A DNA stretch of 64,000 nt, taken from NCBI GenBank assembly GCA_963663765.2, contig CAXXUA010000004.1:608001-672000 (forward strand), read 5' to 3'. Shown here in pieces: positions 1-64,000 of this stretch. The translations under genes and the position numbers were made by a program. The first letter of the stretch is position 1; each line of letters opens with the position of its first letter. This DNA is from Candidatus Poribacteria bacterium. Its GTDB lineage: Bacteria; Poribacteria; WGA-4E; WGA-3G. A model generated the notes under the pieces. The model was not told the DNA's origin. It saw nothing but the letters and a program-made list of their open reading frames with translations, and did not search any database.

Positions 1-2
1 AG

Positions 3-1232
3 CTGAGAAATGCATTGATGCACGAAACAGAAGAATCTTTACAGGAGCTTCGACAGCTCACTGAAACTGCTGGAATTGAAGTTGTTTGTGAGACAATTCA
101 ACCTCGCAATGTTCCGAATCCGACCTACTTTATAGGTGAAGGTAAAGTTGAAGAACTTAAGAACGTGGCAGCGGAATTGGAGGCGGATGCAATCATCTTT
201 GACGAGGAACTATCCCCTGCACAGACACGAAATATTGAAAACGTACTTGAAATTGCGACCGTTGATAGAACAGGGCTCATCCTACAGGTTTTTGCACAAC
301 GTGCATTGACCAGTGAAGCACGGTTACAAGTTACATTAGCACAGTTAGAATATGCTCTACCACGACTCACACGGATGTGGACACACCTTTCACGACTTGC
401 CACAAGCGGGGGTAGTGGAAGCGGGGCATTACGGGGTCCAGGTGAAACGCAACTTGAAATGGACCGTCGGTGGGTTCGTAGACAAATCGCTCAAGTCAAA
501 AAATCGTTAGAGACGGTAGAAAAGCGCAGACAACTTCAACGACAGAACAGAACCGAAAAAAACAAAGTGTCCCTTGTAGGCTATACCAACGCAGGGAAAT
601 CAACTCTATTCAATACGTTAACAGGTGAAAATGTCTTAGCGGAAGACAAACTTTTTGCTACTTTGGATTCAACAACGCGACGAGTGAGTCTACCAGATAA
701 TCAGAATATTCTGTTAAGTGATACCGTCGGTTTTATAAAAAAGTTACCACACCAACTGATAGCAGCCTTCAAAGCAACTTTGGAGGAAGTTACGCAAGCA
801 GACCTACTATTGCATGTCGTTGATATAAGCCATCCGGAAGCAGAAGCACAGATCGCTGCAGTAGATAAAGTCCTTGTAGAACTTGATGCCGCAGACATTC
901 CTATGGTAGTGGTATTCAATAAAATTGACCAGCTTGAAACGGAAGACCAATTCCATATCCAAAAAACACGTTATCCAAATGCGGTACCTATATCGGCACA
1001 GCGCGGTGACGGTATCTCAGAACTAATGGAGAAATTAGCGGATCATTTTGTTTCACACAGTGTCCTCCTAAATTTGAGTATCCCATATACAGATGGAAAA
1101 ACTTTAGATATGCTATATAAACACGGGACAGTGTTGGAGACAGAATATGTGGAGGCAGCAGTTCTCGTCAAAGCCCGTTTGCCAAGCCGTTATCTCAAAT
1201 CAGTGTCACAATTTGCTGTAAAGGATACATAA
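3..1232 (+). CDS. hflX: GTPase HflX (frame open to window edge, 5' end probably outside window)
   Basis: Motifs IGEGKVEE, LSPAQTRN, DRTGLILQVFAQRA, ARLQVTLAQLEY.LPRL, RGPGETQLE, G1 GYTNAGKST, DKLFATLD, G3 DTVGFI, G4 NKID. Confidence 0.97.
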   Translation: MRNALMHETEESLQELRQLTETAGIEVVCETIQPRNVPNPTYFIGEGKVEELKNVAAELEADAIIFDEELSPAQTRNIENVLEIATVDRTGLILQVFAQRALTSEARLQVTLAQLEYALPRLTRMWTHLSRLATSGGSGSGALRGPGETQLEMDRRWVRRQIAQVKKSLETVEKRRQLQRQNRTEKNKVSLVGYTNAGKSTLFNTLTGENVLAEDKLFATLDSTTRRVSLPDNQNILLSDTVGFIKKLPHQLIAAFKATLEEVTQADLLLHVVDISHPEAEAQIAAVDKVLVELDAADIPMVVVFNKIDQLETEDQFHIQKTRYPNAVPISAQRGDGISELMEKLADHFVSHSVLLNLSIPYTDGKTLDMLYKHGTVLETEYVEAAVLVKARLPSRYLKSVSQFAVKDT

Positions 1233-1307
1233 TCTCTGCAAACTACCACATACACATAAATATTGAAACAATTTGTTTCTCACCGAAAAGGAGAATAAAA
1301 ACATAAT

Positions 1308-2099
1308 ATGAAAATAGGCGTTACCCAAATTATTCTTGGAAACATGTCACTGGAAGATACACTTTCGTTGTGCCAAGATGCTGGCTACGATGCAGTTGAA
1401 CTTACCTTTCGTGAAAGCAAGGATACAGACATCAACCTAAGTGATACAGAACTAAAAGGCATCGCTGCAAAATGTGAATCTGCTGGTGTTGAAATAAGCA
1501 GTATCACCGCAGGATACAATAATCGTGGAAATCTACTCAGCATGGATGCAGAACAACGTGAGAACGGCGCTAAATCGCTTGCGCGTGGCTTAGAAGTCGC
1601 AGGAGCACTCGGTGTAGGCGGGATATTGTTGCACCCGGGACAACTCAGCGTTGAAGGCACGTACCAGCAAGTATGGGATAACCTCGTCGGCATCCTAAAA
1701 GACCTCGCACCTTCCGCCGAAGCACACAAAGTTGCTATCGGGTTAGAAAATGTATGGAATAAATTTTTGCTGAGCCCAAAAGAGATGCGCGAAATTGTAG
1801 ATGAAATAGGAAGTGACTGGGTCGGCACCTATCTTGATACCGCAAACATGATGGCGTACGGATATCCTGAACATTGGATACGCGAACTCGGGCATCGCAT
1901 CAAACGTGTGCATTTCAAGGATTTCTCGCGAGGTGCACATCGCTTTGTCAACCTATTAGATGGAGATACAGATTGGGCAGCTGTAATGGAAGCATTCCGT
2001 AATGTTGGGTATGATGGTTACGTGATTCACGAAGTCGGTGGGGATAGGGACGCACAAATTGATCTTGCAAAACGGATGCGAAAAATTATAGCAATGTAG
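1308..2099 (+). CDS. Sugar phosphate isomerase/epimerase (xylose-isomerase-like TIM barrel)
   Basis: GLENVWNKFLLSP, YLDTAN, VHFKD, GDTDW, GYDGYVIHE motifs; GGAG RBS upstream. Confidence 0.88.
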   Translation: MKIGVTQIILGNMSLEDTLSLCQDAGYDAVELTFRESKDTDINLSDTELKGIAAKCESAGVEISSITAGYNNRGNLLSMDAEQRENGAKSLARGLEVAGALGVGGILLHPGQLSVEGTYQQVWDNLVGILKDLAPSAEAHKVAIGLENVWNKFLLSPKEMREIVDEIGSDWVGTYLDTANMMAYGYPEHWIRELGHRIKRVHFKDFSRGAHRFVNLLDGDTDWAAVMEAFRNVGYDGYVIHEVGGDRDAQIDLAKRMRKIIAM

Positions 2100-2113
2100 C
2101 CATTAAAAGGAAA

Positions 2114-2137
2114 ACAATGGTGTTTTTTCACCATTGT
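2114..2137 (-). terminator. Hairpin terminator between the convergent isomerase gene and tRNA
   Basis: ACAATGGTG-tttttt-CACCATTGT perfect 9-bp stem; T-rich tail on the minus strand. Confidence 0.65.
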
Positions 2138-2140
2138 GAA

Positions 2141-2225
2141 TGCCGGAGGTCGGACTCGAACCGACATGGACCTAGGGCCCGCTGGATTTTGAGTCCAGTG
2201 CGTCTACCAATTTCACCACTCCGGC
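2141..2225 (-). tRNA. tRNA-Leu (anticodon CAA), CCA not encoded
   Basis: Minus strand GCCGGAGTGGTGAAATTGGTAGACGCACTGGACTCAAAATCCAGCGGGCCCTAGGTCCATGTCGGTTCGAGTCCGACCTCCGGCA: acceptor stem, D-loop GG, anticodon arm CTGGA-CTCAAAA-TCCAG, long variable arm, GTTCGA T-loop. Confidence 0.97.
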
Positions 2226-2251
2226 GGATCGACAATAAAAACAACAATTAA

Positions 2252-2280
2252 AATATAACACATTTGGAGAGAAATGTCAA
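2252..2280 (-). promoter_or_regulatory. Sigma70-type promoter for tRNA-Leu
   Basis: Minus strand TTGACA-17 nt-TATATT just upstream of the tRNA. Confidence 0.7.
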
Positions 2281-2286
2281 AATATT

Positions 2287-3138
2287 ATGGCACAGCAACA
2301 AAGAGGACTCGCAACTGAAAGCATTTTTAAACGCGCTACTACCGCTGTACTGGGATTCCTATCGCTTCTGATTGAAAGAGAAACTTGGCAGGCACTGGTA
2401 CGTTGGGTGCTCTGGCGTGTGATACCGAGGCGGCGACGTATTCTAAGACTAATGCGTGAACTACATCCCCTTGCTGTAGATGCACCACCCGAAATGCATG
2501 CACTCAGGGATGAGGTTTTTCTAAAGTGCTGCCTTGAACTGCGACAACCACAAGACCAACAAGTCCTCTTGGATATCCTCAACCATGTAGAACTTCCACA
2601 CGGATTAGAACAAATATTTTTTACATCAATATATCCTGTATTGGTAAAACGTGATCTGGAAGCTCTTGCTGTTAAAGTTGATACACATCATCGACTTGAA
2701 GTTGAGATCGGGTATCTGGCACACAACGAAGACTACTTTTTCTGGGTTTTTGAGATTGATAGTGAACGGCGCATGTCACTCAAGACACCACTTCAAGTTC
2801 GGGAGGCACAACGTGAAGACAAGAAGTATGTGATTTATACACTTGGTTGTACAGGTCTCGTAGAAACAGATTTTGCTGCGTATGCGGAACAGTGGCTGCT
2901 GAATGCACCGCGTTTATCCATTGCACTGCCACTTCTTGCTACTGCGTATGCGGATCAGTGGATACTTAATGCACGGGTCTATTTCTCACACATATTAAAT
3001 GATTTGAAGAAGCGCAATTACAAGGTCACAGCAGAAGCAATACCTGATTTTGAACGGGGACGGTTGTCAATACTACGCCATCTCGCCCATCTCCAGACAA
3101 AAAAACGTCAATTTCAGTCCTCACGCCGAAAGCGTTGA
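2287..3138 (+). CDS. Hypothetical protein
   Basis: 283-aa ORF filling the gap; no family motif recognised; 3' end overlaps the convergent peptidase gene. Confidence 0.65.
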   Translation: MAQQQRGLATESIFKRATTAVLGFLSLLIERETWQALVRWVLWRVIPRRRRILRLMRELHPLAVDAPPEMHALRDEVFLKCCLELRQPQDQQVLLDILNHVELPHGLEQIFFTSIYPVLVKRDLEALAVKVDTHHRLEVEIGYLAHNEDYFFWVFEIDSERRMSLKTPLQVREAQREDKKYVIYTLGCTGLVETDFAAYAEQWLLNAPRLSIALPLLATAYADQWILNARVYFSHILNDLKKRNYKVTAEAIPDFERGRLSILRHLAHLQTKKRQFQSSRRKR

Positions 3139-4207
3139 GATAGATACCCGGTTCAATTGTGAAGCATGTGCCTTCAATAAGTTCCCGTGTATCTCGAGTC
3201 TCCAGATTGTCTAAATTCGCACCGTTGCCATGGATTTCTATACCCAGGCTATGGCCGGTACGGTGAATAAAGTATTCTCCATACCCCATTTCTGTTATGT
3301 ACTCACGCACGCAATCGTCAACAGCACAACCCGGTATCGGTTCATTCGCTGCCCATTTCTCACGAATAAACGCAACTGCTCTATCACGTGCTTCCCTAAC
3401 TACCTCAAAGACAGCACGGTATTGGTCAGGAACCGAATTTCCTGCATAAGCGACCCAGGTGGAATCAGCGAAAACTGCATCAACGTTTTTCTGTTTTGCC
3501 CAGAGATCAATTAAGATGCAATCCCCCTCTTTAATTTGTTGGGTGCGGGTTGCAGTTGGTGCGTAATGCGGATCACTGCTATTCGCATTCACGGCAACGA
3601 TTGGGGGATGATTCGTTACCAGATCCATTTCATCAAACTGCTTGAGAATATGTTGCTGAACATCATATTCCGTGAAATTATTACCTGCGATGAGTTGATC
3701 TTTTATCCACATAAAGGCATTATCTTTCGCTTGAATGGTGAGTTTTGCGGATTTTTGATGTCCTTCAAACTGTGCATCGGTTAACCGTGCTTCTACATAT
3801 TGAGCAAGTTCTGCTGAAGACTTCACCGTAATTCCAAAAGAGCGAATCCACTCCAACGTTCCAGCGTCTACTCGTGATATATACGGAATTTCGCCATCAG
3901 GCGAATACTCCATTGCAACCGATGTGACACCATCAAGGAGTTTTGACATCTCATCTTTGAGTTCCTGCCATCCAGCATACAGAGAGATGTTACCGGGGAC
4001 ATCAGTAAAGTTTGATGTTTCAATGCGATGAATTAACCATCGTGGTTCACCTTGTGAAGGAATCAGACAGAACCATCGTCGTGTGACATTTTTCCCGGTT
4101 AGTCCGGCAGCGTTTTGAGCAATCGGGTTGATACCCCGGAAATCATACAGCAACCAGGCGTCCAGGTCTAATGTTGCCAAAGCAGATTGTATTTCAGATA
4201 TTTGCAT
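3026..4207 (-). CDS. Xaa-Pro aminopeptidase (M24 family)
   Basis: Pita-bread metal ligands DPHY, LIDLWAK, ADSTW, HRTGHSLG..IHG, TIEPGIY, GVRTE. Confidence 0.93.
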   Translation of the reverse strand: MQISEIQSALATLDLDAWLLYDFRGINPIAQNAAGLTGKNVTRRWFCLIPSQGEPRWLIHRIETSNFTDVPGNISLYAGWQELKDEMSKLLDGVTSVAMEYSPDGEIPYISRVDAGTLEWIRSFGITVKSSAELAQYVEARLTDAQFEGHQKSAKLTIQAKDNAFMWIKDQLIAGNNFTEYDVQQHILKQFDEMDLVTNHPPIVAVNANSSDPHYAPTATRTQQIKEGDCILIDLWAKQKNVDAVFADSTWVAYAGNSVPDQYRAVFEVVREARDRAVAFIREKWAANEPIPGCAVDDCVREYITEMGYGEYFIHRTGHSLGIEIHGNGANLDNLETRDTRELIEGTCFTIEPGIYLNAFGVRTEIDVFLSGDGRDGVVLTTVPVQNQVLLLL

Positions 4208-4250
4208 TTTTTTCGGTTGTCCTCAGAATAGAATATGGTATGTCCTTCAC

Positions 4251-4279
4251 ATAGTAGCATAAGCATGAGTTGTTGTCAA
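4251..4279 (-). promoter_or_regulatory. Sigma70-type promoter for the M24 peptidase
   Basis: Minus strand TTGACA-17 nt-TACTAT with TG extension. Confidence 0.6.
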
Positions 4280-4290
4280 AAGTAACGGTT

Positions 4291-5829
4291 TCATGTGACA
4301 GAACCATCAAGATCACTGATTCCAAGCATAAGTTTACCCAATGCCTGTCGATCTGTCTCATCCGTTTTGACAATACCTACGATCTTTCCATTGTACATCA
4401 CTGCGATCCTGTCGCTCAGTTTTAGCAGTTCATCCAGTTCAGAAGATACGAGTACGACAGATTTTCCACGGTTACGTGCCTGCAGCAGACGGCTATGGAC
4501 GAAATCTGCCGCATGTATATCTAATCCCCGCGTCGGATGCGCAGCAATTATCACCGTCGGACCTCCTGATAACTCCCGTGCTACAACAACCTTTTGCTGA
4601 TTGCCACCAGAGAGGGTTTTGATAGGATGAGAAATGTCTCCAACTTGAATTTGATACTTGTCCAGTGCATTCATAGAGAATCGTCGAATGTTTTCAGGAT
4701 TCAATATCCCATTCTTACAAAACACGTTTCGTTTATGTTGTCCGACAATTAGGTTTTCATCAATCCGACTGTCTAAACTGATTCCATGCCGATGTCTATC
4801 TGCGGGTAGGTGAACTATGCCTTTTTCACGAAATTTCGCAGGTGTTGCATTGACCATTGAATCACCATTTATCGTTATTATACCATCCAGAACTTTACGT
4901 AATCCTGTGGCAACTTCAATTAATTCCGTTTGACCGTTTCCTTCTACACCCGCGATCCCAACGATTTCTCCAGAGAACACATCAAGGTTAATGCAATTCA
5001 AAAGCACTTTCCCTTTGTTTGTTTTCACAGTTATATCTGCTAAGTGCAGGATCGAATTTTCTTGTTCAATTTCCTTACGTTCTATTGGACTATGACTAAC
5101 TTCCTCTCCAAGCATTTGTTCTGCCAATTGATGCGGGTCTGTATCAGAAATATTACAAGTTGCAACGGCTTTTCCTTGTCGCATGACAGTGACAGAATCC
5201 GCTATTGCCATCACCTCATCAAGTTTATGTGTGATAATGATGATACTATTTCCTTCCTTTTTGATACCGCGCAAACAGTCAAACAGACCGTCAATTTCTT
5301 GCGGCACAAGCACAGCAGTCGGTTCGTCCATAATCAGTATTTCTGCACCATGATATAACACTTTCAGGATTTCTGTGTGCTGGTGTGAACCAATTGGGAG
5401 CGACTCTATGGGTGTATTCAATTGTACATCAAACCCAAGTTGGTCAGCAAGTTCTGTGATTTTAGTTTCCGCAGATTGGTAGTCAACGAGGGTTGCGAAT
5501 TTGCGCGGTTCTTTAGCAAGAATGATATTCTGAATAGCAGTGAATGTAGGAATGAGTGTGAAATGTTGCTGTATCATACCTAAACCGAGACGCATAGCAC
5601 GGCGCGGTGAAGTAATTTTCACGAATGTTCCATCAACGCAGATCTCACCATTATCTGGTTGGTAGAGACCGTATAGGATTTTCATTAGTGTAGATTTACC
5701 CGCACCATTTTCACCAACAATAGCGTGTATTTCTCCGCGTTGTAGCGTAAAATCCACAGAATCGTTTGCCTGTACCTGTCCAAATCTTTTGCTAATGTTA
5801 CGCATTTCAATAATTGGTGTTAGTGACAT
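4291..5829 (-). CDS. Sugar/nucleoside ABC transporter ATP-binding protein (CUT2, duplicated NBD)
   Basis: Walker A GENGAGKST, ILIMDEPT, ITHKLDEV, GVEGNGQTEL, LSGGNQQKV, PTRGLD. Confidence 0.93.
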   Translation of the reverse strand: MSLTPIIEMRNISKRFGQVQANDSVDFTLQRGEIHAIVGENGAGKSTLMKILYGLYQPDNGEICVDGTFVKITSPRRAMRLGLGMIQQHFTLIPTFTAIQNIILAKEPRKFATLVDYQSAETKITELADQLGFDVQLNTPIESLPIGSHQHTEILKVLYHGAEILIMDEPTAVLVPQEIDGLFDCLRGIKKEGNSIIIITHKLDEVMAIADSVTVMRQGKAVATCNISDTDPHQLAEQMLGEEVSHSPIERKEIEQENSILHLADITVKTNKGKVLLNCINLDVFSGEIVGIAGVEGNGQTELIEVATGLRKVLDGIITINGDSMVNATPAKFREKGIVHLPADRHRHGISLDSRIDENLIVGQHKRNVFCKNGILNPENIRRFSMNALDKYQIQVGDISHPIKTLSGGNQQKVVVARELSGGPTVIIAAHPTRGLDIHAADFVHSRLLQARNRGKSVVLVSSELDELLKLSDRIAVMYNGKIVGIVKTDETDRQALGKLMLGISDLDGSVT

Positions 5830-5877
5830 AATACTACCTAATAAACTCTGGTTGATAATTGGTGATTCTGAATATCG

Positions 5878-7050
5878 TTATTTACCGCGTGGTGAGAAGC
5901 ACTTTCTATATAGCGCGATGATTTCTTCTTGTGTTGCTTGGCGGGGATTGTTCGTTGGACTTCCACTTGCGATTGCATCCGCTGCCATCTGTTCAACGAC
6001 CTGCTCAAACTTCTGTTTGTCAATACCGATTTCTCCGAGACGTGGCATCTGAATATCGTTCACAAGACGTTCAACTGCAGATATTGCTGCATCCGCTTGC
6101 TGCATCGGAGAAAGTCCATCAATCGTTTCCCCCATTGCTATCGCAATGTCAGCAAATTGTTGGGGTGCACCGACAATGGTAAACTCCATCACATCCAACA
6201 GCAACACAGCATTTGATAGACCGTGATGAATGTGAAAGTATGCACCGATAGGTCGGGACATGCCGTGCACCAAAGCGACTGAAGAATTGCTAAACGCCAT
6301 ACCCGCAATGGACGCACCCAGCATCATTTCAGTTCGCGCAGAGATGTTGTCGCCATCTGCCCACGCTTGACGAAGCGAACCTGAAATCAATCTGATTGCT
6401 TCCAATGCAAGTGCATCCGTAATCGGTTGTGCACGCTTAGAGATGTATGCTTCAATTGCATGTGTCAACGCATCAACGCCGACTGCTGCAGTTAGATGGG
6501 GTGGCGTTGTGAGGGATAGCAACGGATCAACCAAAGCAACAGATGGTAATAAACAACTACTACTCAGCATCATCTTGACATTGCGATCCGTATCGGTAAT
6601 AACAGTGACTTTTGAAACTTCACTTCCTGTCCCAGCAGTAGTCGGTATAGCAATTAAGGGAGTACCCGGTATCGGGATTTTGTCTACACCCATGTAGTCA
6701 GCAAATTCGCCATCGTTCGTGTGTTTGACAGCGATACCTTTACCGCAGTCAATTGCACTGCCGCCACCGATACTAACAATCACATCACAGTTTTCATCAC
6801 GGTATAACTTTAGTCCATCAGTGACGTTTTGTAAAGTTGGGTCAGGGGTGACATTGGAGAATATAGAACACGCAATTCCAGTATTTTGCAAGTTCTTGGC
6901 TATTTGATCTGCGTAACCGATCTTTGCAATTCCCGGATCAGTCACAATTAGTGCTTTCGTTGCACCGAGTCGTTTTGCTTCTTCACCTGCTTTTTCGGAT
7001 GCACCAACACTGGTAATTATTGTGGAAGGAATTGAGAATGTGGTAGGCAA
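5878..7050 (-). CDS. Iron-containing alcohol dehydrogenase
   Basis: GGGSAID, PTTAGTGSEV, DALTHAIE, LVHGMS, HHG motifs. Confidence 0.95.
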   Translation of the reverse strand: MPTTFSIPSTIITSVGASEKAGEEAKRLGATKALIVTDPGIAKIGYADQIAKNLQNTGIACSIFSNVTPDPTLQNVTDGLKLYRDENCDVIVSIGGGSAIDCGKGIAVKHTNDGEFADYMGVDKIPIPGTPLIAIPTTAGTGSEVSKVTVITDTDRNVKMMLSSSCLLPSVALVDPLLSLTTPPHLTAAVGVDALTHAIEAYISKRAQPITDALALEAIRLISGSLRQAWADGDNISARTEMMLGASIAGMAFSNSSVALVHGMSRPIGAYFHIHHGLSNAVLLLDVMEFTIVGAPQQFADIAIAMGETIDGLSPMQQADAAISAVERLVNDIQMPRLGEIGIDKQKFEQVVEQMAADAIASGSPTNNPRQATQEEIIALYRKCFSPRGK

Positions 7051-7116
7051 TTTTTGTTTTCCTAATTAGGCTGTTTATCTTTTCCAACACGACTTGAAAT
7101 GAATATGTTTTCATGT

Positions 7117-7238
7117 CAGGACTTACGCACCCAACGGTAGGCGCGCTTTGTAAGCGCGCTGGAAACCGAAAAAATGCTGAAAATTACACCATTTTCGTCA
7201 TAATTCTTCATCAAATCATGAAAACTGCGTAAGTCATG
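7117..7238. mobile_element. MITE family 1 (TIR CAGGACTTACGCA) carrying a GTAG REP
   Basis: Ends CAGGACTTACGCA / TGCGTAAGTCATG; 5-bp duplication CATGT (7112-7116, 7239-7243); internal REP GTAGGCGCGCTTTGTAAGCGCGC 7137-7159; related copies at 35437 and 40247. Confidence 0.82.
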
Positions 7239-7305
7239 CATGTATCTCCATCTCCTACAGAGTATACCACAAGACACATTAATATACAATGTATATCTAT
7301 TGTGA

Positions 7306-8764
7306 GGGTGTGTAAAGTTTTTGGCATGGACATCATGCTGCTTTTGTGTTTGGATACCAATATCTTTCCCAAGCCTTATTCTTTGACAAACATCTCCACT
7401 TTAGCACAGCATTGATGCCCGGTTGCTCCCATCTCATAGCTGCTTGTTTACACCTTTCTCCGACAACATGTTTACATGCACTTTCAATCACACCACTTCC
7501 AATCATATACCCTTTTTCTCTAAACGCTTTATACTGCATGCGGTTTGCATGTTTTTCAAAATATCTTGCTTCTCTTTCTAAACTCTCTGACACCTCTGGG
7601 TGCTGTGTGGCTAAGGCACGAATGCTTGAGGCAACTTCTGCGATGTTCCCATCATGCAGAAAACATTCTGTTTCTTTTATCCACGCTTCAAACAGCTCCG
7701 TTTCTGTCTCTTCAAACACAAGTTTCGCAACATCATACAGATGAGACACGGCGTGTGGATAATCCACAATCTGAACAGCATTCGGAAAGTATTCTTTACA
7801 AAGGTTCCAAATCCACGCAGCACCATCTCCGATAAATACAATCTCTTGTGTATTTATATCTTTTTGATAGATGCCACTTTGTAGTGCTAACGCATACAAC
7901 TTTTTACCAAATGCGGCGGCATTTTGACGACCCGCAACATACCGAATACTTTCTGTTCTCACACTCGGGGTCCCACCCGAAACAGGTTGTGGATAATCTC
8001 TGTAAATACACCCCACTTTCACCTCTTTCCACCCATCCGGAGAGTTCGTGTGGCACCCATCGCAACTCACATACCAACGCTGATTTTCCGCAAGTTCTTG
8101 AGCCTCTACTTGTTCACATACATCCAAATCTTCTGCCAACTTACACACACTTTGATGAAGTGTCGTGTGACTCACTTCTATCCCTTGATGAGACAACTCC
8201 TCTGATGCTTCCCTATAGTCAAGCCGCGCAGACAAACGACACATCGCTTCAACGACACGATGCGTGTATTGATCCGATAACTTCTGTTTGACTTCCCACG
8301 GGGCATGCCTATGTCCGTGTTCACAACAATACACCCAACGCCTTGGACTTATTTTGCCACAAAGAGTTGTTAGATGTTTCGCACGCTTGCGTAATGGACG
8401 ACAAGGTGCTTGACACTCTGGACATTCAACAGGTTCACTCTCTTTCTTACCTGCCTTTTTAGACACACACACTTCTAAAAACTTTTGTTCAAAAGAACGA
8501 AATTCTTCGGAAACACGAACTTCAACATCATCTAAAGATAAACTCTCGTCAGCATCAATGTCTCTATAGAGATCGGTTACTTCTTTGACAATCTTTCTAA
8601 AATCATCTTCCCAATCATTGCTTTCATGAACACTTAATGATATACTTGACATTGGTATCCTCTCCTAAAATTGGAATTTATTTATTAGGTTAGGATACCA
8701 TGTGTATACATTCTGAGCAAGAACTCCATTCAAGGCATTTTCATGCCAAAAACTTTACACACCC
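7306..8764 (-). mobile_element. Intact insertion sequence, ISKra4-like (IS256 superfamily)
   Basis: Perfect 23-bp TIRs GGGTGTGTAAAGTTTTTGGCATG (7306-7328, 8742-8764); 9-bp duplication CTATTGTGA (7297-7305, 8765-8773). Confidence 0.92.
7333..8652 (-). CDS. DDE transposase, ISKra4/UPF0236-like
   Basis: N-terminal Cys motifs, YVSCDG, WKEVKVG, GDGAAWIW, VDYPHA, IGSGVIESACK..R.K...MRW. Confidence 0.9.
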   Translation of the reverse strand: MSSISLSVHESNDWEDDFRKIVKEVTDLYRDIDADESLSLDDVEVRVSEEFRSFEQKFLEVCVSKKAGKKESEPVECPECQAPCRPLRKRAKHLTTLCGKISPRRWVYCCEHGHRHAPWEVKQKLSDQYTHRVVEAMCRLSARLDYREASEELSHQGIEVSHTTLHQSVCKLAEDLDVCEQVEAQELAENQRWYVSCDGCHTNSPDGWKEVKVGCIYRDYPQPVSGGTPSVRTESIRYVAGRQNAAAFGKKLYALALQSGIYQKDINTQEIVFIGDGAAWIWNLCKEYFPNAVQIVDYPHAVSHLYDVAKLVFEETETELFEAWIKETECFLHDGNIAEVASSIRALATQHPEVSESLEREARYFEKHANRMQYKAFREKGYMIGSGVIESACKHVVGERCKQAAMRWEQPGINAVLKWRCLSKNKAWERYWYPNTKAA

Positions 8765-8790
8765 CTATTGTGAAATCAAAGTGTTACCAC

Positions 8791-8819
8791 TTGAATAATA
8801 CATAACTCTTTGGTATACT
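8791..8819 (+). promoter_or_regulatory. Putative promoter of the hsd operon
   Basis: TTGAAT-17 nt-TATACT with TG extension, 32 nt before the hsdM ATG. Confidence 0.55.
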
Positions 8820-8851
8820 TTTACCAACACCACATGAAAGGAAGTACACAC

Positions 8852-11305
8852 ATGGCAATAAAGAAATCACAACTCTATGCATCATTATGGGAAAGCTGCA
8901 ACAAACTCCGCGGTGGAATGGATGCATCGCAATACAAAGACTATATTCTCACGCTCCTGTTCATGAAATATGTCTCCGACAAGGCAGAGAGAAATCCTCG
9001 CGAGGTAATAATAGTACCAGAAGGCGGTAGTTTCTCCGATATTGTGGAATTGAAAGGTGACAAGGAGATCGGTGATAAGATTAACAAAATTATTGATAGA
9101 TTCGCTGAGGCAAACGAACAGATAAGCGACTTTAATCAGGCTGATTTCAATGACGATAGTAAACTCGGTAAAGGCAAAGAGATGGTGGATCGCCTTACCG
9201 GTCTCGTGGAAATCTTCAACAATCTCGACCTCAGTACCAATCGCGCTGCAGGAGATGACCTACTCGGTGATGCTTACGAATATCTTATGAGACATTTCGC
9301 CACAGAGTCGGGCAAAAGCAAAGGGCAGTTCTATACACCTGCCGAAGTTTCGCGAATCATGGCGAAGGTTATCGGCATCGGTCCAGATACACAAAGGATA
9401 CATACAATATACGATCCCACATGCGGTTCAGGTTCTCTATTGCTTAAGGCAGCAGATGAAACGCAACGCGGAATTAGTATCTATGGACAGGAAAAGGACA
9501 ATGCAACCTACGGACTCGCCCGCATGAATATGATACTTCACGGCAATGCAACAGCTGAGATAAGTCACGGGAACACACTATCCGCACCTAACTTCACAGA
9601 CTCACCCACAAGCCTCAAACGTTTCGACTTTGCCGTTGCAAATCCACCTTTTTCTGACAAAGAATGGATAACCGGTTTAAAACCCAATGAGGACCAATAT
9701 GATCGTTTTGAATACGGTATCCCACCAGGGAAAAATGGTGATTATGCGTTCCTTTTGCACTTCCTCAAATCACTCAAAAGCACAGGCAAAGGTGCAATTA
9801 TCCTACCTCACGGCGTGCTGTTCCGCGGCAACAAAGAGGCAGATATCCGCAGAAACCTCATTAAACATAAGTTTATCAAAGGCATTATAGGCTTACCTGC
9901 CAATCTGTTTTACGGCACTGGCATCCCTGCCTGTATCATCGTTATTGACAAAGAGAACGCCAAACACCGCACCGGCATCTTTATGATAGACGCAAGTAAG
10001 GGTTTCCTCAAAGATGGCAACAAAAACCGCCTTCGCGCACAGGACATCCACAAAATCGTGTCCGTGTTCAATGCACAAACCGAAATAGACCGATATTCCC
10101 GCATGGTGCCAACCTCCGAAATTGCCAACTCAGCAAACAACTACAACCTCAATATACCGCGCTATATTGACAATAGCGACCCCGAAGACCTCCACGACCT
10201 CGACGCACACCTCAACGGTGGTATCCCCGACGCCGATATTGACGCACTCAACGACTATTGGCAGGTATTCCCAACGTTACGCAACACACTGTTCACAGAA
10301 AACGGCAGACCCGGTTATAGCGACCCACTGGTAGACACGCAGCAGGTGAAAGCGACCATCCTCTCACATAACGAGTTCACCGATTACCAACAGCGCGTCA
10401 CGGCTATCTTTGACACATGGCGTGCGACACACGAATCCCTACTGGGTGGTATCAATGATAAAACCAAGCTGAGAGATATTATAGACGCGCTGTCGGAAGA
10501 CCTATTGACGCAATTCAATGACCTACTACTCCTTGACCCTTACGATGTCTACCAAAAACTGATGGACTATTGGGATGAGGTGATGCAGGACGATGTGTAT
10601 CTCATCACCACAGATGGATGGGAAAAGGCATCGCAACCGCGCGACATTATCCAAGAGAAAAACCTCAAGGAAACCCCCGACCTCACCATCAATAGAAAGA
10701 AGTACAAAATGGACCTCATACCACCCGCCCTGATAATTAACCGATACTTCCCCGAAGAACAAGCAGAAATTGACACACTCCAAACCGCACAAGAAACCGC
10801 CACCCAAGAATTAGACGAATACATTGAAGAACACACCACAGAAGACGGACTACTCACAGATGCCACTACAGAGGCAGGAAGTGACACCAAAACCAGTGTC
10901 AACGCACGACTCAAAGAACTCACACCCAACCTCATGACCCACAACGACGCACAAGACAACGACGACGAACACGATGCACTTAAACACTGCCAAACACTCA
11001 TCAACGCAAAAGCGAAAGCAGACAAGACAGTAAAAGACGCACAACTCGCACTGGATGAAAAAGTATTAGCACACTACGCCACACTCAACGAAACCGAAAT
11101 CAAGCAACTCGTCATAGACGATAAATGGTTCGCCACAATCCAAGCCGAAGTTACGGGTGAGGTGCAGCGGTTGACGCAGAACCTCACAGAGCGCGTGAAG
11201 GAATTGGAAGAACGATACACCCAACCATTACCAACGTTGGAAAGCGAAGTAAACGACTTTACCCAAAAAGTCAAAGACCACCTATCAAACATGGGAGTAT
11301 CTTAG
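8852..11305 (+). CDS. hsdM: Type I R-M methyltransferase subunit (long C-terminal form)
   Basis: LRGGMDASQYKDY, GQFYTP, YDPTCGSGSLL (motif I), ANPPF (motif IV), LNIPRYID; ATG at 8852 preferred. Confidence 0.96.
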   Translation: MAIKKSQLYASLWESCNKLRGGMDASQYKDYILTLLFMKYVSDKAERNPREVIIVPEGGSFSDIVELKGDKEIGDKINKIIDRFAEANEQISDFNQADFNDDSKLGKGKEMVDRLTGLVEIFNNLDLSTNRAAGDDLLGDAYEYLMRHFATESGKSKGQFYTPAEVSRIMAKVIGIGPDTQRIHTIYDPTCGSGSLLLKAADETQRGISIYGQEKDNATYGLARMNMILHGNATAEISHGNTLSAPNFTDSPTSLKRFDFAVANPPFSDKEWITGLKPNEDQYDRFEYGIPPGKNGDYAFLLHFLKSLKSTGKGAIILPHGVLFRGNKEADIRRNLIKHKFIKGIIGLPANLFYGTGIPACIIVIDKENAKHRTGIFMIDASKGFLKDGNKNRLRAQDIHKIVSVFNAQTEIDRYSRMVPTSEIANSANNYNLNIPRYIDNSDPEDLHDLDAHLNGGIPDADIDALNDYWQVFPTLRNTLFTENGRPGYSDPLVDTQQVKATILSHNEFTDYQQRVTAIFDTWRATHESLLGGINDKTKLRDIIDALSEDLLTQFNDLLLLDPYDVYQKLMDYWDEVMQDDVYLITTDGWEKASQPRDIIQEKNLKETPDLTINRKKYKMDLIPPALIINRYFPEEQAEIDTLQTAQETATQELDEYIEEHTTEDGLLTDATTEAGSDTKTSVNARLKELTPNLMTHNDAQDNDDEHDALKHCQTLINAKAKADKTVKDAQLALDEKVLAHYATLNETEIKQLVIDDKWFATIQAEVTGEVQRLTQNLTERVKELEERYTQPLPTLESEVNDFTQKVKDHLSNMGVS

Positions 11306-11307
11306 TA

Positions 11308-12507
11308 ATGAATACAAACGAACGTTTCAGCGGAAAATGGCAAACAAAGCAATTGAAAGAATTTGGCTCGTTTGGCAAAGGTCGTGGGATAAAGCGCGAT
11401 GATGTCTCTGACGATGGATTACCATGTATTCGTTACGGAGAACTGTATACACGATACCAAGACTACATTTTGAAGGTAGCCTCTCGAATACCACAAAGTG
11501 TTGCTGAAACAGCACTACCGATCAAAACAGGAGATCTCTTATTTGCAGGATCAGGTGAAACAGCAGAGGAAATTGGGCGATGCGCGGCATATCTTGGTGA
11601 AGAACAAGCATACGCAGGTGGAGATGTCATCGTATTTACACCATCAGGACAAGATTCTATTTATCTCGGTCATTTGATGAATTCTCCAATAGTCTCAACG
11701 CAGAAGGCTCGTATGGGGCAAGGTGACGCAGTTGTTCATATCTATATCAACAATTTGGCTCAAGTGCTGATAGATCTTCCACCATTCCAAGAACAACGCG
11801 CCATCGGCGAAGTCCTGTCAGATGTAGATGGACTCATCAACGCATTGGATGCACTCATCGCCAAAAAGCGCGCCATCAAGCAAGCCACCATGCAGCAACT
11901 CCTCACCGGCAAGACGCGCCTGCCGGGATTTAGCGGTGATTGGGAGGCAAAGCGGTTAGGGGAGATTGCTAATTGCTTGGACAACGTCCGTGTTCCTTTG
12001 AATGAGGCACAACGTGCCAGCATGCAAGGTCCTTATCCATATTGTGGTGCAAACGGTGTACTTGATTATGTGAATGACTATGTTCTAGACGATGACGTGG
12101 TTCTAATAGCCGAAGATGGCGGATATTTTGATGAATTTCTTACTCGTCCAATTGCATATCGTATGAGCGGAAAAATTTGGGTCAACAACCACGCCCATAT
12201 CCTTAAGGCAAAATCTGATTACGATCAAGGCTTTTTGTATTATTCGTTGGTGCACAAAAATATACTCCCCTATTTGTCAGGTGGAACGAGAGCGAAACTC
12301 AACAAGTTTGAAATGTATAAGATTGAGATTAACGTCCCTAACGATATTAACGAACAGCGCGCCATTGCCACCGTCCTCTCCGATATGGATGCCGAGATCA
12401 CAGCACTGGAACACCGTAGAGATAAAACCATCGCTATCAAACAGGGCATGATGCAGCAACTGCTCACAGGCAAGGTACGCTTGTTGAAATCTTGGAGGAA
12501 CTCTTAA
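11308..12507 (+). CDS. hsdS: Type I R-M specificity subunit
   Basis: Two TRDs, each followed by conserved EQRAI..VLSD.D...KQ..MQQLLTGK.RL repeats. Confidence 0.95.
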   Translation: MNTNERFSGKWQTKQLKEFGSFGKGRGIKRDDVSDDGLPCIRYGELYTRYQDYILKVASRIPQSVAETALPIKTGDLLFAGSGETAEEIGRCAAYLGEEQAYAGGDVIVFTPSGQDSIYLGHLMNSPIVSTQKARMGQGDAVVHIYINNLAQVLIDLPPFQEQRAIGEVLSDVDGLINALDALIAKKRAIKQATMQQLLTGKTRLPGFSGDWEAKRLGEIANCLDNVRVPLNEAQRASMQGPYPYCGANGVLDYVNDYVLDDDVVLIAEDGGYFDEFLTRPIAYRMSGKIWVNNHAHILKAKSDYDQGFLYYSLVHKNILPYLSGGTRAKLNKFEMYKIEINVPNDINEQRAIATVLSDMDAEITALEHRRDKTIAIKQGMMQQLLTGKVRLLKSWRNS

Positions 12508-13082
12508 TGACGGTAAAAGAGACAAAACTGAGCAAAGAAGATTATATACCACCGAGCATAAGAATTCCTAATTTGGATTTTGATTCTTGCTTGAAACATG
12601 TAGATTACAATATTGAAAAATTGTCAGAAATGTTGACTAATGAAGGAATAGTACACCCTTTTAATGTGTTAAATTACATTGTGTCTATAATTACAAACGT
12701 CTGTAAATTAGTAGAGAAGCCAACACAGGGACATGCAGATGACACCTTTTGTTTACAGACACGTCTTAAATCCTGTCACCAAGAGGACATAGAAAAGTTG
12801 AAACGTGAATTGGGAAACATCAGAGGGAATGATATTTTTGGGAAACTCAAAAATGCTCGAAATAAGACCGTTGCCCACATAAATCTTTCACACCAAGGTT
12901 ATGGGGCTACTCAGAAAGCGTTAGTAAAGGCTGCAACATATTTAATTGAACGTGAGGATCGGTTAAAAAATTTGGTATCTAACATAAAATCTCTGATACA
13001 TGACGTTGAGATGTCAGTTCGGAAGAAGGAAGGCAAACCGCTAAATGTTGATACATTCACTATACAATTCTACAGAACATAA
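12507..13082 (+). CDS. Putative HEPN-domain protein (AbiU2-like)
   Basis: Predicted helical protein with LKNARNKTVAH (R-x5-H) motif; TAATG overlap with the hsdS stop; GGAGGA RBS. Confidence 0.6.
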   Translation: MTVKETKLSKEDYIPPSIRIPNLDFDSCLKHVDYNIEKLSEMLTNEGIVHPFNVLNYIVSIITNVCKLVEKPTQGHADDTFCLQTRLKSCHQEDIEKLKRELGNIRGNDIFGKLKNARNKTVAHINLSHQGYGATQKALVKAATYLIEREDRLKNLVSNIKSLIHDVEMSVRKKEGKPLNVDTFTIQFYRT

Positions 13083-13557
13083 GACTTATCGCATTCTGTA
13101 GGAGGGAACTCCGATTCCCGACTATACTACCGCGTATCGGAAATCGCTCCTACAAATATCAGATTGGTCGCGATTCGGAGATCGCTCCTACAAAACATAA
13201 GACTTATCGCATTCTGTAGGAGGGAACTCCGATTCCCGACTATACTACCGCGTATCGGAAATCGCTCCTACAAATATCAGATTGGTCGCGATTCGGAGAT
13301 CGCTCCTACAAAACATAAGACTTATCGCATTCTGTAGGAGGGAACTCCGATTCCCGACTATACTACCGCGTATCGGAAATCGGTCCTACAAATATCAGAT
13401 TGGTCGCGATTCGGAGATCGCTCCTACAAAACATAAGACTTATCGCATTCTGTAGGAGGGAACTCCGATTCCCGACTATACTACCGCGTATCGGAAATCG
13501 GTCCAACAAATATCAGATTGGTCGCGATTCGGAGATCGCTCCTACAGAACATAAGAC
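13070..13557. repeat. Four tandem 118-bp BIME/REPIN-like units upstream of RAYT
   Basis: AAGAC recurs at 13081, 13199, 13317, 13435, 13553; each unit has GTAGGAGGGAACTCCGATTCCCGA plus two inverted ...ATCGCTCCTAC-type copies. Confidence 0.93.
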
Positions 13558-13597
13558 AAATATATCGCGATTCGGAAATCGCTCCTACAAAGAAATC

Positions 13598-14077
13598 ATG
13601 AATAAAATACCTAATAAAGGTCATCAACAATTGCGAAAAGGCAGGAAATCTATTCCCGGTACATATTATTCTATTACACTTGCTACATACAATAGGTCAC
13701 CTCTCCTAACAACCCCTGGCATTCCGAACATCATCTATGATTCTTTTTATTGGCTTGAAACTGACAAACAACTAAAATGGATATGTATCATGGTAATGCC
13801 AGACCATATTCATGCCGTTTTTCAACTTGGGAATAAGAAAACGTTGTCGGCACTTATTCAATCTTTTAGGCGATTCACAGCAAACCAAATTAACGCACAT
13901 CTCAAGCAAACTGGGACCATTTGGCAAGACAACTTCTATGACCATGGCATACGCTATGATGAATCTTTGCACAAGATTGTTCGTTATTGTTACGAAAACC
14001 CTGTCAGGAAAAACCTTGTGGAACGTGCAGAGGATTATCCGCATTGGAGATGTAAATTTCAGATGTCCGACTGGTAG
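13598..14077 (+). CDS. rayT: REP-associated tyrosine transposase (RAYT, Y1 HUH)
   Basis: LRKGR.S.PG..Y.IT..T start, HUH motif MPDHIH, WQDNFYDHGIR, catalytic Y in YCYENPVR; flanked by GTAG REPs; stop codon lies within a REP GTAG. Confidence 0.93.
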   Translation: MNKIPNKGHQQLRKGRKSIPGTYYSITLATYNRSPLLTTPGIPNIIYDSFYWLETDKQLKWICIMVMPDHIHAVFQLGNKKTLSALIQSFRRFTANQINAHLKQTGTIWQDNFYDHGIRYDESLHKIVRYCYENPVRKNLVERAEDYPHWRCKFQMSDW

Positions 14078-15930
14078 GAGGGGTCTCCGAATTCCGATAT
14101 ATTGTGAAGGTCGGGAATCGGAGTTCCCTCCTACAGAATGTGGCATATCGGGAATCGCTCCTACAGAATAATGTGGCATATAGGGAATCGGTGATCCCTC
14201 CTACAGAATGTGGCATATCGGGAATCGGAGTTACCTCCTACAGAATAAGGCATATCGGGAATCGGAGTTACCTCCTACAGAATAATGTGGCATATAGGGA
14301 ATCGGAGTTCCCTCCTACAGAATAAGGCATATCGGGAATCGCTCCTACAGAATGTGGCATATCGGGAATCGGAGTTCCCTCCTACAGAATAATGTGGCAT
14401 ATCGGGAATCGGAGTAGGAGGGGCTCCGAATTCCGATATATTGTGAAGGTCGGGAATCGGAGTTACCTCCTACAGAATAAGGCATATCGGGAATCGGAGT
14501 TACCTCCTACAGAATAAGGCATATCGGGAATCGGAGTTACCTCCTACAGAATAAGGCATATCGGGAATCGGAGTTACCTCCTACAGAATAAGGCATATCG
14601 GGAATCGGAGTTACCTCCTACAGAATAATGTGGTATATCGGGAATCGGAGTTCCCTCCTACAGAATGTGGCATATCGGGAATCGCTCCTACAGAATGTGG
14701 CATATCGGGAATCGGAGTTACCTCCTACAGAATGTGGCATATCGGGAATCGGAGTTCCCTCCTACAGAATGTGGCATATCGGGAATCGCTCCTACAGAAT
14801 GTGGCATATCGGGAATCGCTCCTACAGAATGTGGCATATCGGGAATCGGTGATCCCTCCTACAGAATGTGGCATATCGGGAATCGGAGTTCCCTCCTACA
14901 GAATAATGTGGTATATCGGGAATCGGTGATCCCTCCTACAGAATAATGTGGTATATCGGGAATCGGTGATCCCTCCTACAGAATGTGGCATATCGGGAAT
15001 CGGAGTTCCCTCCTACAGAATAATGTGGTATATCGGGAATCGGTGATCCCTCCTACAGAATAAGGCATATCGGGAATCGGAGTTCCCTCCTACAGAATAA
15101 GGCATATCGGGAATCGCTCCTACAGAATGTGGCATATCGGGAATCGGAGTTCCCTCCTACAGAATAATGTGGTATATCGGGAATCGGAGTTCCCTCCTAC
15201 AGAATAATGTGGTATATCGGGAATCGGAGTTCCCTCCTACAGAATGTGGCATATCGGGAATCGGAGTTCCCTCCTACAGAATGTGGCATATCGGGAATCG
15301 GAGTTCCCTCCTACAGAATAATGTGGTATATCGGGAATCGGAGTTCCCTCCTACAGAATAATGTGGTATATCGGGAATCGGAGTTCCCTCCTACAGAATA
15401 ATGTGGTATATCGGGAATCGGAGTTCCCTCCTACAGAATAATGTGGTATATCGGGAATCGGAGTTCCCTCCTACAGAATGTGGCATATCGGGAATCGGAG
15501 TTCCCTCCTACAGAATGTGGCATATCGGGAATCGGAGTTCCCTCCTACAGAATGTGGCATATCGGGAATCGGAGTTCCCTCCTACAGAATGTGGCATATC
15601 GGGAATCGGTGATCCCTCCTACAGAATGTGGCATATCGGGAATCGGAGTTCCCTCCTACAGAATAATGTGGTATATCGGGAATCGGAGTTCCCTCCTACA
15701 GAATAATGTGGTATATCGGGAATCGGAGTTCCCTCCTACAGAATAATGTGGTATATCGGGAATCGGAGTTCCCTCCTACAGAATGTGGCATATCGGGAAT
15801 CGGAGTTCCCTCCTACAGAATAATGTGGTATATCGGGAATCGGAGTTCCCTCCTACAGAATGTGGCATATCGGGAATCGGTGATCCCTCCTACAGAATGT
15901 GGCATATCGGGAATCGGAGTTCCCTCTTAC
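14074..15930. repeat. Head-to-tail REP array, 48 units of 30/37/40 bp
   Basis: Core TCGGGAATCGGAGTTCCCTCCTAC + linker AGAAT(AAT)GTGGCATA; 48 CTAC/TTAC ends counted by hand; inverted GTAG partners at 14074 and 14414. Confidence 0.95.
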
Positions 15931-15961
15931 AACGATCTACTATAATCAAACCTATATAATT

Positions 15962-17455
15962 ATGAATACCATCCGAATTTTCATCAGCAGCGTCCAAAGA
16001 GAATTTGCACAGGAACGGATAGCACTGCGCGACTTTCTGCGGGACGACCCGTTGATGTGTCGGTTCTTTGATGTATTCCTGTTTGAAGATGTACCTGCGT
16101 CAGATCGACGACCAGATGCACTCTATCTGGATGAAGTTGAGCAGTCTGACCTTTATGTAGGATTGTTCGGCAACGACTACGGCTTTGAAGATGCTAATGG
16201 TGTATCCCCAACAGAACGCGAGTTTGATCGAGCAACTGTTACCGGCATACACTGGCTGATTTTCATGAAAGGGACAGATGACAACGCGCGGCATCCGAAG
16301 ATGCAAGCACTTATCCGAAAAGCACAAGCCGGACTCATCCGAAAACGATTTACCACCTCGGAAGAATTAGTAACAGCACTCTACGCAGCATTGGTGGAAT
16401 ACCTTGATAGCAAAAACCTCATCCGTTCTGAACCTTTTGACGCGGCACCTTGCTTAAATGCATCGTTGGATGATCTCGACACCGAGAAAATGACTCGCTT
16501 TATCCGAATTGCACGCGGTGCAAGAGCATTCCCGCTAACTGAAGATGTTTCAATGGAAGAATTGTTAGGACACCTCAACCTACTAAATGATGGACGACCA
16601 ACGAACGCTGCGGTGCTTCTGTTTGGCAAATCACCACAGCAGTTACTAATGTCCTCAGGGGTTAAGTGTGTCCATTACCATGGAACTCAGGTAGCCAAAC
16701 CGATCCCGTCACACCAAATCTATAACGGAACAGCGTTTCAACTCGTGGATCAAGCGGTGGATTTTGTACTTAGCAAGATCAATCTATGGGTAGGTACACG
16801 CGCGGAAAGCACCCAAGCACCCGTCGCCTATGAAATACCGAAGGAAGTTGTAACGGAAGCAATCGTCAATGCCGTAGCACATCGGGACTATACCAGTAAT
16901 GCCAGCGTCCAGGTGATGCTGTTTTCAGATCGGCTTGAGGTCTGGAATCCCGGAGGATTACCACCACCTCTGACTCTGGAACAACTGCGAGATACGCACC
17001 CATCAATTCCGAATAACCGATTACTTGCACGTTCACTGTACCTCACCCGATACATTGAAGAGATGGGAACAGGGACATTAGACATGATTCACCGTTGCAG
17101 TGATGCCGGCTTACCCGAACCGGAATTCAACGACAGCAGCGGATTCAAAACGACAATATGGCGTGCCGCACCTTCAGGACTGCCAGAGTCACTGCCAGAG
17201 TCACTGCCAGAGTCACAACCTGAAGATATGCAATCCAAAGTGATAAAACTACTTGCTACCGGACCAATGCAAAAATCTGAATTGTCCAAAAATTTAGGAC
17301 AGAAAGCAATCTCTGCACAACTCAACGCTGTTGTGCGAAAGCTTGTGGCAGATCAGTTAATAGAATACACGATACCCGACAAACCGAATAGCCGATTACA
17401 AAAGTACCGGTTGACAGAAAAGGGTAGAACGCAACTATTAAATCTCAAATCATGA
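15962..17455 (+). CDS. DUF4062 + RecG-C-like (HATPase_c_4) + C-terminal wHTH protein
   Basis: IFISSVQREFAQER, SPTEREF; EAIVNAVAHRDY, DRLEVWNPGGLP, EEMGTG; IEYTIPDKPNSRLQKYRLT; PES(L/Q) micro-repeat. Confidence 0.8.
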   Translation: MNTIRIFISSVQREFAQERIALRDFLRDDPLMCRFFDVFLFEDVPASDRRPDALYLDEVEQSDLYVGLFGNDYGFEDANGVSPTEREFDRATVTGIHWLIFMKGTDDNARHPKMQALIRKAQAGLIRKRFTTSEELVTALYAALVEYLDSKNLIRSEPFDAAPCLNASLDDLDTEKMTRFIRIARGARAFPLTEDVSMEELLGHLNLLNDGRPTNAAVLLFGKSPQQLLMSSGVKCVHYHGTQVAKPIPSHQIYNGTAFQLVDQAVDFVLSKINLWVGTRAESTQAPVAYEIPKEVVTEAIVNAVAHRDYTSNASVQVMLFSDRLEVWNPGGLPPPLTLEQLRDTHPSIPNNRLLARSLYLTRYIEEMGTGTLDMIHRCSDAGLPEPEFNDSSGFKTTIWRAAPSGLPESLPESLPESQPEDMQSKVIKLLATGPMQKSELSKNLGQKAISAQLNAVVRKLVADQLIEYTIPDKPNSRLQKYRLTEKGRTQLLNLKS

Positions 17456-17492
17456 AATGCAGTATATGTGCAGTATAAGATGCAGTATAAGT

Positions 17493-17615
17493 TGTAGGAG
17501 GAAACTCCGAGTCCTAACTATAATGTAATGGTCGCGATTCGGAGATCGCTCCTACCTTCAGATTGGGAATAACAAAGTTCACGTGTATTTTGTAGCACAA
17601 TCTGTTAGATTGTGT
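17493..17615. repeat. REPIN plus a solitary GTAGCACA-type REP upstream of hsdR
   Basis: GTAGGAGGAAACTCCGAG...TCGGAGATCGCTCCTAC inverted pair; GTAGCACAATCTGTTAGATTGTGT at 17592-17615. Confidence 0.75.
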
Positions 17616-17645
17616 TTTCAGTACAACCACAAGGGGAGAGAAAAC

Positions 17646-20600
17646 ATGAACATCGTTCGTGAAACAGAACAAGACACGCAAGAACGCGTCATAGAATTCT
17701 TCCAAGATACTTTAAACTACACGTATCTCGGCAAATGGTCAGATAGCGTAGAAGATAACAGCAATATCATCCCTGAAGACCTTACGGACTGGCTGCGGAG
17801 ACAAAACCATGAACCCGATATTATCAAAAAAGCAATACGCCAACTACAACAAGAAGCAAAAATCGGTGGCAGTAGAACCCTATATGACGCAAACTTGGAA
17901 GTCTATGAAAGCCTACGTTACGGTGTGAAGGTTCAACCGGATATCAGTCAAGATCATGAAACCATCTTTCTGATAGATTGGAACAACCCAGAAAATAACG
18001 ACTTCGGCATCGCGGAAGAGGTCACAATCAGAGGAAAACACAACAAACGTCCCGATCTCGTGCTATACATCAACGGCATCGCAATAGGTGTGTTAGAGTT
18101 GAAAAGTGCCACAGTCTCTGTTTCTAAAGGTATCCGTCAAAATCTAACAAACCAAACAGAGGATTTCATTGAGTGGTTTTTCAGCACAGTGCAACTTGTG
18201 ATGGCGGGAAATGAGACTGAAGGAATGCGTTACGGTGTTATCAAGACACCCGAAAAATACTGGTTGCGATGGAAAGAACGCGATGCAGATGCTGAGACTG
18301 AAACCAATCCCTTACTCAGAGAACTCAAACATTTTTGCAACAAAGAACGTATGCTCGAAATACTCCACGACTTCATCGTTTTTGATGCTGGCATAAAGAA
18401 GATATGCCGTCATAGTCAATACTTCGGAGTGAAGGCAGCACAGAAACGCGTCCAGAGTAAAGAGGATGGTATTATCTGGCATACACAAGGCAGCGGCAAA
18501 AGTTTGACGATGGTCTGGTTGGCAAAATGGATCCTCGCAAACAATCCTAATGCTCGGGTACTCATCATCACCGACCGAACAGAATTGGACGAACAAATTG
18601 AAGGTGTTTTTAAGGGAGTCAGCGAGGACATCATACGCACGAAAAGCGGTGATGATCTGAAGGAAGTGCTTAGCAATTCGATAAATCGATTAGCCTGTTC
18701 CCTTGTCCACAAGTTCGGAAGGTCGGGAGAGTTAGAAGACGTAGATGTTGATACTTATGTATATGATCTAAAACAGAAACTCTCCGACGGTCTACCAGAT
18801 AAGGATGAATTCTTTGTCTTTGTAGACGAATGCCACCGCACACAGTCGGGTAAACTCCATAAGGCAATGAAGGAACTCCTTCCCAACGCAATGCTAATTG
18901 GGTTCACTGGCACACCATTACTAAAGGCAGACAAAAGAAGAAGCAACGAAACCTTCGGCACATTTATTGACACTTATAAATATGATGAAGCAGTCAAGGA
19001 TGAAGTCGTGCTCGATTTGCAGTATGAAGCACGTGATATAGACCAAGACCTGACTTCACAGGAACGAATTGACCAATTTTTTGATAGCAAAACCCACGGG
19101 TTAAACGATGTAGTAAAAGCGCAGCTTAAACAACGATGGGGAACGATGCTAAATGTGGAAAGTTCAATAGATCGTTTGCGGAAAATTGTAGCAGACATTG
19201 TTCTGGACATGGGGATGCGTGACCGTCTGAAAAGCGGTAAAGGTAACGCAATGCTTATCGCAAACAGTATCCTATCAGCCTCCCGACTCTACAATCTTTT
19301 TCAAGATACACCTTTGCGGGGTAAATGTGCTGTCATTACATCCTATAGACTTTTCACAGGTGCCATCAGATTGGAAGAAACTGGTGCAGGACAAACCGAA
19401 AACCAACTGAAATACAATACATACAGAGAAATGCTCGCAGCACACTTTGACGAACCACCAGATACAGCAATGAATAAGGTGGATCGATTTGAACAGGAGA
19501 TAAAGAAACGTTTCATTTATGAACCTTCGCAGATGAAACTCCTCATCGTCGTAGACAAATTGCTCACAGGTTTTGATGCACCACCAGCTACCTATCTCTA
19601 CATTGATAAAAGCATGCAGGATCACGGGTTGTTTCAAGCAATCTGCCGCGTCAATCGGATTGATACTGATGACAAGGAATTCGGCTACATTGTTGATTAC
19701 AAAGACCTGTTCGGATCTCTGCAAGAAGCAATGACTGACTACACTGGTGGTGCATTTGAGGATTACGACGACGAAGATGTGGAAGGATTATTGAAGGATC
19801 GGCTTGAAAAAGGCAGAGAACGATTAGAGGACGCTCGCGAAGCTATTAAAGCATTATGTGAACCTGTCGATCCACCGAAACAGATACAAGATTATATCCG
19901 TTACTTCTGTAGTGATGAAAGTGCAAACGACGATGAAATTAAAAAGAAAGAGCAGAAACGGGTAAAGCTCTATAAGTTGACTGCTGCCTTAGTGCGTGCA
20001 TATTCTAACCTTGCCAATGAGATGGAGGATGCAGGATACAACGCAGAAGAAACAGAGAAAATCAAAAAAGAGGTGGAAGACTACGAATATGTCCGTCAAC
20101 AAGTGAAACTCGCAAGTGGTGATTATATTGATCTGAAGATGTTTGAGCCTGATATGCGACACCTGTTAGACACATACATCCAAGCCAAAGACAGCGAGAA
20201 GGTCTCAGAATTTGACAACATCCCTCTTGTTCAACTGATTGTGGATACTGGTGTTGATAATGCAATTGATAATCTACCTGAAGGCATTCGTTCAAATAGA
20301 GAGGCGGTCGCCGCAACAATAGAAAACAACATACGCCGCGTCATTGTTGACAGGTCAGAGATCAATCCCAGATATTATGAAGAAATGTCACGCCTGCTTG
20401 ATAAACTAATTCGTCAGCGGCGACAGGATGCAAACAATTATCGGCAATATTTAGCCGATGTTACAAGGTTGAGCAATCAGGTTACCGATTCTACTGCTCA
20501 TTCTAACTATCCACCAGATATTGATACAACACCAAAACAAGCGTTCTATGATAACTTCCCAGACGATATACCTCCTGACCGTAAAACAGCAATTGCGATA

Positions 20601-20771
20601 ACGGTAGACAATGAGATTATTTATGCAAGAAGTGATAATTGGAAAGGGCATGAAATCAAAGAACGTGTGGTCCGCAATACGATCAATAAAGTTATTTTAG
20701 ATGATTTTGATGAAGATACTATTGACATTGATTTAATATTCAATATTGCAAAAAACCAAGATGAATACTGA
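17646..20771 (+). CDS. hsdR: Type I restriction endonuclease subunit R
   Basis: RPDLVLYINGI..LELK nuclease, WHTQGSGKS, DECHR, GFTGTP, KLLTGFDAP, QAICRVNR; ATG 17646 after GGGGAG. Confidence 0.96.
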   Translation: MNIVRETEQDTQERVIEFFQDTLNYTYLGKWSDSVEDNSNIIPEDLTDWLRRQNHEPDIIKKAIRQLQQEAKIGGSRTLYDANLEVYESLRYGVKVQPDISQDHETIFLIDWNNPENNDFGIAEEVTIRGKHNKRPDLVLYINGIAIGVLELKSATVSVSKGIRQNLTNQTEDFIEWFFSTVQLVMAGNETEGMRYGVIKTPEKYWLRWKERDADAETETNPLLRELKHFCNKERMLEILHDFIVFDAGIKKICRHSQYFGVKAAQKRVQSKEDGIIWHTQGSGKSLTMVWLAKWILANNPNARVLIITDRTELDEQIEGVFKGVSEDIIRTKSGDDLKEVLSNSINRLACSLVHKFGRSGELEDVDVDTYVYDLKQKLSDGLPDKDEFFVFVDECHRTQSGKLHKAMKELLPNAMLIGFTGTPLLKADKRRSNETFGTFIDTYKYDEAVKDEVVLDLQYEARDIDQDLTSQERIDQFFDSKTHGLNDVVKAQLKQRWGTMLNVESSIDRLRKIVADIVLDMGMRDRLKSGKGNAMLIANSILSASRLYNLFQDTPLRGKCAVITSYRLFTGAIRLEETGAGQTENQLKYNTYREMLAAHFDEPPDTAMNKVDRFEQEIKKRFIYEPSQMKLLIVVDKLLTGFDAPPATYLYIDKSMQDHGLFQAICRVNRIDTDDKEFGYIVDYKDLFGSLQEAMTDYTGGAFEDYDDEDVEGLLKDRLEKGRERLEDAREAIKALCEPVDPPKQIQDYIRYFCSDESANDDEIKKKEQKRVKLYKLTAALVRAYSNLANEMEDAGYNAEETEKIKKEVEDYEYVRQQVKLASGDYIDLKMFEPDMRHLLDTYIQAKDSEKVSEFDNIPLVQLIVDTGVDNAIDNLPEGIRSNREAVAATIENNIRRVIVDRSEINPRYYEEMSRLLDKLIRQRRQDANNYRQYLADVTRLSNQVTDSTAHSNYPPDIDTTPKQAFYDNFPDDIPPDRKTAIAITVDNEIIYARSDNWKGHEIKERVVRNTINKVILDDFDEDTIDIDLIFNIAKNQDEY

Positions 20772-21495
20772 ATCCTATAAAACTCTTATAGAAGTAAACG
20801 ATCTCTCAATAGAGATCGTCCGTAAAGACATCAAACATTTCTACATTGGTGTTCATCCACCAAACGGACAGATACGGGTGTCTGCACCGCTACGTCTTGA
20901 CGATGATGCCGTGCGAATGGCTATCATTTCGCGTTTAGGATGGATTAAACGCAAACAAGCCCCATATAAAAATCAAGTACGCCAATCACAACGCGAGTAT
21001 GTATCAGGTGAAAGCCACTTTTTTGCAGGAAGACGTTACCGCCTCAAAGTTTCAGAGCAAAATTCACCACCGAAAGTGCAACTCCTTAACAATACAAGAA
21101 TCAGACTTACCGTGCGTCCAGGCACTGATAGAGACAAACGGGAACAAGTCCTAAATGAATGGTATAGAGAGCAGCTCCGCACGCAACTGCCACCACTTAT
21201 CGAAAAATGGGAGCCAAAGATGGAGGTGTCTGTAAACGAAGTCCGCATCAGGAAAATGAAAACACTTTGGGGTTCATGTAACATCCAGGCGAAACGTATC
21301 TGGCTTAATCTTGAGTTGGCGAAAAAACCGAAATCGTGTCTGATATATGTGCTGATTCACGAGATGACGCATCTTTTGGAACGACATCACAATGATCGAT
21401 TTCGTGAATTGATGGATACCTTTTTACCGCAGTGGCGCACCTATCGCGACGAACTGAACAAAGCACCGCTGACACACGAAAATTGGCGATATTGA
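20761..21495 (+). CDS. M48/YgjP-like (DUF45) zinc metallopeptidase-family protein
   Basis: MKTLWGSC, YVLIHEMTHLLERHHN (HExxH); overlaps hsdR stop. Confidence 0.88.
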   Translation: MNTESYKTLIEVNDLSIEIVRKDIKHFYIGVHPPNGQIRVSAPLRLDDDAVRMAIISRLGWIKRKQAPYKNQVRQSQREYVSGESHFFAGRRYRLKVSEQNSPPKVQLLNNTRIRLTVRPGTDRDKREQVLNEWYREQLRTQLPPLIEKWEPKMEVSVNEVRIRKMKTLWGSCNIQAKRIWLNLELAKKPKSCLIYVLIHEMTHLLERHHNDRFRELMDTFLPQWRTYRDELNKAPLTHENWRY

Positions 21496-21527
21496 ACAGT
21501 TCTCAGGACTACCGAAGGTATACACAA

Positions 21528-23090
21528 CTAATGTCGGAAATGTCGGACACCCGTAAACACCATCGCTATACCGTAGGTATCTGCAGTTTCAATCACAGAT
21601 TCGTCATTGACAGAGCCACCGGGTTGAATAATAGCACGTATACCTGCATCGCCAGCAATCTCAACACCATCGGGAAATGGGAAGAAAGCATCGGACGCTA
21701 AAACAGCATCTTTCGCTTTATCGCCTGCCTTACGTACAGCGATGATCGCGGCATCTACACGGCTCATCTGCCCCGCACCGATACCGACTGTTTGCGTGCC
21801 TTGCGCAAGCAGGATACAGTTGGATTTGACATGCTTACACGTTTTCCACGCAAAAAGCAGAGAATCTATCTCATTGTCTGAAGGTTTACGTTTGGTTACA
21901 AATTGTAAATCACTTTTTACAATGTTTTGCACATCCGGATCTTGAATTAGCACACCCCCAGTTACATTACGAACTTGCATCACCGGTTTTGATCCTGAAA
22001 GTGAACCTGCCTCAAGGATTCTGCGACTTTCAACGCGAGACAACGCACGTAAAGCCTTTTCGGTGTAACTCGGTGCGATGACCGCCTCAATTTTTACGCC
22101 TGACCTTGCAGCATCACGTATAGTATTTGCCGTTTGAACAGTCACTTTACGATTTAACCCAACGATTGATCCGAATGCAGAAGTCCTATCACATTCAAGT
22201 GCATTGTTGAAAGCATCTTGTAGGTTGCCAGCCGCTGCAAGTCCACACGGGTTATTATGCTTGATGATAGCACACGCGGGGGTCTTAAAGTCCTTGACAA
22301 TCTCTAATGCAGCATCTAAATCAAGAATATTGTTGAACGACAACGGAGGTCCATTCAGTTGTTTTGCCCATGCAGCACTTGGTCCCGGTGAAGAATCAGT
22401 TCTGTAGAAAGCAGCGCGTTGATGTGGATTCTCCCCATATCTCAGCGACTCACCCTTCTGATAATGTTGTGTTAGAACATCACCAAATTCGTCATCACAA
22501 TCTAAATTGGAAAGATATGTAGAGATCGCGCTGTCATAATGTGCAGTATGTTGGAATGCCATCTTGGCTAATTCAAATCGTCTCTCTTGAGACAGGCATC
22601 CATTATTAGCATCTAACTCTGTGATGATGTGCTTGTATTGATTAGGGCTTGTTAGGACAGCAACGTGTTGATTATTCTTAGCAGCAGCTCGAATCATCGT
22701 CGGTCCACCAATGTCAATGTTTTCAATCGCTTCTTCAAGCGTTACATCTGGTCTGGCAATGGTTTCTTCAAATGGATATAGATTACAAATCACCATATCA
22801 ATTGGTGTGATTCCATTGTCTATTGCTTGTGATGCATGTTCTACGTTATCCCATTGAGCAAGCAGACCGCCATGGATTCTTGGGTGCAGAGTCTTGACCC
22901 TTCCATCTAACATTTCAGGAAAACCTGTATAGTCAGAAACATCAATGATTTCAATGCCATTTTCACGTAGATGTTTGGCTGTACCGCCTGTGGACAGGAT
23001 TTCGACATCATATCGGACAAGTGTATTAGCTAACTCTAACAGACCTGATTTGTCATAAGTGCTGATTAGCGCGCGTGTTATTTTCTTCAT
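21528..23090 (-). CDS. purH: Bifunctional AICAR transformylase/IMP cyclohydrolase
   Basis: STGGTA, GRVKTLHP, IDIGGP, LRYGENPHQ, KHNNPCG, GAGQMSRVD, ASDAFFPF, RHFRH. Confidence 0.98.
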   Translation of the reverse strand: MKKITRALISTYDKSGLLELANTLVRYDVEILSTGGTAKHLRENGIEIIDVSDYTGFPEMLDGRVKTLHPRIHGGLLAQWDNVEHASQAIDNGITPIDMVICNLYPFEETIARPDVTLEEAIENIDIGGPTMIRAAAKNNQHVAVLTSPNQYKHIITELDANNGCLSQERRFELAKMAFQHTAHYDSAISTYLSNLDCDDEFGDVLTQHYQKGESLRYGENPHQRAAFYRTDSSPGPSAAWAKQLNGPPLSFNNILDLDAALEIVKDFKTPACAIIKHNNPCGLAAAGNLQDAFNNALECDRTSAFGSIVGLNRKVTVQTANTIRDAARSGVKIEAVIAPSYTEKALRALSRVESRRILEAGSLSGSKPVMQVRNVTGGVLIQDPDVQNIVKSDLQFVTKRKPSDNEIDSLLFAWKTCKHVKSNCILLAQGTQTVGIGAGQMSRVDAAIIAVRKAGDKAKDAVLASDAFFPFPDGVEIAGDAGIRAIIQPGGSVNDESVIETADTYGIAMVFTGVRHFRH

Positions 23091-23153
23091 ATTTCATCTA
23101 TTCCGTTTCTTGTTTTCTTGGGATAATAAGTAGGATTAAAACAATACGATAAA

Positions 23154-24428
23154 CTATGTCACATATCTGGGAAATCCGAAACCATCATTTGCCACGTGGC
23201 TTCGTGCGGGAATCTGTGCGCGGGTAGGTATAATGAGATCCATTTCAGACGTGTTTTCTATAACAGTGCCATCCCCGATACGCACCTCATCACCGATCAT
23301 GATTTTCCCAGGATGTTCCGCTGCCCCGCGTATCGTTCCAATGACAACTGATGACCCGATACGACATCTTTGATCAATTTCAACAAACCCGTATATTTCT
23401 GTATTGGTACCGATGGTCGTATAGTCAGCAATTTGCACAGGGCCGAGGAGGCTGGTATCTGTGCCGATTTCAACGAAGTCACCAATTACAGGGTGTCGTT
23501 GCTTAACTTTGACACTCAAACCGCCAAGTGTACAAGGATAGATAACACACCCGCATCCAATAATCCCTGTTTGTCCGGTCGTCACACCACGGTGTGGGTG
23601 TTCCAGTAGATTCGCATCGCCAATGATAGTTTCTGGGTGTAAATCTGCTTGATAGTAACGTCCACCAAGTTCAGCAATTGCCCGAGGTAGCAAGGGGACC
23701 GGAATTCTGTGCAGGGCAGGATTATCTTCTGGTGGTTCGCTCCGCGTCAAAGCATGGGCGACATCATGGTAGAACAAAACACGCCATCCAGGATATGTGC
23801 TGACAACCAGTTGGAGTTGATACTCAAAAACTGGAGCAAGGTTTAAAGTACCAAGAAAATCTTGGTATGGGTCAAAACTTCGTTCCTTGATTGCGTTGTC
23901 AATCTGTGCGCGGAAATCAAGGGCTGCAAGTTTTTCACGAGAAATACCGTTATGCAAAAGGTATGCATCCCAAACTGCCGGGTCTTTAAGGGAGGCAAAC
24001 CGATTCCATAGCGCGCGACTCTTCAACCGGGGTAGTTCCCATAGCAGGGCAAAGGCGATTTCAAGCGCAGCATCAAGATGCGTTTCATCTGAAACTGCTA
24101 AAAACGATTGCGCTACCATCGCATATAACTGGTCTGCTACCTCTTCAATCGCTTCAGGAAGTTCACGTTTTTGGTTAAAGAGGTGTGGTGCATTATGTGA
24201 ACCGGGAGCTACGCATTCTAACAGATTACCCAGAACGGTTTCAAGAATATCACGGTTGACAAACCCACGTCCTGAACGTTGTGATAATCCCTCGCGGCTT
24301 GTACTGTCTATACGCAGCGCATTCAGTTCCGACTTACTGTAGGTAGGACGCAGCCGATCTACAGTTTTGGTCAGAAGTGGCTTTTTCCTTTGTTCGTATG
24401 AGACATCAAATAGCGTTGTTTCAGACAT
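23154..24428 (-). CDS. Serine O-acetyltransferase-like hexapeptide-repeat acyltransferase with long N-terminal region
   Basis: ADLHPETIIG...EHPHRG.TTGQT..IG...TLGG...RHPVIGD resembles the CysE DIHPGA..DH..G..IGET..TLGG..RHP.IGD pattern. Confidence 0.65.
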   Translation of the reverse strand: MSETTLFDVSYEQRKKPLLTKTVDRLRPTYSKSELNALRIDSTSREGLSQRSGRGFVNRDILETVLGNLLECVAPGSHNAPHLFNQKRELPEAIEEVADQLYAMVAQSFLAVSDETHLDAALEIAFALLWELPRLKSRALWNRFASLKDPAVWDAYLLHNGISREKLAALDFRAQIDNAIKERSFDPYQDFLGTLNLAPVFEYQLQLVVSTYPGWRVLFYHDVAHALTRSEPPEDNPALHRIPVPLLPRAIAELGGRYYQADLHPETIIGDANLLEHPHRGVTTGQTGIIGCGCVIYPCTLGGLSVKVKQRHPVIGDFVEIGTDTSLLGPVQIADYTTIGTNTEIYGFVEIDQRCRIGSSVVIGTIRGAAEHPGKIMIGDEVRIGDGTVIENTSEMDLIIPTRAQIPARSHVANDGFGFPRYVT

Positions 24429-24537
24429 GTTATATAATATATATGGTTCTAACGAGTTGTGCTAAATAACTATATGTTAATCATTGTTTCACATAAGCAT
24501 GACGTTTCGCAGGTGTCTTTCATAGTTTGAAACGATC

Positions 24538-24612
24538 TTCAGTCCCGTAGGGATGATATGTTTATAGAAAACGTCATAGTACATCCTCTTTAGTCCCGTA
24601 GGGACGATATGT
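24538..24612. repeat. Two copies of the AGTCCCGTAGGGACGATATG repeat
   Basis: Same palindromic repeat family recurs at 35947-36142. Confidence 0.75.
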
Positions 24613-24990
24613 GTGCATTATAAACCTAATATATGCAAAAACTTTGAAAACAATGGGTTAACTGGCACAAGTCGTGATTCTAGGTAATCTTATCCAAACC
24701 TACTACCATATCAATAGTTTAAAGTTTTAGCATTCCTAAATTATACTACTTGATGGTATTGAAAGCAATAGAATTTATTAAGAAAAACGACTTGTACCAG
24801 TTAACAATATGTTTTGTTTGTTTTCACATATTTTCGCATTAGTGCTATAAACAGATCGTCCCTAATGAAGATTAATTTATTAATTCGGTAATAAATATTC
24901 CTACACGGTAGGCGGGGAATGTCTAAATGGCATTCATCCTGTTGATTTCTTGATTTACTGGTCGCGACTGTTTTGATACATGGTCTCCAT

Positions 24991-25720
24991 ACGGTCGCGA
25001 CCGGGAGGTCGCTCCTACCCACGCAGGATACGGTCGCGACCGGGAGGTCGCTCCTACCCACGCAGGATACGGTCGTGACCGGGAGGTCGCTCCTACCCAC
25101 GCAGGGTACGGTCGCGACCGGGAGGTCGCTCCTACCCACGCAGGATACGGTCGCGACCGGGAGGTCGCTCCTACCCACGCAGGATACGGTCGCGACCGGG
25201 AGGTCGCTCCTACCCACGCAGGGTACGGTCGCGACCGGGAGGTCGCTCCTACCCACGCAGGGTACGGTCGTGACCAAGTGGTCGCTCCTACCCACGCAGG
25301 GTACGGTCGTGACCAAGTGGTCGCTCCTACCCACGCAGGGTACGGTCGCGACCGGGAGGTCGCTCCTACCCACGCAGGGTACGGTCGCGACCGGGAGGTC
25401 GCTCCTACCCACGCAGGGTACGGTCGCGACCGGGAGGTCGCTCCTACCCACGCAAGGTACGGTCGCGACCGGGAGGTCGCTCCTACCCACGCAGGGTACG
25501 GTCGCGACCGGGAGGTCGCTCCTACCCACGCAGGGTACGGTCGCGACCGGGAGGTCGCTCCTACCCACGCAGGATACGGTCGCGACCGGGAGGTCGCTCC
25601 TACACACGCAGGATACGGTCGTGACCGGGAGGTCGCTCCTACCCACGCAGGGTACGGTCGTGACCAAGTGGTCGCTCCTACCCACGCAGGGAACGGTCGC
25701 GACCGGGAGGTCGCTCCTAC
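24991..25720. repeat. Head-to-tail REP array, 19 units of 39 bp
   Basis: Unit ACGGTCGCGACCGGGAGGTCGCTCCTACCCACGCAGG(A/G)T; reverse complement begins GTAGGAGCGACCTCCCGGTCGCGA, also a single copy at 59277. Confidence 0.95.
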
Positions 25721-26463
25721 CTATGCAAGTGTGTAATTAATTCCATAATTTACCATAAATGAAGATTAGTTTATTAAATAGGTGATCATATAGTTCTCAC
25801 TCAGTAGGTGGGGAATGCCATACGCGCAGTCTTACCGATGATTTCTTGATTTGGTGCTTTGTATGCGCGCAGGTATGTCAAATCCCAATGGATATCTATT
25901 GGTGATCTATTGGAAATCCCAATAAACAGACTCCCAAAAAACTACAAAAACCATAAAAATCATATATAATATATACAAAAGAAAAGCACACAACAAAAAC
26001 ACTATGCAAAACTAACACCCAAACACAAAAAATATACAAACAAAAAACCGTACCAAAAAATGAAATTAATTTCTCTAAAAAACACAACAAAACCCCAATA
26101 AAGCCTTATAGATACTGGACGCACAACGACTTAACAAAACCGTACCGCAAACCGAGAAAACCGTACCTTTTGGTACGGTTTTGATAGTAGTAAATTATTA
26201 TGAATTCTCAAGAAAAACACAAACAATTGGCAGTGATTCCTCATAGAAAAAATAATAAAACAAGAAGCAACGACACCATATTAAAAAGCAGATATACAAG
26301 AAACTCACAAAAACCATTACGTTTTCGAAAAAACATGCTTTCAGGACTTACTACGACTAATTTAAAAGCCAATTTGCAAAACATCCACAGTATGTTATTT
26401 CATACCACGCGGTCTGTTTTGCACAATTCGGACTAACGACAAATTGAATGTAAAATTCTATTC

Positions 26464-26589
26464 TATAGAAGACTTTAGAATTAATTGGACATTATGTTCG
26501 GTTATGAAACCGAACATATCAAGGGTGTTGTAGCAACTTGAGTTAAAATTAGTTGAATTAGTTGAAATATCAGCAGTGACGATTCTATA
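26464..26589. mobile_element. Degenerate MITE family 3 copy with GTTCGG...CCGAAC REP-like hairpin
   Basis: First ~37 nt nearly identical to the copy at 32842. Confidence 0.6.
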
Positions 26590-26600
26590 ATGTTTTTTTC

Positions 26601-26629
26601 TTGCATTTATTAATAAAAAATGCTATAAT
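26601..26629 (+). promoter_or_regulatory. Putative sigma70 promoter
   Basis: TTGCAT-17 nt-TATAAT with TG extension. Confidence 0.55.
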
Positions 26630-26919
26630 TTTTTAGAATTTGTTAATTTGACCCAAAAATAAACGTATTATAATCGTAACAAAGGATAATTTAATTAATA
26701 AGTTGGCAATATCGGTATTATTTTACTGTGTTCAGTTGCCCTTTATTGTTTGGTTTATGTCAAATTCTGTAGTATAAATAAAAAGATCTATTTCGGTATA
26801 GCTAGCAAATCGAAGTAGAATTTAGATATATATATAACATTAGTATGATATTTTGGTAAGCGCGCTTTTTGCCAAGATACCATAAGAATGAGATAGATTG
26901 AAAAGGAGAATTCATAGCT

Positions 26920-27642
26920 ATGAAAAGAACAGCAATTTTATTAGTAATAATTGCTTTTATTGCCATCGCACCTTCAGCCTTTGCACAAGAGTGGCAACCT
27001 GCTGGTGATACGTGGATAGAAAAATGGTGGGGTCTTGATTTAGTTCGTAACACAGGTGCGCATACTGATGCTGCTGCACGCGACTTTCTTGATGAAGGCA
27101 CAGGTGGTGAAATTAATAATTATAGTGCTTCCACACGTTATGGTGCTGGTTTAACTGGACAAATCACGATCAACCTTCCTGACAATGGCGGTGCTCTTGG
27201 ATGGTCTGTGATCACTCTTGAAACAGACAGTGATCGGAACATTTCAAGGAGCCACGGTTTTACTGATGAGGGCAGTGTTGCCTGGCACGGGATTATTCTT
27301 GTGTTGTCTCCAGATGACAGGACGACGACAATTTATCCCACACACGATGACAATGCTCAAATCTGGCTAAACGGAGAACAAGTTTATACTAACCCAGCAT
27401 GGACAGGTGGTGTATATAATTCCCCTTCACCCGCAGAAGTTGAACTTATCAAGGGTGAAAACTTTCTACACTACAAGGTAAGTGAAGGCGGCGGCGGAGA
27501 TTATGTGAATCTTCGTTTTGATGAAGCTGATACTGACCTTAGGATTGCTCCAACCGTTGATGAACGTTTTCTTGATGTGCTGACTCCAGTTGAACCGAAA
27601 GGTAAACTGACAACTATGTGGGCAGACATCAAACGTAAGTAA
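26920..27642 (+). CDS. Secreted beta-sandwich protein with C-terminal VEP.GKL.T.W..IK tail
   Basis: Signal peptide ending AFA; HDDNAQIWLNGEQV (PA14/galactose-binding-like); AGGAG RBS. Confidence 0.85.
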   Translation: MKRTAILLVIIAFIAIAPSAFAQEWQPAGDTWIEKWWGLDLVRNTGAHTDAAARDFLDEGTGGEINNYSASTRYGAGLTGQITINLPDNGGALGWSVITLETDSDRNISRSHGFTDEGSVAWHGIILVLSPDDRTTTIYPTHDDNAQIWLNGEQVYTNPAWTGGVYNSPSPAEVELIKGENFLHYKVSEGGGGDYVNLRFDEADTDLRIAPTVDERFLDVLTPVEPKGKLTTMWADIKRK

Positions 27643-27661
27643 TTCACAAAAAAGTGATCAC

Positions 27662-27706
27662 AAAGCAAGAATCCGTTTCCTTTTGGGATGCGGATTTTTG
27701 CTTTTT
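27662..27706 (+). terminator. Rho-independent terminator
   Basis: AAAGCAAGAATCCGTTTCC-tttt-GGGATGCGGATTTTTGCTTTTT. Confidence 0.75.
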
Positions 27707-27964
27707 AAATAAAGGATAGCAAATCAGTGTATTATGGTCCTGTAAACAAACTAAGCATCAAGAACGTTGGAAGTGATTGATTGTAAGAAACATTACATGA
27801 ATTTAAAATACATATATACTTTCATTGATTGACGTTTTGCTTGGAAATATTCAATCAAATAATTGTATACTATAACTTGGACAGTTTTTTCCAAACATGA
27901 GTTGATCAGAAATTGATTCACCGCTTATGTTACCAAATCAAAACACAACGAACAATACAGAATC

Positions 27965-28125
27965 CTTCTTTACTCCAGCGGAACAATGTGTTTATAGCCA
28001 CATTTTTCAACCGAAAACTCTGTTCCAGCGGAGCAGTATGTAAGTTCCAACACATAGCACTCCGCTGGATTACAAGTATGTTAGAATACCGTTTTCTATA
28101 ATATAGCACTCCTCTGGAGTACAGT
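27965..28125. repeat. Degenerate cluster of CTCCAGCGGAG-type palindromic repeats
   Basis: TACTCCAGCGGAACAATGTGTTTATAG, TGTTCCAGCGGAGCAGTATG, and inverted ATAGCACTCCGCTGGA / ATAGCACTCCTCTGGAG. Confidence 0.6.
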
Positions 28126-28413
28126 ATTTTCTCCGGTTTCACGAATATGCGAAACTCGTAGAAAAATAGAAACACCTTTGAAAACCGACTTGCAACAATC
28201 GGAATGTGTCCAAACTATAGTAAATATAAAAACAATATAAGTTGTTGCCTACAAGATTTTAAGCAGATAGTTACTGGTTATTACTAATAAAACAACGTTT
28301 TTGCATCTATTTTAATTATTTTTATTCTAAATCGTGGTTAGAAACCCCTCCTACAAGAGTAATCCGAATTAGGTAGCAGCTTGAGTTAATATTATCTTCA
28401 TAATTATCTATAT

Positions 28414-30738
28414 ATGTTAACGCGTATAATATTAATGTTAGAAAAGGAGTCTTCATTGTTGAAAAGTTTTTTCTATCTTCTAATGGTTTTACTAATACCG
28501 GTAGTCGCGTTTTCTCAAACGGGAGATATTGAAGGTACAGTTCTTAGCAGAAACACAAATGAACCATTAGTAGGTGCAGAGATTCACATCATTGATATTG
28601 ACATACGCGTAACGACTGATGATAAAGGTATGTTTGTGATAAATGAAATTCCACCTGGGAGCTATACCACGACTATTACGTTACCCAATTCAGAGATAAT
28701 AGAAAAAACTATATTGATAGTAACAGCAGACGAAATCCTGAAACCACAGATTCTCATTAGTACCGTTGATTTTGAACTTGATAGTATAAAGGTAACCACA
28801 AAACGTGAACCTAAGACTATTGTAAAAAAGACCATACAGTCCAAAGAAATCACAAGGTTACCAGGAACTGCAGGGGATGTTCTTCGTGCGCTTCCAGTGA
28901 TACCAGGGATTGGTGTTGCAAATGATTTTAGTGGTGCTCTCTATATTCGTGGCGGGTCTGATGAAGATAATTTATACTATTTTGACCGTGTTCCTGTTGG
29001 CTATCCTTACCACTTTGGTGGTCTTGTTTCATCAATCAGTTCTGAAATTATAGATCGTATTGATGTCTATGCTGGCGGGTATGGTGCAGAATTTGGAGTG
29101 GATTCTCAAGCGGTGATAGACATATATTCGAAGGACAGCAGTCAAGATAATTTGCGTGGGAAATTCAACCTTAATCTGCTTTACTCAGAGGGTTTGTTTC
29201 AAGGGAAAATTGGAGAAAAAGGATATTGGTATGCTGCAGGACGTAGGAGTTACATTGACCTTTTCGTTGGTTCTCTTTCTTTTGAAACAGGTGCAATCAC
29301 TGCATTTCCCCGTTTTTGGGATTATCAATTAAAGACTGGGTATGATTTTAATGAGAAACATCAACTCTATATCAATTTTTTTGCGTCAGGCGATAAGTTT
29401 GCTGTGCAATTAGATGGCGAAAATGTAGATGAGGACTTCAGGGGAAGTACGAGTTTTGAAAGTGGTTTTGAGGGTGCAGGTATACATCTACGTTCAACAT
29501 TGACCGAACGTCTTACATCTTATTTGTCGCTTACACGTTCAAACTTTCTATTTGATGTCAACTTTGGACCATTAATTTCTCTTATTATTGATGCACCTAC
29601 TTACACTCTTAGGGAAGATCTTACTTATGAAATTAATGAGAAGCATCGTTTGGAAACTGGTTTGATTCTCGGTCTGGAACCCGGTGAGGTAAGTGGTAGT
29701 TTCACACGAATACCCGATGAGGGTGAAGTAGATTTTGATATCCGTTTTGAAACGAAGTATGAAATTGATGAAACTGTGCGTGGGCAACGGATTGAAGCAT
29801 ATATACAAGATAGGTATAAATTGCTACCCTATTTATCAGCAGTAATAGGGCTTCGGGTTGACTATTTTAGCGAAATTGATGAACTATCAATACAACCTCG
29901 TGGCAGCATACGTTTGGAACTCCCCAACAGTTCAGAACTACAATTTGCTTACGGTATTTACAATCAATCACCGATACCTGGACAACTTTCTCCGAGTGTT
30001 GGAAATCCAGAGTTGAAATCCAGCCAAGCGAGTCATTACATACTTGAACTTAAACGGCAGCTTTCCGCTGACACAGAAATAAAAATGGCTGCATATTACA
30101 AAGACTTGGTTAACCTTGTTACATCTGACGACACTTATGTCTACCTTAATCAAGGTGAAGGTTATGCACAAGGCACTGAAATTTTTCTAAGGCATCAAAG
30201 CAGTGAAAAGTTTTTGAGTTGGATTTCTTACGCATATACACTTTCAAAACGGCGTGATCGTATTGATGAGCCCTACCGATTCTATTCGTTTGATCAGACG
30301 CATGTTGCCACCTTAGCTGCGAGTTTTAAACCTACATCTACATGGGAAATTGGAGCGAAATGGCAATATCGAACAGGTAATCCCTATACTCCTGTCATTG
30401 ATGCCGATCCCCTACCAGATCCAAGATATATTGAAGAAATTGGGGGTTTACAGAATCTAAAGTACGAAAGTTCATCCGATATACTTGCTAACATCATCTA
30501 CATTCCAGTCTATGGTGATACAAACTCTGGAAGATTACCTGCCTACCACAGATTGGATATTCGTCTGAGCAAAACCTTCCGTTTTAGTAGTTGGGAATTA
30601 GGTCTCTTCTTGGAACTTCTAAATGTGTATAACCGGAAAAATTTACTTGATTATCAATATAATGAAGATTATTCTGAGACAACCCCAATAAACCAACTTC
30701 CTTTTATTCCATACTTAGGAATTACTGCTGAATTCTAA
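28414..30738 (+). CDS. TonB-dependent receptor with N-terminal carboxypeptidase-regulatory-like domain
   Basis: Signal peptide, EPLVGAEI, plug GDVLRAL...PG...LYIRGG, IDVYAGGYGAEFG, C-terminal GITAEF. Confidence 0.92.
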   Translation: MLTRIILMLEKESSLLKSFFYLLMVLLIPVVAFSQTGDIEGTVLSRNTNEPLVGAEIHIIDIDIRVTTDDKGMFVINEIPPGSYTTTITLPNSEIIEKTILIVTADEILKPQILISTVDFELDSIKVTTKREPKTIVKKTIQSKEITRLPGTAGDVLRALPVIPGIGVANDFSGALYIRGGSDEDNLYYFDRVPVGYPYHFGGLVSSISSEIIDRIDVYAGGYGAEFGVDSQAVIDIYSKDSSQDNLRGKFNLNLLYSEGLFQGKIGEKGYWYAAGRRSYIDLFVGSLSFETGAITAFPRFWDYQLKTGYDFNEKHQLYINFFASGDKFAVQLDGENVDEDFRGSTSFESGFEGAGIHLRSTLTERLTSYLSLTRSNFLFDVNFGPLISLIIDAPTYTLREDLTYEINEKHRLETGLILGLEPGEVSGSFTRIPDEGEVDFDIRFETKYEIDETVRGQRIEAYIQDRYKLLPYLSAVIGLRVDYFSEIDELSIQPRGSIRLELPNSSELQFAYGIYNQSPIPGQLSPSVGNPELKSSQASHYILELKRQLSADTEIKMAAYYKDLVNLVTSDDTYVYLNQGEGYAQGTEIFLRHQSSEKFLSWISYAYTLSKRRDRIDEPYRFYSFDQTHVATLAASFKPTSTWEIGAKWQYRTGNPYTPVIDADPLPDPRYIEEIGGLQNLKYESSSDILANIIYIPVYGDTNSGRLPAYHRLDIRLSKTFRFSSWELGLFLELLNVYNRKNLLDYQYNEDYSETTPINQLPFIPYLGITAEF

Positions 30739-32838
30739 ATGGATTTTCCATATAATAAACCTCTTCAGTCGGTAACCGTTCTTATTATTTTCAATATTAT
30801 TTTGTTTTCTGCATTCGGACAGATTGATGAAACTAATGTGGAAGAACAAAAAGGTAATGTTGTGATATTGCCACCCGTTGAAGTAATATTAGAACGAATT
30901 GAAAAGAAACCGAAACATACTTTTGGAAATCAATTAATTACCCGTTCCGTTGGGAGTGGTGGCGACCCTATACGAGTTTTGAACCTGCTACCCAGTGTAG
31001 GTGTATTGAATGATTTCGTTGGAATCCTCTCCATACGTGGTGGTGGACCAGAAGACAATCTCTATTATTTTGATCGATTACCTTTGGGTTATCCGTATCA
31101 TCTACTTGGTATTGTTTCAACTGTGAATGCAGAAGTCATAGAGACTATAGATGTATATCCTGGTGGCTACGGTGCAGAATATGGTTCAGATGCCCAGGCA
31201 GTGATTGACATAAACTCCAGAAGAATCACAGACTCCTACTTCGGTGGAAAACTAAACCTAAATCCGGTGTATTCTCAAGCATTTCTTGAAGGTAATTTGG
31301 GACAACGCGGGTATTGGTATGTTTTTGGTCGCAGGAGTTATATGAGGACTCTTTTTGAGCTTTTACCCAAATTACTTGATATTGATGATGACTTGGTTAC
31401 ACAAGTTCCAAGTTTTTGGAGTTATCAAGGTAAGTTCGTATATCAATTAACAGAAAATCATAGAGCGGTTTTCAATACAATCGCCGCAGATGACTCAGCA
31501 GAATTTAGATTCACCTCTAACGAAGTCTCAGAAAGTGATTTGCAAGGTCCTTTGCAAACGGAGAATCCTTTTGATTCACAAGGTATCCATCTCTATTCTG
31601 AAAAAGAGGAGACATTTAAGTCTATACTTTCTTTGACTCGTTCTTTTTCTGGAACACAACTTGATTTTGGTGAAGGTTATTTCTTTAAGAGTACTGATAC
31701 AGTCACATCGTTACGTGGTGACCTTCAATACTGGGTAAAATTTCCTAAGACTTTGTTAGAAACTGGTTTTGATTTCTCAAGTACTCCCACAAATGTTATA
31801 AGTATCGGTGCGCGACCGCTTGATGAAGGTGATTGGGACTATGATTTTAGGATAAAAATGGATGGAGAAAAAGTACTGACTAACACAACAAATAATTTAC
31901 ATCGTCTGGAAGGATATGCTCAAGTAACACATGATCTTTTTGCATCCCCCTTTGTTGATCTGTATGCTACGTTTGGCTTGCGTTCAAGCTACTTTAATTT
32001 GATAGATAGTTTGTCGCTACAACCCCGCGGCCTAATAGGTATGACACTGGGACCAAGTGAAACAGTTGGTTATAGTCAATCACTTTTTCCCTTGGATCTA
32101 CGCTTTATGTATGGCAAGTATGTTCAGAATCCTCAACTTTATCAAGTGTCACTTGGTAATGTCAATCCTGAAATAAAACCAAGTTCAGCAAAGCACTATG
32201 TAGTTGCAATAGAAAAAAGACTCACTGCCGAGACAAAAATAGAAGTTGCAGGCTATTATAAAAACCTTGAAGATATGATAGCGTATAATTTACTTGAGAA
32301 ACGGTATGAGAATGGGAGAATTGGTTCAGTGAAAGGGATAGAAGCATCATTAGAGCACAAAATTGGTGATGTCTTTCAGGGATGGTTTGCTTATGCTTAT
32401 ACCGTTTCTAAACGACAGGATTCCAGCAAGGATGAGGAACGAGAATTTATGTATAGCACGCCACATGTCTTGACAGTAAACCTAAATTATATGTTTGGGA
32501 CATTGGAAATTGGAGCAAACTGGCAATATAAAAGTGGGACATTATATGCACCTTTAGATGATAGACAACGTTATACTAATCCATTTACCAAAAGACAAAC
32601 ATGGATTCCGGTTTACGGGGATCCCCTAAGAACTTCATCATATCATCGTTTAGATTTACGTTTTCACTGGTCGTTCCTACCATTTGAAAGATGGAAAGGG
32701 GGATTAACGTTTGAGCTTTGGAACGCATATAACCGTGGTAATCCGCTTCAAGTACGTTACAACTCAGATTTTTCAAAAGAGGTGCCGATTTATCAACTTC
32801 CTATTGTACCATTCCTTGCGATAACATTAGAATTCTGA
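30739..32838 (+). CDS. TonB-dependent receptor (paralogue of the upstream gene)
   Basis: GDPIRVL.LLP...SIRGGGPEDNLYYFD, IDVYPGGYGAEYG, C-terminal AITLEF. Confidence 0.92.
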   Translation: MDFPYNKPLQSVTVLIIFNIILFSAFGQIDETNVEEQKGNVVILPPVEVILERIEKKPKHTFGNQLITRSVGSGGDPIRVLNLLPSVGVLNDFVGILSIRGGGPEDNLYYFDRLPLGYPYHLLGIVSTVNAEVIETIDVYPGGYGAEYGSDAQAVIDINSRRITDSYFGGKLNLNPVYSQAFLEGNLGQRGYWYVFGRRSYMRTLFELLPKLLDIDDDLVTQVPSFWSYQGKFVYQLTENHRAVFNTIAADDSAEFRFTSNEVSESDLQGPLQTENPFDSQGIHLYSEKEETFKSILSLTRSFSGTQLDFGEGYFFKSTDTVTSLRGDLQYWVKFPKTLLETGFDFSSTPTNVISIGARPLDEGDWDYDFRIKMDGEKVLTNTTNNLHRLEGYAQVTHDLFASPFVDLYATFGLRSSYFNLIDSLSLQPRGLIGMTLGPSETVGYSQSLFPLDLRFMYGKYVQNPQLYQVSLGNVNPEIKPSSAKHYVVAIEKRLTAETKIEVAGYYKNLEDMIAYNLLEKRYENGRIGSVKGIEASLEHKIGDVFQGWFAYAYTVSKRQDSSKDEEREFMYSTPHVLTVNLNYMFGTLEIGANWQYKSGTLYAPLDDRQRYTNPFTKRQTWIPVYGDPLRTSSYHRLDLRFHWSFLPFERWKGGLTFELWNAYNRGNPLQVRYNSDFSKEVPIYQLPIVPFLAITLEF

Positions 32839-32841
32839 TTT

Positions 32842-33028
32842 TATAGTAGACTTTAGAATTAATTGGACATTATGTTCGGCAGAATACGCCAAATCAACGG
32901 TATAAATGCTATATAATATTCCCGTGTGGTATCCTGCATTGGTTTGGAAACCGAACCTAACGAGGGAGTTGTGGCACAACTAACAGTATGATGCTCAAAA
33001 TGTCCAATTAATTATCTGCTTTACTATA
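32842..33028. mobile_element. MITE family 3 (TATAGTA...TACTATA ends, IS630-like) carrying an interrupted REP
   Basis: Imperfect TIRs TATAGTAGACTTTAGAATTAATTGGACA / TGTCCAATTAATTATCTGCTTTACTATA. Confidence 0.7.
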
Positions 33029-33118
33029 TATTCCATTGAACTGTGTGTAACCGCTATATTCTCCTTTTACGTAATTATTATAACACACCCATTACCCGCA
33101 AAAAGGAGGTGTCCGCGT

Positions 33119-35350
33119 TTGGCAAACAATTTATTATTTTTTCTTCCGTTACGGAAAATACAATTCTTTCTTCTTATCTCTACACTGTTATATTTTTTCG
33201 TTTACGATGTCAGTTCAGACGAATCGGTCAATCAGATAAAAGCTCATCACACTTCAGAAAACATTGTAATAGACGGTCACCTATCAGAATTGGATTGGCA
33301 GAAAGCAGATGTCATTGACAAGTTTGTCCAAATTGAACCGCATGAAGGTGCATACATGTCAGAACCGATGGAGTTGCGTATTCTATATGACAACGATTAT
33401 ATCTATTTTGGGTTTATCTGCTATGATTCTGATATTTCAAGGCTTGTTGCGAACGAAATGCGGCGTGACGCATGGAGTATTCATGAGAATGACAATGTAT
33501 TTGTTTTGTTAGATACCTATAATGATAAACGAAGTGGGTTTTTCTTTAGGATTAACGCGTTGGGGGCAATTCAGGATAGAGCTGTAACAGACAATGGAGA
33601 TACATTTAATGATGATTGGGATATTGTCATAACAGGTAAGTCCAAAATTAACGAGGAATCTTGGACGGTAGAATTAAGGGTTCCTTTTCATCAACTTCGG
33701 TTCAAACAAAGTGATCCAATGATATGGGGAATCAATGCGGGTCGTGAAATTGCGCGTAAACAGGAAGAAGCCGTTTGGATACCAGTTCCTGCTTCTTATG
33801 GTGGTAGAGCAAAGTATCGGACAGCAAACCTTGGTAAGTTGGTGGGTTTAGAGGGAATTAAACCGTCAAGACCTATAGAGATTCTACCCTATATGCTACC
33901 GGGAATAACATATACCAATGAAGAGGATACATCTTTAGCAGCAACCCGTCAATTCAAACTTGGTTTTGATGCAAAATATGGCATCACAACGAATGTGACT
34001 TCTGACATAACGTTTAATACCGATTTTGCGCAAGTTGAGGCTGATGAGGAACAGGTGAACTTAACCAGATTTGGTCTATTTTTTCCAGAAAAGCGCCCTT
34101 TCTTTTTAGAAGGTGTTGGACACTTCAATTTTGGTGTTCAACGTAGGGGTTTTGGTGAAGCACCACCGGCAATATTGTTTTATAGTCGTCGAATTGGCTT
34201 TGCAGAAGGGAACCCGATCCCAATTCTTTTTGGCGGTAAAGTCAGTGGTAAAGTAGGAACTTACGGAATTGGTATTTTGAATGTCCTGACTGATAAATTC
34301 TCTGGATTCACAGATGAGGATGAACCAATTGAAATTCCTCTGACTAATTTTTCTGTTTTACGGGTTACAAAAGATATTATAGCCGGTTCGCGTATTGGAA
34401 TAATACTTGTAAATAAAGACCAAAGGTCAAATTACAACCGTGCTGGCGGTTTTGATTTTCAATACCGTCCCAATAATTATCTTGATATCAGAGGTATGTG
34501 GGCACGTAGTTTATTTCCGGATATGTCTGGCATGAACAATGCATGGCATTTAAGTTCCCGTTTTAGAAGTGATAATTTCCGCATAAACGGTTCATTCACA
34601 AATATTGATGATGAATTTAATCCTGAAGCTGGTTATGTACAGCAACCTGATATACGACACTTTTCAGGAGATATCCGTTGGGCACCGCGTCCAAATAAAT
34701 ACGGGATTAGAGAAATATCGTCTGGACCAAGAGGTGAATATATACTGAATACGAACAATGAACTTGAGAAGTGGTCTATATCTTATAGACATTGGACTTC
34801 ATTTGCGACTTCAGATAACTTTTCCTTTTACGGTAGGAGAACGTTTGAACGTCTTTTTAAATACTTTGAATTACGCGATGGTGTGATTATACCAACTGGT
34901 GACTATTATACAAATATGTTTGGTGCAAACTTATCTATGAATGAAAGTCGAACTCTACATGGATGGACTGGTGTTGATTTTGGTGAATTTTATAGAGGCC
35001 ATCTACGTTCTTTTTTTATTGGATGTGGGTTGAAACCAAATGGTCAGTTGAGTTTACATGCGATTTATAGGTTTAACCGTATCACTTTTCCGTTAATAGA
35101 ATTTGATGCGAATCTATTTTCAGGTAGGTTAACTTACTCATTTTCGACAGATCTTTATGCCAAACTATTTACACAATGGAATGCTGAAGAAAACACTGTA
35201 TCTATTAATATCCTCGTCAATTATATTTATCGTCCTGGAAGTGATTTTTACTTTGTATTCAATCAAACTTACGATACAGATAAGACAACACAGACAGTAT
35301 TAAAGAATTCTACTGTGGTTGGTAAAATGACTTTTTGGTGGAATCCTTAG
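33119..35350 (+). CDS. CBM9-like sugar-binding domain + DUF5916 outer-membrane barrel protein
   Basis: IDGHLSE.DW, LDTYND, WTVELRVPF, NTDFAQVEAD, LFFPEKRPFFLEG, FYSRRIG. Confidence 0.85.
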   Translation: MANNLLFFLPLRKIQFFLLISTLLYFFVYDVSSDESVNQIKAHHTSENIVIDGHLSELDWQKADVIDKFVQIEPHEGAYMSEPMELRILYDNDYIYFGFICYDSDISRLVANEMRRDAWSIHENDNVFVLLDTYNDKRSGFFFRINALGAIQDRAVTDNGDTFNDDWDIVITGKSKINEESWTVELRVPFHQLRFKQSDPMIWGINAGREIARKQEEAVWIPVPASYGGRAKYRTANLGKLVGLEGIKPSRPIEILPYMLPGITYTNEEDTSLAATRQFKLGFDAKYGITTNVTSDITFNTDFAQVEADEEQVNLTRFGLFFPEKRPFFLEGVGHFNFGVQRRGFGEAPPAILFYSRRIGFAEGNPIPILFGGKVSGKVGTYGIGILNVLTDKFSGFTDEDEPIEIPLTNFSVLRVTKDIIAGSRIGIILVNKDQRSNYNRAGGFDFQYRPNNYLDIRGMWARSLFPDMSGMNNAWHLSSRFRSDNFRINGSFTNIDDEFNPEAGYVQQPDIRHFSGDIRWAPRPNKYGIREISSGPRGEYILNTNNELEKWSISYRHWTSFATSDNFSFYGRRTFERLFKYFELRDGVIIPTGDYYTNMFGANLSMNESRTLHGWTGVDFGEFYRGHLRSFFIGCGLKPNGQLSLHAIYRFNRITFPLIEFDANLFSGRLTYSFSTDLYAKLFTQWNAEENTVSINILVNYIYRPGSDFYFVFNQTYDTDKTTQTVLKNSTVVGKMTFWWNP

Positions 35351-35436
35351 CAACTCCAAAACATGACTCACCTAAATTTAGAACAGGACTTATGCAGTTT
35401 TCATGATTACATCAATTATTTTGACGAAAATTATGT

Positions 35437-35594
35437 CAGGACTTACGCAGTTTTCATGATCCAATCAAGAATTAAGACGAAAACGATGTAATTTTCAGCA
35501 TTTTTTAGGTTTCCGGCGCGCTTACAAAGCACCAAATCAACGGTATGAATGCCATTTAGGCATTCCCCGCCTACCGTTGGGTGCGTAAGTCCTG
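35437..35594. mobile_element. MITE family 1 copy, inserted in a truncated older copy starting at 35384
   Basis: Perfect TIRs CAGGACTTACGCA/TGCGTAAGTCCTG; 5-bp duplication TATGT (35432-35436, 35595-35599). Confidence 0.85.
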
Positions 35595-35825
35595 TATGTA
35601 ATACAAATTCTAAAAATAAGATACTATTGTCTGTGTGTACTTGTAGAAGCGATTCCCCGGTCACAACTGGGAAATATTAGATTGCCTAATTAATCAATAC
35701 CTTCGCCATTTTTGAGTGCTTCAGTTGAATGAGTATATAGTGTTGATCTACCATTGCTCTGTGATATTGTTAGGATTATATAAAAAAAATAACTTCAGGT
35801 TTTCGTTGAAGTTTTTTTATCATAG

Positions 35826-36219
35826 TAGGGTTATTTAGTTTTAAGAGTTTTCTGTTATTGAGATTTACTGAAAGTTAATACCCAGGTTTGGTTTCCTAAC
35901 CGAACTTTTTGCATCAGTTTTAGATTATTGAAAAATGAATATCGCTCTTTAGTCCCGACAAATGCCATACGCGCATTTGGCGTTGATTTGGTAGGGACGA
36001 TATGTTTATAGAAAACGAATACCCTCCCCAGTTCTTTAGTCCCGTAGGGACGATATGTTTATTTTTCTATGTCGTTCCTACGGAACTCAAGAGGGATAGA
36101 TAACATGTTTCTATAAACATATCGTCCCTACGGGACTAAAGAACTGGACAAGATGGCAACACATAAAATTAACGACATAGCAAAATATTATCAAAAATAT
36201 TGAAAACTGAATAACCCTG
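35826..36219. mobile_element. MITE family 2 (TIR CAGGGTTATTCAGTTTT) nested in family 4
   Basis: Ends TAGGGTTATTTAGTTTT / AAAACTGAATAACCCTG; 9-bp duplication TTATCATAG (35817-35825, 36220-36228); absent from the 44910 copy. Confidence 0.85.
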
Positions 36220-36284
36220 TTATCATAGCCTCTAATTTGACAATAGAAATGACTATATCAGCAATCTGACAGAATAATTTATAT

Positions 36285-36526
36285 GCACAATCTGGCAGAA
36301 TGTGCTACAACTACCCGCACAATCTGGAAGAATGTGCTACAACTACCCGCACAATCTGGAAGAATGTGCTACAACTACCCACACAATCTGGAAGAATGTG
36401 CTACAACTGCCCGCACAATCTGGCAAAATGTGCTACAACTGCCCGCACAATCTGGAAGAATGTGCTACAACTGCCCGCACAATCTGGAAGAATGTGCTAC
36501 AACTGCCCGCACAATCTGGAAGAATG
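36285..36526. repeat. 32-bp REP array, 7 full units plus a partial
   Basis: Unit GCACAATCTGGAAGAATGTGCTACAACT(A/G)CCC; reverse complement contains GTAGCACA...TGTGC. Confidence 0.92.
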
Positions 36527-36613
36527 CCTATTATTGGCGAAGGTATTGATTAATAAATTAAACTTCATATAACGTACCTACCGTTTAGTTTATAAGTTAA
36601 AATAAAAAACGAG

Positions 36614-36696
36614 TTGACATATACAAAAAAATCTGTTAGAATTTAATATTGACATATACATTTAATGTTGACATATAGATTGAACAGTGCTATAAT
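36614..36696 (+). promoter_or_regulatory. Tandem sigma70 promoters upstream of tonB, three TTGACATATA copies
   Basis: TTGACA-17-TAGAAT (36614-36642); TTGACA-16-TATAAT (36669-36696); third TTGACATATA at 36649. Confidence 0.65.
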
Positions 36697-36869
36697 TGTA
36701 ATAATTTCGGTAAGTTTTACAGGAATTAGTTACATTTTGTGTCATTGAATATTCTAGAAAACTACTATTTTACAGTTATTTTTATTCACGAACAATCTCA
36801 TAAATACTCCCTGTCAGTGTGTTGTAAGCGCGCTTTAGACATCACGAGATAATATCAAGGAGAAAAGAG

Positions 36870-37829
36870 ATGAGCCGAAGTTCCGATATCGTATACCAGA
36901 TGCAACATCGTCGTTCTGAGCGAAAAAAACCGAAAGTCAATGCAAAACTAAAACGAACTAACATAGACGACACTCTGAAAGGTGGAATCGCAGCTGCGAA
37001 TGAAAACAAACCACCTCCCATCACTATGCAGAAAACTGCTGGAAGAAATTCCTTTGCTTTATTCTTTTCAATCGGATTCCATGTAGTGCTTGCACTAATT
37101 TTTGGGTTTATTGTCATTAAGGATAGGATTACAACGATTGATGAAAATTTAGTTGTTGATATTGTACCACCTGAACCCATACATAGAGAACGGGGAACCG
37201 TCAATGTGCGTGAACGTCCAACATTTGATGCAAAAGATCAAGTTATTGAGGCACCAATTCAACAACCTATGGTCACCAATGCGAATTTACCACCAGCGAG
37301 AGATGGTTTTATTCTACCAACAGATACAAGCACAGATATTGGACCAATAGGACCTGCTTTAGGCGCTGGACCAAGGATAGGTGAGATTAGTCGAGGAATA
37401 GTTGGTCCTATTCAACCTACAACCCCGACGGCGGTTAGTCCAACAATTGTGAGACCTACACAAAAAGGTGGTCCGATAGCTGATCTCTCGACGGATCTTG
37501 AGGTTGCAGAAAATTCAAGTTTAGAAACGCCAGATATTGATCTTTCACAACCTGGTTCTTCAAATCCCAAAGCTAAATATGTTCCGAAACCCTCATATCC
37601 GAAGAATGCCAGACGCGCACAGAAGGAAGGCACTGTAAAATTGCGTGCAACGATTGGTACAAATGGAATACCGAAAAATATTGTTAAATTAACCAATCTT
37701 GGATTCGGTTTTGAGGAAGCAGCAATAGCAGCGTGGAAAAAAAGTAAGTATATTCCCGCACAGAAAAATGGAAAAGATGTAGAGGTAACGGTAACAATCA
37801 AGTTTGAATTTAAACTTGATGATTACTAA
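36870..37829 (+). CDS. tonB: TonB family energy transducer
   Basis: TM helix with S...H (SIGFHVVL), Pro-rich linker, PSYPKNARRAQKEGTV, C-terminal IKFEFKL. Confidence 0.88.
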   Translation: MSRSSDIVYQMQHRRSERKKPKVNAKLKRTNIDDTLKGGIAAANENKPPPITMQKTAGRNSFALFFSIGFHVVLALIFGFIVIKDRITTIDENLVVDIVPPEPIHRERGTVNVRERPTFDAKDQVIEAPIQQPMVTNANLPPARDGFILPTDTSTDIGPIGPALGAGPRIGEISRGIVGPIQPTTPTAVSPTIVRPTQKGGPIADLSTDLEVAENSSLETPDIDLSQPGSSNPKAKYVPKPSYPKNARRAQKEGTVKLRATIGTNGIPKNIVKLTNLGFGFEEAAIAAWKKSKYIPAQKNGKDVEVTVTIKFEFKLDDY

Positions 37830-37880
37830 ATTATCTGCCAAAATTATCTGAAAGAAAGGTATAAAGTCTACCTTATATTG

Positions 37881-38684
37881 TTAACGAATTTTCAGCAATC
37901 CTTTTGCTGCAAAACTACGTACTAAGTTGACGACTGATTGTTGAGCGGTTTTACCTAAGCGTCTTTGTTCAATAGGCAGTTTCTCACATTCTGCTTCAAC
38001 CATTTCAGCTTTTTCGGTAGACATACATTGATAAAACCTATCCTGAATTGCAGCTGGAGCATTGTGCAGTGCGAGTGCTATAGTATTTACCTCTAAGACT
38101 TGCATCAAGGTTAGAATTACTTCATCAGGTACTTCTGCAAGGTCTTCAAAAGCAAACAGACCATCGGCAACCGTGTTAGCTAAATCCGGTTGCCTTTTTT
38201 CTAATGCTTCCATAAGTTTGTTCTGTCGTTCAGTATCAATTTTTGTAAGAAATTTCGCAAGGTTTTTGGGTCCATTGCCAAAGAATAAAGTGCTTTTGAA
38301 TAAATCATTCATTTTAGCGAGAATATCTTCCCAAATCTGTTGAGCTTGAGTAGTATCAACCATCTCCGTTTCTGCTAAATGTTCTGCAATTAGAATCTGC
38401 CTCTGATAGGAAAACTTTGCGAAAATTTGCTGTGCATATCCAGTGAGTGTTTCTTCTGTATTCTCATTTGATATTTCGTCCTCACCCCGTTCCAGTGTTC
38501 TCCGTATCTCATCCGAACTGTCTAGGTTGCTTTTAGTAGCTGCAACATCAAGCAATAATAAGAAGAGCGCAATATCCCCCTCATCTATATCATCAAACAC
38601 CTTCATTATTACTGGTAAAGGTGTTTTTTCAAACACATCCATCAATTGCTGAACTGTGGTATCATTTAGAAATGATTCTGACAC
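37881..38684 (-). CDS. FliG C-terminal-domain-like protein
   Basis: LFAFEDL...D..I...........IALAL..A...IQDRF...MS...A.M........AQQSVVNLVR....KG.L matches the FliG_C pattern. Confidence 0.75.
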   Translation of the reverse strand: MSESFLNDTTVQQLMDVFEKTPLPVIMKVFDDIDEGDIALFLLLLDVAATKSNLDSSDEIRRTLERGEDEISNENTEETLTGYAQQIFAKFSYQRQILIAEHLAETEMVDTTQAQQIWEDILAKMNDLFKSTLFFGNGPKNLAKFLTKIDTERQNKLMEALEKRQPDLANTVADGLFAFEDLAEVPDEVILTLMQVLEVNTIALALHNAPAAIQDRFYQCMSTEKAEMVEAECEKLPIEQRRLGKTAQQSVVNLVRSFAAKGLLKIR

Positions 38685-39712
38685 AATTTAACCCCTTTTT
38701 CTCCGCATTCTATTTCACCTATAATGAAAGCCGTTTCTTCTAATACGTTTAAAGAATCTATTGCAGCAGAAATGTCTTCAGGTTTAAGTATCAGAACAAT
38801 TCCAACCCCCATATTAAAGACTTTGTACATCTCAGTTTCTTCAACGTTGCCTTCACTTTGAAGTAGTTTGAAAATTGGTGGTACATCCCAATTCTGTGTA
38901 TAAATTCTTGCGCAACAACCGTCAGGTAGGATTCTTACAATATTCCCAGGCAACCCTCCACCAGTTATGTGTGCTATGCCTTTTATTTCATAATACTTGC
39001 GCAGGTTCAAGATAGATTTCACATAACTTTTATGGTTTCTTAGTAGTTCATTTCCAACAGTTGTAGAAAGTTCAGGTACATAAGTATCAATATCATACAT
39101 ACAACGATCAAAAAGAATTTTTCGTGCCAGAGAATATCCATTAGTATGCAGCCCTGTAGATGCTAATCCAACTAACACATCTCCGGGTTTAATGTCACGA
39201 CCAGCAATGAGTGCATCTTTTTCAACAACACCGATGATAGTTCCGACCAAATCGTATTCGTTTTGTTTGTATAAACCAGGGAGTTCTGCTGTTTCCCCAC
39301 CAATTAAAGCACATCCAATCTCCTTACAACCTTTAGTTAGACCTACCATAATTTGTTCAACAACAGCAGGATCCATTTTCCCTATACCGATATAATCCAA
39401 AAAGAAAAGCGGTTCAGCCCCTTGTACGACGATGTCATTTCCACAATGTGTTACAATATCATATCCGACTGTATCGTGTTTATTTGCTTTAAATGCAACC
39501 ATTAGCTTTGTGCCGACACTATCAGTGCTTGACACGAGCACTGGTTTCTCATATTTACCCAGAGCGAACAATCCACCAAAACTACCTAAGTCACTAACAA
39601 CTTCAGGACGGTAAGTAGATTTCACAAGGTCTCTTATGCGGTGCATAGCCTTGCTTTCTTCTTCAAATGAGACACCTGCATGCGCATAAGTCAAGGGTAT
39701 CTTGTCAGCCAT
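38666..39712 (-). CDS. purM: Phosphoribosylformylglycinamidine cyclo-ligase
   Basis: TYAHAGV, GSFGGLF, STDSVGTK, GAEPLFFLDY, GGETAELPG, GLHTNGYS, HITGGG, FNMGVG. Confidence 0.98.
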   Translation of the reverse strand: MADKIPLTYAHAGVSFEEESKAMHRIRDLVKSTYRPEVVSDLGSFGGLFALGKYEKPVLVSSTDSVGTKLMVAFKANKHDTVGYDIVTHCGNDIVVQGAEPLFFLDYIGIGKMDPAVVEQIMVGLTKGCKEIGCALIGGETAELPGLYKQNEYDLVGTIIGVVEKDALIAGRDIKPGDVLVGLASTGLHTNGYSLARKILFDRCMYDIDTYVPELSTTVGNELLRNHKSYVKSILNLRKYYEIKGIAHITGGGLPGNIVRILPDGCCARIYTQNWDVPPIFKLLQSEGNVEETEMYKVFNMGVGIVLILKPEDISAAIDSLNVLEETAFIIGEIECGEKGVKLCQNHF

Positions 39713-40143
39713 CATCTATTATTCCTATTGTTAGGATGATTAGGAGCAAAAGTGTGTGAATTTTGTCTATTTGATGCTGATGTTTCTCGTTTTGTTCTGT
39801 TTCGGAGTATGACACCTTTCAGTAAACTAACTACAAGAAACAGTAATGTAATTGCAATTGCGCCAATCATGCCATAATATTGTGCGTCATCTTTTTGCAT
39901 TTCAGGTTGTATCATTTGGATGACGATTGGGAGTAACCACGCCAATACCATACCCATAATTGAATACATGAGTATGAGTTTTAACGTTGAGACACCTTGT
40001 TTGGTTCCGAGTTGATTTTTCACAATTTTTCCAAATCCAGGTCTTGCGATCTTTTCTCTTCTTAGTCTTCTTTGTTCTCTAATTTCTCTATTTTTCCACT
40101 CTTGTAGTTTATCGGGTTGCTGCGTTGGTGGTATAAAATCCAT
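39712..40143 (-). CDS. Hypothetical membrane protein (2 TM)
   Basis: Two hydrophobic segments; AAGGA RBS; coupled to purM. Confidence 0.75.
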   Translation of the reverse strand: MDFIPPTQQPDKLQEWKNREIREQRRLRREKIARPGFGKIVKNQLGTKQGVSTLKLILMYSIMGMVLAWLLPIVIQMIQPEMQKDDAQYYGMIGAIAITLLFLVVSLLKGVILRNRTKRETSASNRQNSHTFAPNHPNNRNNR

Positions 40144-40246
40144 TGTTTATTCCTTATTGATTTTAGGAACAGTTCAATTTCCTACATAAGTATATTTCTT
40201 CATTACTGATGTTGACTTGTAGCGTAAACTTCTTTCTACTTAAAGG

Positions 40247-40412
40247 GAGGAGTTACGCAGTTTTCTTGATTTAATCAAAAATTATGATGTAAATGATGTA
40301 ATTATCAGCATTTTTATGGGTTTCCAGCGCGCTTACAAAGCACTAAATCAAGAAATCAACGGTATGAATGCCAGTTAGGAATTCACCGTCTACCGTTTTT
40401 GCGTAAGTCCTG
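40247..40412. mobile_element. MITE family 1 copy (degenerate left end)
   Basis: GAGGAGTTACGCA...TGCGTAAGTCCTG; 5-bp duplication AAAGG (40242-40246, 40413-40417). Confidence 0.8.
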
Positions 40413-40432
40413 AAAGGAATTAAAGGAATTTA

Positions 40433-41836
40433 TTAGGAAATTAATGGCAATTGTCGTGGTATACTTTCATTCAAAGAAATACGATAATCACCATCAAAAC
40501 ATGCAGTGCAAAAATTGTTAGGATTTTTTACTGAATTTAGCATTCCTTCAATACTGACATAACCTAAACTGTCTGCTCTGATATACTTACGGATTTCTTC
40601 AATTGTATGTTTGCTGGCAATGAGTTCTGCTCGTGTGGGAGTGTCAACACCGTAGAAACATGGATACTTATTTGGAGGTGATGCGATTCGGACATGTACT
40701 GCGGTTGCACCGCCTTGGCGGACAATTTTTACAAGTGAACGACTATTTGTACCCCGCATGATTGAATCGTCAACCACCACAACCCGTTTCCCTTGAAGAA
40801 CCTCATTGATAGGATTTAATTTAACCTTCACCATGAGTTCTCTTATATTCTGTGTAGGGTTCATAAATGAACGACCCACGAAAGCATTTCTGGATAAACC
40901 AAGATCAAATGGAATACCAGATTCTTCTGCGTAACCGAGTGCAGCGATGGTAGCGGAATCGGGAACTGGTATGACTAAATCTGCTTTTACAGGATGTTCT
41001 CGTGCAAGTTGTCTACCGAACTCGCGCCGCGTACTATTGACACCATGACCAAACATCATACCATCAGGTCGTGCAAGATAGATGAATTCAAAGATACATT
41101 GAGATAATTGTTTTTGTTTTGGAGAGAAACGGAAGGATTCTAAACCAAGTTGTTTTGAACGAAAAGTAACCAATTCCCCTGGTTCTACTTCCCGTATAGG
41201 TTCAGCTTCAATCACATCAAGCGCACATGTTTCAGAAGATAAGACAAACGCATCCTTGAGTTTCCCTATCCATAAAGGACGAAATCCGTGTGGATCTCTT
41301 GCTCCCATTAGCGTTGTCTTGTCCATGCAAACGAATGAGTAAGCACCTTCAACTGCTCTAAACGCGTCAAATATTCTATCTTCTAAGCTGTCTTGTCTTG
41401 AATGTGCTATTAGATGGAAGACGACTTCTGTATCTAAAGTTGAACTAAAAATAGATCCGAGATTTTCAAGATGGTTACGGATCTGTAGTGCATTAACCAA
41501 ATTACCGTTGTGTCCAAGAGCAAGTGGTCCCTCTTTATAGTTTCGGACTAAAGGCTGTGCATTTTCAATATTGCTTTCACCTGCAGTTGAATATCGATTA
41601 TGTCCAATAGCAATGTTACCTGAAATTTTCGCTAATACATCCGTATTAAATACTGCATCAACGAGTCCCATCCCATGATGCTTGGTAAAACTTTCTCCGT
41701 CAGATGCGACGATTCCACTGCTTTCCTGACCACGATGTTGCAATGCTCGTAAACCTAAATATGTCAATTCAACTGCTCTCGGGTGTCCAAAAACACCGAA
41801 CACGGCACATTCATCCTTGGGCTTATCGTAGGGCAT
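40433..41836 (-). CDS. purF: Amidophosphoribosyltransferase
   Basis: Propeptide then ECAVFG, LQHRGQES, GHNRYST, HNGNL, VDDSIMRG, CFYGVD, CTACF. Confidence 0.98.
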   Translation of the reverse strand: MPYDKPKDECAVFGVFGHPRAVELTYLGLRALQHRGQESSGIVASDGESFTKHHGMGLVDAVFNTDVLAKISGNIAIGHNRYSTAGESNIENAQPLVRNYKEGPLALGHNGNLVNALQIRNHLENLGSIFSSTLDTEVVFHLIAHSRQDSLEDRIFDAFRAVEGAYSFVCMDKTTLMGARDPHGFRPLWIGKLKDAFVLSSETCALDVIEAEPIREVEPGELVTFRSKQLGLESFRFSPKQKQLSQCIFEFIYLARPDGMMFGHGVNSTRREFGRQLAREHPVKADLVIPVPDSATIAALGYAEESGIPFDLGLSRNAFVGRSFMNPTQNIRELMVKVKLNPINEVLQGKRVVVVDDSIMRGTNSRSLVKIVRQGGATAVHVRIASPPNKYPCFYGVDTPTRAELIASKHTIEEIRKYIRADSLGYVSIEGMLNSVKNPNNFCTACFDGDYRISLNESIPRQLPLIS

Positions 41837-41948
41837 TCGTTAGTGTTTCCTTTGGTAAAGGATTGGGTAAGTAAAATAAATTAACATTACACACTTAGGG
41901 AAATATCTTTAAGGAAATGAAGACTTCTGAAGTTATGCTAGGGATTTA

Positions 41949-42497
41949 TTATGTTTCTTGCACTTGAACTTCAGGATCTTCAATACTTGTTAACCTATAT
42001 CCTATTATAGCTCCGATAGGAATTGCTAATACATACAGTAATACAAGCGGTATACCGAGAATAGACCAAATACGGACAGGCAAAGACAACAGAAATGATA
42101 TTTTCTCTATCAAAGGAAGAATGATTTTTAGAAGAACGTTTGCGGGTAACTCTATATCCGACCAAGGAATATTTAGTAGTGCGACCAGTCCGACGATCGT
42201 AGGTGCTCCCAAAAATGCACCCGAACATACTGGTTTGAAAGGTATCTGATGCTTAAATTTTTGCCCAACAAACTGAATTCCTTTTGTCACACCGACTATT
42301 AAAATCCCATAAGAACAAGTAATTGAAATTAACAACAACAGACCAACCCAAAAACCGTGTGAAATCCTTTCATTAATTAGCAGTTGCCATAAGAATTTGT
42401 TAAATATAAGGAAATACACCAATCCTGCAGCAACAGCAATGACCACTCCCACAGCGATCTGAACAAGTGTCATTAGGACACTATTTCCTCGCGACAT
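41949..42497 (-). CDS. Hypothetical membrane protein
   Basis: Several hydrophobic helices; AGGAG RBS; minus-strand TTGACA-17-TATACT promoter at 42532-42560. Confidence 0.8.
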   Translation of the reverse strand: MSRGNSVLMTLVQIAVGVVIAVAAGLVYFLIFNKFLWQLLINERISHGFWVGLLLLISITCSYGILIVGVTKGIQFVGQKFKHQIPFKPVCSGAFLGAPTIVGLVALLNIPWSDIELPANVLLKIILPLIEKISFLLSLPVRIWSILGIPLVLLYVLAIPIGAIIGYRLTSIEDPEVQVQET

Positions 42498-42663
42498 TTC
42501 AACTCCTGTTAAACAAAATTCGTCTGTTTTAAGTATATCATGATGTCATATAATTGTCAAGATTTTAATATTGTTGATCAGGATTATTCAGTTTTAAGAA
42601 TTCTTTGTTGATGAATTTTACTTAATGTATACATCGTAGGTCGGGTAGAACGTGAGCGAAACC

Positions 42664-43783
42664 CATAGGTGTCAACTTAAGAAGAAAGTCAAGTGCTAAA
42701 TACCCCATCTCGGTAGGCGTGTTTTGTAAGTGCGCCGATAAACCCAGGATTGCCAACGGCGCGCTTACAAAGCACGCCTGCGGGGGAGTGCAGTTGAGGG
42801 GCGCGCTTACAAAGCACGCCTGCAGGGGAGTGCGGGTGAGTGCGGGGCGCGCTTACAAAGCACGCCTGCAAGGGAGTGCAGTTGAGGGGCGCGCTTACAA
42901 AGCACGCCTGCAGGGGAGCGCGGGTGAGTGCGGGGCGCGCTTACAAAGCACGCCTGCAGGGGAGGTGCGGGGTGAGTGCGGGGCGCGCTTACAAAGCACG
43001 CCTGCAGGGGAGGTGCGGGGTGAGTGCGGGGCGCGCTTACAAAGCACGCCTGCAGGGGAGTGCGGGGTGAGGTGCGGGGCGCGCTTACAAAGCACGCCTG
43101 CAGGGGAGTGCGGGGTGAGGTGCGGGGCGCGCTTACAAAGCACGCCTGCAGGGCAGTGCGGGTGAGTGCGGGGCGCGCTTACAAAGCACGCCTGCAAGGG
43201 AGTGCAATTGAGGGGCGCGCTTACAAAGCACGCCTGCAGGGGAGCGCGGGTGAGTGCGGGGCGCGCTTACAAAGCACGCCTGCAGGGGAGTGCGGGTGAG
43301 TGCGGGGCGCGCTTACAAAGCACGCCTGCAGGGGAGTGCGGGTGAGTGCGGGGCGCGCTTACAAAGCACGCCTGCAGGGGAGTGCGGGGTGAGTGCGGGG
43401 CGCGCTTACAAAGCACGCCTGCAGGGGAGGTGCGGGGTGAGTGCGGGGCGCGCTTACAAAGCACGCCTGCAGGGGAGGTGCGGGGTGAGTGCGGGGCGCG
43501 CTTACAAAGCACGCCTGCAGGGGAGCGCGGGTGAGTGCGGGGCGCGCTTACAAAGCACGCCTGCAGGGGAGCGCGGGTGAGTGCGGGGCGCGCTTACAAA
43601 GCACGCCTGCAGGGGAGTGCGGGTGAGTGCGGGGCGCGCTTACAAAGCACGCCTGCAGGGGAGTGCGGGTGAGTGCGGGTGAGTGCGGGGCGCGCTTACA
43701 AAGCACGCCTACCTTGAGTGAGAAAATCGTGATTACAAGGTTTCCCTCCTACAAGAATATGAATCGCTAAGTTGACACCTATG
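42664..43783. mobile_element. MITE family 5 (TIR CATAGGTGTCAACTTA) inserted in a REP stem
   Basis: 16-bp perfect TIRs; flanking 20-bp direct repeat GGTAGAACGTGAGCGAAACC (42644-42663, 43784-43803). Confidence 0.85.
42758..43712. repeat. Head-to-tail REP array, 21 units, mostly 42-48 bp
   Basis: Core GGCGCGCTTACAAAGCACGCCT + G-rich linker; inverted partner GTAGGCGTGTTTTGTAAGTGCGCC at 42713. Confidence 0.95.
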
Positions 43784-44035
43784 GGTAGAACGTGAGCGAA
43801 ACCCTACATTATAACCACAAACAATACATGTTAGGTTTTGCTCATGCTCTACCCCAACTATGCAATTAATTCACGAATACTAATAATATCTTCCAAAAAA
43901 CGAAAACAAAATAATCCTATAAAATTTATTTGCATGGTTTGCGAATTTTGTGATAGTATAATAAGCATGTCAACAAGGATTTTATGATTTGCGTTATACA
44001 TAGATGAAATACATAATATCCTATAGGAGAAAAAA

Positions 44036-44869
44036 ATGTTGAAAAAAATAGTTAAGGTCTTTGTGCCTTTTTTTTGTGTAATCTTTGTTGTAACGCAAAT
44101 TGGTTGTTATATAGACTCAGACGATGATAGGGACGGTGTAAATGTTGATGTTGATGTTGATCCACCCGCAATACCACGAGGAGTCAGAACTATAACAGGG
44201 GATGAGTATGTAATAATTGAGTGGTACCCAAATGGGGAAAACGATTTAGAAGGTTACAAAGTTTGGCGTGGAGAAGATGATATTAACTTTGACCTGATAG
44301 CTGATATCCTTTCCAGTGGATCAGAGGACAATGCGCGGGAACAGTATACTGATACAGATGTGCGAAATGGTAGTACCTATTTCTATGCGGTTACTGCTTA
44401 TGACATAAATGGTAACGAGAGCAAATTGAGTCCGGAAGAAGCGTGGGATACACCGCGACCTGAAGGGAAAAACATTACATTAGACGATTTTAACCTTGAA
44501 CCTGATCGAAGCGGTTTTGATTTTTCAAATGCCTTCAGAGGTGCGATTGCATGGAATGATAGAGAAACAGATGTCTATTTTGGATTAGAGTTAGAGACAA
44601 ATATCACCTATCTTTATTCTGACAATCAAACAGGGATGCAAGATTTGGGGTATCATGAATATTTTGATGATATTGATACTGTCCCGGAATTTGGTTATGT
44701 CACTTCGTTTGTTGAACTAGTGGAAGGACATGTTTACGCCTTTTATACTCCTGATGGGAATTTTGCAAAAATTCATGTGCGTGTATTAAATGATGAAAGT
44801 GTTGAATTTGATTGGGCATATCAAACTGAAGTAGAGAATATTCAATTAGCACCAGCACAATCTGAATAA
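44036..44869 (+). CDS. Lipoprotein with fibronectin type III-like domain
   Basis: Lipobox QIGC; IEW.PN...DLEGYKVWR, YTDTDV.NG.TYFYAVTAYD..GNES. Confidence 0.8.
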   Translation: MLKKIVKVFVPFFCVIFVVTQIGCYIDSDDDRDGVNVDVDVDPPAIPRGVRTITGDEYVIIEWYPNGENDLEGYKVWRGEDDINFDLIADILSSGSEDNAREQYTDTDVRNGSTYFYAVTAYDINGNESKLSPEEAWDTPRPEGKNITLDDFNLEPDRSGFDFSNAFRGAIAWNDRETDVYFGLELETNITYLYSDNQTGMQDLGYHEYFDDIDTVPEFGYVTSFVELVEGHVYAFYTPDGNFAKIHVRVLNDESVEFDWAYQTEVENIQLAPAQSE

Positions 44870-44909
44870 GAAAACACATGTGAATAAAGTTCAATATTAG
44901 ATCATATAT

Positions 44910-45445
44910 CAATACCTTCGCCATCTTTGAGTGCTTCAGTTGAATGAGTATATAGTGTTGATCTACCATTGCTCTGTGATATTGTTAGGATTACATAAAT
45001 AAAAATAACTTCAGGTTTTCGTTGAAGTATTTTTAATTATCATAGCGTCTAATTTGACGATAGAATCTGACAGAATAATTTATATGCACAATCTGGAAGA
45101 ATGTGCTACAACTACACGCACAATCTGGAAGAATGTGCTACAACTACACGCACAATCTGGAAGAATGTGCTACAACTACACGCACAATCTGGAAGAATGT
45201 GCTACAACTACACGCACAATCTGGAAGAATGTGCTACAACTACACGCACAATCTGGAAGAATGTGCTACAACTACACGCACAATCTGGAAGAATGTGCTA
45301 CAACTACACGCACAATCTGGAAGAATGTGCTACAACTACACGCACAATCTGGAAGAATGTGCTACAACTACACGCACAATCTGGAAGAATGTGCTACAAC
45401 TACACGCACAATCTGACAGAATGTCTATTATTGGCGAAGGTATTG
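44910..45445. mobile_element. MITE family 4 copy with 10 full 32-bp REP units (45086-45423)
   Basis: TIRs CAATACCTTCGCCA/TGGCGAAGGTATTG; 6-bp duplication ATATAT (44904-44909, 45446-45451). Confidence 0.9.
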
Positions 45446-45579
45446 ATATATAGAAAATATTTCAAAAGGAACAGCTTTGTTAGTATTCGTTTGTAGTAAT
45501 TTCTGCGATAGGTTTGTTCACATTGCAGTCTGTAGAACAATCTTTTGAGAATGCTATTTCATAACTCTTAGGAGAGAAT

Positions 45580-46191
45580 GTGTACAAATATAAATACATA
45601 CTTCTTTTGTTATTCACGTGTTTGTTTCTAATCACCAATCCGATGGATATATACTCAGAAGAGGAATCCTCTGACAGAAAACCGATTTCAAGACAGCAGA
45701 TAATAAGTACACAAGCAGATACATTAATAGAACCGGTGTATCCTCTATATCGTGAACATTCTTTACAATACTATCCCACTCGTAGCTCCCGGAAAGCAAA
45801 ATTGTTATCAGCAACAATGCCCGGATTAGGGCAAGCTTATGCAGATAATTATATTAAAGCTACACTTTTTCTTGCTACCGAGATAACTATATTTTCTTAT
45901 GCGGGTTATCACTTTGCACGTGCAATACATTATAGAAATCATAACACTTTCGGAACAGGATTTTATGATGAAAGGTCTGGTAATTTCTTAACCAAAGATC
46001 AAGTCAGTTCAAGAAGTGCAGATCACAACATCCGAGGCGTGCTTTTTCTCATAACTGGTATCGGAGTCCATGTGTGGAATATCCTTGATGCTTCAAAATC
46101 GGTTGATGCTTATAATAATCGAAGAATCTCCGTGCAAATGCAACATAATAAGTATGGTAGACATACATTCATTTTTACACATAGTTTTTAA
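45580..46191 (+). CDS. DUF5683-like membrane/secreted protein
   Basis: KAKLLSATMPGLGQAY and VWNILDA motifs. Confidence 0.65.
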   Translation: MYKYKYILLLLFTCLFLITNPMDIYSEEESSDRKPISRQQIISTQADTLIEPVYPLYREHSLQYYPTRSSRKAKLLSATMPGLGQAYADNYIKATLFLATEITIFSYAGYHFARAIHYRNHNTFGTGFYDERSGNFLTKDQVSSRSADHNIRGVLFLITGIGVHVWNILDASKSVDAYNNRRISVQMQHNKYGRHTFIFTHSF

Positions 46192-46314
46192 TTTTAATGT
46201 TGTTTGATGTATTGTATTTCAAGGACGGAACCATTCTTTTATATTGTTGAGATTATAGTGTGTTAATGTTTGTTATTTATTTCCGTATGTGCGTATTAAT
46301 TTCATACATAGTAA

Positions 46315-47199
46315 ATGATCCGAGAGGAGATTTTTCTTTGGAGTGGTATAGTGAAATATCTGAAGTACCTATTACTCGTTGTATTATTTTTCGGAATAAG
46401 TTTACCACTCTCAGAGATTGTAGCTGAGGAAGTTCAACCAAAAAGCAGTTCTGTACAGAAACGGACAAATATTGAGATTGCACTTGCTGATGTAGAAAAT
46501 ATATCAAAACAACCCCTCCGTGTTGGAGAAAAGTTAACTTACAATATTAAGGTGTCCTGGGTTCCTGTTTCAGCAGGAAAACGCGTTGACATGATAGAAA
46601 AGATATTACCAATTGAGAGGCAAAACGTTTACCATATCACTTCAGAAGCAAAAACAGGTAGAGTTGCTTCCAGAATACACCGCTTTCAGAACCGTCAATC
46701 GACTTTCTTGAATGTCAAAGAATTTATTCCTGTGAGTTTCAGAAACCAACTCCAGGACAAAAAATACAGAGCGCGTGTTGAAGTTAAGTTCAAAGATGAT
46801 AAGGCAGAATATGAAAAAATATCGCAGAACAATCCGAATGAACCAGAGAAACGTGAGAAAAAGGAAATAAAAATTCCTTTTGGGACACAAGATGAGTTGT
46901 CAATGGTGTACTTTATAAGATGTAAAAAACTGGAGATTGGAAAAACCTATTTCTTTCCCCTTATTGTCAAAGCAAAAGTAATAAAAGTAACCATAAGAGT
47001 GCATCGCGGTGAGGTATTAAAAGTGAAGGGATTAGGAAGAGTGCGAACTATTGTGGTGCAGACCTCACACGGTTATCGTCTTTGGTTGACCGATGATGCG
47101 AGACACATTCCCGTTAGAATTGAAGCGGAAGCAAAAATCGGTAAAATGAAAGCCAACCTTGAAAAAATAGAATTTGTTGGACAAGTAGCACGTCGGTAG
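46315..47199 (+). CDS. DUF3108-like exported protein
   Basis: GEKLTYNI, QDELSMVYFIR, LWLTDD.RHIPVRIE..KIG. Confidence 0.7.
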   Translation: MIREEIFLWSGIVKYLKYLLLVVLFFGISLPLSEIVAEEVQPKSSSVQKRTNIEIALADVENISKQPLRVGEKLTYNIKVSWVPVSAGKRVDMIEKILPIERQNVYHITSEAKTGRVASRIHRFQNRQSTFLNVKEFIPVSFRNQLQDKKYRARVEVKFKDDKAEYEKISQNNPNEPEKREKKEIKIPFGTQDELSMVYFIRCKKLEIGKTYFFPLIVKAKVIKVTIRVHRGEVLKVKGLGRVRTIVVQTSHGYRLWLTDDARHIPVRIEAEAKIGKMKANLEKIEFVGQVARR

Positions 47200-50100
47200 T
47201 TGTATTACAGCAATGAATTATTTCAATTATACTACCGAACGACAAGGAATAGGTACGTGTTAGATTATTTGCGAAAAACTGAATACTACCAAGATTTTGT
47301 TGAATTCATTAGGTCCGGAGAAAAACCCCCATCAATCCGGGGGTTAAGGAACGCCTCTACATCCTATTTCATAACAACCCTAATTAGAGATTTTCCAAAT
47401 AAGTCCTTCCTTGTCGTATTCCCCTCACATCGTGAAGCGGAACGAGCATTAGAAGAGGTACGAGCGTTTCACACACACAACGATGAACTCAACAGTGGTA
47501 AAAATACAATTCCAGATGACATTTTACATCTCTTTCCAGCATGGCAAAACACCTTGTTTGATGGAATTTCTCCAACGACACACATATCTGTAGGACGCAT
47601 GCACACTTTACACAGTCTAATCACAAATAGCAGAAGACAGACCTGTTTAGATTCCGCAGAGTCTTCGTCCCAAGACGTAGTTTTTACAACTGTTCGTGCT
47701 TTGTCCTACAAACTCACCCCGTTTGATACTCTCTCTTCCGCATGTCGTACATACAAGATTGGGGATGAAGTAGAGTACGACGATTTTATAGGATTTCTGC
47801 TGCGAAGTGGTTATAGAGAGACTGAATTGGTTGAAGTAAAAGGAGAATTCGCACATAGGGGTGATATTATAGATATATATCCACTAATTGCAGATGCTCC
47901 TGTAAGACTTGACTTTTTTGGTGATGAGCTTGATGAAATACGTGTTTTCGACCCGACTTCGCAAGTATCAGCATCAAAGACGATCTCTATAGACATTACA
48001 CCGATGTCAGAGGTTTGTCTTGCGGACATCTCATTTTCTCATTGGAAATCACGAACCGAACGACTGATGAAAAAACCTGGAAATTCCGCAGATTTAATAA
48101 ATACTGTTAGAGAAATAACAGTACGTTTAGAAAACTATCTTGCAGAAGCACAGTCCGGTAGTCGGTTTACAAAAGATGAAATTGATGGAATTGAATTATT
48201 TCTACCGATGTTATATCCGCATCCTGAAATGCTAACTGATTATTTACCAGATGAAACGATTGTCATCAATGTCGAACCCCATTGGCAAAATCGGGAAGTA
48301 GTACAGATGCGCGAACAACTACAAGATATATTTGATCAGAAAATCACTGAAGGGAAGTTAATACCAACGTTGGATGACCTATTGGTTGCAGATGAGGTGT
48401 TACAGTTGAGATTGGATAATTTTACACATATCTCCGTTACATTAGCAGCACCAGCGATTGATCCTGATATTCCAAATAATCTGTCAAATGATACCCATGA
48501 TAATGAAACCTTTGAATGTCATTTTGACATCAAACCACTTGGTCTGGGTAAAGGTAATTATCAGATGGTTATTGATCATATCAATAAATGGACAATGAAA
48601 CAGTACCTTGTGAATGTTTTTTGCGAGACTCCCCAACAAGCAAAACGTGTATTAGAAATGTTAATAGAGCGCGATCTACCACCTGAATATATTTCAGTTT
48701 CTGCCGGTTTTATCTCTGAAGGATTTCTAAGCGAGTCATTAAAACTCGTGATTATCTCAGAAAACGAGATTTTTGGTAATCGTCAGCGGCGCGTAGTATC
48801 TCGAAAACGTTACAATAGTGGAGCACCAATCCTCAGTCTGATTGACATGAAGGTGGGTGATCATGTTGTCCACGTTTCACACGGTATTGCAATCTATGAA
48901 GGCATTCGTCGTATGGATATAGATGGACAAGCTCAGGATTTTCTTATTCTCAAGTATAAGGAAGATGATAGGCTTTATGTTCCAACCTATCAGGTTGATC
49001 TTGTGCAAAAGTATGTTGGTAACAAAGATGAGTCATACGAACCGAGGATCGACTATCTTGGTGGGAAATCATGGCAAAACAGAAAACGTCGAGCGAAAGC
49101 TGCTGTAGAAGAGATGGCTGAGGAATTGTTAGAATTATATGCATCACGTCAAGCGAACGAAGGTTTTAGTTTTCCAAAAGAGGTGCCTTGGGAAAGTGAA
49201 TTTGAAGCACTCTTTCCGTTCACTGAAACGGATGACCAACTTCAAGCGATTGAAGATGTGAAAACAGATATGGAAACGGACAAACCGATGGATCGTCTTG
49301 TCTGTGGCGATGTCGGTTATGGTAAAACAGAGGTTGCATTACGAGCTGCGTTCAAAGCGGTCATGACAGAAAAACAGGTCGCACTCCTCGTTCCAACAAC
49401 TATCCTGGCTTTGCAACATTATGATACTTTTGAAAAACGGTTCAAACAGTTTCCACTTAATGTTGAGATGTTAAACCGCTTCCGTAGTCAAAAAGAGATA
49501 AAATCTGTAAAAGAACGACTCGCTGATGGCACCGTAGATATTGTCATAGGTACTCACACACTGCTATCAGATACCGTTACATTTAACAATCTCGGCCTAT
49601 TGATTGTAGATGAAGAACACCGTTTTGGTGTAAAACATAAAGAGAAAATCAAGCAGTTTAAAGAAACAGTTGATGTATTAACGTTAACTGCTACACCAAT
49701 TCCACGTACATTACACATGTCGCTTGTTGGGATAAGAGATTTCAGCATTATCAACACACCCCCAGCAAATAGACTACCGATTCAGACTTATGTGATGCCG
49801 TATAATACCAAAGTCATCAAGGATGCAATCATTAAAGAGATGTCACGTGATGGTCAAGCCTTCTTCGTTCACAACCGTGTGCAGAATATTTCTATGATAG
49901 CGAAAACCATTCAAGAACTTGTTCCTAATGCGCGCGTAGCGATTGCTCACGGTCAGATGCCTGAACGAGAATTAGAAAACGTTATGTTAGAGTTTGTCCG
50001 CCATAAACATGATATTTTGGTCTGTACAATGATTATTGAATCGGGGTTAGACATTCCAAATGTCAATACCATCATGATAAACCGTGCAGATGCCTTCGGT

Positions 50101-50850
50101 TTAGCACAATTGTATCAACTTAGGGGTCGCGTGGGTCGTGCAGATGAACAAGCGTATGGTTATCTATTCTATCCACAAGACAAACCAATTACCGAACGTG
50201 CGCAGAAACGTTTAAGAGTAATTGAAGAATTTACTGATCTTGGATCAGGATTCAAAATTGCACTAAGAGATTTAGAAATTCGAGGAGCTGGAAATATCCT
50301 CGGTTCACAGCAGCATGGACACATTACAAATGTTGGGTACGAACTCTACTGCAAATTGTTAGATGATGCTGTCCGAAAGTTAAAAGGGGAAAAAGTTGAA
50401 GAAGAAATTGAAACAAATATCAATTTACCAATTGAGGCTTTTTTACCTGATGACTATATCCCTGATAGTCGTCAGAAAATATCTATATATAAGAAAATAT
50501 CAGCACTAAAAACAGAAAAAGAAAAACAAACACTTACCAATGAACTGAAAGACCGATATGGTGATATACCTGCCCCAGTTGAGATGCTTCTGGAAATTGC
50601 ATCTATTAAGCAGTTATGTCAAAAACTTGGAATCACTGCAATTGTTGCAGGGGGCAGTAGGATCAAAGTAACATTTGATGAACACAAACCACGTATTGAT
50701 GTGGCTCAATTTATTGAGACAATCCACCAAAATCCGCAGCTTGAATTACGTCCTCCAGCACAACTTCTGGTGAGTGTAGATACCCTAAAAGGCAAGATGC
50801 TATTAACTGAATTACAACGAATTCTATCGATTTTTGTTGTATCTGATTGA
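47200..50850 (+). CDS. mfd: Transcription-repair coupling factor (true start possibly GTG ~47257)
   Basis: [65 protein letters not shown]. Confidence 0.98.
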
Positions 50851-50909
50851 TTATTATTACGGTTTAGATATTACATCAAACCGCTACATAAAATAAGGAG
50901 AATTTCGAA

Positions 50910-51884
50910 GTGAAAAAAACATTTATAGTCGTTGTTGCAGTTTTTGTAAGCTGCCTTCTCACTTGGTCTCTTGTGCGTTCCGATAATCATGAACCTTCCG
51001 TAGATGAGTCTGAGAAGAGTGATATTATTATTGCAGAGATGAAGTGGAACGGAGAATTGCACCAGATATCTCTTGCAGAACTGGATGCTGCAATTGCTGA
51101 ATTACCAACCTACCGCCAGCGAAACTATGCGAGTAAAGCAGGGAAAGCAGAATACTTAGAAATCTATATAGATGAAAAGTTAAAAATACTGCAGGCAAAA
51201 GAAGCAGGTTTTGATAAATTGCTGGAACATTTGAAAAGATTGGAAGAATATACACATCAACTTATGATAGAAAGGCTCACCGAAATGGAAGTTGATGAGA
51301 AGGTCACGTATACCGAAAAAGATCTGATGGCATACTATGAAGGACACAAGCAAGATTATATAGAAGCTGCCCAAGTTCGTGCAACTTGTATTACACTTGA
51401 AGATGAAGACCTTGCTAATGCAACCTTAGACCAAATAACTGAAGGAAAAGACATTGTAGAGTTAGCAAAAAAACTATCTGAGGAAGAAAAATTAGCCAAT
51501 GGGCCTGGCAGTGGTCAAGATGATCCGGGTAATACTTTCTTTTTCAACAAAAACGCATCTCCGACATGGTCGGAGTTCATAGATGCTGTATTTGAGATGG
51601 AAATTGGAGAAACAACAGAAACTGTCTTTGAAACCGATGTGCAAGAAACGACATATTATCTGATTTTCCGTAAAGAGGAAGCGAAGCCTGAACGACAGAA
51701 AGAATTTGAAGAAGCTAAATCTGATGTTGAACGTAAAGTTAAACGTGCAACGAAACGAGCGCGTATACTTGAATGGATAGATGAAATTACAAAACAAGCG
51801 AAACTGAAAACTTATCCTGAGAATATTCCAATTCCTGTTCAGCCAGAGACTGCTGATGAAGATGCCGGGAATCCAGATAAATAA
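50910..51884 (+). CDS. PpiC/PrsA-type foldase (parvulin PPIase)
   Basis: Signal peptide, SurA-N-like helices, QVRATCI, GKDIVELAKKLS, EFIDAVFEMEIGE. Confidence 0.8.
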   Translation: MKKTFIVVVAVFVSCLLTWSLVRSDNHEPSVDESEKSDIIIAEMKWNGELHQISLAELDAAIAELPTYRQRNYASKAGKAEYLEIYIDEKLKILQAKEAGFDKLLEHLKRLEEYTHQLMIERLTEMEVDEKVTYTEKDLMAYYEGHKQDYIEAAQVRATCITLEDEDLANATLDQITEGKDIVELAKKLSEEEKLANGPGSGQDDPGNTFFFNKNASPTWSEFIDAVFEMEIGETTETVFETDVQETTYYLIFRKEEAKPERQKEFEEAKSDVERKVKRATKRARILEWIDEITKQAKLKTYPENIPIPVQPETADEDAGNPDK

Positions 51885-51918
51885 CGTTACACTTTATACT
51901 ACTTAGGAGGTTAACTCA

Positions 51919-52893
51919 ATGTTGAAATATAGTATTATTCCAATCTTATTATTATTTGCGATACTCGCTACGCTGCCTTTCATATCAAGTTGTGCTGATA
52001 AGGCTATCAGTGCTGAAGGGACAGTCATTGCTGAATTTGAATGGGATGGAAAACAACGAATCACACTTGAAGAGATGATGCAAGAAATAAGCGAACTTCC
52101 AGACTATAAACAGCGACTGTATCAAGACCAGAAAGGTCTTGAAGAATACATGACGTTGATGGCTGAAAGTCGTTTGATTCTTTGTCTTGCAAAAGACATG
52201 AAACTGAATGAAGATCCCGAAATACTGAAAAAAGTTCAAGATTACCTTCTGGACTTGATGGTTGATAGGATTACAGAACAGGAAGTTGATGCGAAATTAA
52301 TTTTGACAGATAAAGACTATCTTGAATATTATGAAGCAAATAAAGCCGATTATATTCGTCCCGCACAAGTGAAACTGATGTGTATTACACTTCAGGACAA
52401 AGCGCGTGCAGATGAGGTATTTGCTGAGCTAAAAGCAGGTAAGGATATTGCTGTTGCAGCTCAAGAACTTTCTGATAGAGGAGAATTGATTGGACCAGGT
52501 GCAAATCCTGAATCACCTGGGGACACAGATTATATCAGTAGAAATTCATATCCTCCAGGAACAGAACCTTTTATGGATGCAGCTTTCAAAGCAGAAAGAG
52601 ATGTACTTCATCCATCAGTCGTTGAGGTAGAGGTGCAAGAAGAAAAATTCTATATGATGTTCATTAAAAAGGAAGCAAGAGACGAATATCAACGACCCTT
52701 TATCGAAGAAGCTGTCAGAAAAAGCGTAATTAGAAAGGCTGAACGCGAAAAACGTGATGCACTAATGACGGCATGGCTTTTACAACTGCGGGAACGCGCT
52801 GAAGTAAAAACCTTCATAGACCGTATTCCAGAGGACAAAGCACCAGAAGAAGAAGCTGTAACTCCTACGGAACAAACTATACCTGAGAAATAA
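51919..52893 (+). CDS. PpiC/PrsA-type foldase lipoprotein (paralogue)
   Basis: Lipobox ISSC; QVKLMCI, GKDIAVAAQELSD, PFMDAAF. Confidence 0.8.
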   Translation: MLKYSIIPILLLFAILATLPFISSCADKAISAEGTVIAEFEWDGKQRITLEEMMQEISELPDYKQRLYQDQKGLEEYMTLMAESRLILCLAKDMKLNEDPEILKKVQDYLLDLMVDRITEQEVDAKLILTDKDYLEYYEANKADYIRPAQVKLMCITLQDKARADEVFAELKAGKDIAVAAQELSDRGELIGPGANPESPGDTDYISRNSYPPGTEPFMDAAFKAERDVLHPSVVEVEVQEEKFYMMFIKKEARDEYQRPFIEEAVRKSVIRKAEREKRDALMTAWLLQLRERAEVKTFIDRIPEDKAPEEEAVTPTEQTIPEK

Positions 52894-52957
52894 ACGTTCA
52901 GTGTATAAAATGAATTCCCTTAGTAGAATCTAAGATTAATTGGACAAAGATTACTTG

Positions 52958-53015
52958 TAGGAGTGAACTCCAATTCCCGATGTTTCCTATGTCTTGATTC
53001 GGAGTATCACTCCTA
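52958..53015. repeat. REPIN of the RAYT-associated family inside a family-3-like MITE
   Basis: GTAGGAGTGAACTCCAATTCCCGA...TCGGAGTATCACTCCTAC; preceded by TAGTAGAATCTAAGATTAATTGGACA. Confidence 0.75.
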
Positions 53016-53079
53016 CATGCAAAGCGATAAAATAGTAAAATTCACTATTATTAGACATTTCTAAGAGTGGAGGTGCCAC

Positions 53080-54429
53080 ATGAAGCTTAAAACAGGAACA
53101 TTTCTTCTGCTAATTGCACTTGTTATCTGCAGCTTTGTAGTATCAAGTGATGCTCGGATTTTTGATAGAATTATCGCTTATGTGAACGATGAAGTCATCA
53201 CGAAACGCAAACTTGATTTGTTAGTAAAACAGCAAGCATTTGAACTTCAGCAGATTTATCGTTACAGTGAAAGTGAGGCACTTAATGAAGCAGAAAAGCA
53301 GCGTGGTGAACTTCTTGATAGACTCATTCGACAAATGTTACTCTTAGAAGCAGCATTGACTTTAAAGGTTCAGGTAACTGATGTTGATATTGAAGAACAG
53401 ATACAAAAGTCAAAATCGCAATATCAAATTTCGTCAGATGAAGAGTTTAAGAAATTGTTGAATCGTGATGGACTAACAATGATTGCTTTTCGTGAACTGA
53501 TAGAACGAAATCTGAAGACCGAAAAACTCGTGATGGGTCGAATCTTACCTCGATTACAAGTACGCGACAGTGATGTGCAGAAGTTTTTTGAAGAAAATAG
53601 AGACCAACTTCCAACTAAAGCTGATAGAGTTCATTTGCGTCAAATATTCATCGCTTACAAACCGAGTGATGCAGACAAGAAGGCTGCAAACGAGACAGTA
53701 AATCAAGCTATTGAAGAGATTCGCAGTGACATAACAAAATTTGAGGAGATCGCACAACGTATTTCCTCAGAACAAAATACTGGTTCACGAGTTGGTATGC
53801 TGATAGAGACTACACCAGCAGAAATACTTACATTACCAGATGCATTTCTTACCGTTCTTGCCAAACTCAAAGCGGGTGAAATCAGTGATTTGATTGAAAC
53901 AGTTGATGGGTTTCATGTGTTTTTGGTAGAAACTCGTACTGATGAAAAAGTTACCTTTAGACATCTAACTGTTCCGTTCAAATTTAGCGATCAAGCAAAG
54001 CAAATCGCTATTGATAAAGCAGCAGAGATTTACAAGAAACTGGATGATGGTATACCGTTTATTGATCTTGCTAAAGAAGTTTCCGATGATGAAAAAACTC
54101 GTGGGAAAGGTGGCGACCTTGGCACCCATATCCTCACAGAGTTAAATCCAAAAACTCGTGATGCTGTCAATAGTGTTGAAGAAGGTAAGTATAGTAATCC
54201 AATTGATACTGATACTGGTATTTTCATCTTCAAGGTTGCTGAACGCTTAACTCCAGAATTAACACCACAAGAAAAACAGCAAATAATCGGTATCCTACGT
54301 CAACAACTATTTGAAAAAGAGTGGACTTCATACACCGACTCACTCATGGAAAATGCATATATTAAAATTAAGTCTGATGCAACACCTACAGTCGCAACAC
54401 CTAAGTCAGATAACATCAAAACACCGTAG
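53080..54429 (+). CDS. surA: SurA-like chaperone (SurA N domain + two parvulin domains)
   Basis: DRIIAYVNDEVIT, VHLRQIFI, FEEIAQRIS, FIDLAKEVSDD...GGDLG. Confidence 0.85.
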   Translation: MKLKTGTFLLLIALVICSFVVSSDARIFDRIIAYVNDEVITKRKLDLLVKQQAFELQQIYRYSESEALNEAEKQRGELLDRLIRQMLLLEAALTLKVQVTDVDIEEQIQKSKSQYQISSDEEFKKLLNRDGLTMIAFRELIERNLKTEKLVMGRILPRLQVRDSDVQKFFEENRDQLPTKADRVHLRQIFIAYKPSDADKKAANETVNQAIEEIRSDITKFEEIAQRISSEQNTGSRVGMLIETTPAEILTLPDAFLTVLAKLKAGEISDLIETVDGFHVFLVETRTDEKVTFRHLTVPFKFSDQAKQIAIDKAAEIYKKLDDGIPFIDLAKEVSDDEKTRGKGGDLGTHILTELNPKTRDAVNSVEEGKYSNPIDTDTGIFIFKVAERLTPELTPQEKQQIIGILRQQLFEKEWTSYTDSLMENAYIKIKSDATPTVATPKSDNIKTP

Positions 54430-54535
54430 TTGAGTAAGAATTCTGTGCAAAAAAAACGAAGATAACCCTCCAATCTATAACATGACCCCCGCTGCAGCAA
54501 GTTTATTTACAAATTTAATTCCTATAGCCATTCAC

Positions 54536-57500
54536 ATGAAGAATTTACGAGGTGTCTGTAGGTATGCATGTTTACAACAACTTGCTGTAGTACTTACTTG
54601 CATATTTCTCGCTCTTATCCCGCTTCATGCACAAGAATCGGAACCAAACGAACCGATCCCTGCACCAGACACATCAGAAAATTCAAACGCAACTTCTGAT
54701 CAGAAAAAGACCGAACCACCAACAACAAAAAAATCGTCATTAAATCCTGAAACTATGACCCCAGAAACTGATACAGTAATCGGTGATGGTGACGAAGTGA
54801 TTTTACAGGATAATTTTGTACAGATACATGGGGATGCACTCATAAAGTATGATAATATTACTTTACGAGCAGACCACGTATGGGCAGATTTCAATGAAAA
54901 CCTGATGCGTGCATCTGGAAATGTCTACCTTAAAGTAGGGGAGGAGGAGACATATTCGGATGAGCTCGTGTTCAATCTTGAAACAAAGAAGGGAATTGCA
55001 CGAAATGGATTCACTTTCAGTGATCCATGGTACTTTGGTGGAAGTGAAGTCTTTAAAATAGAGGATAATAGATCTTATATTCGCAGTGGTACCCTTACAA
55101 CATGCTCCCTTAAGTATCCGCATTACCATTTCAGCGTGTCCCGAGTGATCGTCAAAATGAACCAAGAGATGATTGCAAAGAATATCGTTATGAAGATAGG
55201 CGGTGTCCCAATATTCTACTTCCCTGTGATTCGTCGTGATCTGCGTAAAGATAAAATAGCAAAGATAATTGTGCGGGTTGGAACGGATAGTTACCAAGGT
55301 CCAAATATTAGTATCATCCTTCCTGTTGCACGAGAGAAACGGTATGATGGTGCGTTATTATATGATAGGAGTGCACGTAGGGGACAAGGCTTCGGCACTG
55401 AAGGCAAATATAGGTTTAGTGATACACAATTTCAAGAAATTCATATTCCTATCCCACCAGATGCTACTCCTGCTCAGCGTACTAAATTGGAAGAGAAAGC
55501 AAAAGAGATATATGACAGGTTAGAAGGAAAATATGACCGGTTTTGGTTAAAACAAATATATCTGGAATATAAAATTTCCGATGATGATGCTGATAGAGCA
55601 AAGTCAGAAGCAGAAGAATTACTAAACCGGTTGAATGAAGAAGGTGCTGATTTTTCCCGAATTGCCCAGACTGATTCTGACCATGCTGAAACGCGTTACG
55701 ATGGTGGTGATATGGGTTTCCTTGCAAAGGGTGAGACTGATGAGGAGGGTAACCCAAAACTCCATCCAATCATAGAAGCAGCTGCGTTTGAACTTAAGGA
55801 AGGTGAATTGAGTGAGATACTAAAAACTGAAACTGCTTTCCACATTCTAAAGGCAGACCGTGTTATTGACATTTATGGTGAACGTGAGGTAAGACTTCTT
55901 CGTATTGATGTAGCGATTACCGCAAGTAATGAAACTCAACAAAACATTCGTGGAATTGCTAATACTATACATGTACGAGCTCTTGCTGGTGAAACTTTTG
56001 AAGAACTTGCTAATGAATTTCCTGAAGCTTCCTTATCTGAAATAAATGAAGGTAAAGGTTTACCCCTTAATGAGATGGAATCCGGTTGGCAGTTTTCTGT
56101 TAGAAGGATGACTCTACCTGGAGACATAACAGAACGACGTCCTGTTTTTTCTTCTAAGGGTGTTTATATCTTCCAGTTAATTAAAAAAGAGGAAACACCT
56201 ACCTTTGAAGAACTTGCTGAACAGTTTGAAGCGGAATGGGAAACATTTGAAGCAGAAGTGTTATCATCAACCAGTGATGAAAAAGAAAAAGATTCTTCTG
56301 ATGAAACCAAAGACGATTCTGGCGCAGATAATGCCACTAAGTCAGAAGAGAATAGTAGTAATGAGAGTGAATCGTTGACGAAACCAGCACCAACAGAGGA
56401 TATTCCTACAAAAGAGGAAAATGTTGAAGAGGGTGAGGAAGATATAGTAACGGATAAAGAAAATGTTGAGGTGGTTGGAGAAAACACAGAAGAAGAGGAA
56501 AAAATAAAAGTCTATAGAAAACACGGTTTCCGAGGACAATGGGAAGACCCAAGACAAGTTGCTTCAGAAGCAAATAATTTATACGCTGGCGAACACAGTC
56601 GAGTTCTTAATACTGATGATTCGTTTAGACTGATCAAAGTTGATAGGAAACGGAGCTATAACGGAGATTTATACCTCTACGGTTCAGATGAATATTCATT
56701 TAGTAGACAGGATGCATCCCGAATTGGAAGACGTTGGAATATGCGATTGGGACACAGACAATCCTTCTATACTCCATGGGACAGTCGCCAAGCAGGGAGA
56801 CGTCCAATTAGTTTCGTTGGAAGGACTGCATGGCGTGCAATTCACTATAAAGATGATTTGGGGTTACAGAATGAATCCTCATTAAATTCTTTTGGAATTT
56901 TGACATACGGCTCCGCATTATCCACCGCAAGCCATGAAGACGTTGACAAAGATGGTAATCTTACGTACTCAAAAGAAACAATTGGTGATATTTCAAGCAG
57001 GCTTGAAGTTCGTCATGTTCAAGATTTATCTGGACAGCCAAACACTGCCCTACAAAAACTACCCCAATTCACTTTGAATTTTTCACGCATGCGATTTAAC
57101 AGACTTCCTGTCTTCGAAACAATCAACAACGGGATGGTTGCAGTAGCAGATAAAATTAAAATTGATAAACCGATTTTATCGCTTCTTGCATTTCCTACCC
57201 TTGAAGACACCAGTTTTGATATGGATATTGAATTCGGAAACTTCTATAGGCAGACGTATCGTGGTAAACATGGGGAGGAGAATAACATTTTTCTTCAAAC
57301 CCTTAACTTAGGTTTTGACCTTCGTAAACAGGCAAGCATCTTTGTCACACCCATGCGGGAGATTAAGTTAAATGCAAATCTGAACACAAATGGGATTTGG
57401 CACGCAAAGGATCAAGACAATAATCGTAACATCATGCGCGGGATATATAGCATTCGCGCGCAAGCGACTAATACACTGTTTCGCATATATAATACAAGCT

Positions 57501-58333
57501 TTATACCAGTTGTTCGGAAGTTACGTCATGAAATGCAATCATCGCTAACATTTAGTTATCAACCCGCCATCGATAAGAATAACAATCTTTATCCTTTTGG
57601 ACCTAGTACCTATTTCTTTGAAAGAAAAAGGTTGACATACAATTTCAATACAAATATAGAAGTTAAGACGAGACGAAGCCAAAACGCCCACCGTATCTTC
57701 CATTTTGACACACGACTTACAGCAGATTTCACAGAATTTGAAGCATTATATAGACGTAAATATGAACCAATTGAAAGTGATTTCACAATTGTACCATTAC
57801 CAAGCCGAACGCTAAATATCACTGTCCGCCTCACGCATGACCCTAATCCACATCCAGAAGATGGGAAACAGTTCAAGATGGTTGGCGTGCGGACGAACGT
57901 TAGATACACACGTAGTGATTGGAATGTCAGTTTCGGAAACTCTTTCAGCAAACGACATACTTCCATTCAAGCCTCACGTTCTATGACAGCTAATGGTCGA
58001 TACAGTGTTAGCAAGGACCTTCAATTTGACTTTAGTCTAATATATTATCCAATTGAAAGACAATTTTACTCACAACGAATCAGTATGAACCGAAATTTGC
58101 ATGATTGGAATTTGCGCATATCATGGAGTAGGGTTGGAATCAAACGCGACCCACCGTTTGATAATGTACGTCAAGATTTTACATTCCAAGTTAACTTGAT
58201 CGGTGAACCAGCTGTATCTATGGGTGTTGGTTTTGACGCAACTACAGAAACTTGGGGTCTTCATACTTTACCTGCGGGTGTGCCATATAATGCGTTTGGT
58301 AGTGGCAATTCACTTGGTCGTTCCTTCTTCTAA
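54536..58333 (+). CDS. lptD: LptD-like outer-membrane protein with inserted parvulin PPIase domains
   Basis: OstA-type jellyroll (LRADHV..D, ASGNV, FNLETKKG), GTLTTCS, GGVPIFYFP, barrel strands, RNLHDW near the C-terminus; parvulin motifs within 55418-56656. Confidence 0.82.
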   Translation: MKNLRGVCRYACLQQLAVVLTCIFLALIPLHAQESEPNEPIPAPDTSENSNATSDQKKTEPPTTKKSSLNPETMTPETDTVIGDGDEVILQDNFVQIHGDALIKYDNITLRADHVWADFNENLMRASGNVYLKVGEEETYSDELVFNLETKKGIARNGFTFSDPWYFGGSEVFKIEDNRSYIRSGTLTTCSLKYPHYHFSVSRVIVKMNQEMIAKNIVMKIGGVPIFYFPVIRRDLRKDKIAKIIVRVGTDSYQGPNISIILPVAREKRYDGALLYDRSARRGQGFGTEGKYRFSDTQFQEIHIPIPPDATPAQRTKLEEKAKEIYDRLEGKYDRFWLKQIYLEYKISDDDADRAKSEAEELLNRLNEEGADFSRIAQTDSDHAETRYDGGDMGFLAKGETDEEGNPKLHPIIEAAAFELKEGELSEILKTETAFHILKADRVIDIYGEREVRLLRIDVAITASNETQQNIRGIANTIHVRALAGETFEELANEFPEASLSEINEGKGLPLNEMESGWQFSVRRMTLPGDITERRPVFSSKGVYIFQLIKKEETPTFEELAEQFEAEWETFEAEVLSSTSDEKEKDSSDETKDDSGADNATKSEENSSNESESLTKPAPTEDIPTKEENVEEGEEDIVTDKENVEVVGENTEEEEKIKVYRKHGFRGQWEDPRQVASEANNLYAGEHSRVLNTDDSFRLIKVDRKRSYNGDLYLYGSDEYSFSRQDASRIGRRWNMRLGHRQSFYTPWDSRQAGRRPISFVGRTAWRAIHYKDDLGLQNESSLNSFGILTYGSALSTASHEDVDKDGNLTYSKETIGDISSRLEVRHVQDLSGQPNTALQKLPQFTLNFSRMRFNRLPVFETINNGMVAVADKIKIDKPILSLLAFPTLEDTSFDMDIEFGNFYRQTYRGKHGEENNIFLQTLNLGFDLRKQASIFVTPMREIKLNANLNTNGIWHAKDQDNNRNIMRGIYSIRAQATNTLFRIYNTSFIPVVRKLRHEMQSSLTFSYQPAIDKNNNLYPFGPSTYFFERKRLTYNFNTNIEVKTRRSQNAHRIFHFDTRLTADFTEFEALYRRKYEPIESDFTIVPLPSRTLNITVRLTHDPNPHPEDGKQFKMVGVRTNVRYTRSDWNVSFGNSFSKRHTSIQASRSMTANGRYSVSKDLQFDFSLIYYPIERQFYSQRISMNRNLHDWNLRISWSRVGIKRDPPFDNVRQDFTFQVNLIGEPAVSMGVGFDATTETWGLHTLPAGVPYNAFGSGNSLGRSFF

Positions 58334-58336
58334 TAG

Positions 58337-59134
58337 ATGTTTACAAAGGATTTATCCATCGTGCAACTAAAAGACCGTATCTGCATTGTAACGGGTGGTA
58401 GTTCAGGTATCGGACGCGGTATCGCGCTTGAATTTGCACATGAAGGTGCGAAAGTAGTAATTGCAGATTTACAAGAATCTCCACTTCAAGGAAAATATCA
58501 CGAAACTAATGTCACAACCCCAACCGTCACAGAAATTGAGAAACATGGCACACAATGTATATTTATACAAACTGATGTTTCTGATGAATCTCAAATTGAA
58601 TATATGATTCTGCATACTGTGAAACAGTTCGGAGGGATAGATATTCTCGTAAATAATGCAGGTGTTCATATTCCCGGCGTTTCCCAAGATATATCTATTG
58701 CAGATTGGGACGAAGTAATTGGTGTAAATCTTCGCGGTGTATTCATGTCAACGAAACTTGCTATTCCATACTTGAAAGAGTCACGATATGGACGGATCAT
58801 CCAAATCGGATCTATTCACGCGTTTGGAGGTGGTGCTGGCCCCGCTTATGCATCTGCCAAAGCAGCTGTTGTCAATTTAGTAAAAGACACAGCATTAGAA
58901 GTAGGTAAGTATGGAGTTACTGTCAACGCAATCTGTCCTGGATATATTGAAACTGCTATACAAGACTACCTCACAACAGATCAAATTGAATCATCCTTAC
59001 AAAAGACACCTCTGCAGCGTTTAGGTCATCCCAGAGACATTGGACGCGCAGCGGTTTTCTTTGCGTCAGATGATGCGGAGTGGATTACTGGTACTTCTCT
59101 TATTGTTGATGGTGGAAGTAGTGCTAAATCATAG
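58337..59134 (+). CDS. SDR family oxidoreductase
   Basis: TGGSSGIG, NNAG, YASAK, VNAICPG, VDGG. Confidence 0.95.
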   Translation: MFTKDLSIVQLKDRICIVTGGSSGIGRGIALEFAHEGAKVVIADLQESPLQGKYHETNVTTPTVTEIEKHGTQCIFIQTDVSDESQIEYMILHTVKQFGGIDILVNNAGVHIPGVSQDISIADWDEVIGVNLRGVFMSTKLAIPYLKESRYGRIIQIGSIHAFGGGAGPAYASAKAAVVNLVKDTALEVGKYGVTVNAICPGYIETAIQDYLTTDQIESSLQKTPLQRLGHPRDIGRAAVFFASDDAEWITGTSLIVDGGSSAKS

Positions 59135-59222
59135 TTGGAACAACAATGTTCTTTCTTAAAGAAAAAATAACAAACTTGGGTTACACGACAGAAAATGTTG
59201 TAAACCTGTGTCAATATGCCAA

Positions 59223-59343
59223 CAGGGGTATTCAGTTTTCCTAATTTTTGGATATTTCAAAAAAGAAACCCCGCGGTAGGAGCGACCTCCCGGTCGCGAT
59301 TTTCTCAGGAAACAGCTAAAATGCCTAAAACTAAATAACCCTG
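59223..59343. mobile_element. MITE family 2 copy carrying one REP
   Basis: CAGGGGTATTCAGTTTT / AAAACTAAATAACCCTG; 9-bp duplication ATATGCCAA (59214-59222, 59344-59352); internal GTAGGAGCGACCTCCCGGTCGCGA. Confidence 0.87.
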
Positions 59344-59345
59344 AT

Positions 59346-59903
59346 ATGCCAAGTAAAACTCATTCAACAGCAGTTGTAATAATTCCACCCGAAGAAGTGC
59401 AACCACCGATTCAATCCATCCGCCGCATACATGATCGTAACTTTGAGCGATGGATGCCACATATTACACTGCTTTACCCGTTTACATCGCAAAGTAATTT
59501 TGATAGTATAAAACCAATTCTTGCCGAAGTCACACAACAAATGACTCCTTTAGTTGTTAAGCTTGCATCCTTTGACGCATTTAGACATAGTAAGACTAGC
59601 ACGCTTTTTCTCATACCAGAACCTAAATACGAAATCGTTGCATTGCACGAAACACTCTTGCAGTCTCTTCCAGAATATGACGACACCTCAAGGTATCACG
59701 GTGGATTCAATCCTCACCTATCTGTAGGACAATTTCAACACAATCTGCTTAGTAATGCAAAGCAACGATTACAGGAAAACTGGAAACCTGTTGAGTTTTT
59801 ACTTGATTCTTTTTCACTTATTTATCGGTCAGAAAAAACAGAAGATCGGTTTGTTATAGCAGAAACCTTCCTATTTAGTAAAGGAGACAAAAATGAAAAT
59901 TAA
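59346..59903 (+). CDS. 2H phosphoesterase (2'-5' RNA ligase family)
   Basis: Two HxT/S motifs: WMPHITLLYPF and FNPHLSVG. Confidence 0.88.
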   Translation: MPSKTHSTAVVIIPPEEVQPPIQSIRRIHDRNFERWMPHITLLYPFTSQSNFDSIKPILAEVTQQMTPLVVKLASFDAFRHSKTSTLFLIPEPKYEIVALHETLLQSLPEYDDTSRYHGGFNPHLSVGQFQHNLLSNAKQRLQENWKPVEFLLDSFSLIYRSEKTEDRFVIAETFLFSKGDKNEN

Positions 59904-61059
59904 TATAAAAATCTTATATTTAACGTTTATATCAATCTTAGTCTTATCGATTGTTGGTTGCGAAAAGATTACACGAGTAGTTACACAGGAGAGTGATTCA
60001 ACAGTAAGAATCGGGATTATTCAACCGTCGGGACTTGCACCCAGCTTTGCCACAGGAGCAGAACTCACACGGTCTCAGATCAATAAAAATGGTGGTGTAC
60101 TTGGTATGCAAGTTGAATTCATCGTTATGGACAATCAAGGTATGCGCGATTTTCCTGACCCCGACGAAAGTGTTCGTATTGCCAAAACTCTTATTGAGGA
60201 TGAAGGTGTCGTTGCGATCCTTGGACCACTGCTCTCAACAAATTCTACAAAGGTCGGTCCTGTGGTTACAGCCCTAAAACGTCCCATCATTACTGGATCA
60301 TCTGGACAAAACGTTACTGCAACGGGAGAATATGTATTTATCGCGGTTGCACCATCATCAATTCAAGGTGCTACTACTGCGAAATTTGCCCTGGACCCCA
60401 ACGAACTAAACGCGGAAACTGCAGCAACTATAAGACAAGAAGGGGATGTATACTCTAATGCGGTAGCAGATGCTTTTGAAGAGAACTTTGAAAAACTTGG
60501 GGGAGAAGTCGTCGCTACAGAATTCTACCAACATGGTGATAGAGAGTATGATTCGCAGCTAACAAATATTAGAGACGCTGCACCAGATGTACTTTTAATT
60601 GCTGGTTTTATTCCTGAAGTGCCATTGTTAGCAGCACGAACAAGAGAAATGGGTATTGATGCTACTTTTATCGGTACAAACGGTTGGGATGAACCCGTCA
60701 AACTCTTCAATACATTGGACGACAACACACCATTAGAAGGTGCATTTTTCACAAGAGATTTTAGTGTTGAATCACCCGATGCTGCTGGTTTTGTACAGGC
60801 ATATACCGAATTACATAACGTTGCACCTGATGGTCCTGCCTCATGGGGTTATGATGCTATGTCTCTGTTGGGAATTGCTATAGAAACTGCGGGAAATCTT
60901 GATCCTACTTCAATACGAGACGCTTTAGCCAATGTTACTGATTACCAAGGTGCATCTACAATCTCACATTTTGATGAGAACCGACATCCTGTCAAGAACC
61001 TGCTGCTTCATACTATTCGCAACGAACATATAGTCCTATATAAATCCATTGATCCGTAA
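59893..61059 (+). CDS. Branched-chain amino acid-type ABC substrate-binding lipoprotein
   Basis: Lipobox IVGC; INKNGGVLG, AILGPLLS, GYDAM motifs. Confidence 0.9.
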   Translation: MKINIKILYLTFISILVLSIVGCEKITRVVTQESDSTVRIGIIQPSGLAPSFATGAELTRSQINKNGGVLGMQVEFIVMDNQGMRDFPDPDESVRIAKTLIEDEGVVAILGPLLSTNSTKVGPVVTALKRPIITGSSGQNVTATGEYVFIAVAPSSIQGATTAKFALDPNELNAETAATIRQEGDVYSNAVADAFEENFEKLGGEVVATEFYQHGDREYDSQLTNIRDAAPDVLLIAGFIPEVPLLAARTREMGIDATFIGTNGWDEPVKLFNTLDDNTPLEGAFFTRDFSVESPDAAGFVQAYTELHNVAPDGPASWGYDAMSLLGIAIETAGNLDPTSIRDALANVTDYQGASTISHFDENRHPVKNLLLHTIRNEHIVLYKSIDP

Positions 61060-61062
61060 AAA

Positions 61063-61527
61063 TTATTTGTCTATTTCATCGGGCGGTCTGTCAATTACCC
61101 AATTACTAATGTAGTCAACATCACGTACAACCTCTCCCGTAGATTTCAATCTATACTCTGCCCCCGGTGTAGCAGGTTCAAGAGATTCAAGGTCGGGTGG
61201 TAAGGATAACTCTCCTTTGCCATCAGCCCTATTGATAAAGATACCGTTCTTAGTGATTCGTGTGATTTTTCCATGCAGTTGAATACGTTTGATAACTACT
61301 CCATCAGTATTGCGATACGCGAGTCCTGCCAGCAGATGCTTACCAATATATGCTTTTGCTTCTTCCATTTCCACTTGATCCTCTGTTTGTGAAGCGTCTT
61401 GCGATTCTACAATTTCAGTACGATCTTTATTGATATTATCATTTGATTTTGGTTTAACTCTTGAAGTACATCCTAAGAATAGGACAACTACCAGTGTTAA
61501 TGTGATGAAAATATTAATCTGTTTCAT
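61063..61527 (-). CDS. Hypothetical lipoprotein
   Basis: Lipobox FLGC; GAGG RBS. Confidence 0.8.
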   Translation of the reverse strand: MKQINIFITLTLVVVLFLGCTSRVKPKSNDNINKDRTEIVESQDASQTEDQVEMEEAKAYIGKHLLAGLAYRNTDGVVIKRIQLHGKITRITKNGIFINRADGKGELSLPPDLESLEPATPGAEYRLKSTGEVVRDVDYISNWVIDRPPDEIDK

Positions 61528-61635
61528 TATATTTCCTCATGCGTTTTAATCTGTTGAAAGTTTAGCAGAATTGTATCACATGTTCAAGATAAAAACTAAC
61601 GCAGTTCGTACAAAGAATGGTGTTATCAATATTTA

Positions 61636-61773
61636 TTGTCTGATCCAAGATTTTCAATTAACAGGATTTAAATCAACAAGGATTTTTAATGTGCGTTTAT
61701 GTGTTCTTTTTGAATAAGATTTGATGGGAAAATCCTGCTAATCTGTAAATCCTGAAAATCGTGGTTCAGACAA
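61636..61773. repeat. Imperfect inverted-repeat element (TTGTCTGA...TCAGACAA)
   Basis: Arms with repeated AGGATTT / AAATCCTG sub-motifs. Confidence 0.6.
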
Positions 61774-61879
61774 AGAATGAGTTAACTCTCAAAATTAGCA
61801 AACTAAGGGACTAACGCTTGTGATAGAATTTACTCAAAAAATCAAAAACTGAATAATCCTAACCGATACAACACAATGA

Positions 61880-61908
61880 TTGACATATTCAACGTGAGAG
61901 AGTATAAT
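61880..61908 (+). promoter_or_regulatory. Consensus sigma70 promoter
   Basis: TTGACA-17 nt-TATAAT. Confidence 0.7.
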
Positions 61909-61973
61909 GTCCCATTAGTTGAAAGATAATAATCTAAATATGAAAATTGAAAGATATTAAGTTTTCCCGAACC

Positions 61974-62221
61974 ATGAAATATCTGATATTCTTTTTCTAT
62001 TTGTAAGCGTATTTATCGGTTGTGTTTCTACACAGCACATTGAAATCCGAAAAGAAAACATAACACCCCAAGCAGAGAATCTTGAGAAAGTAGTTGTTGA
62101 AAATCATAAGAATTTACGATATGTCTCTCTAAAATCTAATCCGATTGTTGACATGTCTCCATTACAGAAACTACGTAAACATAATTCAAAGTTGAAGGTT
62201 TTAACCGAAGAATCAGAATAG
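61974..62221 (+). pseudogene. Frameshifted lipoprotein remnant with one LRR-like repeat
   Basis: ATG frame stops after 10 codons; shifted frame reads FLFVSVFIGC...NLRYVSLKSNPIVDMSPLQKL. Confidence 0.55.
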
Positions 62222-62266
62222 TGTTTGTCCAACGATTTTCATTTTATAAATAGCAAAGGAATTTTT

Positions 62267-63871
62267 ATGCTTCTGACACTCAAACAAGCAAGCCAATGGG
62301 CATCAGACTTCCTCAATAGGAACGTTACCACTGCAAATATTTCCTACTTGATACAGTATGGGCAAATTGAACCAGTACTGAAGAATGGGACAACGTTGGT
62401 TTCATTGGATAGTCTTGAAGAATATTATGGACAAAGCAATCGTGAAAGGCATTGGAAAAACGAACTCGGGGATGACCTGAATTGGGCTCTGTCTTTTGAG
62501 GAGTACAAAGAAGCAGAGACGACAAAACATGTTCATCGATTACATCCTTACAAAGGTAAATTCATTCCGCAATTGGTTGAATACTTTTTAGACCGACATA
62601 AAGACGAATTTAAAAAGGATACATATTTCAAACCTGAAGACATTGTTCTTGATCCGTTTTGTGGCAGTGGAACTACCTTGGTGCAAGCAAACGAACTCGG
62701 AATGCATGCAATTAGGATTGATGTTTCAGCATTTAATACATTCATAAGCAATGCAAAAGTAGACACATTCAACTATGTTCATCTATATGATGTAGGAATG
62801 AAAATTACAGCATCACTTAAGAATCTTGTTGCACAATCGGGGGTAATTGAGTTTGAAATCCAACTTGGGGATAAACTCAAAGAATACAACAATGTGTACT
62901 TTCCCGTTTCGTTCAAACGCAAAGTTAGAAACGGTGAAATAGATCAGAAAAAGTATGGAACTGAGAAAGAGAAAGCTTTTATTGATACCTACTCTCAATT
63001 GGTATCTGAGCATCAGATTGATATAAATATGCCACAGGACTCTGCGCGTTTTATGAAACAGTGGTATCTGCCGGAAGTCAGAGCAGAAATAGATTTTGTC
63101 TACAATGAAATACGTAAAGTAGAAGATACGTCACTACAAAAAGCATTGATGCTGATTTTAAGCAGGACGATTCGTTCTTGTAGAGCTACAACGCACGCAG
63201 ATTTAGGAACTTTACGGAAACCTGTTACAACAACTTATTATTGCCGTAAGCATGGAAAAATATGTAAACCACTTTTTTCCATTTTAGGATGGTGGGAAAG
63301 ATATTGTAAAGATAGCCTACAAAGATGGATTGAATTCAGTAAGATAAAGACAGATACATTTCAACATTGCATTACGGGTGATTCTCAAACGATTGATATC
63401 TTTCCAGTTTTAAAGCAGGAAAAATCAGAATTGCTTAAATTAGCAAAAGAACAGAAAATTAATGGCATCTTTACAAGTCCACCTTATGTTGGCCTCATCA
63501 ACTATCATGAGCAACACGCGTATGCTTATGATTTGTTTGGTTTCAAAAGATTAGATGAGTTAGAAATTGGACCGTTGTTTAGAGGAAAAGGAAGAGAAGC
63601 GAGAGAATCTTATGTTCAAGGTGTTGCACAGGTATTCAAAAACTGCAAGAAGTATTTAGCAGATGATTACAATGTCTTTGTTGTGGCAAATGATAAGTTT
63701 AATATGTATCCTACCATTGCAGAAATTGCAGGTATGCACATAGTTAATGAACATAAGCGACCAGTACTAAATCGCACAGAAAAAAATCGTGAGTCAGCGT
63801 ATTCCGAAACTATATTCCATTTGAAAAACATACCTGGTAAAAAGGTTATGTCACATGAAAAATACTTTTGA
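62267..63871 (+). CDS. Site-specific N4-cytosine/N6-adenine DNA methyltransferase with N-terminal HTH
   Basis: HRLHPYKGKFIPQL, LDPFCGSGTT (motif I), FTSPPY (motif IV), alpha-class order. Confidence 0.9.
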   Translation: MLLTLKQASQWASDFLNRNVTTANISYLIQYGQIEPVLKNGTTLVSLDSLEEYYGQSNRERHWKNELGDDLNWALSFEEYKEAETTKHVHRLHPYKGKFIPQLVEYFLDRHKDEFKKDTYFKPEDIVLDPFCGSGTTLVQANELGMHAIRIDVSAFNTFISNAKVDTFNYVHLYDVGMKITASLKNLVAQSGVIEFEIQLGDKLKEYNNVYFPVSFKRKVRNGEIDQKKYGTEKEKAFIDTYSQLVSEHQIDINMPQDSARFMKQWYLPEVRAEIDFVYNEIRKVEDTSLQKALMLILSRTIRSCRATTHADLGTLRKPVTTTYYCRKHGKICKPLFSILGWWERYCKDSLQRWIEFSKIKTDTFQHCITGDSQTIDIFPVLKQEKSELLKLAKEQKINGIFTSPPYVGLINYHEQHAYAYDLFGFKRLDELEIGPLFRGKGREARESYVQGVAQVFKNCKKYLADDYNVFVVANDKFNMYPTIAEIAGMHIVNEHKRPVLNRTEKNRESAYSETIFHLKNIPGKKVMSHEKYF

Positions 63872-63910
63872 AACAACAAATTATGGTATGAACGACTTGG
63901 AGGAAAATTA

Positions 63911-64000
63911 ATGTCTCAAATCAAATCGGTGTTGCTATGGGAAAACCAAAGGCGTTATATCCGTGAAGCGATAGATGCAGGCACGCTCATTGGAGCGATA
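63911..64000 (+). CDS. Start of a gene truncated by the window end
   Basis: GGAGGA RBS, then MSQIKSVLLWENQRRYIREAIDAGTLIGAI open to the edge. Confidence 0.55.
   Translation, partial: MSQIKSVLLWENQRRYIREAIDAGTLIGAI

What the first reader, a model, noticed from the sequence alone, without database searches (positions are those of the whole stretch)
24915..40386. 34-44 bp micro-element inserted at a fixed position inside REPs (six copies)
Seen: copies at 24915-24958, 25811-25854, 32889-32923, 35532-35567, 35958-35991 and 40343-40386. Consensus is CCAAATCA(AGAAATCA)ACGGTATGAATGCC-n5-GGCATTCCC: asymmetric ends, a subterminal hairpin, no TIR and no clear duplication. Filled and empty sites coexist in this window. 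GCGCGCTTACAAAGCA^CGCCTAC is empty at 43690-43712 (similar at 7137) but filled at that junction at 35532, 40343 and 25811. AGTCCCG^TAGGGACG is empty at ~36040 and filled at 35958. Known: IS110/IS1111 elements such as IS621 target REPs, and IS200/IS605 derivatives use subterminal hairpins without duplications. Inference: an exceptionally small non-autonomous mobile unit parasitising REPs. The three same-junction copies could share one ancestral insertion, but the other target families imply independent events.
Basis: partly seen in the sequence, partly recalled or inferred. Interest (0 to 1): 0.76.

Follow-up and report, generated by a model that had tools for sequence, protein, structure and literature searches.

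The report
Tiny hairpin element invading REP repeats
A 34-36-base DNA unit made of a fixed 10-base head and a small hairpin occurs in hundreds of copies in this sponge-symbiont (Poribacteria) genome, sitting at CG dinucleotides inside other small repeats and inside its own copies, so it looks like one of the smallest mobile elements known, and no enzyme that could move it was found.

Summary
All six copies are at the stated coordinates: three are intact and three are decayed.

The six are a small sample of a large family. The head AAATCAACG occurs 792 times in the 6.35-Mb genome. It is followed by one of at least four hairpin bodies whose stems covary.

Evidence for insertion:
- 267 of 452 A-type copies have an exact 20-nt empty counterpart elsewhere.
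- Copies lie in at least 9 host classes.
- Paralogous copies of an ~850-bp TIR element differ by exactly the 34-nt unit.
- The insertion point is N^CG, with no duplication and no inverted ends.

A 17-mer marker of the A-type (GTATGAAT-bodied) copies is in 37 of 37 sampled genomes of the genus (1-466 copies) and 27 of 57 of a sister genus. Outside that family there was one single hit.

No mover was found. IS110 is absent. Y1/RAYT genes are not flanked by the element. Near-closed genomes with 96-131 copies lack both Y1/RAYT and RVT_1 reverse transcriptase.

The closest analogue is the cyanobacterial SDR elements. Verdict: a real, SDR-like micro-element, new for Poribacteria, with an unknown mechanism.

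The parts
35532..35567 (+). Canonical A-type micro-element, 36 nt: head CCAAATCAACG, hairpin GTATGAATGCC-ATTTA-GGCATTC and CC tail. It lies in an H1 REP between ..TTACAAAGCA and CGCCTAC.
   Evidence: sequence; as DNA it folds at -7.2 kcal/mol, z -3.3, and the closing CGG/CCG pairs use the flanking G; exact empty joints TTACAAAGCA^CGCCTACC.. occur many times elsewhere in the genome.
40343..40386 (+). A-type element with one extra AGAAATCA octamer, 44 nt, at the same H1 REP junction. Its first bases are CT instead of CC, and its tail reads GGAATTCAC.
   Evidence: -6.1 kcal/mol, z -3.3.
35958..35991 (-). B-type element, 34 nt: the same head with the hairpin CCAAATGC-GCGTATG-GCATTTGT. It is inserted in REP-H2 (CGTCCCTA^CGGGACT), which here lies inside an ~850-bp TIR element.
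   Evidence: the 34 nt are present in 4 and exactly absent in 3 of 7 paralogous copies of the TIR element.
32889..32923 (+). Decayed A-type copy in the loop of another small hairpin (GCAGAATACG^(C)GTGTGGTATCCTGC, 32879-32937).
   Evidence: it folds no better than shuffles (z -0.9).
24915..24958 (-). Decayed A-type copy with one octamer. Its head side abuts an array of 39-nt H5 REP units, and its tail side abuts CGCCTACCGT, which is typical of H1. The flanks are therefore chimeric.
   Evidence: z -0.7.
25811..25854 (-). Decayed A-type copy with one octamer and a GCGTATG loop, in an H1 REP variant (GCGCGCATACAAAGCA | CACCTAC).
   Evidence: z +1.1.
42759..43712 (+). Array of 21 H1 REP units (GCGCGCTTACAAAGCA CGCCT..), all empty.
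7137..7160 (-). Solitary empty H1 REP (GTAGGCGCGCTTTGTAAGCGCGC on the + strand).
36038..36052 (+). Empty REP-H2 site AGTCCCG^TAGGGACG, 47 nt downstream of the filled one. Further empty copies are at 24541 and 24592, and in reverse at 36125.
   Evidence: 608 empty against 127 filled genome-wide.
35695..36548 (+). ~850-bp non-coding element with terminal inverted repeats (CAATACCTTCGCCA .. TGGCGAAGGTATTG) and internal 32-nt tandem repeats. It carries the REP-H2 sites used for the paralogue test.

Best explanation
This is a family of very small, non-coding, insertional DNA elements.

Anatomy (shown):
- A unit has an unpaired, conserved 10-nt head, (C)CAAATCAACG.
- The head is followed by one hairpin: a 7-8-bp stem, a 4-7-nt loop and a short C-rich tail.
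- The total is 34-36 nt.
- Only the head and the ability to form a hairpin are conserved. Several hairpin bodies (A, B, B', D) share the head.
- Composite forms exist, with extra AGAAATCA octamers, up to five hairpin modules, or nested copies. They occur in at least seven host classes, so they appear to be copied as whole units.

Insertion (shown):
- Units lie at N^CG. A 1-nt C ambiguity means this could equally be NC^G.
- There is no target duplication and there are no inverted ends.
- Most sites are in GTAG-type REPs, in the loops of other members of the family, or directly behind another copy.
- After insertion, the CG at the foot of the hairpin can pair with the target CG.

Inferred steps:
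1. A trans-acting activity encoded by the host lineage recognises head plus hairpin on single-stranded or extruded DNA. It pastes the unit into CpG sites exposed in other hairpins.
2. Most of the present copy number then arises because filled REPs are themselves amplified, by REP mobility, tandem duplication and gene conversion.

The enzyme is unknown. It is probably neither a Y1/RAYT transposase, nor an IS110 transposase, nor an RVT_1 reverse transcriptase.
For: Abundance far above chance:
- 518 fuzzy hits of the 22-mer.
- 428-532 exact hits of 10-16-mers against 0-5 expected.
- 792 heads in the genome.

Precise empty sites:
- 267 of 452 A-type copies have an exact 20-nt empty joint.
- Two equivalent registers dominate, with 209 and 214 copies.

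Filled against empty counts:
- H1 site 1: 225 filled, 1166 empty.
- H1 site 2: 55 filled, 371 empty.
- B-type loop: 63 filled, 113 empty.
- REP-H2: 127 filled, 608 empty.

Independent contexts:
- At least 9 host classes plus 48 other contexts.
- 175 distinct 8+8-nt flanks. C precedes AAATCA in 133 of 175, and G follows the tail in 138 of 175.

Presence or absence:
- Among 7 paralogues of a TIR element, the 34-nt unit is present in 4 and absent in 3 at one REP.
- At a second REP it is present in 2. One further copy looks like a recombinant between two filled sites.
- An orthologous site upstream of a small conserved gene is filled in three other genomes and empty here.

Hairpin requirement:
- Compensated stems within A: GAATGCT/AGCATTC 30, GAATACC/GGTATTC 27, and others such as GAACGCC/GGCGTTC in other species.
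- Compensated stems between bodies: CCAAATGC/GCATTTGG, CCGAATGC/GCATTCGG, CCAGAAGC/GCTTCTGG.
- Intact copies fold with z about -3.3.

Other points:
- Octamer-plus-two-hairpin composites occur in at least 7 host classes.
- The same element sequence sits in different, species-specific palindromes in other Poribacteria genomes.
- The A-type 17-mer marker is in 37 of 37 genomes of the genus with 1 to 466 copies, in 27 of 57 of the sister genus, and gave one single hit outside the family.
- 624 of 702 heads lie outside crude ORFs. Orientation relative to co-directional neighbouring genes is 191 same against 204 opposite, which argues against a role in transcripts.
Against: - No enzyme was identified, so the mechanism is inferred.
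- Orientation relative to each host is almost invariant (225 against at most 4; 55:0; 63:0; 127:1), although CG is palindromic. This is what co-amplification of a few founder insertions with their REPs would give. Independent insertions may number tens, not hundreds.
- 185 of 452 copies have no exact empty counterpart.
- The left boundary varies by 1-2 nt between host classes: CCAAATCA, GAAATCA-type, AATCA.
- Some classes have chimeric flanks that no simple insertion explains. Examples are GGAGATCG | element | GCCTACAG against the empty form GGAGATCGCTCCTAC, and the 24915 copy. This points to recombination between repeats.
- Public contigs gave joints that skip 36 and 34 nt, but with only 22-28 nt on the shorter side. 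They may come from paralogues and do not show a polymorphism at this locus.
- Orientation shows no clean replication-arm switch in two closed relatives. Its association with GC skew in this genome is only weak. A lagging-strand single-strand pathway is therefore not supported.
Confidence: 0.6

Rival explanations
1. The unit is a REP-like substrate of a Y1 (HUH) tyrosine transposase of the RAYT or IS200/IS605 kind. The enzyme would bind the hairpin and cut single-stranded DNA about 10 nt upstream and just downstream of it. The CG at the hairpin foot would guide the choice of the CG target.
For: - The architecture fits: asymmetric ends, a subterminal hairpin, no duplication, hairpin-rich targets, and possible pairing of the foot CG with the target CG.
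- The A hairpin is preceded by GTAT, one base away from the GTAG tag of REPs.
- The genome has two RAYT-like genes and four IS605-like copies.
- The main host, the H1 REP, flanks one of the RAYT-like genes.
Against: - Of 35 Y1 loci from 31 genomes, 5 have a single head within the locus held (about 3.3 kb; up to about 1.5 kb either side of the gene) and none is flanked on both sides.
- The RAYT-like genes are flanked by GTAG REPs of other sequence.
- The IS605-like left end is unrelated.
- 4 of 40 genomes of the genus have no Y1_Tnp match, yet they carry 35-131 copies. Two of them are near-closed: G048 (1 contig, 131 copies) and G001 (4 contigs, 96 copies).
- The window's own RAYT protein also finds nothing in those genomes.
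- No conserved 4-5-nt target lies to the left.
- There is no clean strand bias along closed chromosomes.
Confidence: 0.15
2. The unit is not, or is no longer, mobile in its own right. A few old insertions into REPs were spread by REP amplification, tandem duplication and gene conversion or recombination between repeats. The presence/absence patterns would then be conversion tracts or deletions.
For: - Orientation relative to hosts is almost invariant.
- Whole tandem arrays exist whose every unit is filled with the same variant, for example C4:110137-111761.
- Chimeric flanks occur.
- One paralogue carries a deletion between two filled sites.
- A few palindromised copies exist.
- No enzyme was found.
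Against: - At least 9 unrelated host classes in this genome, and other, species-specific hosts in other genomes, all carry the same element sequence.
- Copies are nested inside other family members at one precise loop position: 63 filled against 113 empty.
- Solitary copies lie in unique DNA in low-copy genomes.
- The element's sequence is kept across species whose coding DNA is only about 75-83% identical. Neutral relics would not stay so similar.
Confidence: 0.2
3. The unit spreads through an RNA intermediate, by reverse transcription of a small hairpin RNA. As I recall it, this was proposed for the cyanobacterial SDR elements.
For: - Hairpin structure is conserved with compensatory changes.
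- The 3' end is well defined, the 5' junction is more variable, and head-less hairpin units lie behind full copies.
Against: - No RVT_1 match in three near-closed genomes with 96, 131 and 404 copies (G001, G048, G017).
- G:T-type and A:C-type single changes in the stem are about equal, 127 against 110. No single strand appears to be the folded one.
- Orientation is not biased with respect to neighbouring genes.
- No Rfam family matches in the window.
Confidence: 0.05
4. The conserved head plus hairpin is a functional cis-element, such as a binding site for a DNA- or RNA-binding protein of this lineage. Selection for that function would explain its conservation.
For: - The sequence is conserved across species.
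- Location is strongly intergenic, 624 of 702 heads.
Against: - Copy number ranges from 1 to 466 within one genus.
- Copies sit inside other repeats, not at fixed gene-relative positions.
- Three of the six window copies are decayed.
- Copies are nested and tandem.
Confidence: 0.1

Closest known systems
SDR (small dispersed repeat) elements of Nostoc punctiforme and relatives (Elhai et al. 2008, Genome Res 18:1484). The paper was not held, so its abstract is recalled. One passage about SDR5 was read in PMC4390886.
   Same: Very short dispersed units that are:
- built on a hairpin kept by compensatory changes;
- found inside other repeats and mini-transposons and inside copies of themselves;
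- inserted at a precise point of a short GC-rich palindrome. SDR5 lies between bases 3 and 4 of GCGATCGC (passage in PMC4390886). Here the point is GCG^CGC or NCG^CG.
- limited to one coherent clade;
- without a known enzyme.
   Different: - 34-36 nt against the recalled 21-27 nt.
- A different phylum (Poribacteria).
- A conserved unpaired 10-nt head shared by several hairpin bodies.
- The hosts are GTAG REPs, not heptamer repeats or HIP1, and HIP1 is not enriched here (58 copies against about 82 expected).
- Sequence likeness to the SDRs could not be tested.
REP / REPIN elements with RAYT transposases, including the GTAG-tagged REP super-family (PMC3733652 and PMC3116915, passages read)
   Same: Short extragenic palindromes in hundreds of copies. 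They form arrays and mosaics, are thought to move as single-stranded hairpins, and make no target duplication.
   Different: - No GTAG or CGTC tag at the end.
- No RAYT flanked by copies.
- Present in genomes without any Y1 gene.
- Here REPs are the targets, not the element.
IS200/IS605 family and its miniature derivatives (features recalled)
   Same: Asymmetric ends, subterminal hairpin, no inverted ends and no duplication.
   Different: - One hairpin instead of distinct left and right hairpins.
- No conserved 4-5-nt target to the left.
- The ends are unlike the resident IS605-like copies.
- No clean strand bias.
   Same: REPs serve as insertion targets.
   Different: Those are kilobase elements that encode a transposase. 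No IS110-type transposase was found in this genome.

Membership tests
REP/REPIN-RAYT system | Short imperfect palindromes, extragenic, in high copy number | tested here: met
   792 heads. 624 of 702 lie outside crude ORFs. The hairpin folds.
REP/REPIN-RAYT system | Conserved GTAG (or CGTC) tetranucleotide at one end of the palindrome (PMC3733652, passage) | tested here: not met
   The ends are (C)CAAATCAACG and ..CATTCCC(C) or ..CATTTGT. Only a GTAT lies at the foot of the A hairpin.
REP/REPIN-RAYT system | A cognate RAYT gene flanked by copies of the repeat | tested here: not met
   In 35 Y1 loci, 5 have one head nearby and none is flanked on both sides. The RAYT-like genes are flanked by other GTAG REPs. 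4 of 40 genomes have the element and no Y1 match.
IS200/IS605-derived miniature element | Ends match the left and right ends of a full-length IS in the same genome | tested here: not met
   The four IS605-like tnpA-tnpB copies have a left end (..CCGTCAAATCCCCATGC..) unlike the element. No head lies within those loci.
IS200/IS605-derived miniature element | Insertion just 3' of a conserved 4-5-nt target, without duplication | tested here: not met
   There is no duplication. The left flank has no conserved tetranucleotide once the dominant host is set aside. Only C at -1 (133 of 175) and G at +1 (138 of 175) stand out.
IS110/IS1111-dependent element | An IS110-type (DEDD / Transposase_20) transposase in the genome | tested here: not met
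   PF02371 gave no match in the window's genome (97.8% complete). The control rang in 6 of 14 reference genomes. PF01548 was not searched.
Classical MITE | Terminal inverted repeats and a target-site duplication | tested here: not met
   The ends are not inverted repeats of each other, and the junctions show no duplication.
SDR elements (Elhai 2008) | Very small unit built on a hairpin kept by compensatory changes, nested in itself and in other repeats | tested here: met
   The definition is recalled from the abstract, because the paper was not held.
SDR elements (Elhai 2008) | Sequence relationship to SDR1-8, size of 21-27 nt, and occurrence in the Nostoc clade | not testable with these tools
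The size here is 34-36 nt, and the organisms are Poribacteria by the titles of 79 of the 80 listed matching records.

The most novel reading that the evidence does not exclude
The 34-36-nt unit may be moved by a pathway of a kind not yet described: either a lineage-encoded enzyme outside the Y1, IS110 and RVT_1 families, or ordinary hairpin-processing and repair enzymes. That pathway would recognise a 10-nt head plus any hairpin and paste it into CpG sites of extruded hairpins. If so, this would be among the smallest elements with their own recognition signals. One genus holds 1 to 466 copies per genome, and the sister genus has carriers and non-carriers. This spread would let comparative genomics name the enzyme, which was still unknown for the cyanobacterial SDRs when the passage I read was written (2015; I found nothing later on it).
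Probability: 0.25. Interest if true: 0.85.

Novelty: new variant of a known kind. Interest (0 to 1): 0.62.

Why it matters
Mobile DNA of only about 35 nt, with no inverted ends, no duplication and no linked transposase, has rarely been documented. The cyanobacterial SDRs are the only close precedent I know, and I found no report of how they move.

A second, unrelated lineage shows the same behaviour: nesting, a precise site in a short GC palindrome, and a hairpin with covarying stems. This suggests a general and overlooked way in which bacterial intergenic DNA is built.

The Poribacteria data set is well suited to finding the responsible activity by phylogenetic profiling. It has dozens of species with 1 to 466 copies, and carriers and non-carriers in the sister genus.

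There are practical consequences too. These units, and the REPs they sit in, break short-read assemblies and create spurious ORFs in genomes of uncultivated sponge symbionts.

Tried and rejected
Cyanobacterial origin. The 41% G+C and the heptamer-like repeats suggested Nostoc. This was rejected because 79 of the 80 listed matching records are Poribacteria MAGs and GCGATCGC is not enriched.

A coding gene between the 24915 and 25811 copies. The ORFs at 24801-25685 and 24973-25740 run through an array of 39-nt REP units and are spurious.

A long master element bounded by head and tail. 115 of 702 heads lack a recognisable tail within 160 nt. Those that belong to the family are decayed, nested or palindromised copies, or are followed by an AT-rich module. 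None encloses a gene.

Strand bias as a sign of a replication-fork pathway.
- Association with GC skew in 50-kb bins was weak (odds ratio 1.9). Tandem copies were counted, so it is not independent evidence.
- After clusters were collapsed there was no correlation with gene-strand bias (rho 0.10, p 0.49, 52 bins).
- The + and - copies are interspersed along two closed relatives.
- An impression of all-forward copies in G047 was an artefact of how that list was cut.

Rfam. Only a tRNA was found in the window.

Public reads.
- All four runs laid were short contigs. Joints skipping 36, 34 and 46 nt have 22-28 nt on the shorter side and may come from paralogues.
- Parts without cover prove nothing.
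- One contig of run X7 spans 36549-42613 with 180 nt in place of window 40020-40460. Its letters could not be read.

Y2_Tnp (PF04986). No match in five genomes, but the control rang nowhere, so the result is uninformative.

Covariation on the fetched loci. This was abandoned because those loci were found with an exact 20-mer that fixes the 5' arm. My first stem scan mis-registered the loops and was redone. The looser redo also admits some unrelated hairpins.

Tools and papers that were not available.
- Elhai et al. 2008 was not held, and no supplements were consulted. What I say of SDR size, nesting and the RNA proposal is recalled from its abstract.
- Searches for prior descriptions in Poribacteria found nothing relevant by title and abstract start. 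The search for 'small dispersed repeats' returned mostly organelle papers.

Full report
**Observation.** A fuzzy scan of all 64 kb finds no seventh.
- Two are intact A-type units in the same REP junction: 35532-35567 (36 nt) and 40343-40386 (44 nt, with one extra AGAAATCA octamer).
- One, 35958-35991 on the minus strand, is a 34-nt unit with the same head and a different hairpin (type B).
- Three (24915, 25811 and 32889) are decayed and no longer fold better than shuffled sequence. The intact A copies fold with z about -3.3.
The window holds 24 H1 REP cores, of which two are filled, and a third filled copy (25811) sits in a variant H1 REP.

**Organism and abundance.**
- The window is part of a 6.35-Mb genome in 15 contigs, 97.8% complete.
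Of the 80 listed records, 79 are titled Poribacteria MAGs.
- In the window's genome the 22-mer head-plus-arm has 518 matches at up to 3 mismatches.
- Exact counts are CCAAATCAACG 428 against about 3 expected, AATCAACGGTATGAAT 493 against about 0, and GGCATTCCCC 532 against about 5.
- The bare head AAATCAACG occurs 792 times. It is followed by GTATGAAT.. (type A, about 480 copies), CCAAATGCG (B, 126), CCGAATGCG (B', 12), or TCAGAAGCG / CCAGAAGCG (D, 16).

**Anatomy.** A grammar-based parse found 452 A-type elements. Each has:
1. the head xxAAATCA;
2. 0-5 AGAAATCA octamers (counts 248/154/31/15/3/1 for 0 to 5);
3. the bases ACG;
4. 1-5 hairpin modules G-GTATGAATGCC-loop-GGCATTCCCC.

Further points on anatomy:
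- Extra hairpin modules occur almost only with octamers. With no octamer, 244 of 248 have a single hairpin. With one or more, 90 of 204 have several.
- Head-less modules are found only directly behind another member's tail.
- Types B, B' and D have an 8-bp stem and a 7-nt loop, GCGTATG-like. Their stems differ by compensated changes.
- Within type A, the compensated variants GAATGCT/AGCATTC (30) and GAATACC/GGTATTC (27) outnumber each one-sided variant (5-11 each). Further compensated stems occur in other species.
- Changes that would leave G:T on the top strand (127) and on the bottom strand (110) are about equal. No single strand is marked out as the folded one.

**Are they insertions?** I removed each A-type element in 42 boundary registers and looked for the exact 20-nt joint elsewhere.
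- 267 of 452 elements have one. Two equivalent registers account for nearly all, 209 and 214.
- The insert is therefore CCAAATCA..CATTCCC before CG, or CAAATCA..CATTCCCC before G. There is no duplication.

Filled and empty counts are as follows:

| Site | Filled | Empty |
|---|---|---|
| H1 REP site 1 (AAAGC[AG]^CGCCT) | 225 | 1166 |
| H1 REP site 2 (GCG^CGCTTAC) | 55 | 371 |
| Loop of type B (AATGCG^CGTATGG) | 63 | 113 |
| REP-H2 (CCCTA^CGGGAC) | 127 | 608 |

- At least nine host classes are occupied, plus 48 miscellaneous contexts.
- Among 175 distinct flank pairs, C precedes AAATCA in 133 and G follows the tail in 138.
- The cleanest test is a non-coding ~850-bp element with terminal inverted repeats (window 35695-36548). 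Seven paralogues were aligned across the relevant part.
  - The 34-nt B unit is present in four and exactly absent in three at one REP.
  - It is present in two at a second REP.
  - One further copy carries a single B unit bridging both sites, as recombination between two filled sites would leave.
- One orthologous position, about 25 nt upstream of a small conserved gene, is filled in three other genomes and empty in this one.

**How much is independent movement?** Less than the copy number suggests.
- Orientation relative to the host is almost fixed: 225 against at most 4, 55:0, 63:0 and 127:1. Yet CG reads the same on both strands.
- Whole tandem arrays carry the same filled variant.
- Some classes have flanks that do not match any empty site, or that come from two REP families.
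- 185 of 452 elements have no exact empty joint.
- I read this as a modest number of true insertions followed by amplification of filled REPs and recombination among repeats.

Several facts argue against pure hitch-hiking.
- Other species carry the same element in their own, different palindromes.
- Low-copy genomes have solitary copies in diverse contexts.
- Composite forms recur in at least seven host classes.
- The sequence is kept across species whose coding DNA is only about 75-83% identical here.

**Distribution.** The A-type 17-mer marker is in 37 of 37 sampled genomes of the genus, with 1 to 466 copies. The window's genome has the most. It is in 27 of 57 genomes of a sister genus, mostly 1-2 copies with a maximum of 69. 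It is in 0 of 5 genomes of the other three genera of the family. It is in 1 of 51 genomes of other families of the phylum, as a single hit. The reversed-pattern control gave zero everywhere.

**Location and orientation.**
- 624 of 702 heads lie outside crude ORFs.
- In co-directional intergenic regions, 191 point with the genes and 204 against. A role in transcripts is therefore unlikely.
- There is no clean replication-arm pattern in two closed relatives.
- In one of them, seven units stand head to tail at exactly 35-nt spacing.

**Search for a mover.**
- IS110-type transposase: none in this genome, and the control was positive.
- Y1 transposases in this genome: four IS605-like tnpA-tnpB copies with unrelated ends, and two RAYT-like genes.
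  - One RAYT-like gene is in the window at 13589-14071. It is flanked by GTAGGAGGGAACTCCGATTCCCGAC REPs.
  - The other is at a contig end and is flanked by H1 REPs.
- Across 40 genomes of the genus, 36 have a Y1 match. The four without one carry 35-131 copies, and two of these are near-closed assemblies.
- The window's RAYT protein also finds nothing in those genomes.
- Of 35 Y1 loci, five hold one head and none is flanked on both sides. The only RAYT of a 404-copy genome is flanked by another REP.
- RVT_1 reverse transcriptase is not found in three near-closed genomes with 96, 131 and 404 copies.
- The Y2_Tnp search was uninformative because its control was silent.
- No Rfam family matches.

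**Mechanism.**
- Shown: the units and their boundaries, the CpG site, the absence of duplication and of inverted ends, the need for a hairpin, the nesting, and the copying of composites as wholes.
- Inferred: a trans-acting activity of the lineage recognises head plus hairpin and pastes the unit into CpG sites exposed in other hairpins. The CG at the hairpin foot can pair with the target CG.
- Many targets are loops or centres of palindromes of the CCC..GGG type.
- A Y1-like single-strand pathway would fit the architecture but fails the association tests.
- An RNA route lacks a reverse transcriptase.
- Repair or recombination among repeats clearly contributes, but it does not explain new hosts.

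**Comparison with what is known.**
- The closest precedent is the SDR elements of Nostoc. The original paper was not held. From a passage in PMC4390886, SDR5 is inserted precisely between bases 3 and 4 of the palindrome GCGATCGC. The rest is recalled from the abstract.
- The present family behaves alike. It differs in being longer, in carrying a shared unpaired head, in targeting CpG in GTAG REPs, and in living in another phylum.
- It is not a REP in the RAYT sense, not an IS200/IS605 or IS110 derivative, and not a classical MITE. The membership table gives the tests.
- I found no description of REPs or such units in Poribacteria in the library searched.

**Verdict.** This is a real and abundant family of SDR-like micro-elements, new for this phylum, with an unknown mover. 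It is interesting mainly because the spread of copy numbers across many sequenced species makes the mechanism tractable.

Noticed in passing
window 13098-15870: A RAYT-like Y1 gene (13589-14071, + strand; PF01797 E 4e-10) lies between arrays of GTAGGAGGGAACTCCGATTCCCGAC-type REPs. There are 4 forward copies upstream and 26 reverse copies downstream, so it looks like a REPtron. A 48%-identical homologue in G017 is flanked by a different GTAG REP.
   Followed up: partly
window 35695-36548 and 44910-45445: A non-coding element with 14-nt terminal inverted repeats (CAATACCTTCGCCA / TGGCGAAGGTATTG) and a variable number of 32-nt tandem repeats (GTGCTACAACT...). At least seven further copies at 88-94% identity lie elsewhere in the genome. 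The closest relative, G016, has the two flanking genes adjacent, without the whole 1.2-kb repeat-filled spacer.
   Followed up: partly
window 24960-25720: A tandem array of about 19 units of a 39-nt REP (ACGGTCGCGACCGGGAGGTCGCTCCTACCCACGCAGGxT). It creates long spurious ORFs on both strands (24801-25685 on the - strand, 24973-25740 on the + strand).
   Followed up: yes
window 24866-24900 and 25749-25785: An AT-rich module (ATGAAGATTAATTTATTAATTCGGTAATAAATATT and variants) recurs in the genome and in other Poribacteria. It often starts inside the loop of an A-type hairpin and is followed by a reversed REP half. It may be another small nested element.
   Followed up: no
own genome C8:71840-72080 (outside the window); L056, L141, L146: A small conserved gene (MxLDWKPRHRDMIIG...YIYP*PQDKMFLEEH...) has an in-frame TGA at the same codon in this genome and in the two other genomes in which I read the frame (L056 and L141; in L146 the frame was not read). 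It is a candidate for selenocysteine or read-through.
   Followed up: no
own genome C5:688634, C3:287718, C5:550867, C5:353059 (outside the window): Four IS605-like copies (tnpA followed by a tnpB-like frame) share the left end ..TTAACACTATTCCGTCAAATCCCCATGC... One of them is interrupted after tnpA.
   Followed up: partly
G048:C1:1044373-1044599: Seven A-type units stand head to tail at exactly 35-nt spacing in a closed relative that lacks Y1 and RVT_1 matches.
   Followed up: no
window 40020-40460: One public contig (run X7, about 97% identical) spans the flanking genes with 180 nt in place of these 441 nt. This stretch holds the H1 REP and the 40343 copy. The contig's letters could not be read.
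   Followed up: no
own genome C4:107366 and C4:1165445 (outside the window): Palindromised versions in which the 3' arm continues as the full reverse complement of the head (..GGCATTCATACCGTTGATTTGG). They form 45-65-nt perfect foldbacks.
   Followed up: partly

Follow-up and report, generated by a model that had tools for sequence, protein, structure and literature searches.

The window, a 64,000-nucleotide stretch of a Candidatus Poribacteria contig, carries an lptD gene with a parvulin insert on its forward strand (54482..58333, +; 1283 aa counted from the first ATG), and all features described below lie on this same strand. The true start is probably M19 at position 54536: the homologue consensus opens with MxK, and M19 is followed by a predicted signal peptide whose end falls between LHA and QE, and then by a Pro/Thr/Glu-rich linker up to about residue 99. 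Directly upstream of lptD is a gene for a SurA-like chaperone with SurA_N and two parvulins (53080..54429), and two further parvulin-type (Rotamase_2) genes are found downstream of mfd (50910-51884 and 51919-52893). A surA-like gene also directly precedes the fused lptD in three of five distant genomes checked, and in E. coli K-12, too, lptD and surA are neighbors. The earlier note on this DNA, made from the letters and their open reading frames, had singled out positions 55418-56656, which correspond to residues 313-725 of the ORF. Every motif that it quoted is present (GVPIFYFP at residue 241, GFGTEGKYR at 303, GADFSRIA at 388, AGETFEEL at 502, TFEELAEQF at 574, YNGDLYLYG at 726 and RRWNMRLGH at 750).

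Both ends of the protein follow the layout of an LptD. The N-terminal beta-jellyroll, or beta-taco (residues ~100-253, 54779..55240; strands E5-E158 of the AF2 model), contains the conserved TTC motif and is followed by barrel strands beta1-beta4 (residues 263-315, 55268..55426; E168-174, E178-188, E193-202 and E208-228). Beyond the insert the barrel resumes with strands beta5-beta26 (residues 723-1239, 56648..58198; 22 AF2 strands), and the chain closes with a family-specific, Pro- and aromatic-rich tail (residues 1246-1283, 58217..58330). All five fused forms that are complete have 36-38 aa here, and 11/11 plain LptD_2 proteins have 8-16 aa. In conservation the tail surpasses every other segment of the protein, with an identity of 0.89 to the 33 close homologues.

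The predicted fold supports the identity of the protein as LptD. The AF2 model (pLDDT 76.8, pTM 0.58) has a 26-strand barrel, and in a Foldseek search with this model ranks 1-24 were all LptD chains (4q35_A, E 3.1e-19). Its match to E. coli LptD 9kn3_A (VIA) has a Z of 19.0 with 617 residues aligned and covers both jellyroll and barrel, while full LptD chains in general reach Z 16-20 over ~600 residues. The jellyroll by itself (model 1-114) matches LptH 4uu4 (Z 13.2, rmsd 2.5) and LptA 2r1a (Z 13.0, rmsd 1.9). Identity to E. coli LptD is 15% by sequence, and a family profile finds solved LptD structures (7omm_A, E 1.9e-20; 8h1r_A, E 5.1e-17). With the barrel alone as query, phmmer returned 43 matches at E<=1e-3, to LptD_2, LptD and LptD_N proteins; 20 of these were scanned, with LptD_2 detected in 14 and Rotamase in six. 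The domain search that the earlier note had proposed gave a mixed outcome: Rotamase was found and LptD_2 (PF19838) lay at or just under its cut-off (21.3 bits at 827-1037 in a scan of the protein, under the cut-off of 22.5, and 24.5 bits, above it, in a genome-wide profile search), but LptD_N (PF03968) was not matched by the jellyroll, and fold alone recognizes this domain. An NCBIfam scan gave just far sub-threshold PPIase matches and a weak CT351-family match. The proposal that the flanks belong to one LptD-type protein, with a jellyroll and a 26-strand barrel, is nevertheless borne out by the model and the structural matches, and we hold the architecture and the LptD identity, taken jointly, with high confidence.

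Some hallmarks of the E. coli protein differ here. Interdomain disulfides (E. coli C31/C173 to C724/C725) are known for Proteobacteria. In the Poribacterial protein C208, of the TTC motif, aligns with C173 and is the sole Cys of the mature protein, but the partner column, that of C725, holds Asp, as it does in 36 of 40 fused proteins, compared with Cys in 11/11 plain LptD_2 proteins; the E. coli disulfide set is therefore not reproduced. The E. coli gate prolines P231 and P246 face alignment gaps, with a proline one column off in beta2.

As to the pathway, this gene is the only match to PF19838 in a genome that is 97.8% complete and has no match to PF04453, so that there is no other lptD. LptA, LptB, LptC, LptF/G and LpxC are all encoded. 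A six-frame Pfam search of the genome gave no LptE, and this would have favored the idea that the parvulin module replaces LptE as a plug or folding template. However, an ORF reached through a same-genus homologue encodes an LptE lipoprotein (PF04390, 30.2 bits, E 7.9e-7, above the Pfam cut-off), and 86 of 176 genomes of the phylum score above the LptE cut-off, some of them with a fused LptD. For this genome its own LptE lipoprotein gene refutes the replacement, which we regard as barely credible in general. Given a sole LptD accompanied by LptA/B/C/E/F/G and LpxC, the gene is the genome's predicted LPS translocon, with LPS export itself read from homology and genomic setting. The earlier note had asked whether lptE, lptA and lpx genes or a second lptD are present and had entertained a substrate other than LPS; with the former genes encoded and the latter absent, such a substrate is unsupported.

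The insert is delimited by an alignment of 51 sequences. Residues 316-722 (407 aa) occupy columns in which 11/11 plain LptD_2 relatives have just 14-16 residues, and the flanking stretches 96-240 and 241-315 run collinear with the plain proteins. Together with the models and the strand register, this upholds the earlier claim that parvulin domains, ~410 aa in all, sit in a periplasmic turn of an LptD barrel. The models show the insert as an outer parvulin that encloses a predicted SurA-P1/P2-like tandem between helix 1 and helix 2. The outer domain opens with residues 316-347 (55427..55522), which supply a first strand that prolongs barrel beta4 and helix 1; AF2 strand E208-228 runs unbroken from beta4 into this domain and is followed by helix H235-252. 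Nested domain 1 (residues 351-462, 55532..55867) is SurA-P1-like, carries GGDMG and FHILK motifs and is matched by Pfam Rotamase (PF00639 at 365-459, E 8.2e-24, in two stretches), whereas nested domain 2 (463-572, 55868..56197) is degenerate in sequence and recognized by fold only. The outer domain then resumes with a long helix (573-596, 56198..56269; AF2 H480-500, and H268-288), is interrupted, in this clade, by an acidic disordered linker (597-673, 56270..56500; pLDDT <50, hypervariable) and ends with residues 674-722 (56501..56647; AF2 E583-589, H596-604 and E619-643), its last strand being continuous with barrel beta5 in the AF2 model. The earlier note had placed a linker-split parvulin third in the series. 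The split stands, but the position is refined, as this domain is the outermost and contributes its first strand and helix ahead of domains 1 and 2.

All three domains have the parvulin fold, domain 1 being identifiable by sequence too and the other two by fold. Domain 1 matches PrsA 2jzv (E 6.3e-10), and in Smith-Waterman comparisons with SurA-type P1 domains it reaches z 16.3 for that of the SurA-like protein encoded next door and z 9.9 for that of E. coli SurA; domain 2 stays at z <3 to SurA domains by sequence. The nested tandem (model 257..477) nonetheless aligns with the two domains of 8hm4_A (Z 17.1, rmsd 3.5, 204 aligned), the family profile matches residues 168-363 (P1+P2) of SurA 1m5y (E 9.3e-19), and P1-P2 of the upstream SurA-like protein is collinear with domains 1-2 (24% over 302 aa, E 2e-10). 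The outer fold spans residues 2..419 of the insert model, with single parvulins aligning across both ends (SurA P2 4g2p_B, Z 10.9, 104/108 aligned; Par10 1jnt, Z 9.0, 90/92 aligned). SurA_N gave no family match in the protein at E<=0.1 and three in the neighboring gene, and the insert is therefore SurA-P1/P2-like and not a SurA. For the active site we used our own motif alignment, in which the histidine positions were placed after Pin1/Par10, and its column assignment calls for caution. The two columns hold mainly Q (37/40) and H (35/40) in domain 1, R (36/40) and Q (34/40) in domain 2, and Y (23/40; H in 11/40) and R (34/40) in the outer domain. Both canonical histidines were thus not found together in any of the three domains for most of the 40 fused sequences, and because no domain keeps the canonical pair, prolyl isomerase activity of the module is doubtful.

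The parvulin module is conserved phylum-wide and under purifying selection: in comparison with 33 close homologues, identity is 0.65-0.78 in its parvulin regions, 0.75 in the barrel and 0.20 in the linker, which is absent from the P0123, P0126 and P0129 proteins. A full-length match was detected in 174/176 genomes of the phylum and in 133/133 high-quality genomes, which confirms the fusion in independent genomes, and all fused relatives that were traced fall inside the phylum (P0123 and P0152 by source name; P0129 and P0126 through 68% identity with genomes of the phylum). In databases the fused proteins are labeled "peptidylprolyl isomerase," "PpiC domain-containing protein" or "hypothetical," and an automated survey would therefore record LptD as missing from Poribacteria. 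An RNA library gave a single 179-nt contig on 55200-55357, upstream of the insert, which is too little to claim expression. We found no published account of an LptD with a parvulin insert in the open-access papers searched, in agreement with the earlier note, which knew of no described equivalent.

So unusual an architecture could by itself raise the suspicion that assembly or gene calling has fused a PPIase gene with an LptD gene. This artefact has a negligible probability and is refuted by phylum-wide frames (the open frames listed, mostly ~1240-1490 aa long, are free of internal stops, and many come from single-contig assemblies), by independent contigs from three studies that cross both junctions, the check that the earlier note had called for, and by the nesting of the insert within the barrel sequence instead of end to end. 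Short-read contigs do break within the acidic linker region, and the gap of contigs X1/X5 at 56063-56226 is ascribed to the low-complexity linker, not to a junction. A different doubt concerns the side of the membrane. If the VPIFYFP strand were taken as beta1, an off-by-one count that sequence alone permits, the insert would lie in an extracellular loop as a surface-exposed domain, for instance one contacting a sponge host; the homologues are Poribacterial, and one sequencing run with this stretch is labeled sponge metagenome. Strand parity, the register to E. coli LptD and the literature show instead that the insert sits in the beta4-beta5 periplasmic turn. Four barrel strands precede it and 22 come after, and at the same site E. 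coli LptD has a tight turn. Crystal structures of the barrel alone (4rhb_C, starting at residue 229, and 4n4r_C, starting at residue 226) align from model residues 167-169, past the VPIFYFP strand. P231 and P246, which two accounts locate on beta1 and beta2 of E. coli LptD (PMC6164715; bioRxiv 2025.04.10.648201), fall within the first two barrel strands here in the alignment. The C725 column maps to the turn between strands 24 and 25 of the AF2 model, and the literature places E. coli C725 in the beta24-beta25 periplasmic turn. A sister class likewise has an additional parvulin in another even-to-odd turn, beta10-beta11. An extracellular placement is accordingly disfavored and very improbable.

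LptD is essential, is a drug target and is regarded as the hardest outer-membrane protein to fold, and in E. coli its folding requires SurA, LptE, disulfide isomerases and BAM. The explanation that we favor, with moderate confidence for the whole, is that of a sole LptD working with a normal Lpt set, whose tethered parvulin module in the beta4-beta5 turn serves as a holdase. The module would lie at a periplasmic turn four strands from the lateral gate, beside the beta-taco. Its domains, presumably mostly non-catalytic, may act at the periplasmic mouth as a tethered SurA-P1-like peptide-binding holdase that would assist in cis when the very large barrel folds and assembles at BAM, and that may also hold the family-specific Pro/aromatic C-terminal tail. 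This function of the module is one that we infer from homology, and the cis-chaperone mechanism as such is tentative, somewhat below an even chance. SurA chaperone activity is carried by its N/C core domain. The earlier proposal of a built-in SurA-like chaperone is weakened, as the SurA N/C core domain is missing from the insert and most of the 40 sequences have no full histidine pair, and a built-in chaperone therefore stays a matter of inference; with a free SurA-like chaperone encoded next door, a tethered copy is also not obviously needed. A stronger version, in which the SurA-LptD dependency is hard-wired in one chain, appears rather unlikely. The array would bind LptD's own unfolded segments, including the near-invariant tail, and so bring about self-chaperoned assembly at BAM, or it would form a fixed hub coupling outer-membrane protein folding with LPS insertion. 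If this were true, LptD would chaperone its own assembly or couple the two processes. The fourth, canonical-looking parvulin in the second periplasmic turn of the sister class suggests that chaperone domains on the LptD barrel have been selected for more than once.

The module might instead do no chaperoning and be a structural brace that positions the beta-taco against the barrel, offsetting the lost interdomain disulfide. The beta4-beta5 turn adjoins the attachment of the beta-taco at beta1, the loss of the C725 equivalent in most fused proteins and the single Cys of the mature protein fit such a role, incomplete histidine pairs suit a non-enzymatic one, and LptY, a separate lipoprotein, is described as binding and stabilizing the beta-taco in E. 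coli. However, the P0129 lineage has both the Cys and the insert, and the insert is therefore older than the Cys loss; three domains also exceed the need. We consider a brace unlikely, a little more so than the hard-wired version. The chance is smaller again that the module acts in trans, as a SurA-P1-like dock or holdase for other unfolded outer-membrane proteins or as a BAM contact coupling protein and LPS insertion. Domain 1 most resembles P1 of SurA, a domain that the title of 2pv1 presents as peptide-binding, and the locus has three more parvulin-type genes, but the SurA core is absent from the insert and the partner is purely conjectural. A phylum-fixed LptD with three chaperone-type domains and without the interdomain disulfide amounts to a natural experiment on periplasmic helpers, and it bears on how much folded cargo one beta-barrel turn can take through BAM.

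Compared with known systems, the protein shares its jellyroll, 26-strand barrel and TTC cysteine with LptD of E. coli, Shigella, Klebsiella and Neisseria (9kn3, 4q35, 5iv9 and 7omm), and like these it belongs to a full Lpt and Lpx set, here as the sole copy. It departs from E. coli LptD in having ~410 aa of folded domains in place of a tight turn, Asp for the C725 partner, no aligned equivalents of P231/P246 and an extra conserved tail. Its nearest barrel relatives are plain LptD_2-type proteins (PF19838), such as those of candidate division TA06 (P0143 cluster; E 1e-9 to 1e-3), which align collinearly before and after the insert but have 14-16 residues of their own at the site, Cys at the C725 column and the short tail of 8-16 aa. 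LptY (YedD) and LptM of E. coli are likewise periplasm-facing accessories, with the beta-taco or the lateral gate as their target, but they are separate lipoproteins of unrelated folds, and a functional analogy is conjecture. SurA (E. coli 1m5y) and the SurA-like PPIase of Bacteroides fragilis (8hm3/8hm4) have the same parvulin tandem, arranged as in 8hm4_A, and the likeness extends to the surA-lptD gene-neighborhood link; the insert tandem differs in lacking the N/C core, in being nested in a third parvulin and in being covalently part of an outer-membrane barrel. The plug of chaperone-usher ushers is also a folded domain encoded between two outer-membrane barrel strands, and it differs in its fold and in its luminal position, where it forms a gate.

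The stretch at 55418-56656 encodes residues 313-725 of a single open frame of 1283 aa (54482-58333, forward strand), in which all the motifs quoted in an earlier note, where an LptD-like barrel interrupted by parvulin domains had been read, were found in the order given there. In Pfam, Rotamase (PF00639) matches strongly at residues 365-459 (E 8.2e-24, in two stretches), LptD_2 stays below threshold at residues 827-1037 (21.3 bits vs. a cut-off of 22.5) and LptD_N has no match in the 1283-aa protein; the NCBIfam scan of the protein returned weak PPIase matches only. Public homologues are labeled "peptidylprolyl isomerase," "hypothetical protein" or "parvulin-like peptidyl-prolyl isomerase," with Candidatus Poribacteria as organism where one is given, and the ESM Atlas names clusters of the fused family (LptD with a parvulin insert) "PpiC domain-containing protein." The LptD nature of these proteins has therefore gone unrecognized in annotation. 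The first ATG, at 54482, places an 18-residue leader ahead of an MK... start that matches the homologue consensus and a signal peptide, and the true start is probably 54536.

Sequence, fold, and genomic role all place the protein in the LptD family. When residues 720-1283, beyond the insert, were searched alone against 1.84 billion representatives, only 43 matches were found at E<=1e-3, and a Pfam scan covered 20 of these: six are fused forms of the present kind, with Rotamase families, and 14 are ordinary LptD_2 proteins, most of which also match Pfam LptD and/or LptD_N. A 51-sequence profile matched solved LptD chains (7omm_A, E 1.9e-20; 8h1r_A, 5.1e-17; 5iva_A, 6.1e-10). The AlphaFold2 model of residues 96-1283 has a mean pLDDT of 76.8 and a pTM of 0.58, and confidence is low only in the acidic linker, in two loops, and over the last 22 residues. 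LptD chains occupy ranks 1-24 of its Foldseek search against PDB (4q35_A, E 3.1e-19), and VIA-align superposes 617 residues on E. coli LptD 9kn3_A (Z 19.0, rmsd 6.1; model 1..1145 vs. chain 49..759), the N-terminal 114 residues of the model resembling LptH and LptA (Z 13). The two flanks of the insert are thus predicted to form one jellyroll-plus-barrel LptD.

The genome itself (6.35 Mb, 97.8% complete) has zero Pfam LptD matches, and its sole LptD_2 match is this gene. LptF/G and LpxC are encoded, and one operon holds an LpxL-like acyltransferase, LptC, LptA, and LptB. A six-frame Pfam search of the genome found no LptE, a family above cut-off in 86 of 176 phylum genomes; an LptE-like lipoprotein of the same genus has an orthologue here (71% identical), an ORF at G000:C5:457985-458467 (L023:1354-1986) which, scanned as a protein, scores 30.2 bits for PF04390 (cut-off 23). 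The insert is thereby ruled out as an LptE replacement. Since the six-frame search missed this ORF, other families that came up negative in this genome should be rechecked. The earlier suggestion to look for another lptD together with lptE, lptA, and lpx genes yielded no second lptD, and LptE, LptA, and LpxC are all present. Being the only LptD_2 gene in a genome with Lpt partners and LpxC, the gene is best read as that of the LPS translocon, in an Lpt pathway that is complete. At its C-terminus, the LptA-like protein (347 aa; L002:1201-2244, contig C5) has a long tail, acidic and of low complexity, similar to the acidic linker of the LptD insert.

In the 51-sequence alignment, the columns of the insert (residues 316-722) hold 14-16 residues in all 11 plain LptD_2 proteins and 313-506 residues in the 34 close and six distant fused forms, and segments 96-240 and 241-315 are collinear across all aligned sequences. 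Residues 308-740 modeled on their own (pLDDT 77.1) show the same secondary structure as in the full-length AlphaFold2 model. In the latter, barrel strand beta4 runs unbroken into an insert strand (to residue 323), and a helix at 330-347 leads on to two whole parvulin domains, at about 351-462 and 463-572. Next in the chain are a long helix at 575-595, an acidic stretch at 597-673 that is disordered, and two strands with a helix between them, the second strand leading directly into beta5 (714-738). When the insert model was compared exhaustively in structure with 48,161 PDB representatives, 20 chains reached Z>=8, every one of parvulin type. The tandem of domains 1 and 2 (model 45..265) matches the SurA-like PPIase 8hm3_B (Z 16.2), is collinear with P1-P2 of the adjoining SurA-like gene (24% over 302 aa, E 2e-10) and aligns with E. 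coli SurA 168-363. Domain 1 is nearest to SurA P1 domains (z 16.3 and 9.9); the parvulin kinship of domain 2 is revealed by fold only. Single-domain parvulins are matched almost whole across model 2..419, including SurA P2 4g2p_B (Z 10.9, rmsd 2.7, 104/108 aligned), PrsA 1zk6 (87/91) and E. coli Par10 1jnt (90/92), so that both insert ends jointly build a third, complete parvulin fold. The tandem is nested between the first and second helix of this outer parvulin, with the acidic linker also inside it.

The register of the barrel was set by aligning the E. coli K-12 LptD sequence, from its genome record, with this LptD and its relatives. E. coli P231 and P246, which PMC6164715 (Fig. 5 legend) and bioRxiv 10.1101/2025.04.10.648201 place on beta1 and beta2, map to the first two strands beyond the VPIFYFP strand; both of these gate prolines face gaps in the alignment, with a proline one column off in beta2. 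For 4rhb_C (from residue 229) and 4n4r_C (from 226), crystal constructs of the barrel only, the alignment starts at model 167-169, on the first of these strands. As a check at the opposite end, E. coli C725, located in the beta24-beta25 periplasmic turn in bioRxiv 10.1101/2025.04.10.648201, maps to the turn between strands 24 and 25 of the model, which counts four strands before the insert and 22 after it (26 in all). Even-to-odd connections face the N-terminal jellyroll, which makes the insert periplasmic in the predicted model, four strands from the beta1/beta26 gate, and strand parity thus bears out the periplasmic turn first proposed.

The fusion recurs in independent genomes, a check that the earlier note had proposed. 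A six-frame search gave matches at E<=1e-20 in 174 of 176 phylum genomes, including all 133 that are >=90% complete and <=5% contaminated, 30 of 31 genera and 11 of 11 families; the two without a match are fragmented assemblies (81% and 90% complete). Among the matches listed, open frames are mostly about 1240-1490 aa without stops, a few being longer (up to 1778 aa) and three shortened. A word-indexed protein search added 119 proteins, 1229-1382 aa long and each carrying Rotamase domains. Among the distant fused forms, P0123 and P0152 come from sources named Poribacteria, and P0129 and P0126 are 68% identical to phylum genomes of another class and another family, respectively. Logan contigs from runs of three different studies, one run being labeled sponge metagenome, match the window and span both insert junctions, those of two studies breaking only within the low-complexity linker. 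A single 179-nt contig from a metatranscriptomic library covers 55200-55357 with one difference, which is not enough to infer transcription. Identity to 33 close homologues is 0.80 in the jellyroll, 0.84 in beta1-4, 0.75 in the barrel and 0.78, 0.66, 0.65, and 0.71 in the parvulin parts vs. 0.20 in the acidic linker; the parvulin module is thus under purifying selection. With this low identity and its absence from distant fused forms, the linker is a clade-specific, fast-evolving addition.

In E. coli an established link ties LptD assembly to SurA, and the two genes adjoin both there and in the window. The insert is similar to SurA P1/P2 but is not a SurA, and the SurA core domain is absent from it. 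At the canonical parvulin positions, which we take from Pin1/Par10, no insert domain keeps both histidines in most of the 40 fused sequences (motif alignment), and the catalytic-looking histidine of domain 1 is replaced in distant fused forms. Given the incomplete histidine pairs and the missing core, binding is a more likely role than catalysis, by analogy with SurA P1, whose entry 2pv1 describes a crystal with an aromatic-rich peptide. We tentatively prefer a mechanism in which the parvulin module would be a tethered holdase that helps the very large LptD barrel to fold at BAM, a possibility held with some reserve.

The module could instead be a structural brace, which we consider rather unlikely. 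The column of E. coli C725, which pairs there with the TTC cysteine, holds Asp in 36 of 40 fused forms (here D1208, 58103-58105) and Cys in all 11 plain LptD_2 proteins. The only cysteine of the mature protein here is the TTC cysteine, C208 (55103-55105), therefore the interdomain disulfide cannot form, and this LptD differs from its family in that bond as well as in the insert. Both the Cys-to-Asp replacement and an analogy with LptY, which braces the beta-taco (the N-terminal jellyroll) in E. coli, are consistent with a brace; however, the lineage of P0129 retains the C725-column cysteine and also has the insert. The parvulins could have a ligand in the C-terminal tail (residues 1246-1283, 58217-58330), the best-conserved region of the protein (0.89 identity to the 33 close homologues), which is 36-38 aa long in five of five complete fused forms vs. 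8-16 aa in all 11 plain LptD_2 proteins. Pro and aromatic residues abound in the tail, its last residue is itself aromatic, and the AlphaFold model gives it no structure. In P0129 and at loci L013 (G003) and L014 (G001), from another class of the phylum, LptD has an additional parvulin domain whose GGDLG and YHIIK motifs look canonical and whose nearest counterpart is E. coli SurA P2 (z 20.8). The insertion point follows the position of residues 895-898 and lies in the periplasmic turn beta10-beta11, where a helix is found in the LptD studied here.

In the open-access full-text literature searched, an LptD with PPIase domains is nowhere described, in keeping with the earlier note, which knew of no equivalent. 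The observation is solid, the holdase is a proposed mechanism, and the protein is of real interest for outer-membrane biogenesis. Directly upstream of lptD, 47200-54429 holds mfd and then three parvulin-type genes in a row, encoding two Rotamase_2 proteins of 324 aa each and a SurA-like protein; the stretch from mfd to lptD is a parvulin-rich envelope-biogenesis locus. The G+C content is 0.41-0.49 in 1-26000 and 0.35-0.40 in 26001-64000, with a 2-kb block at 0.52 (42001-44000), and the only Rfam match at gathering score within the window is a tRNA at 2141-2225 on the reverse strand.
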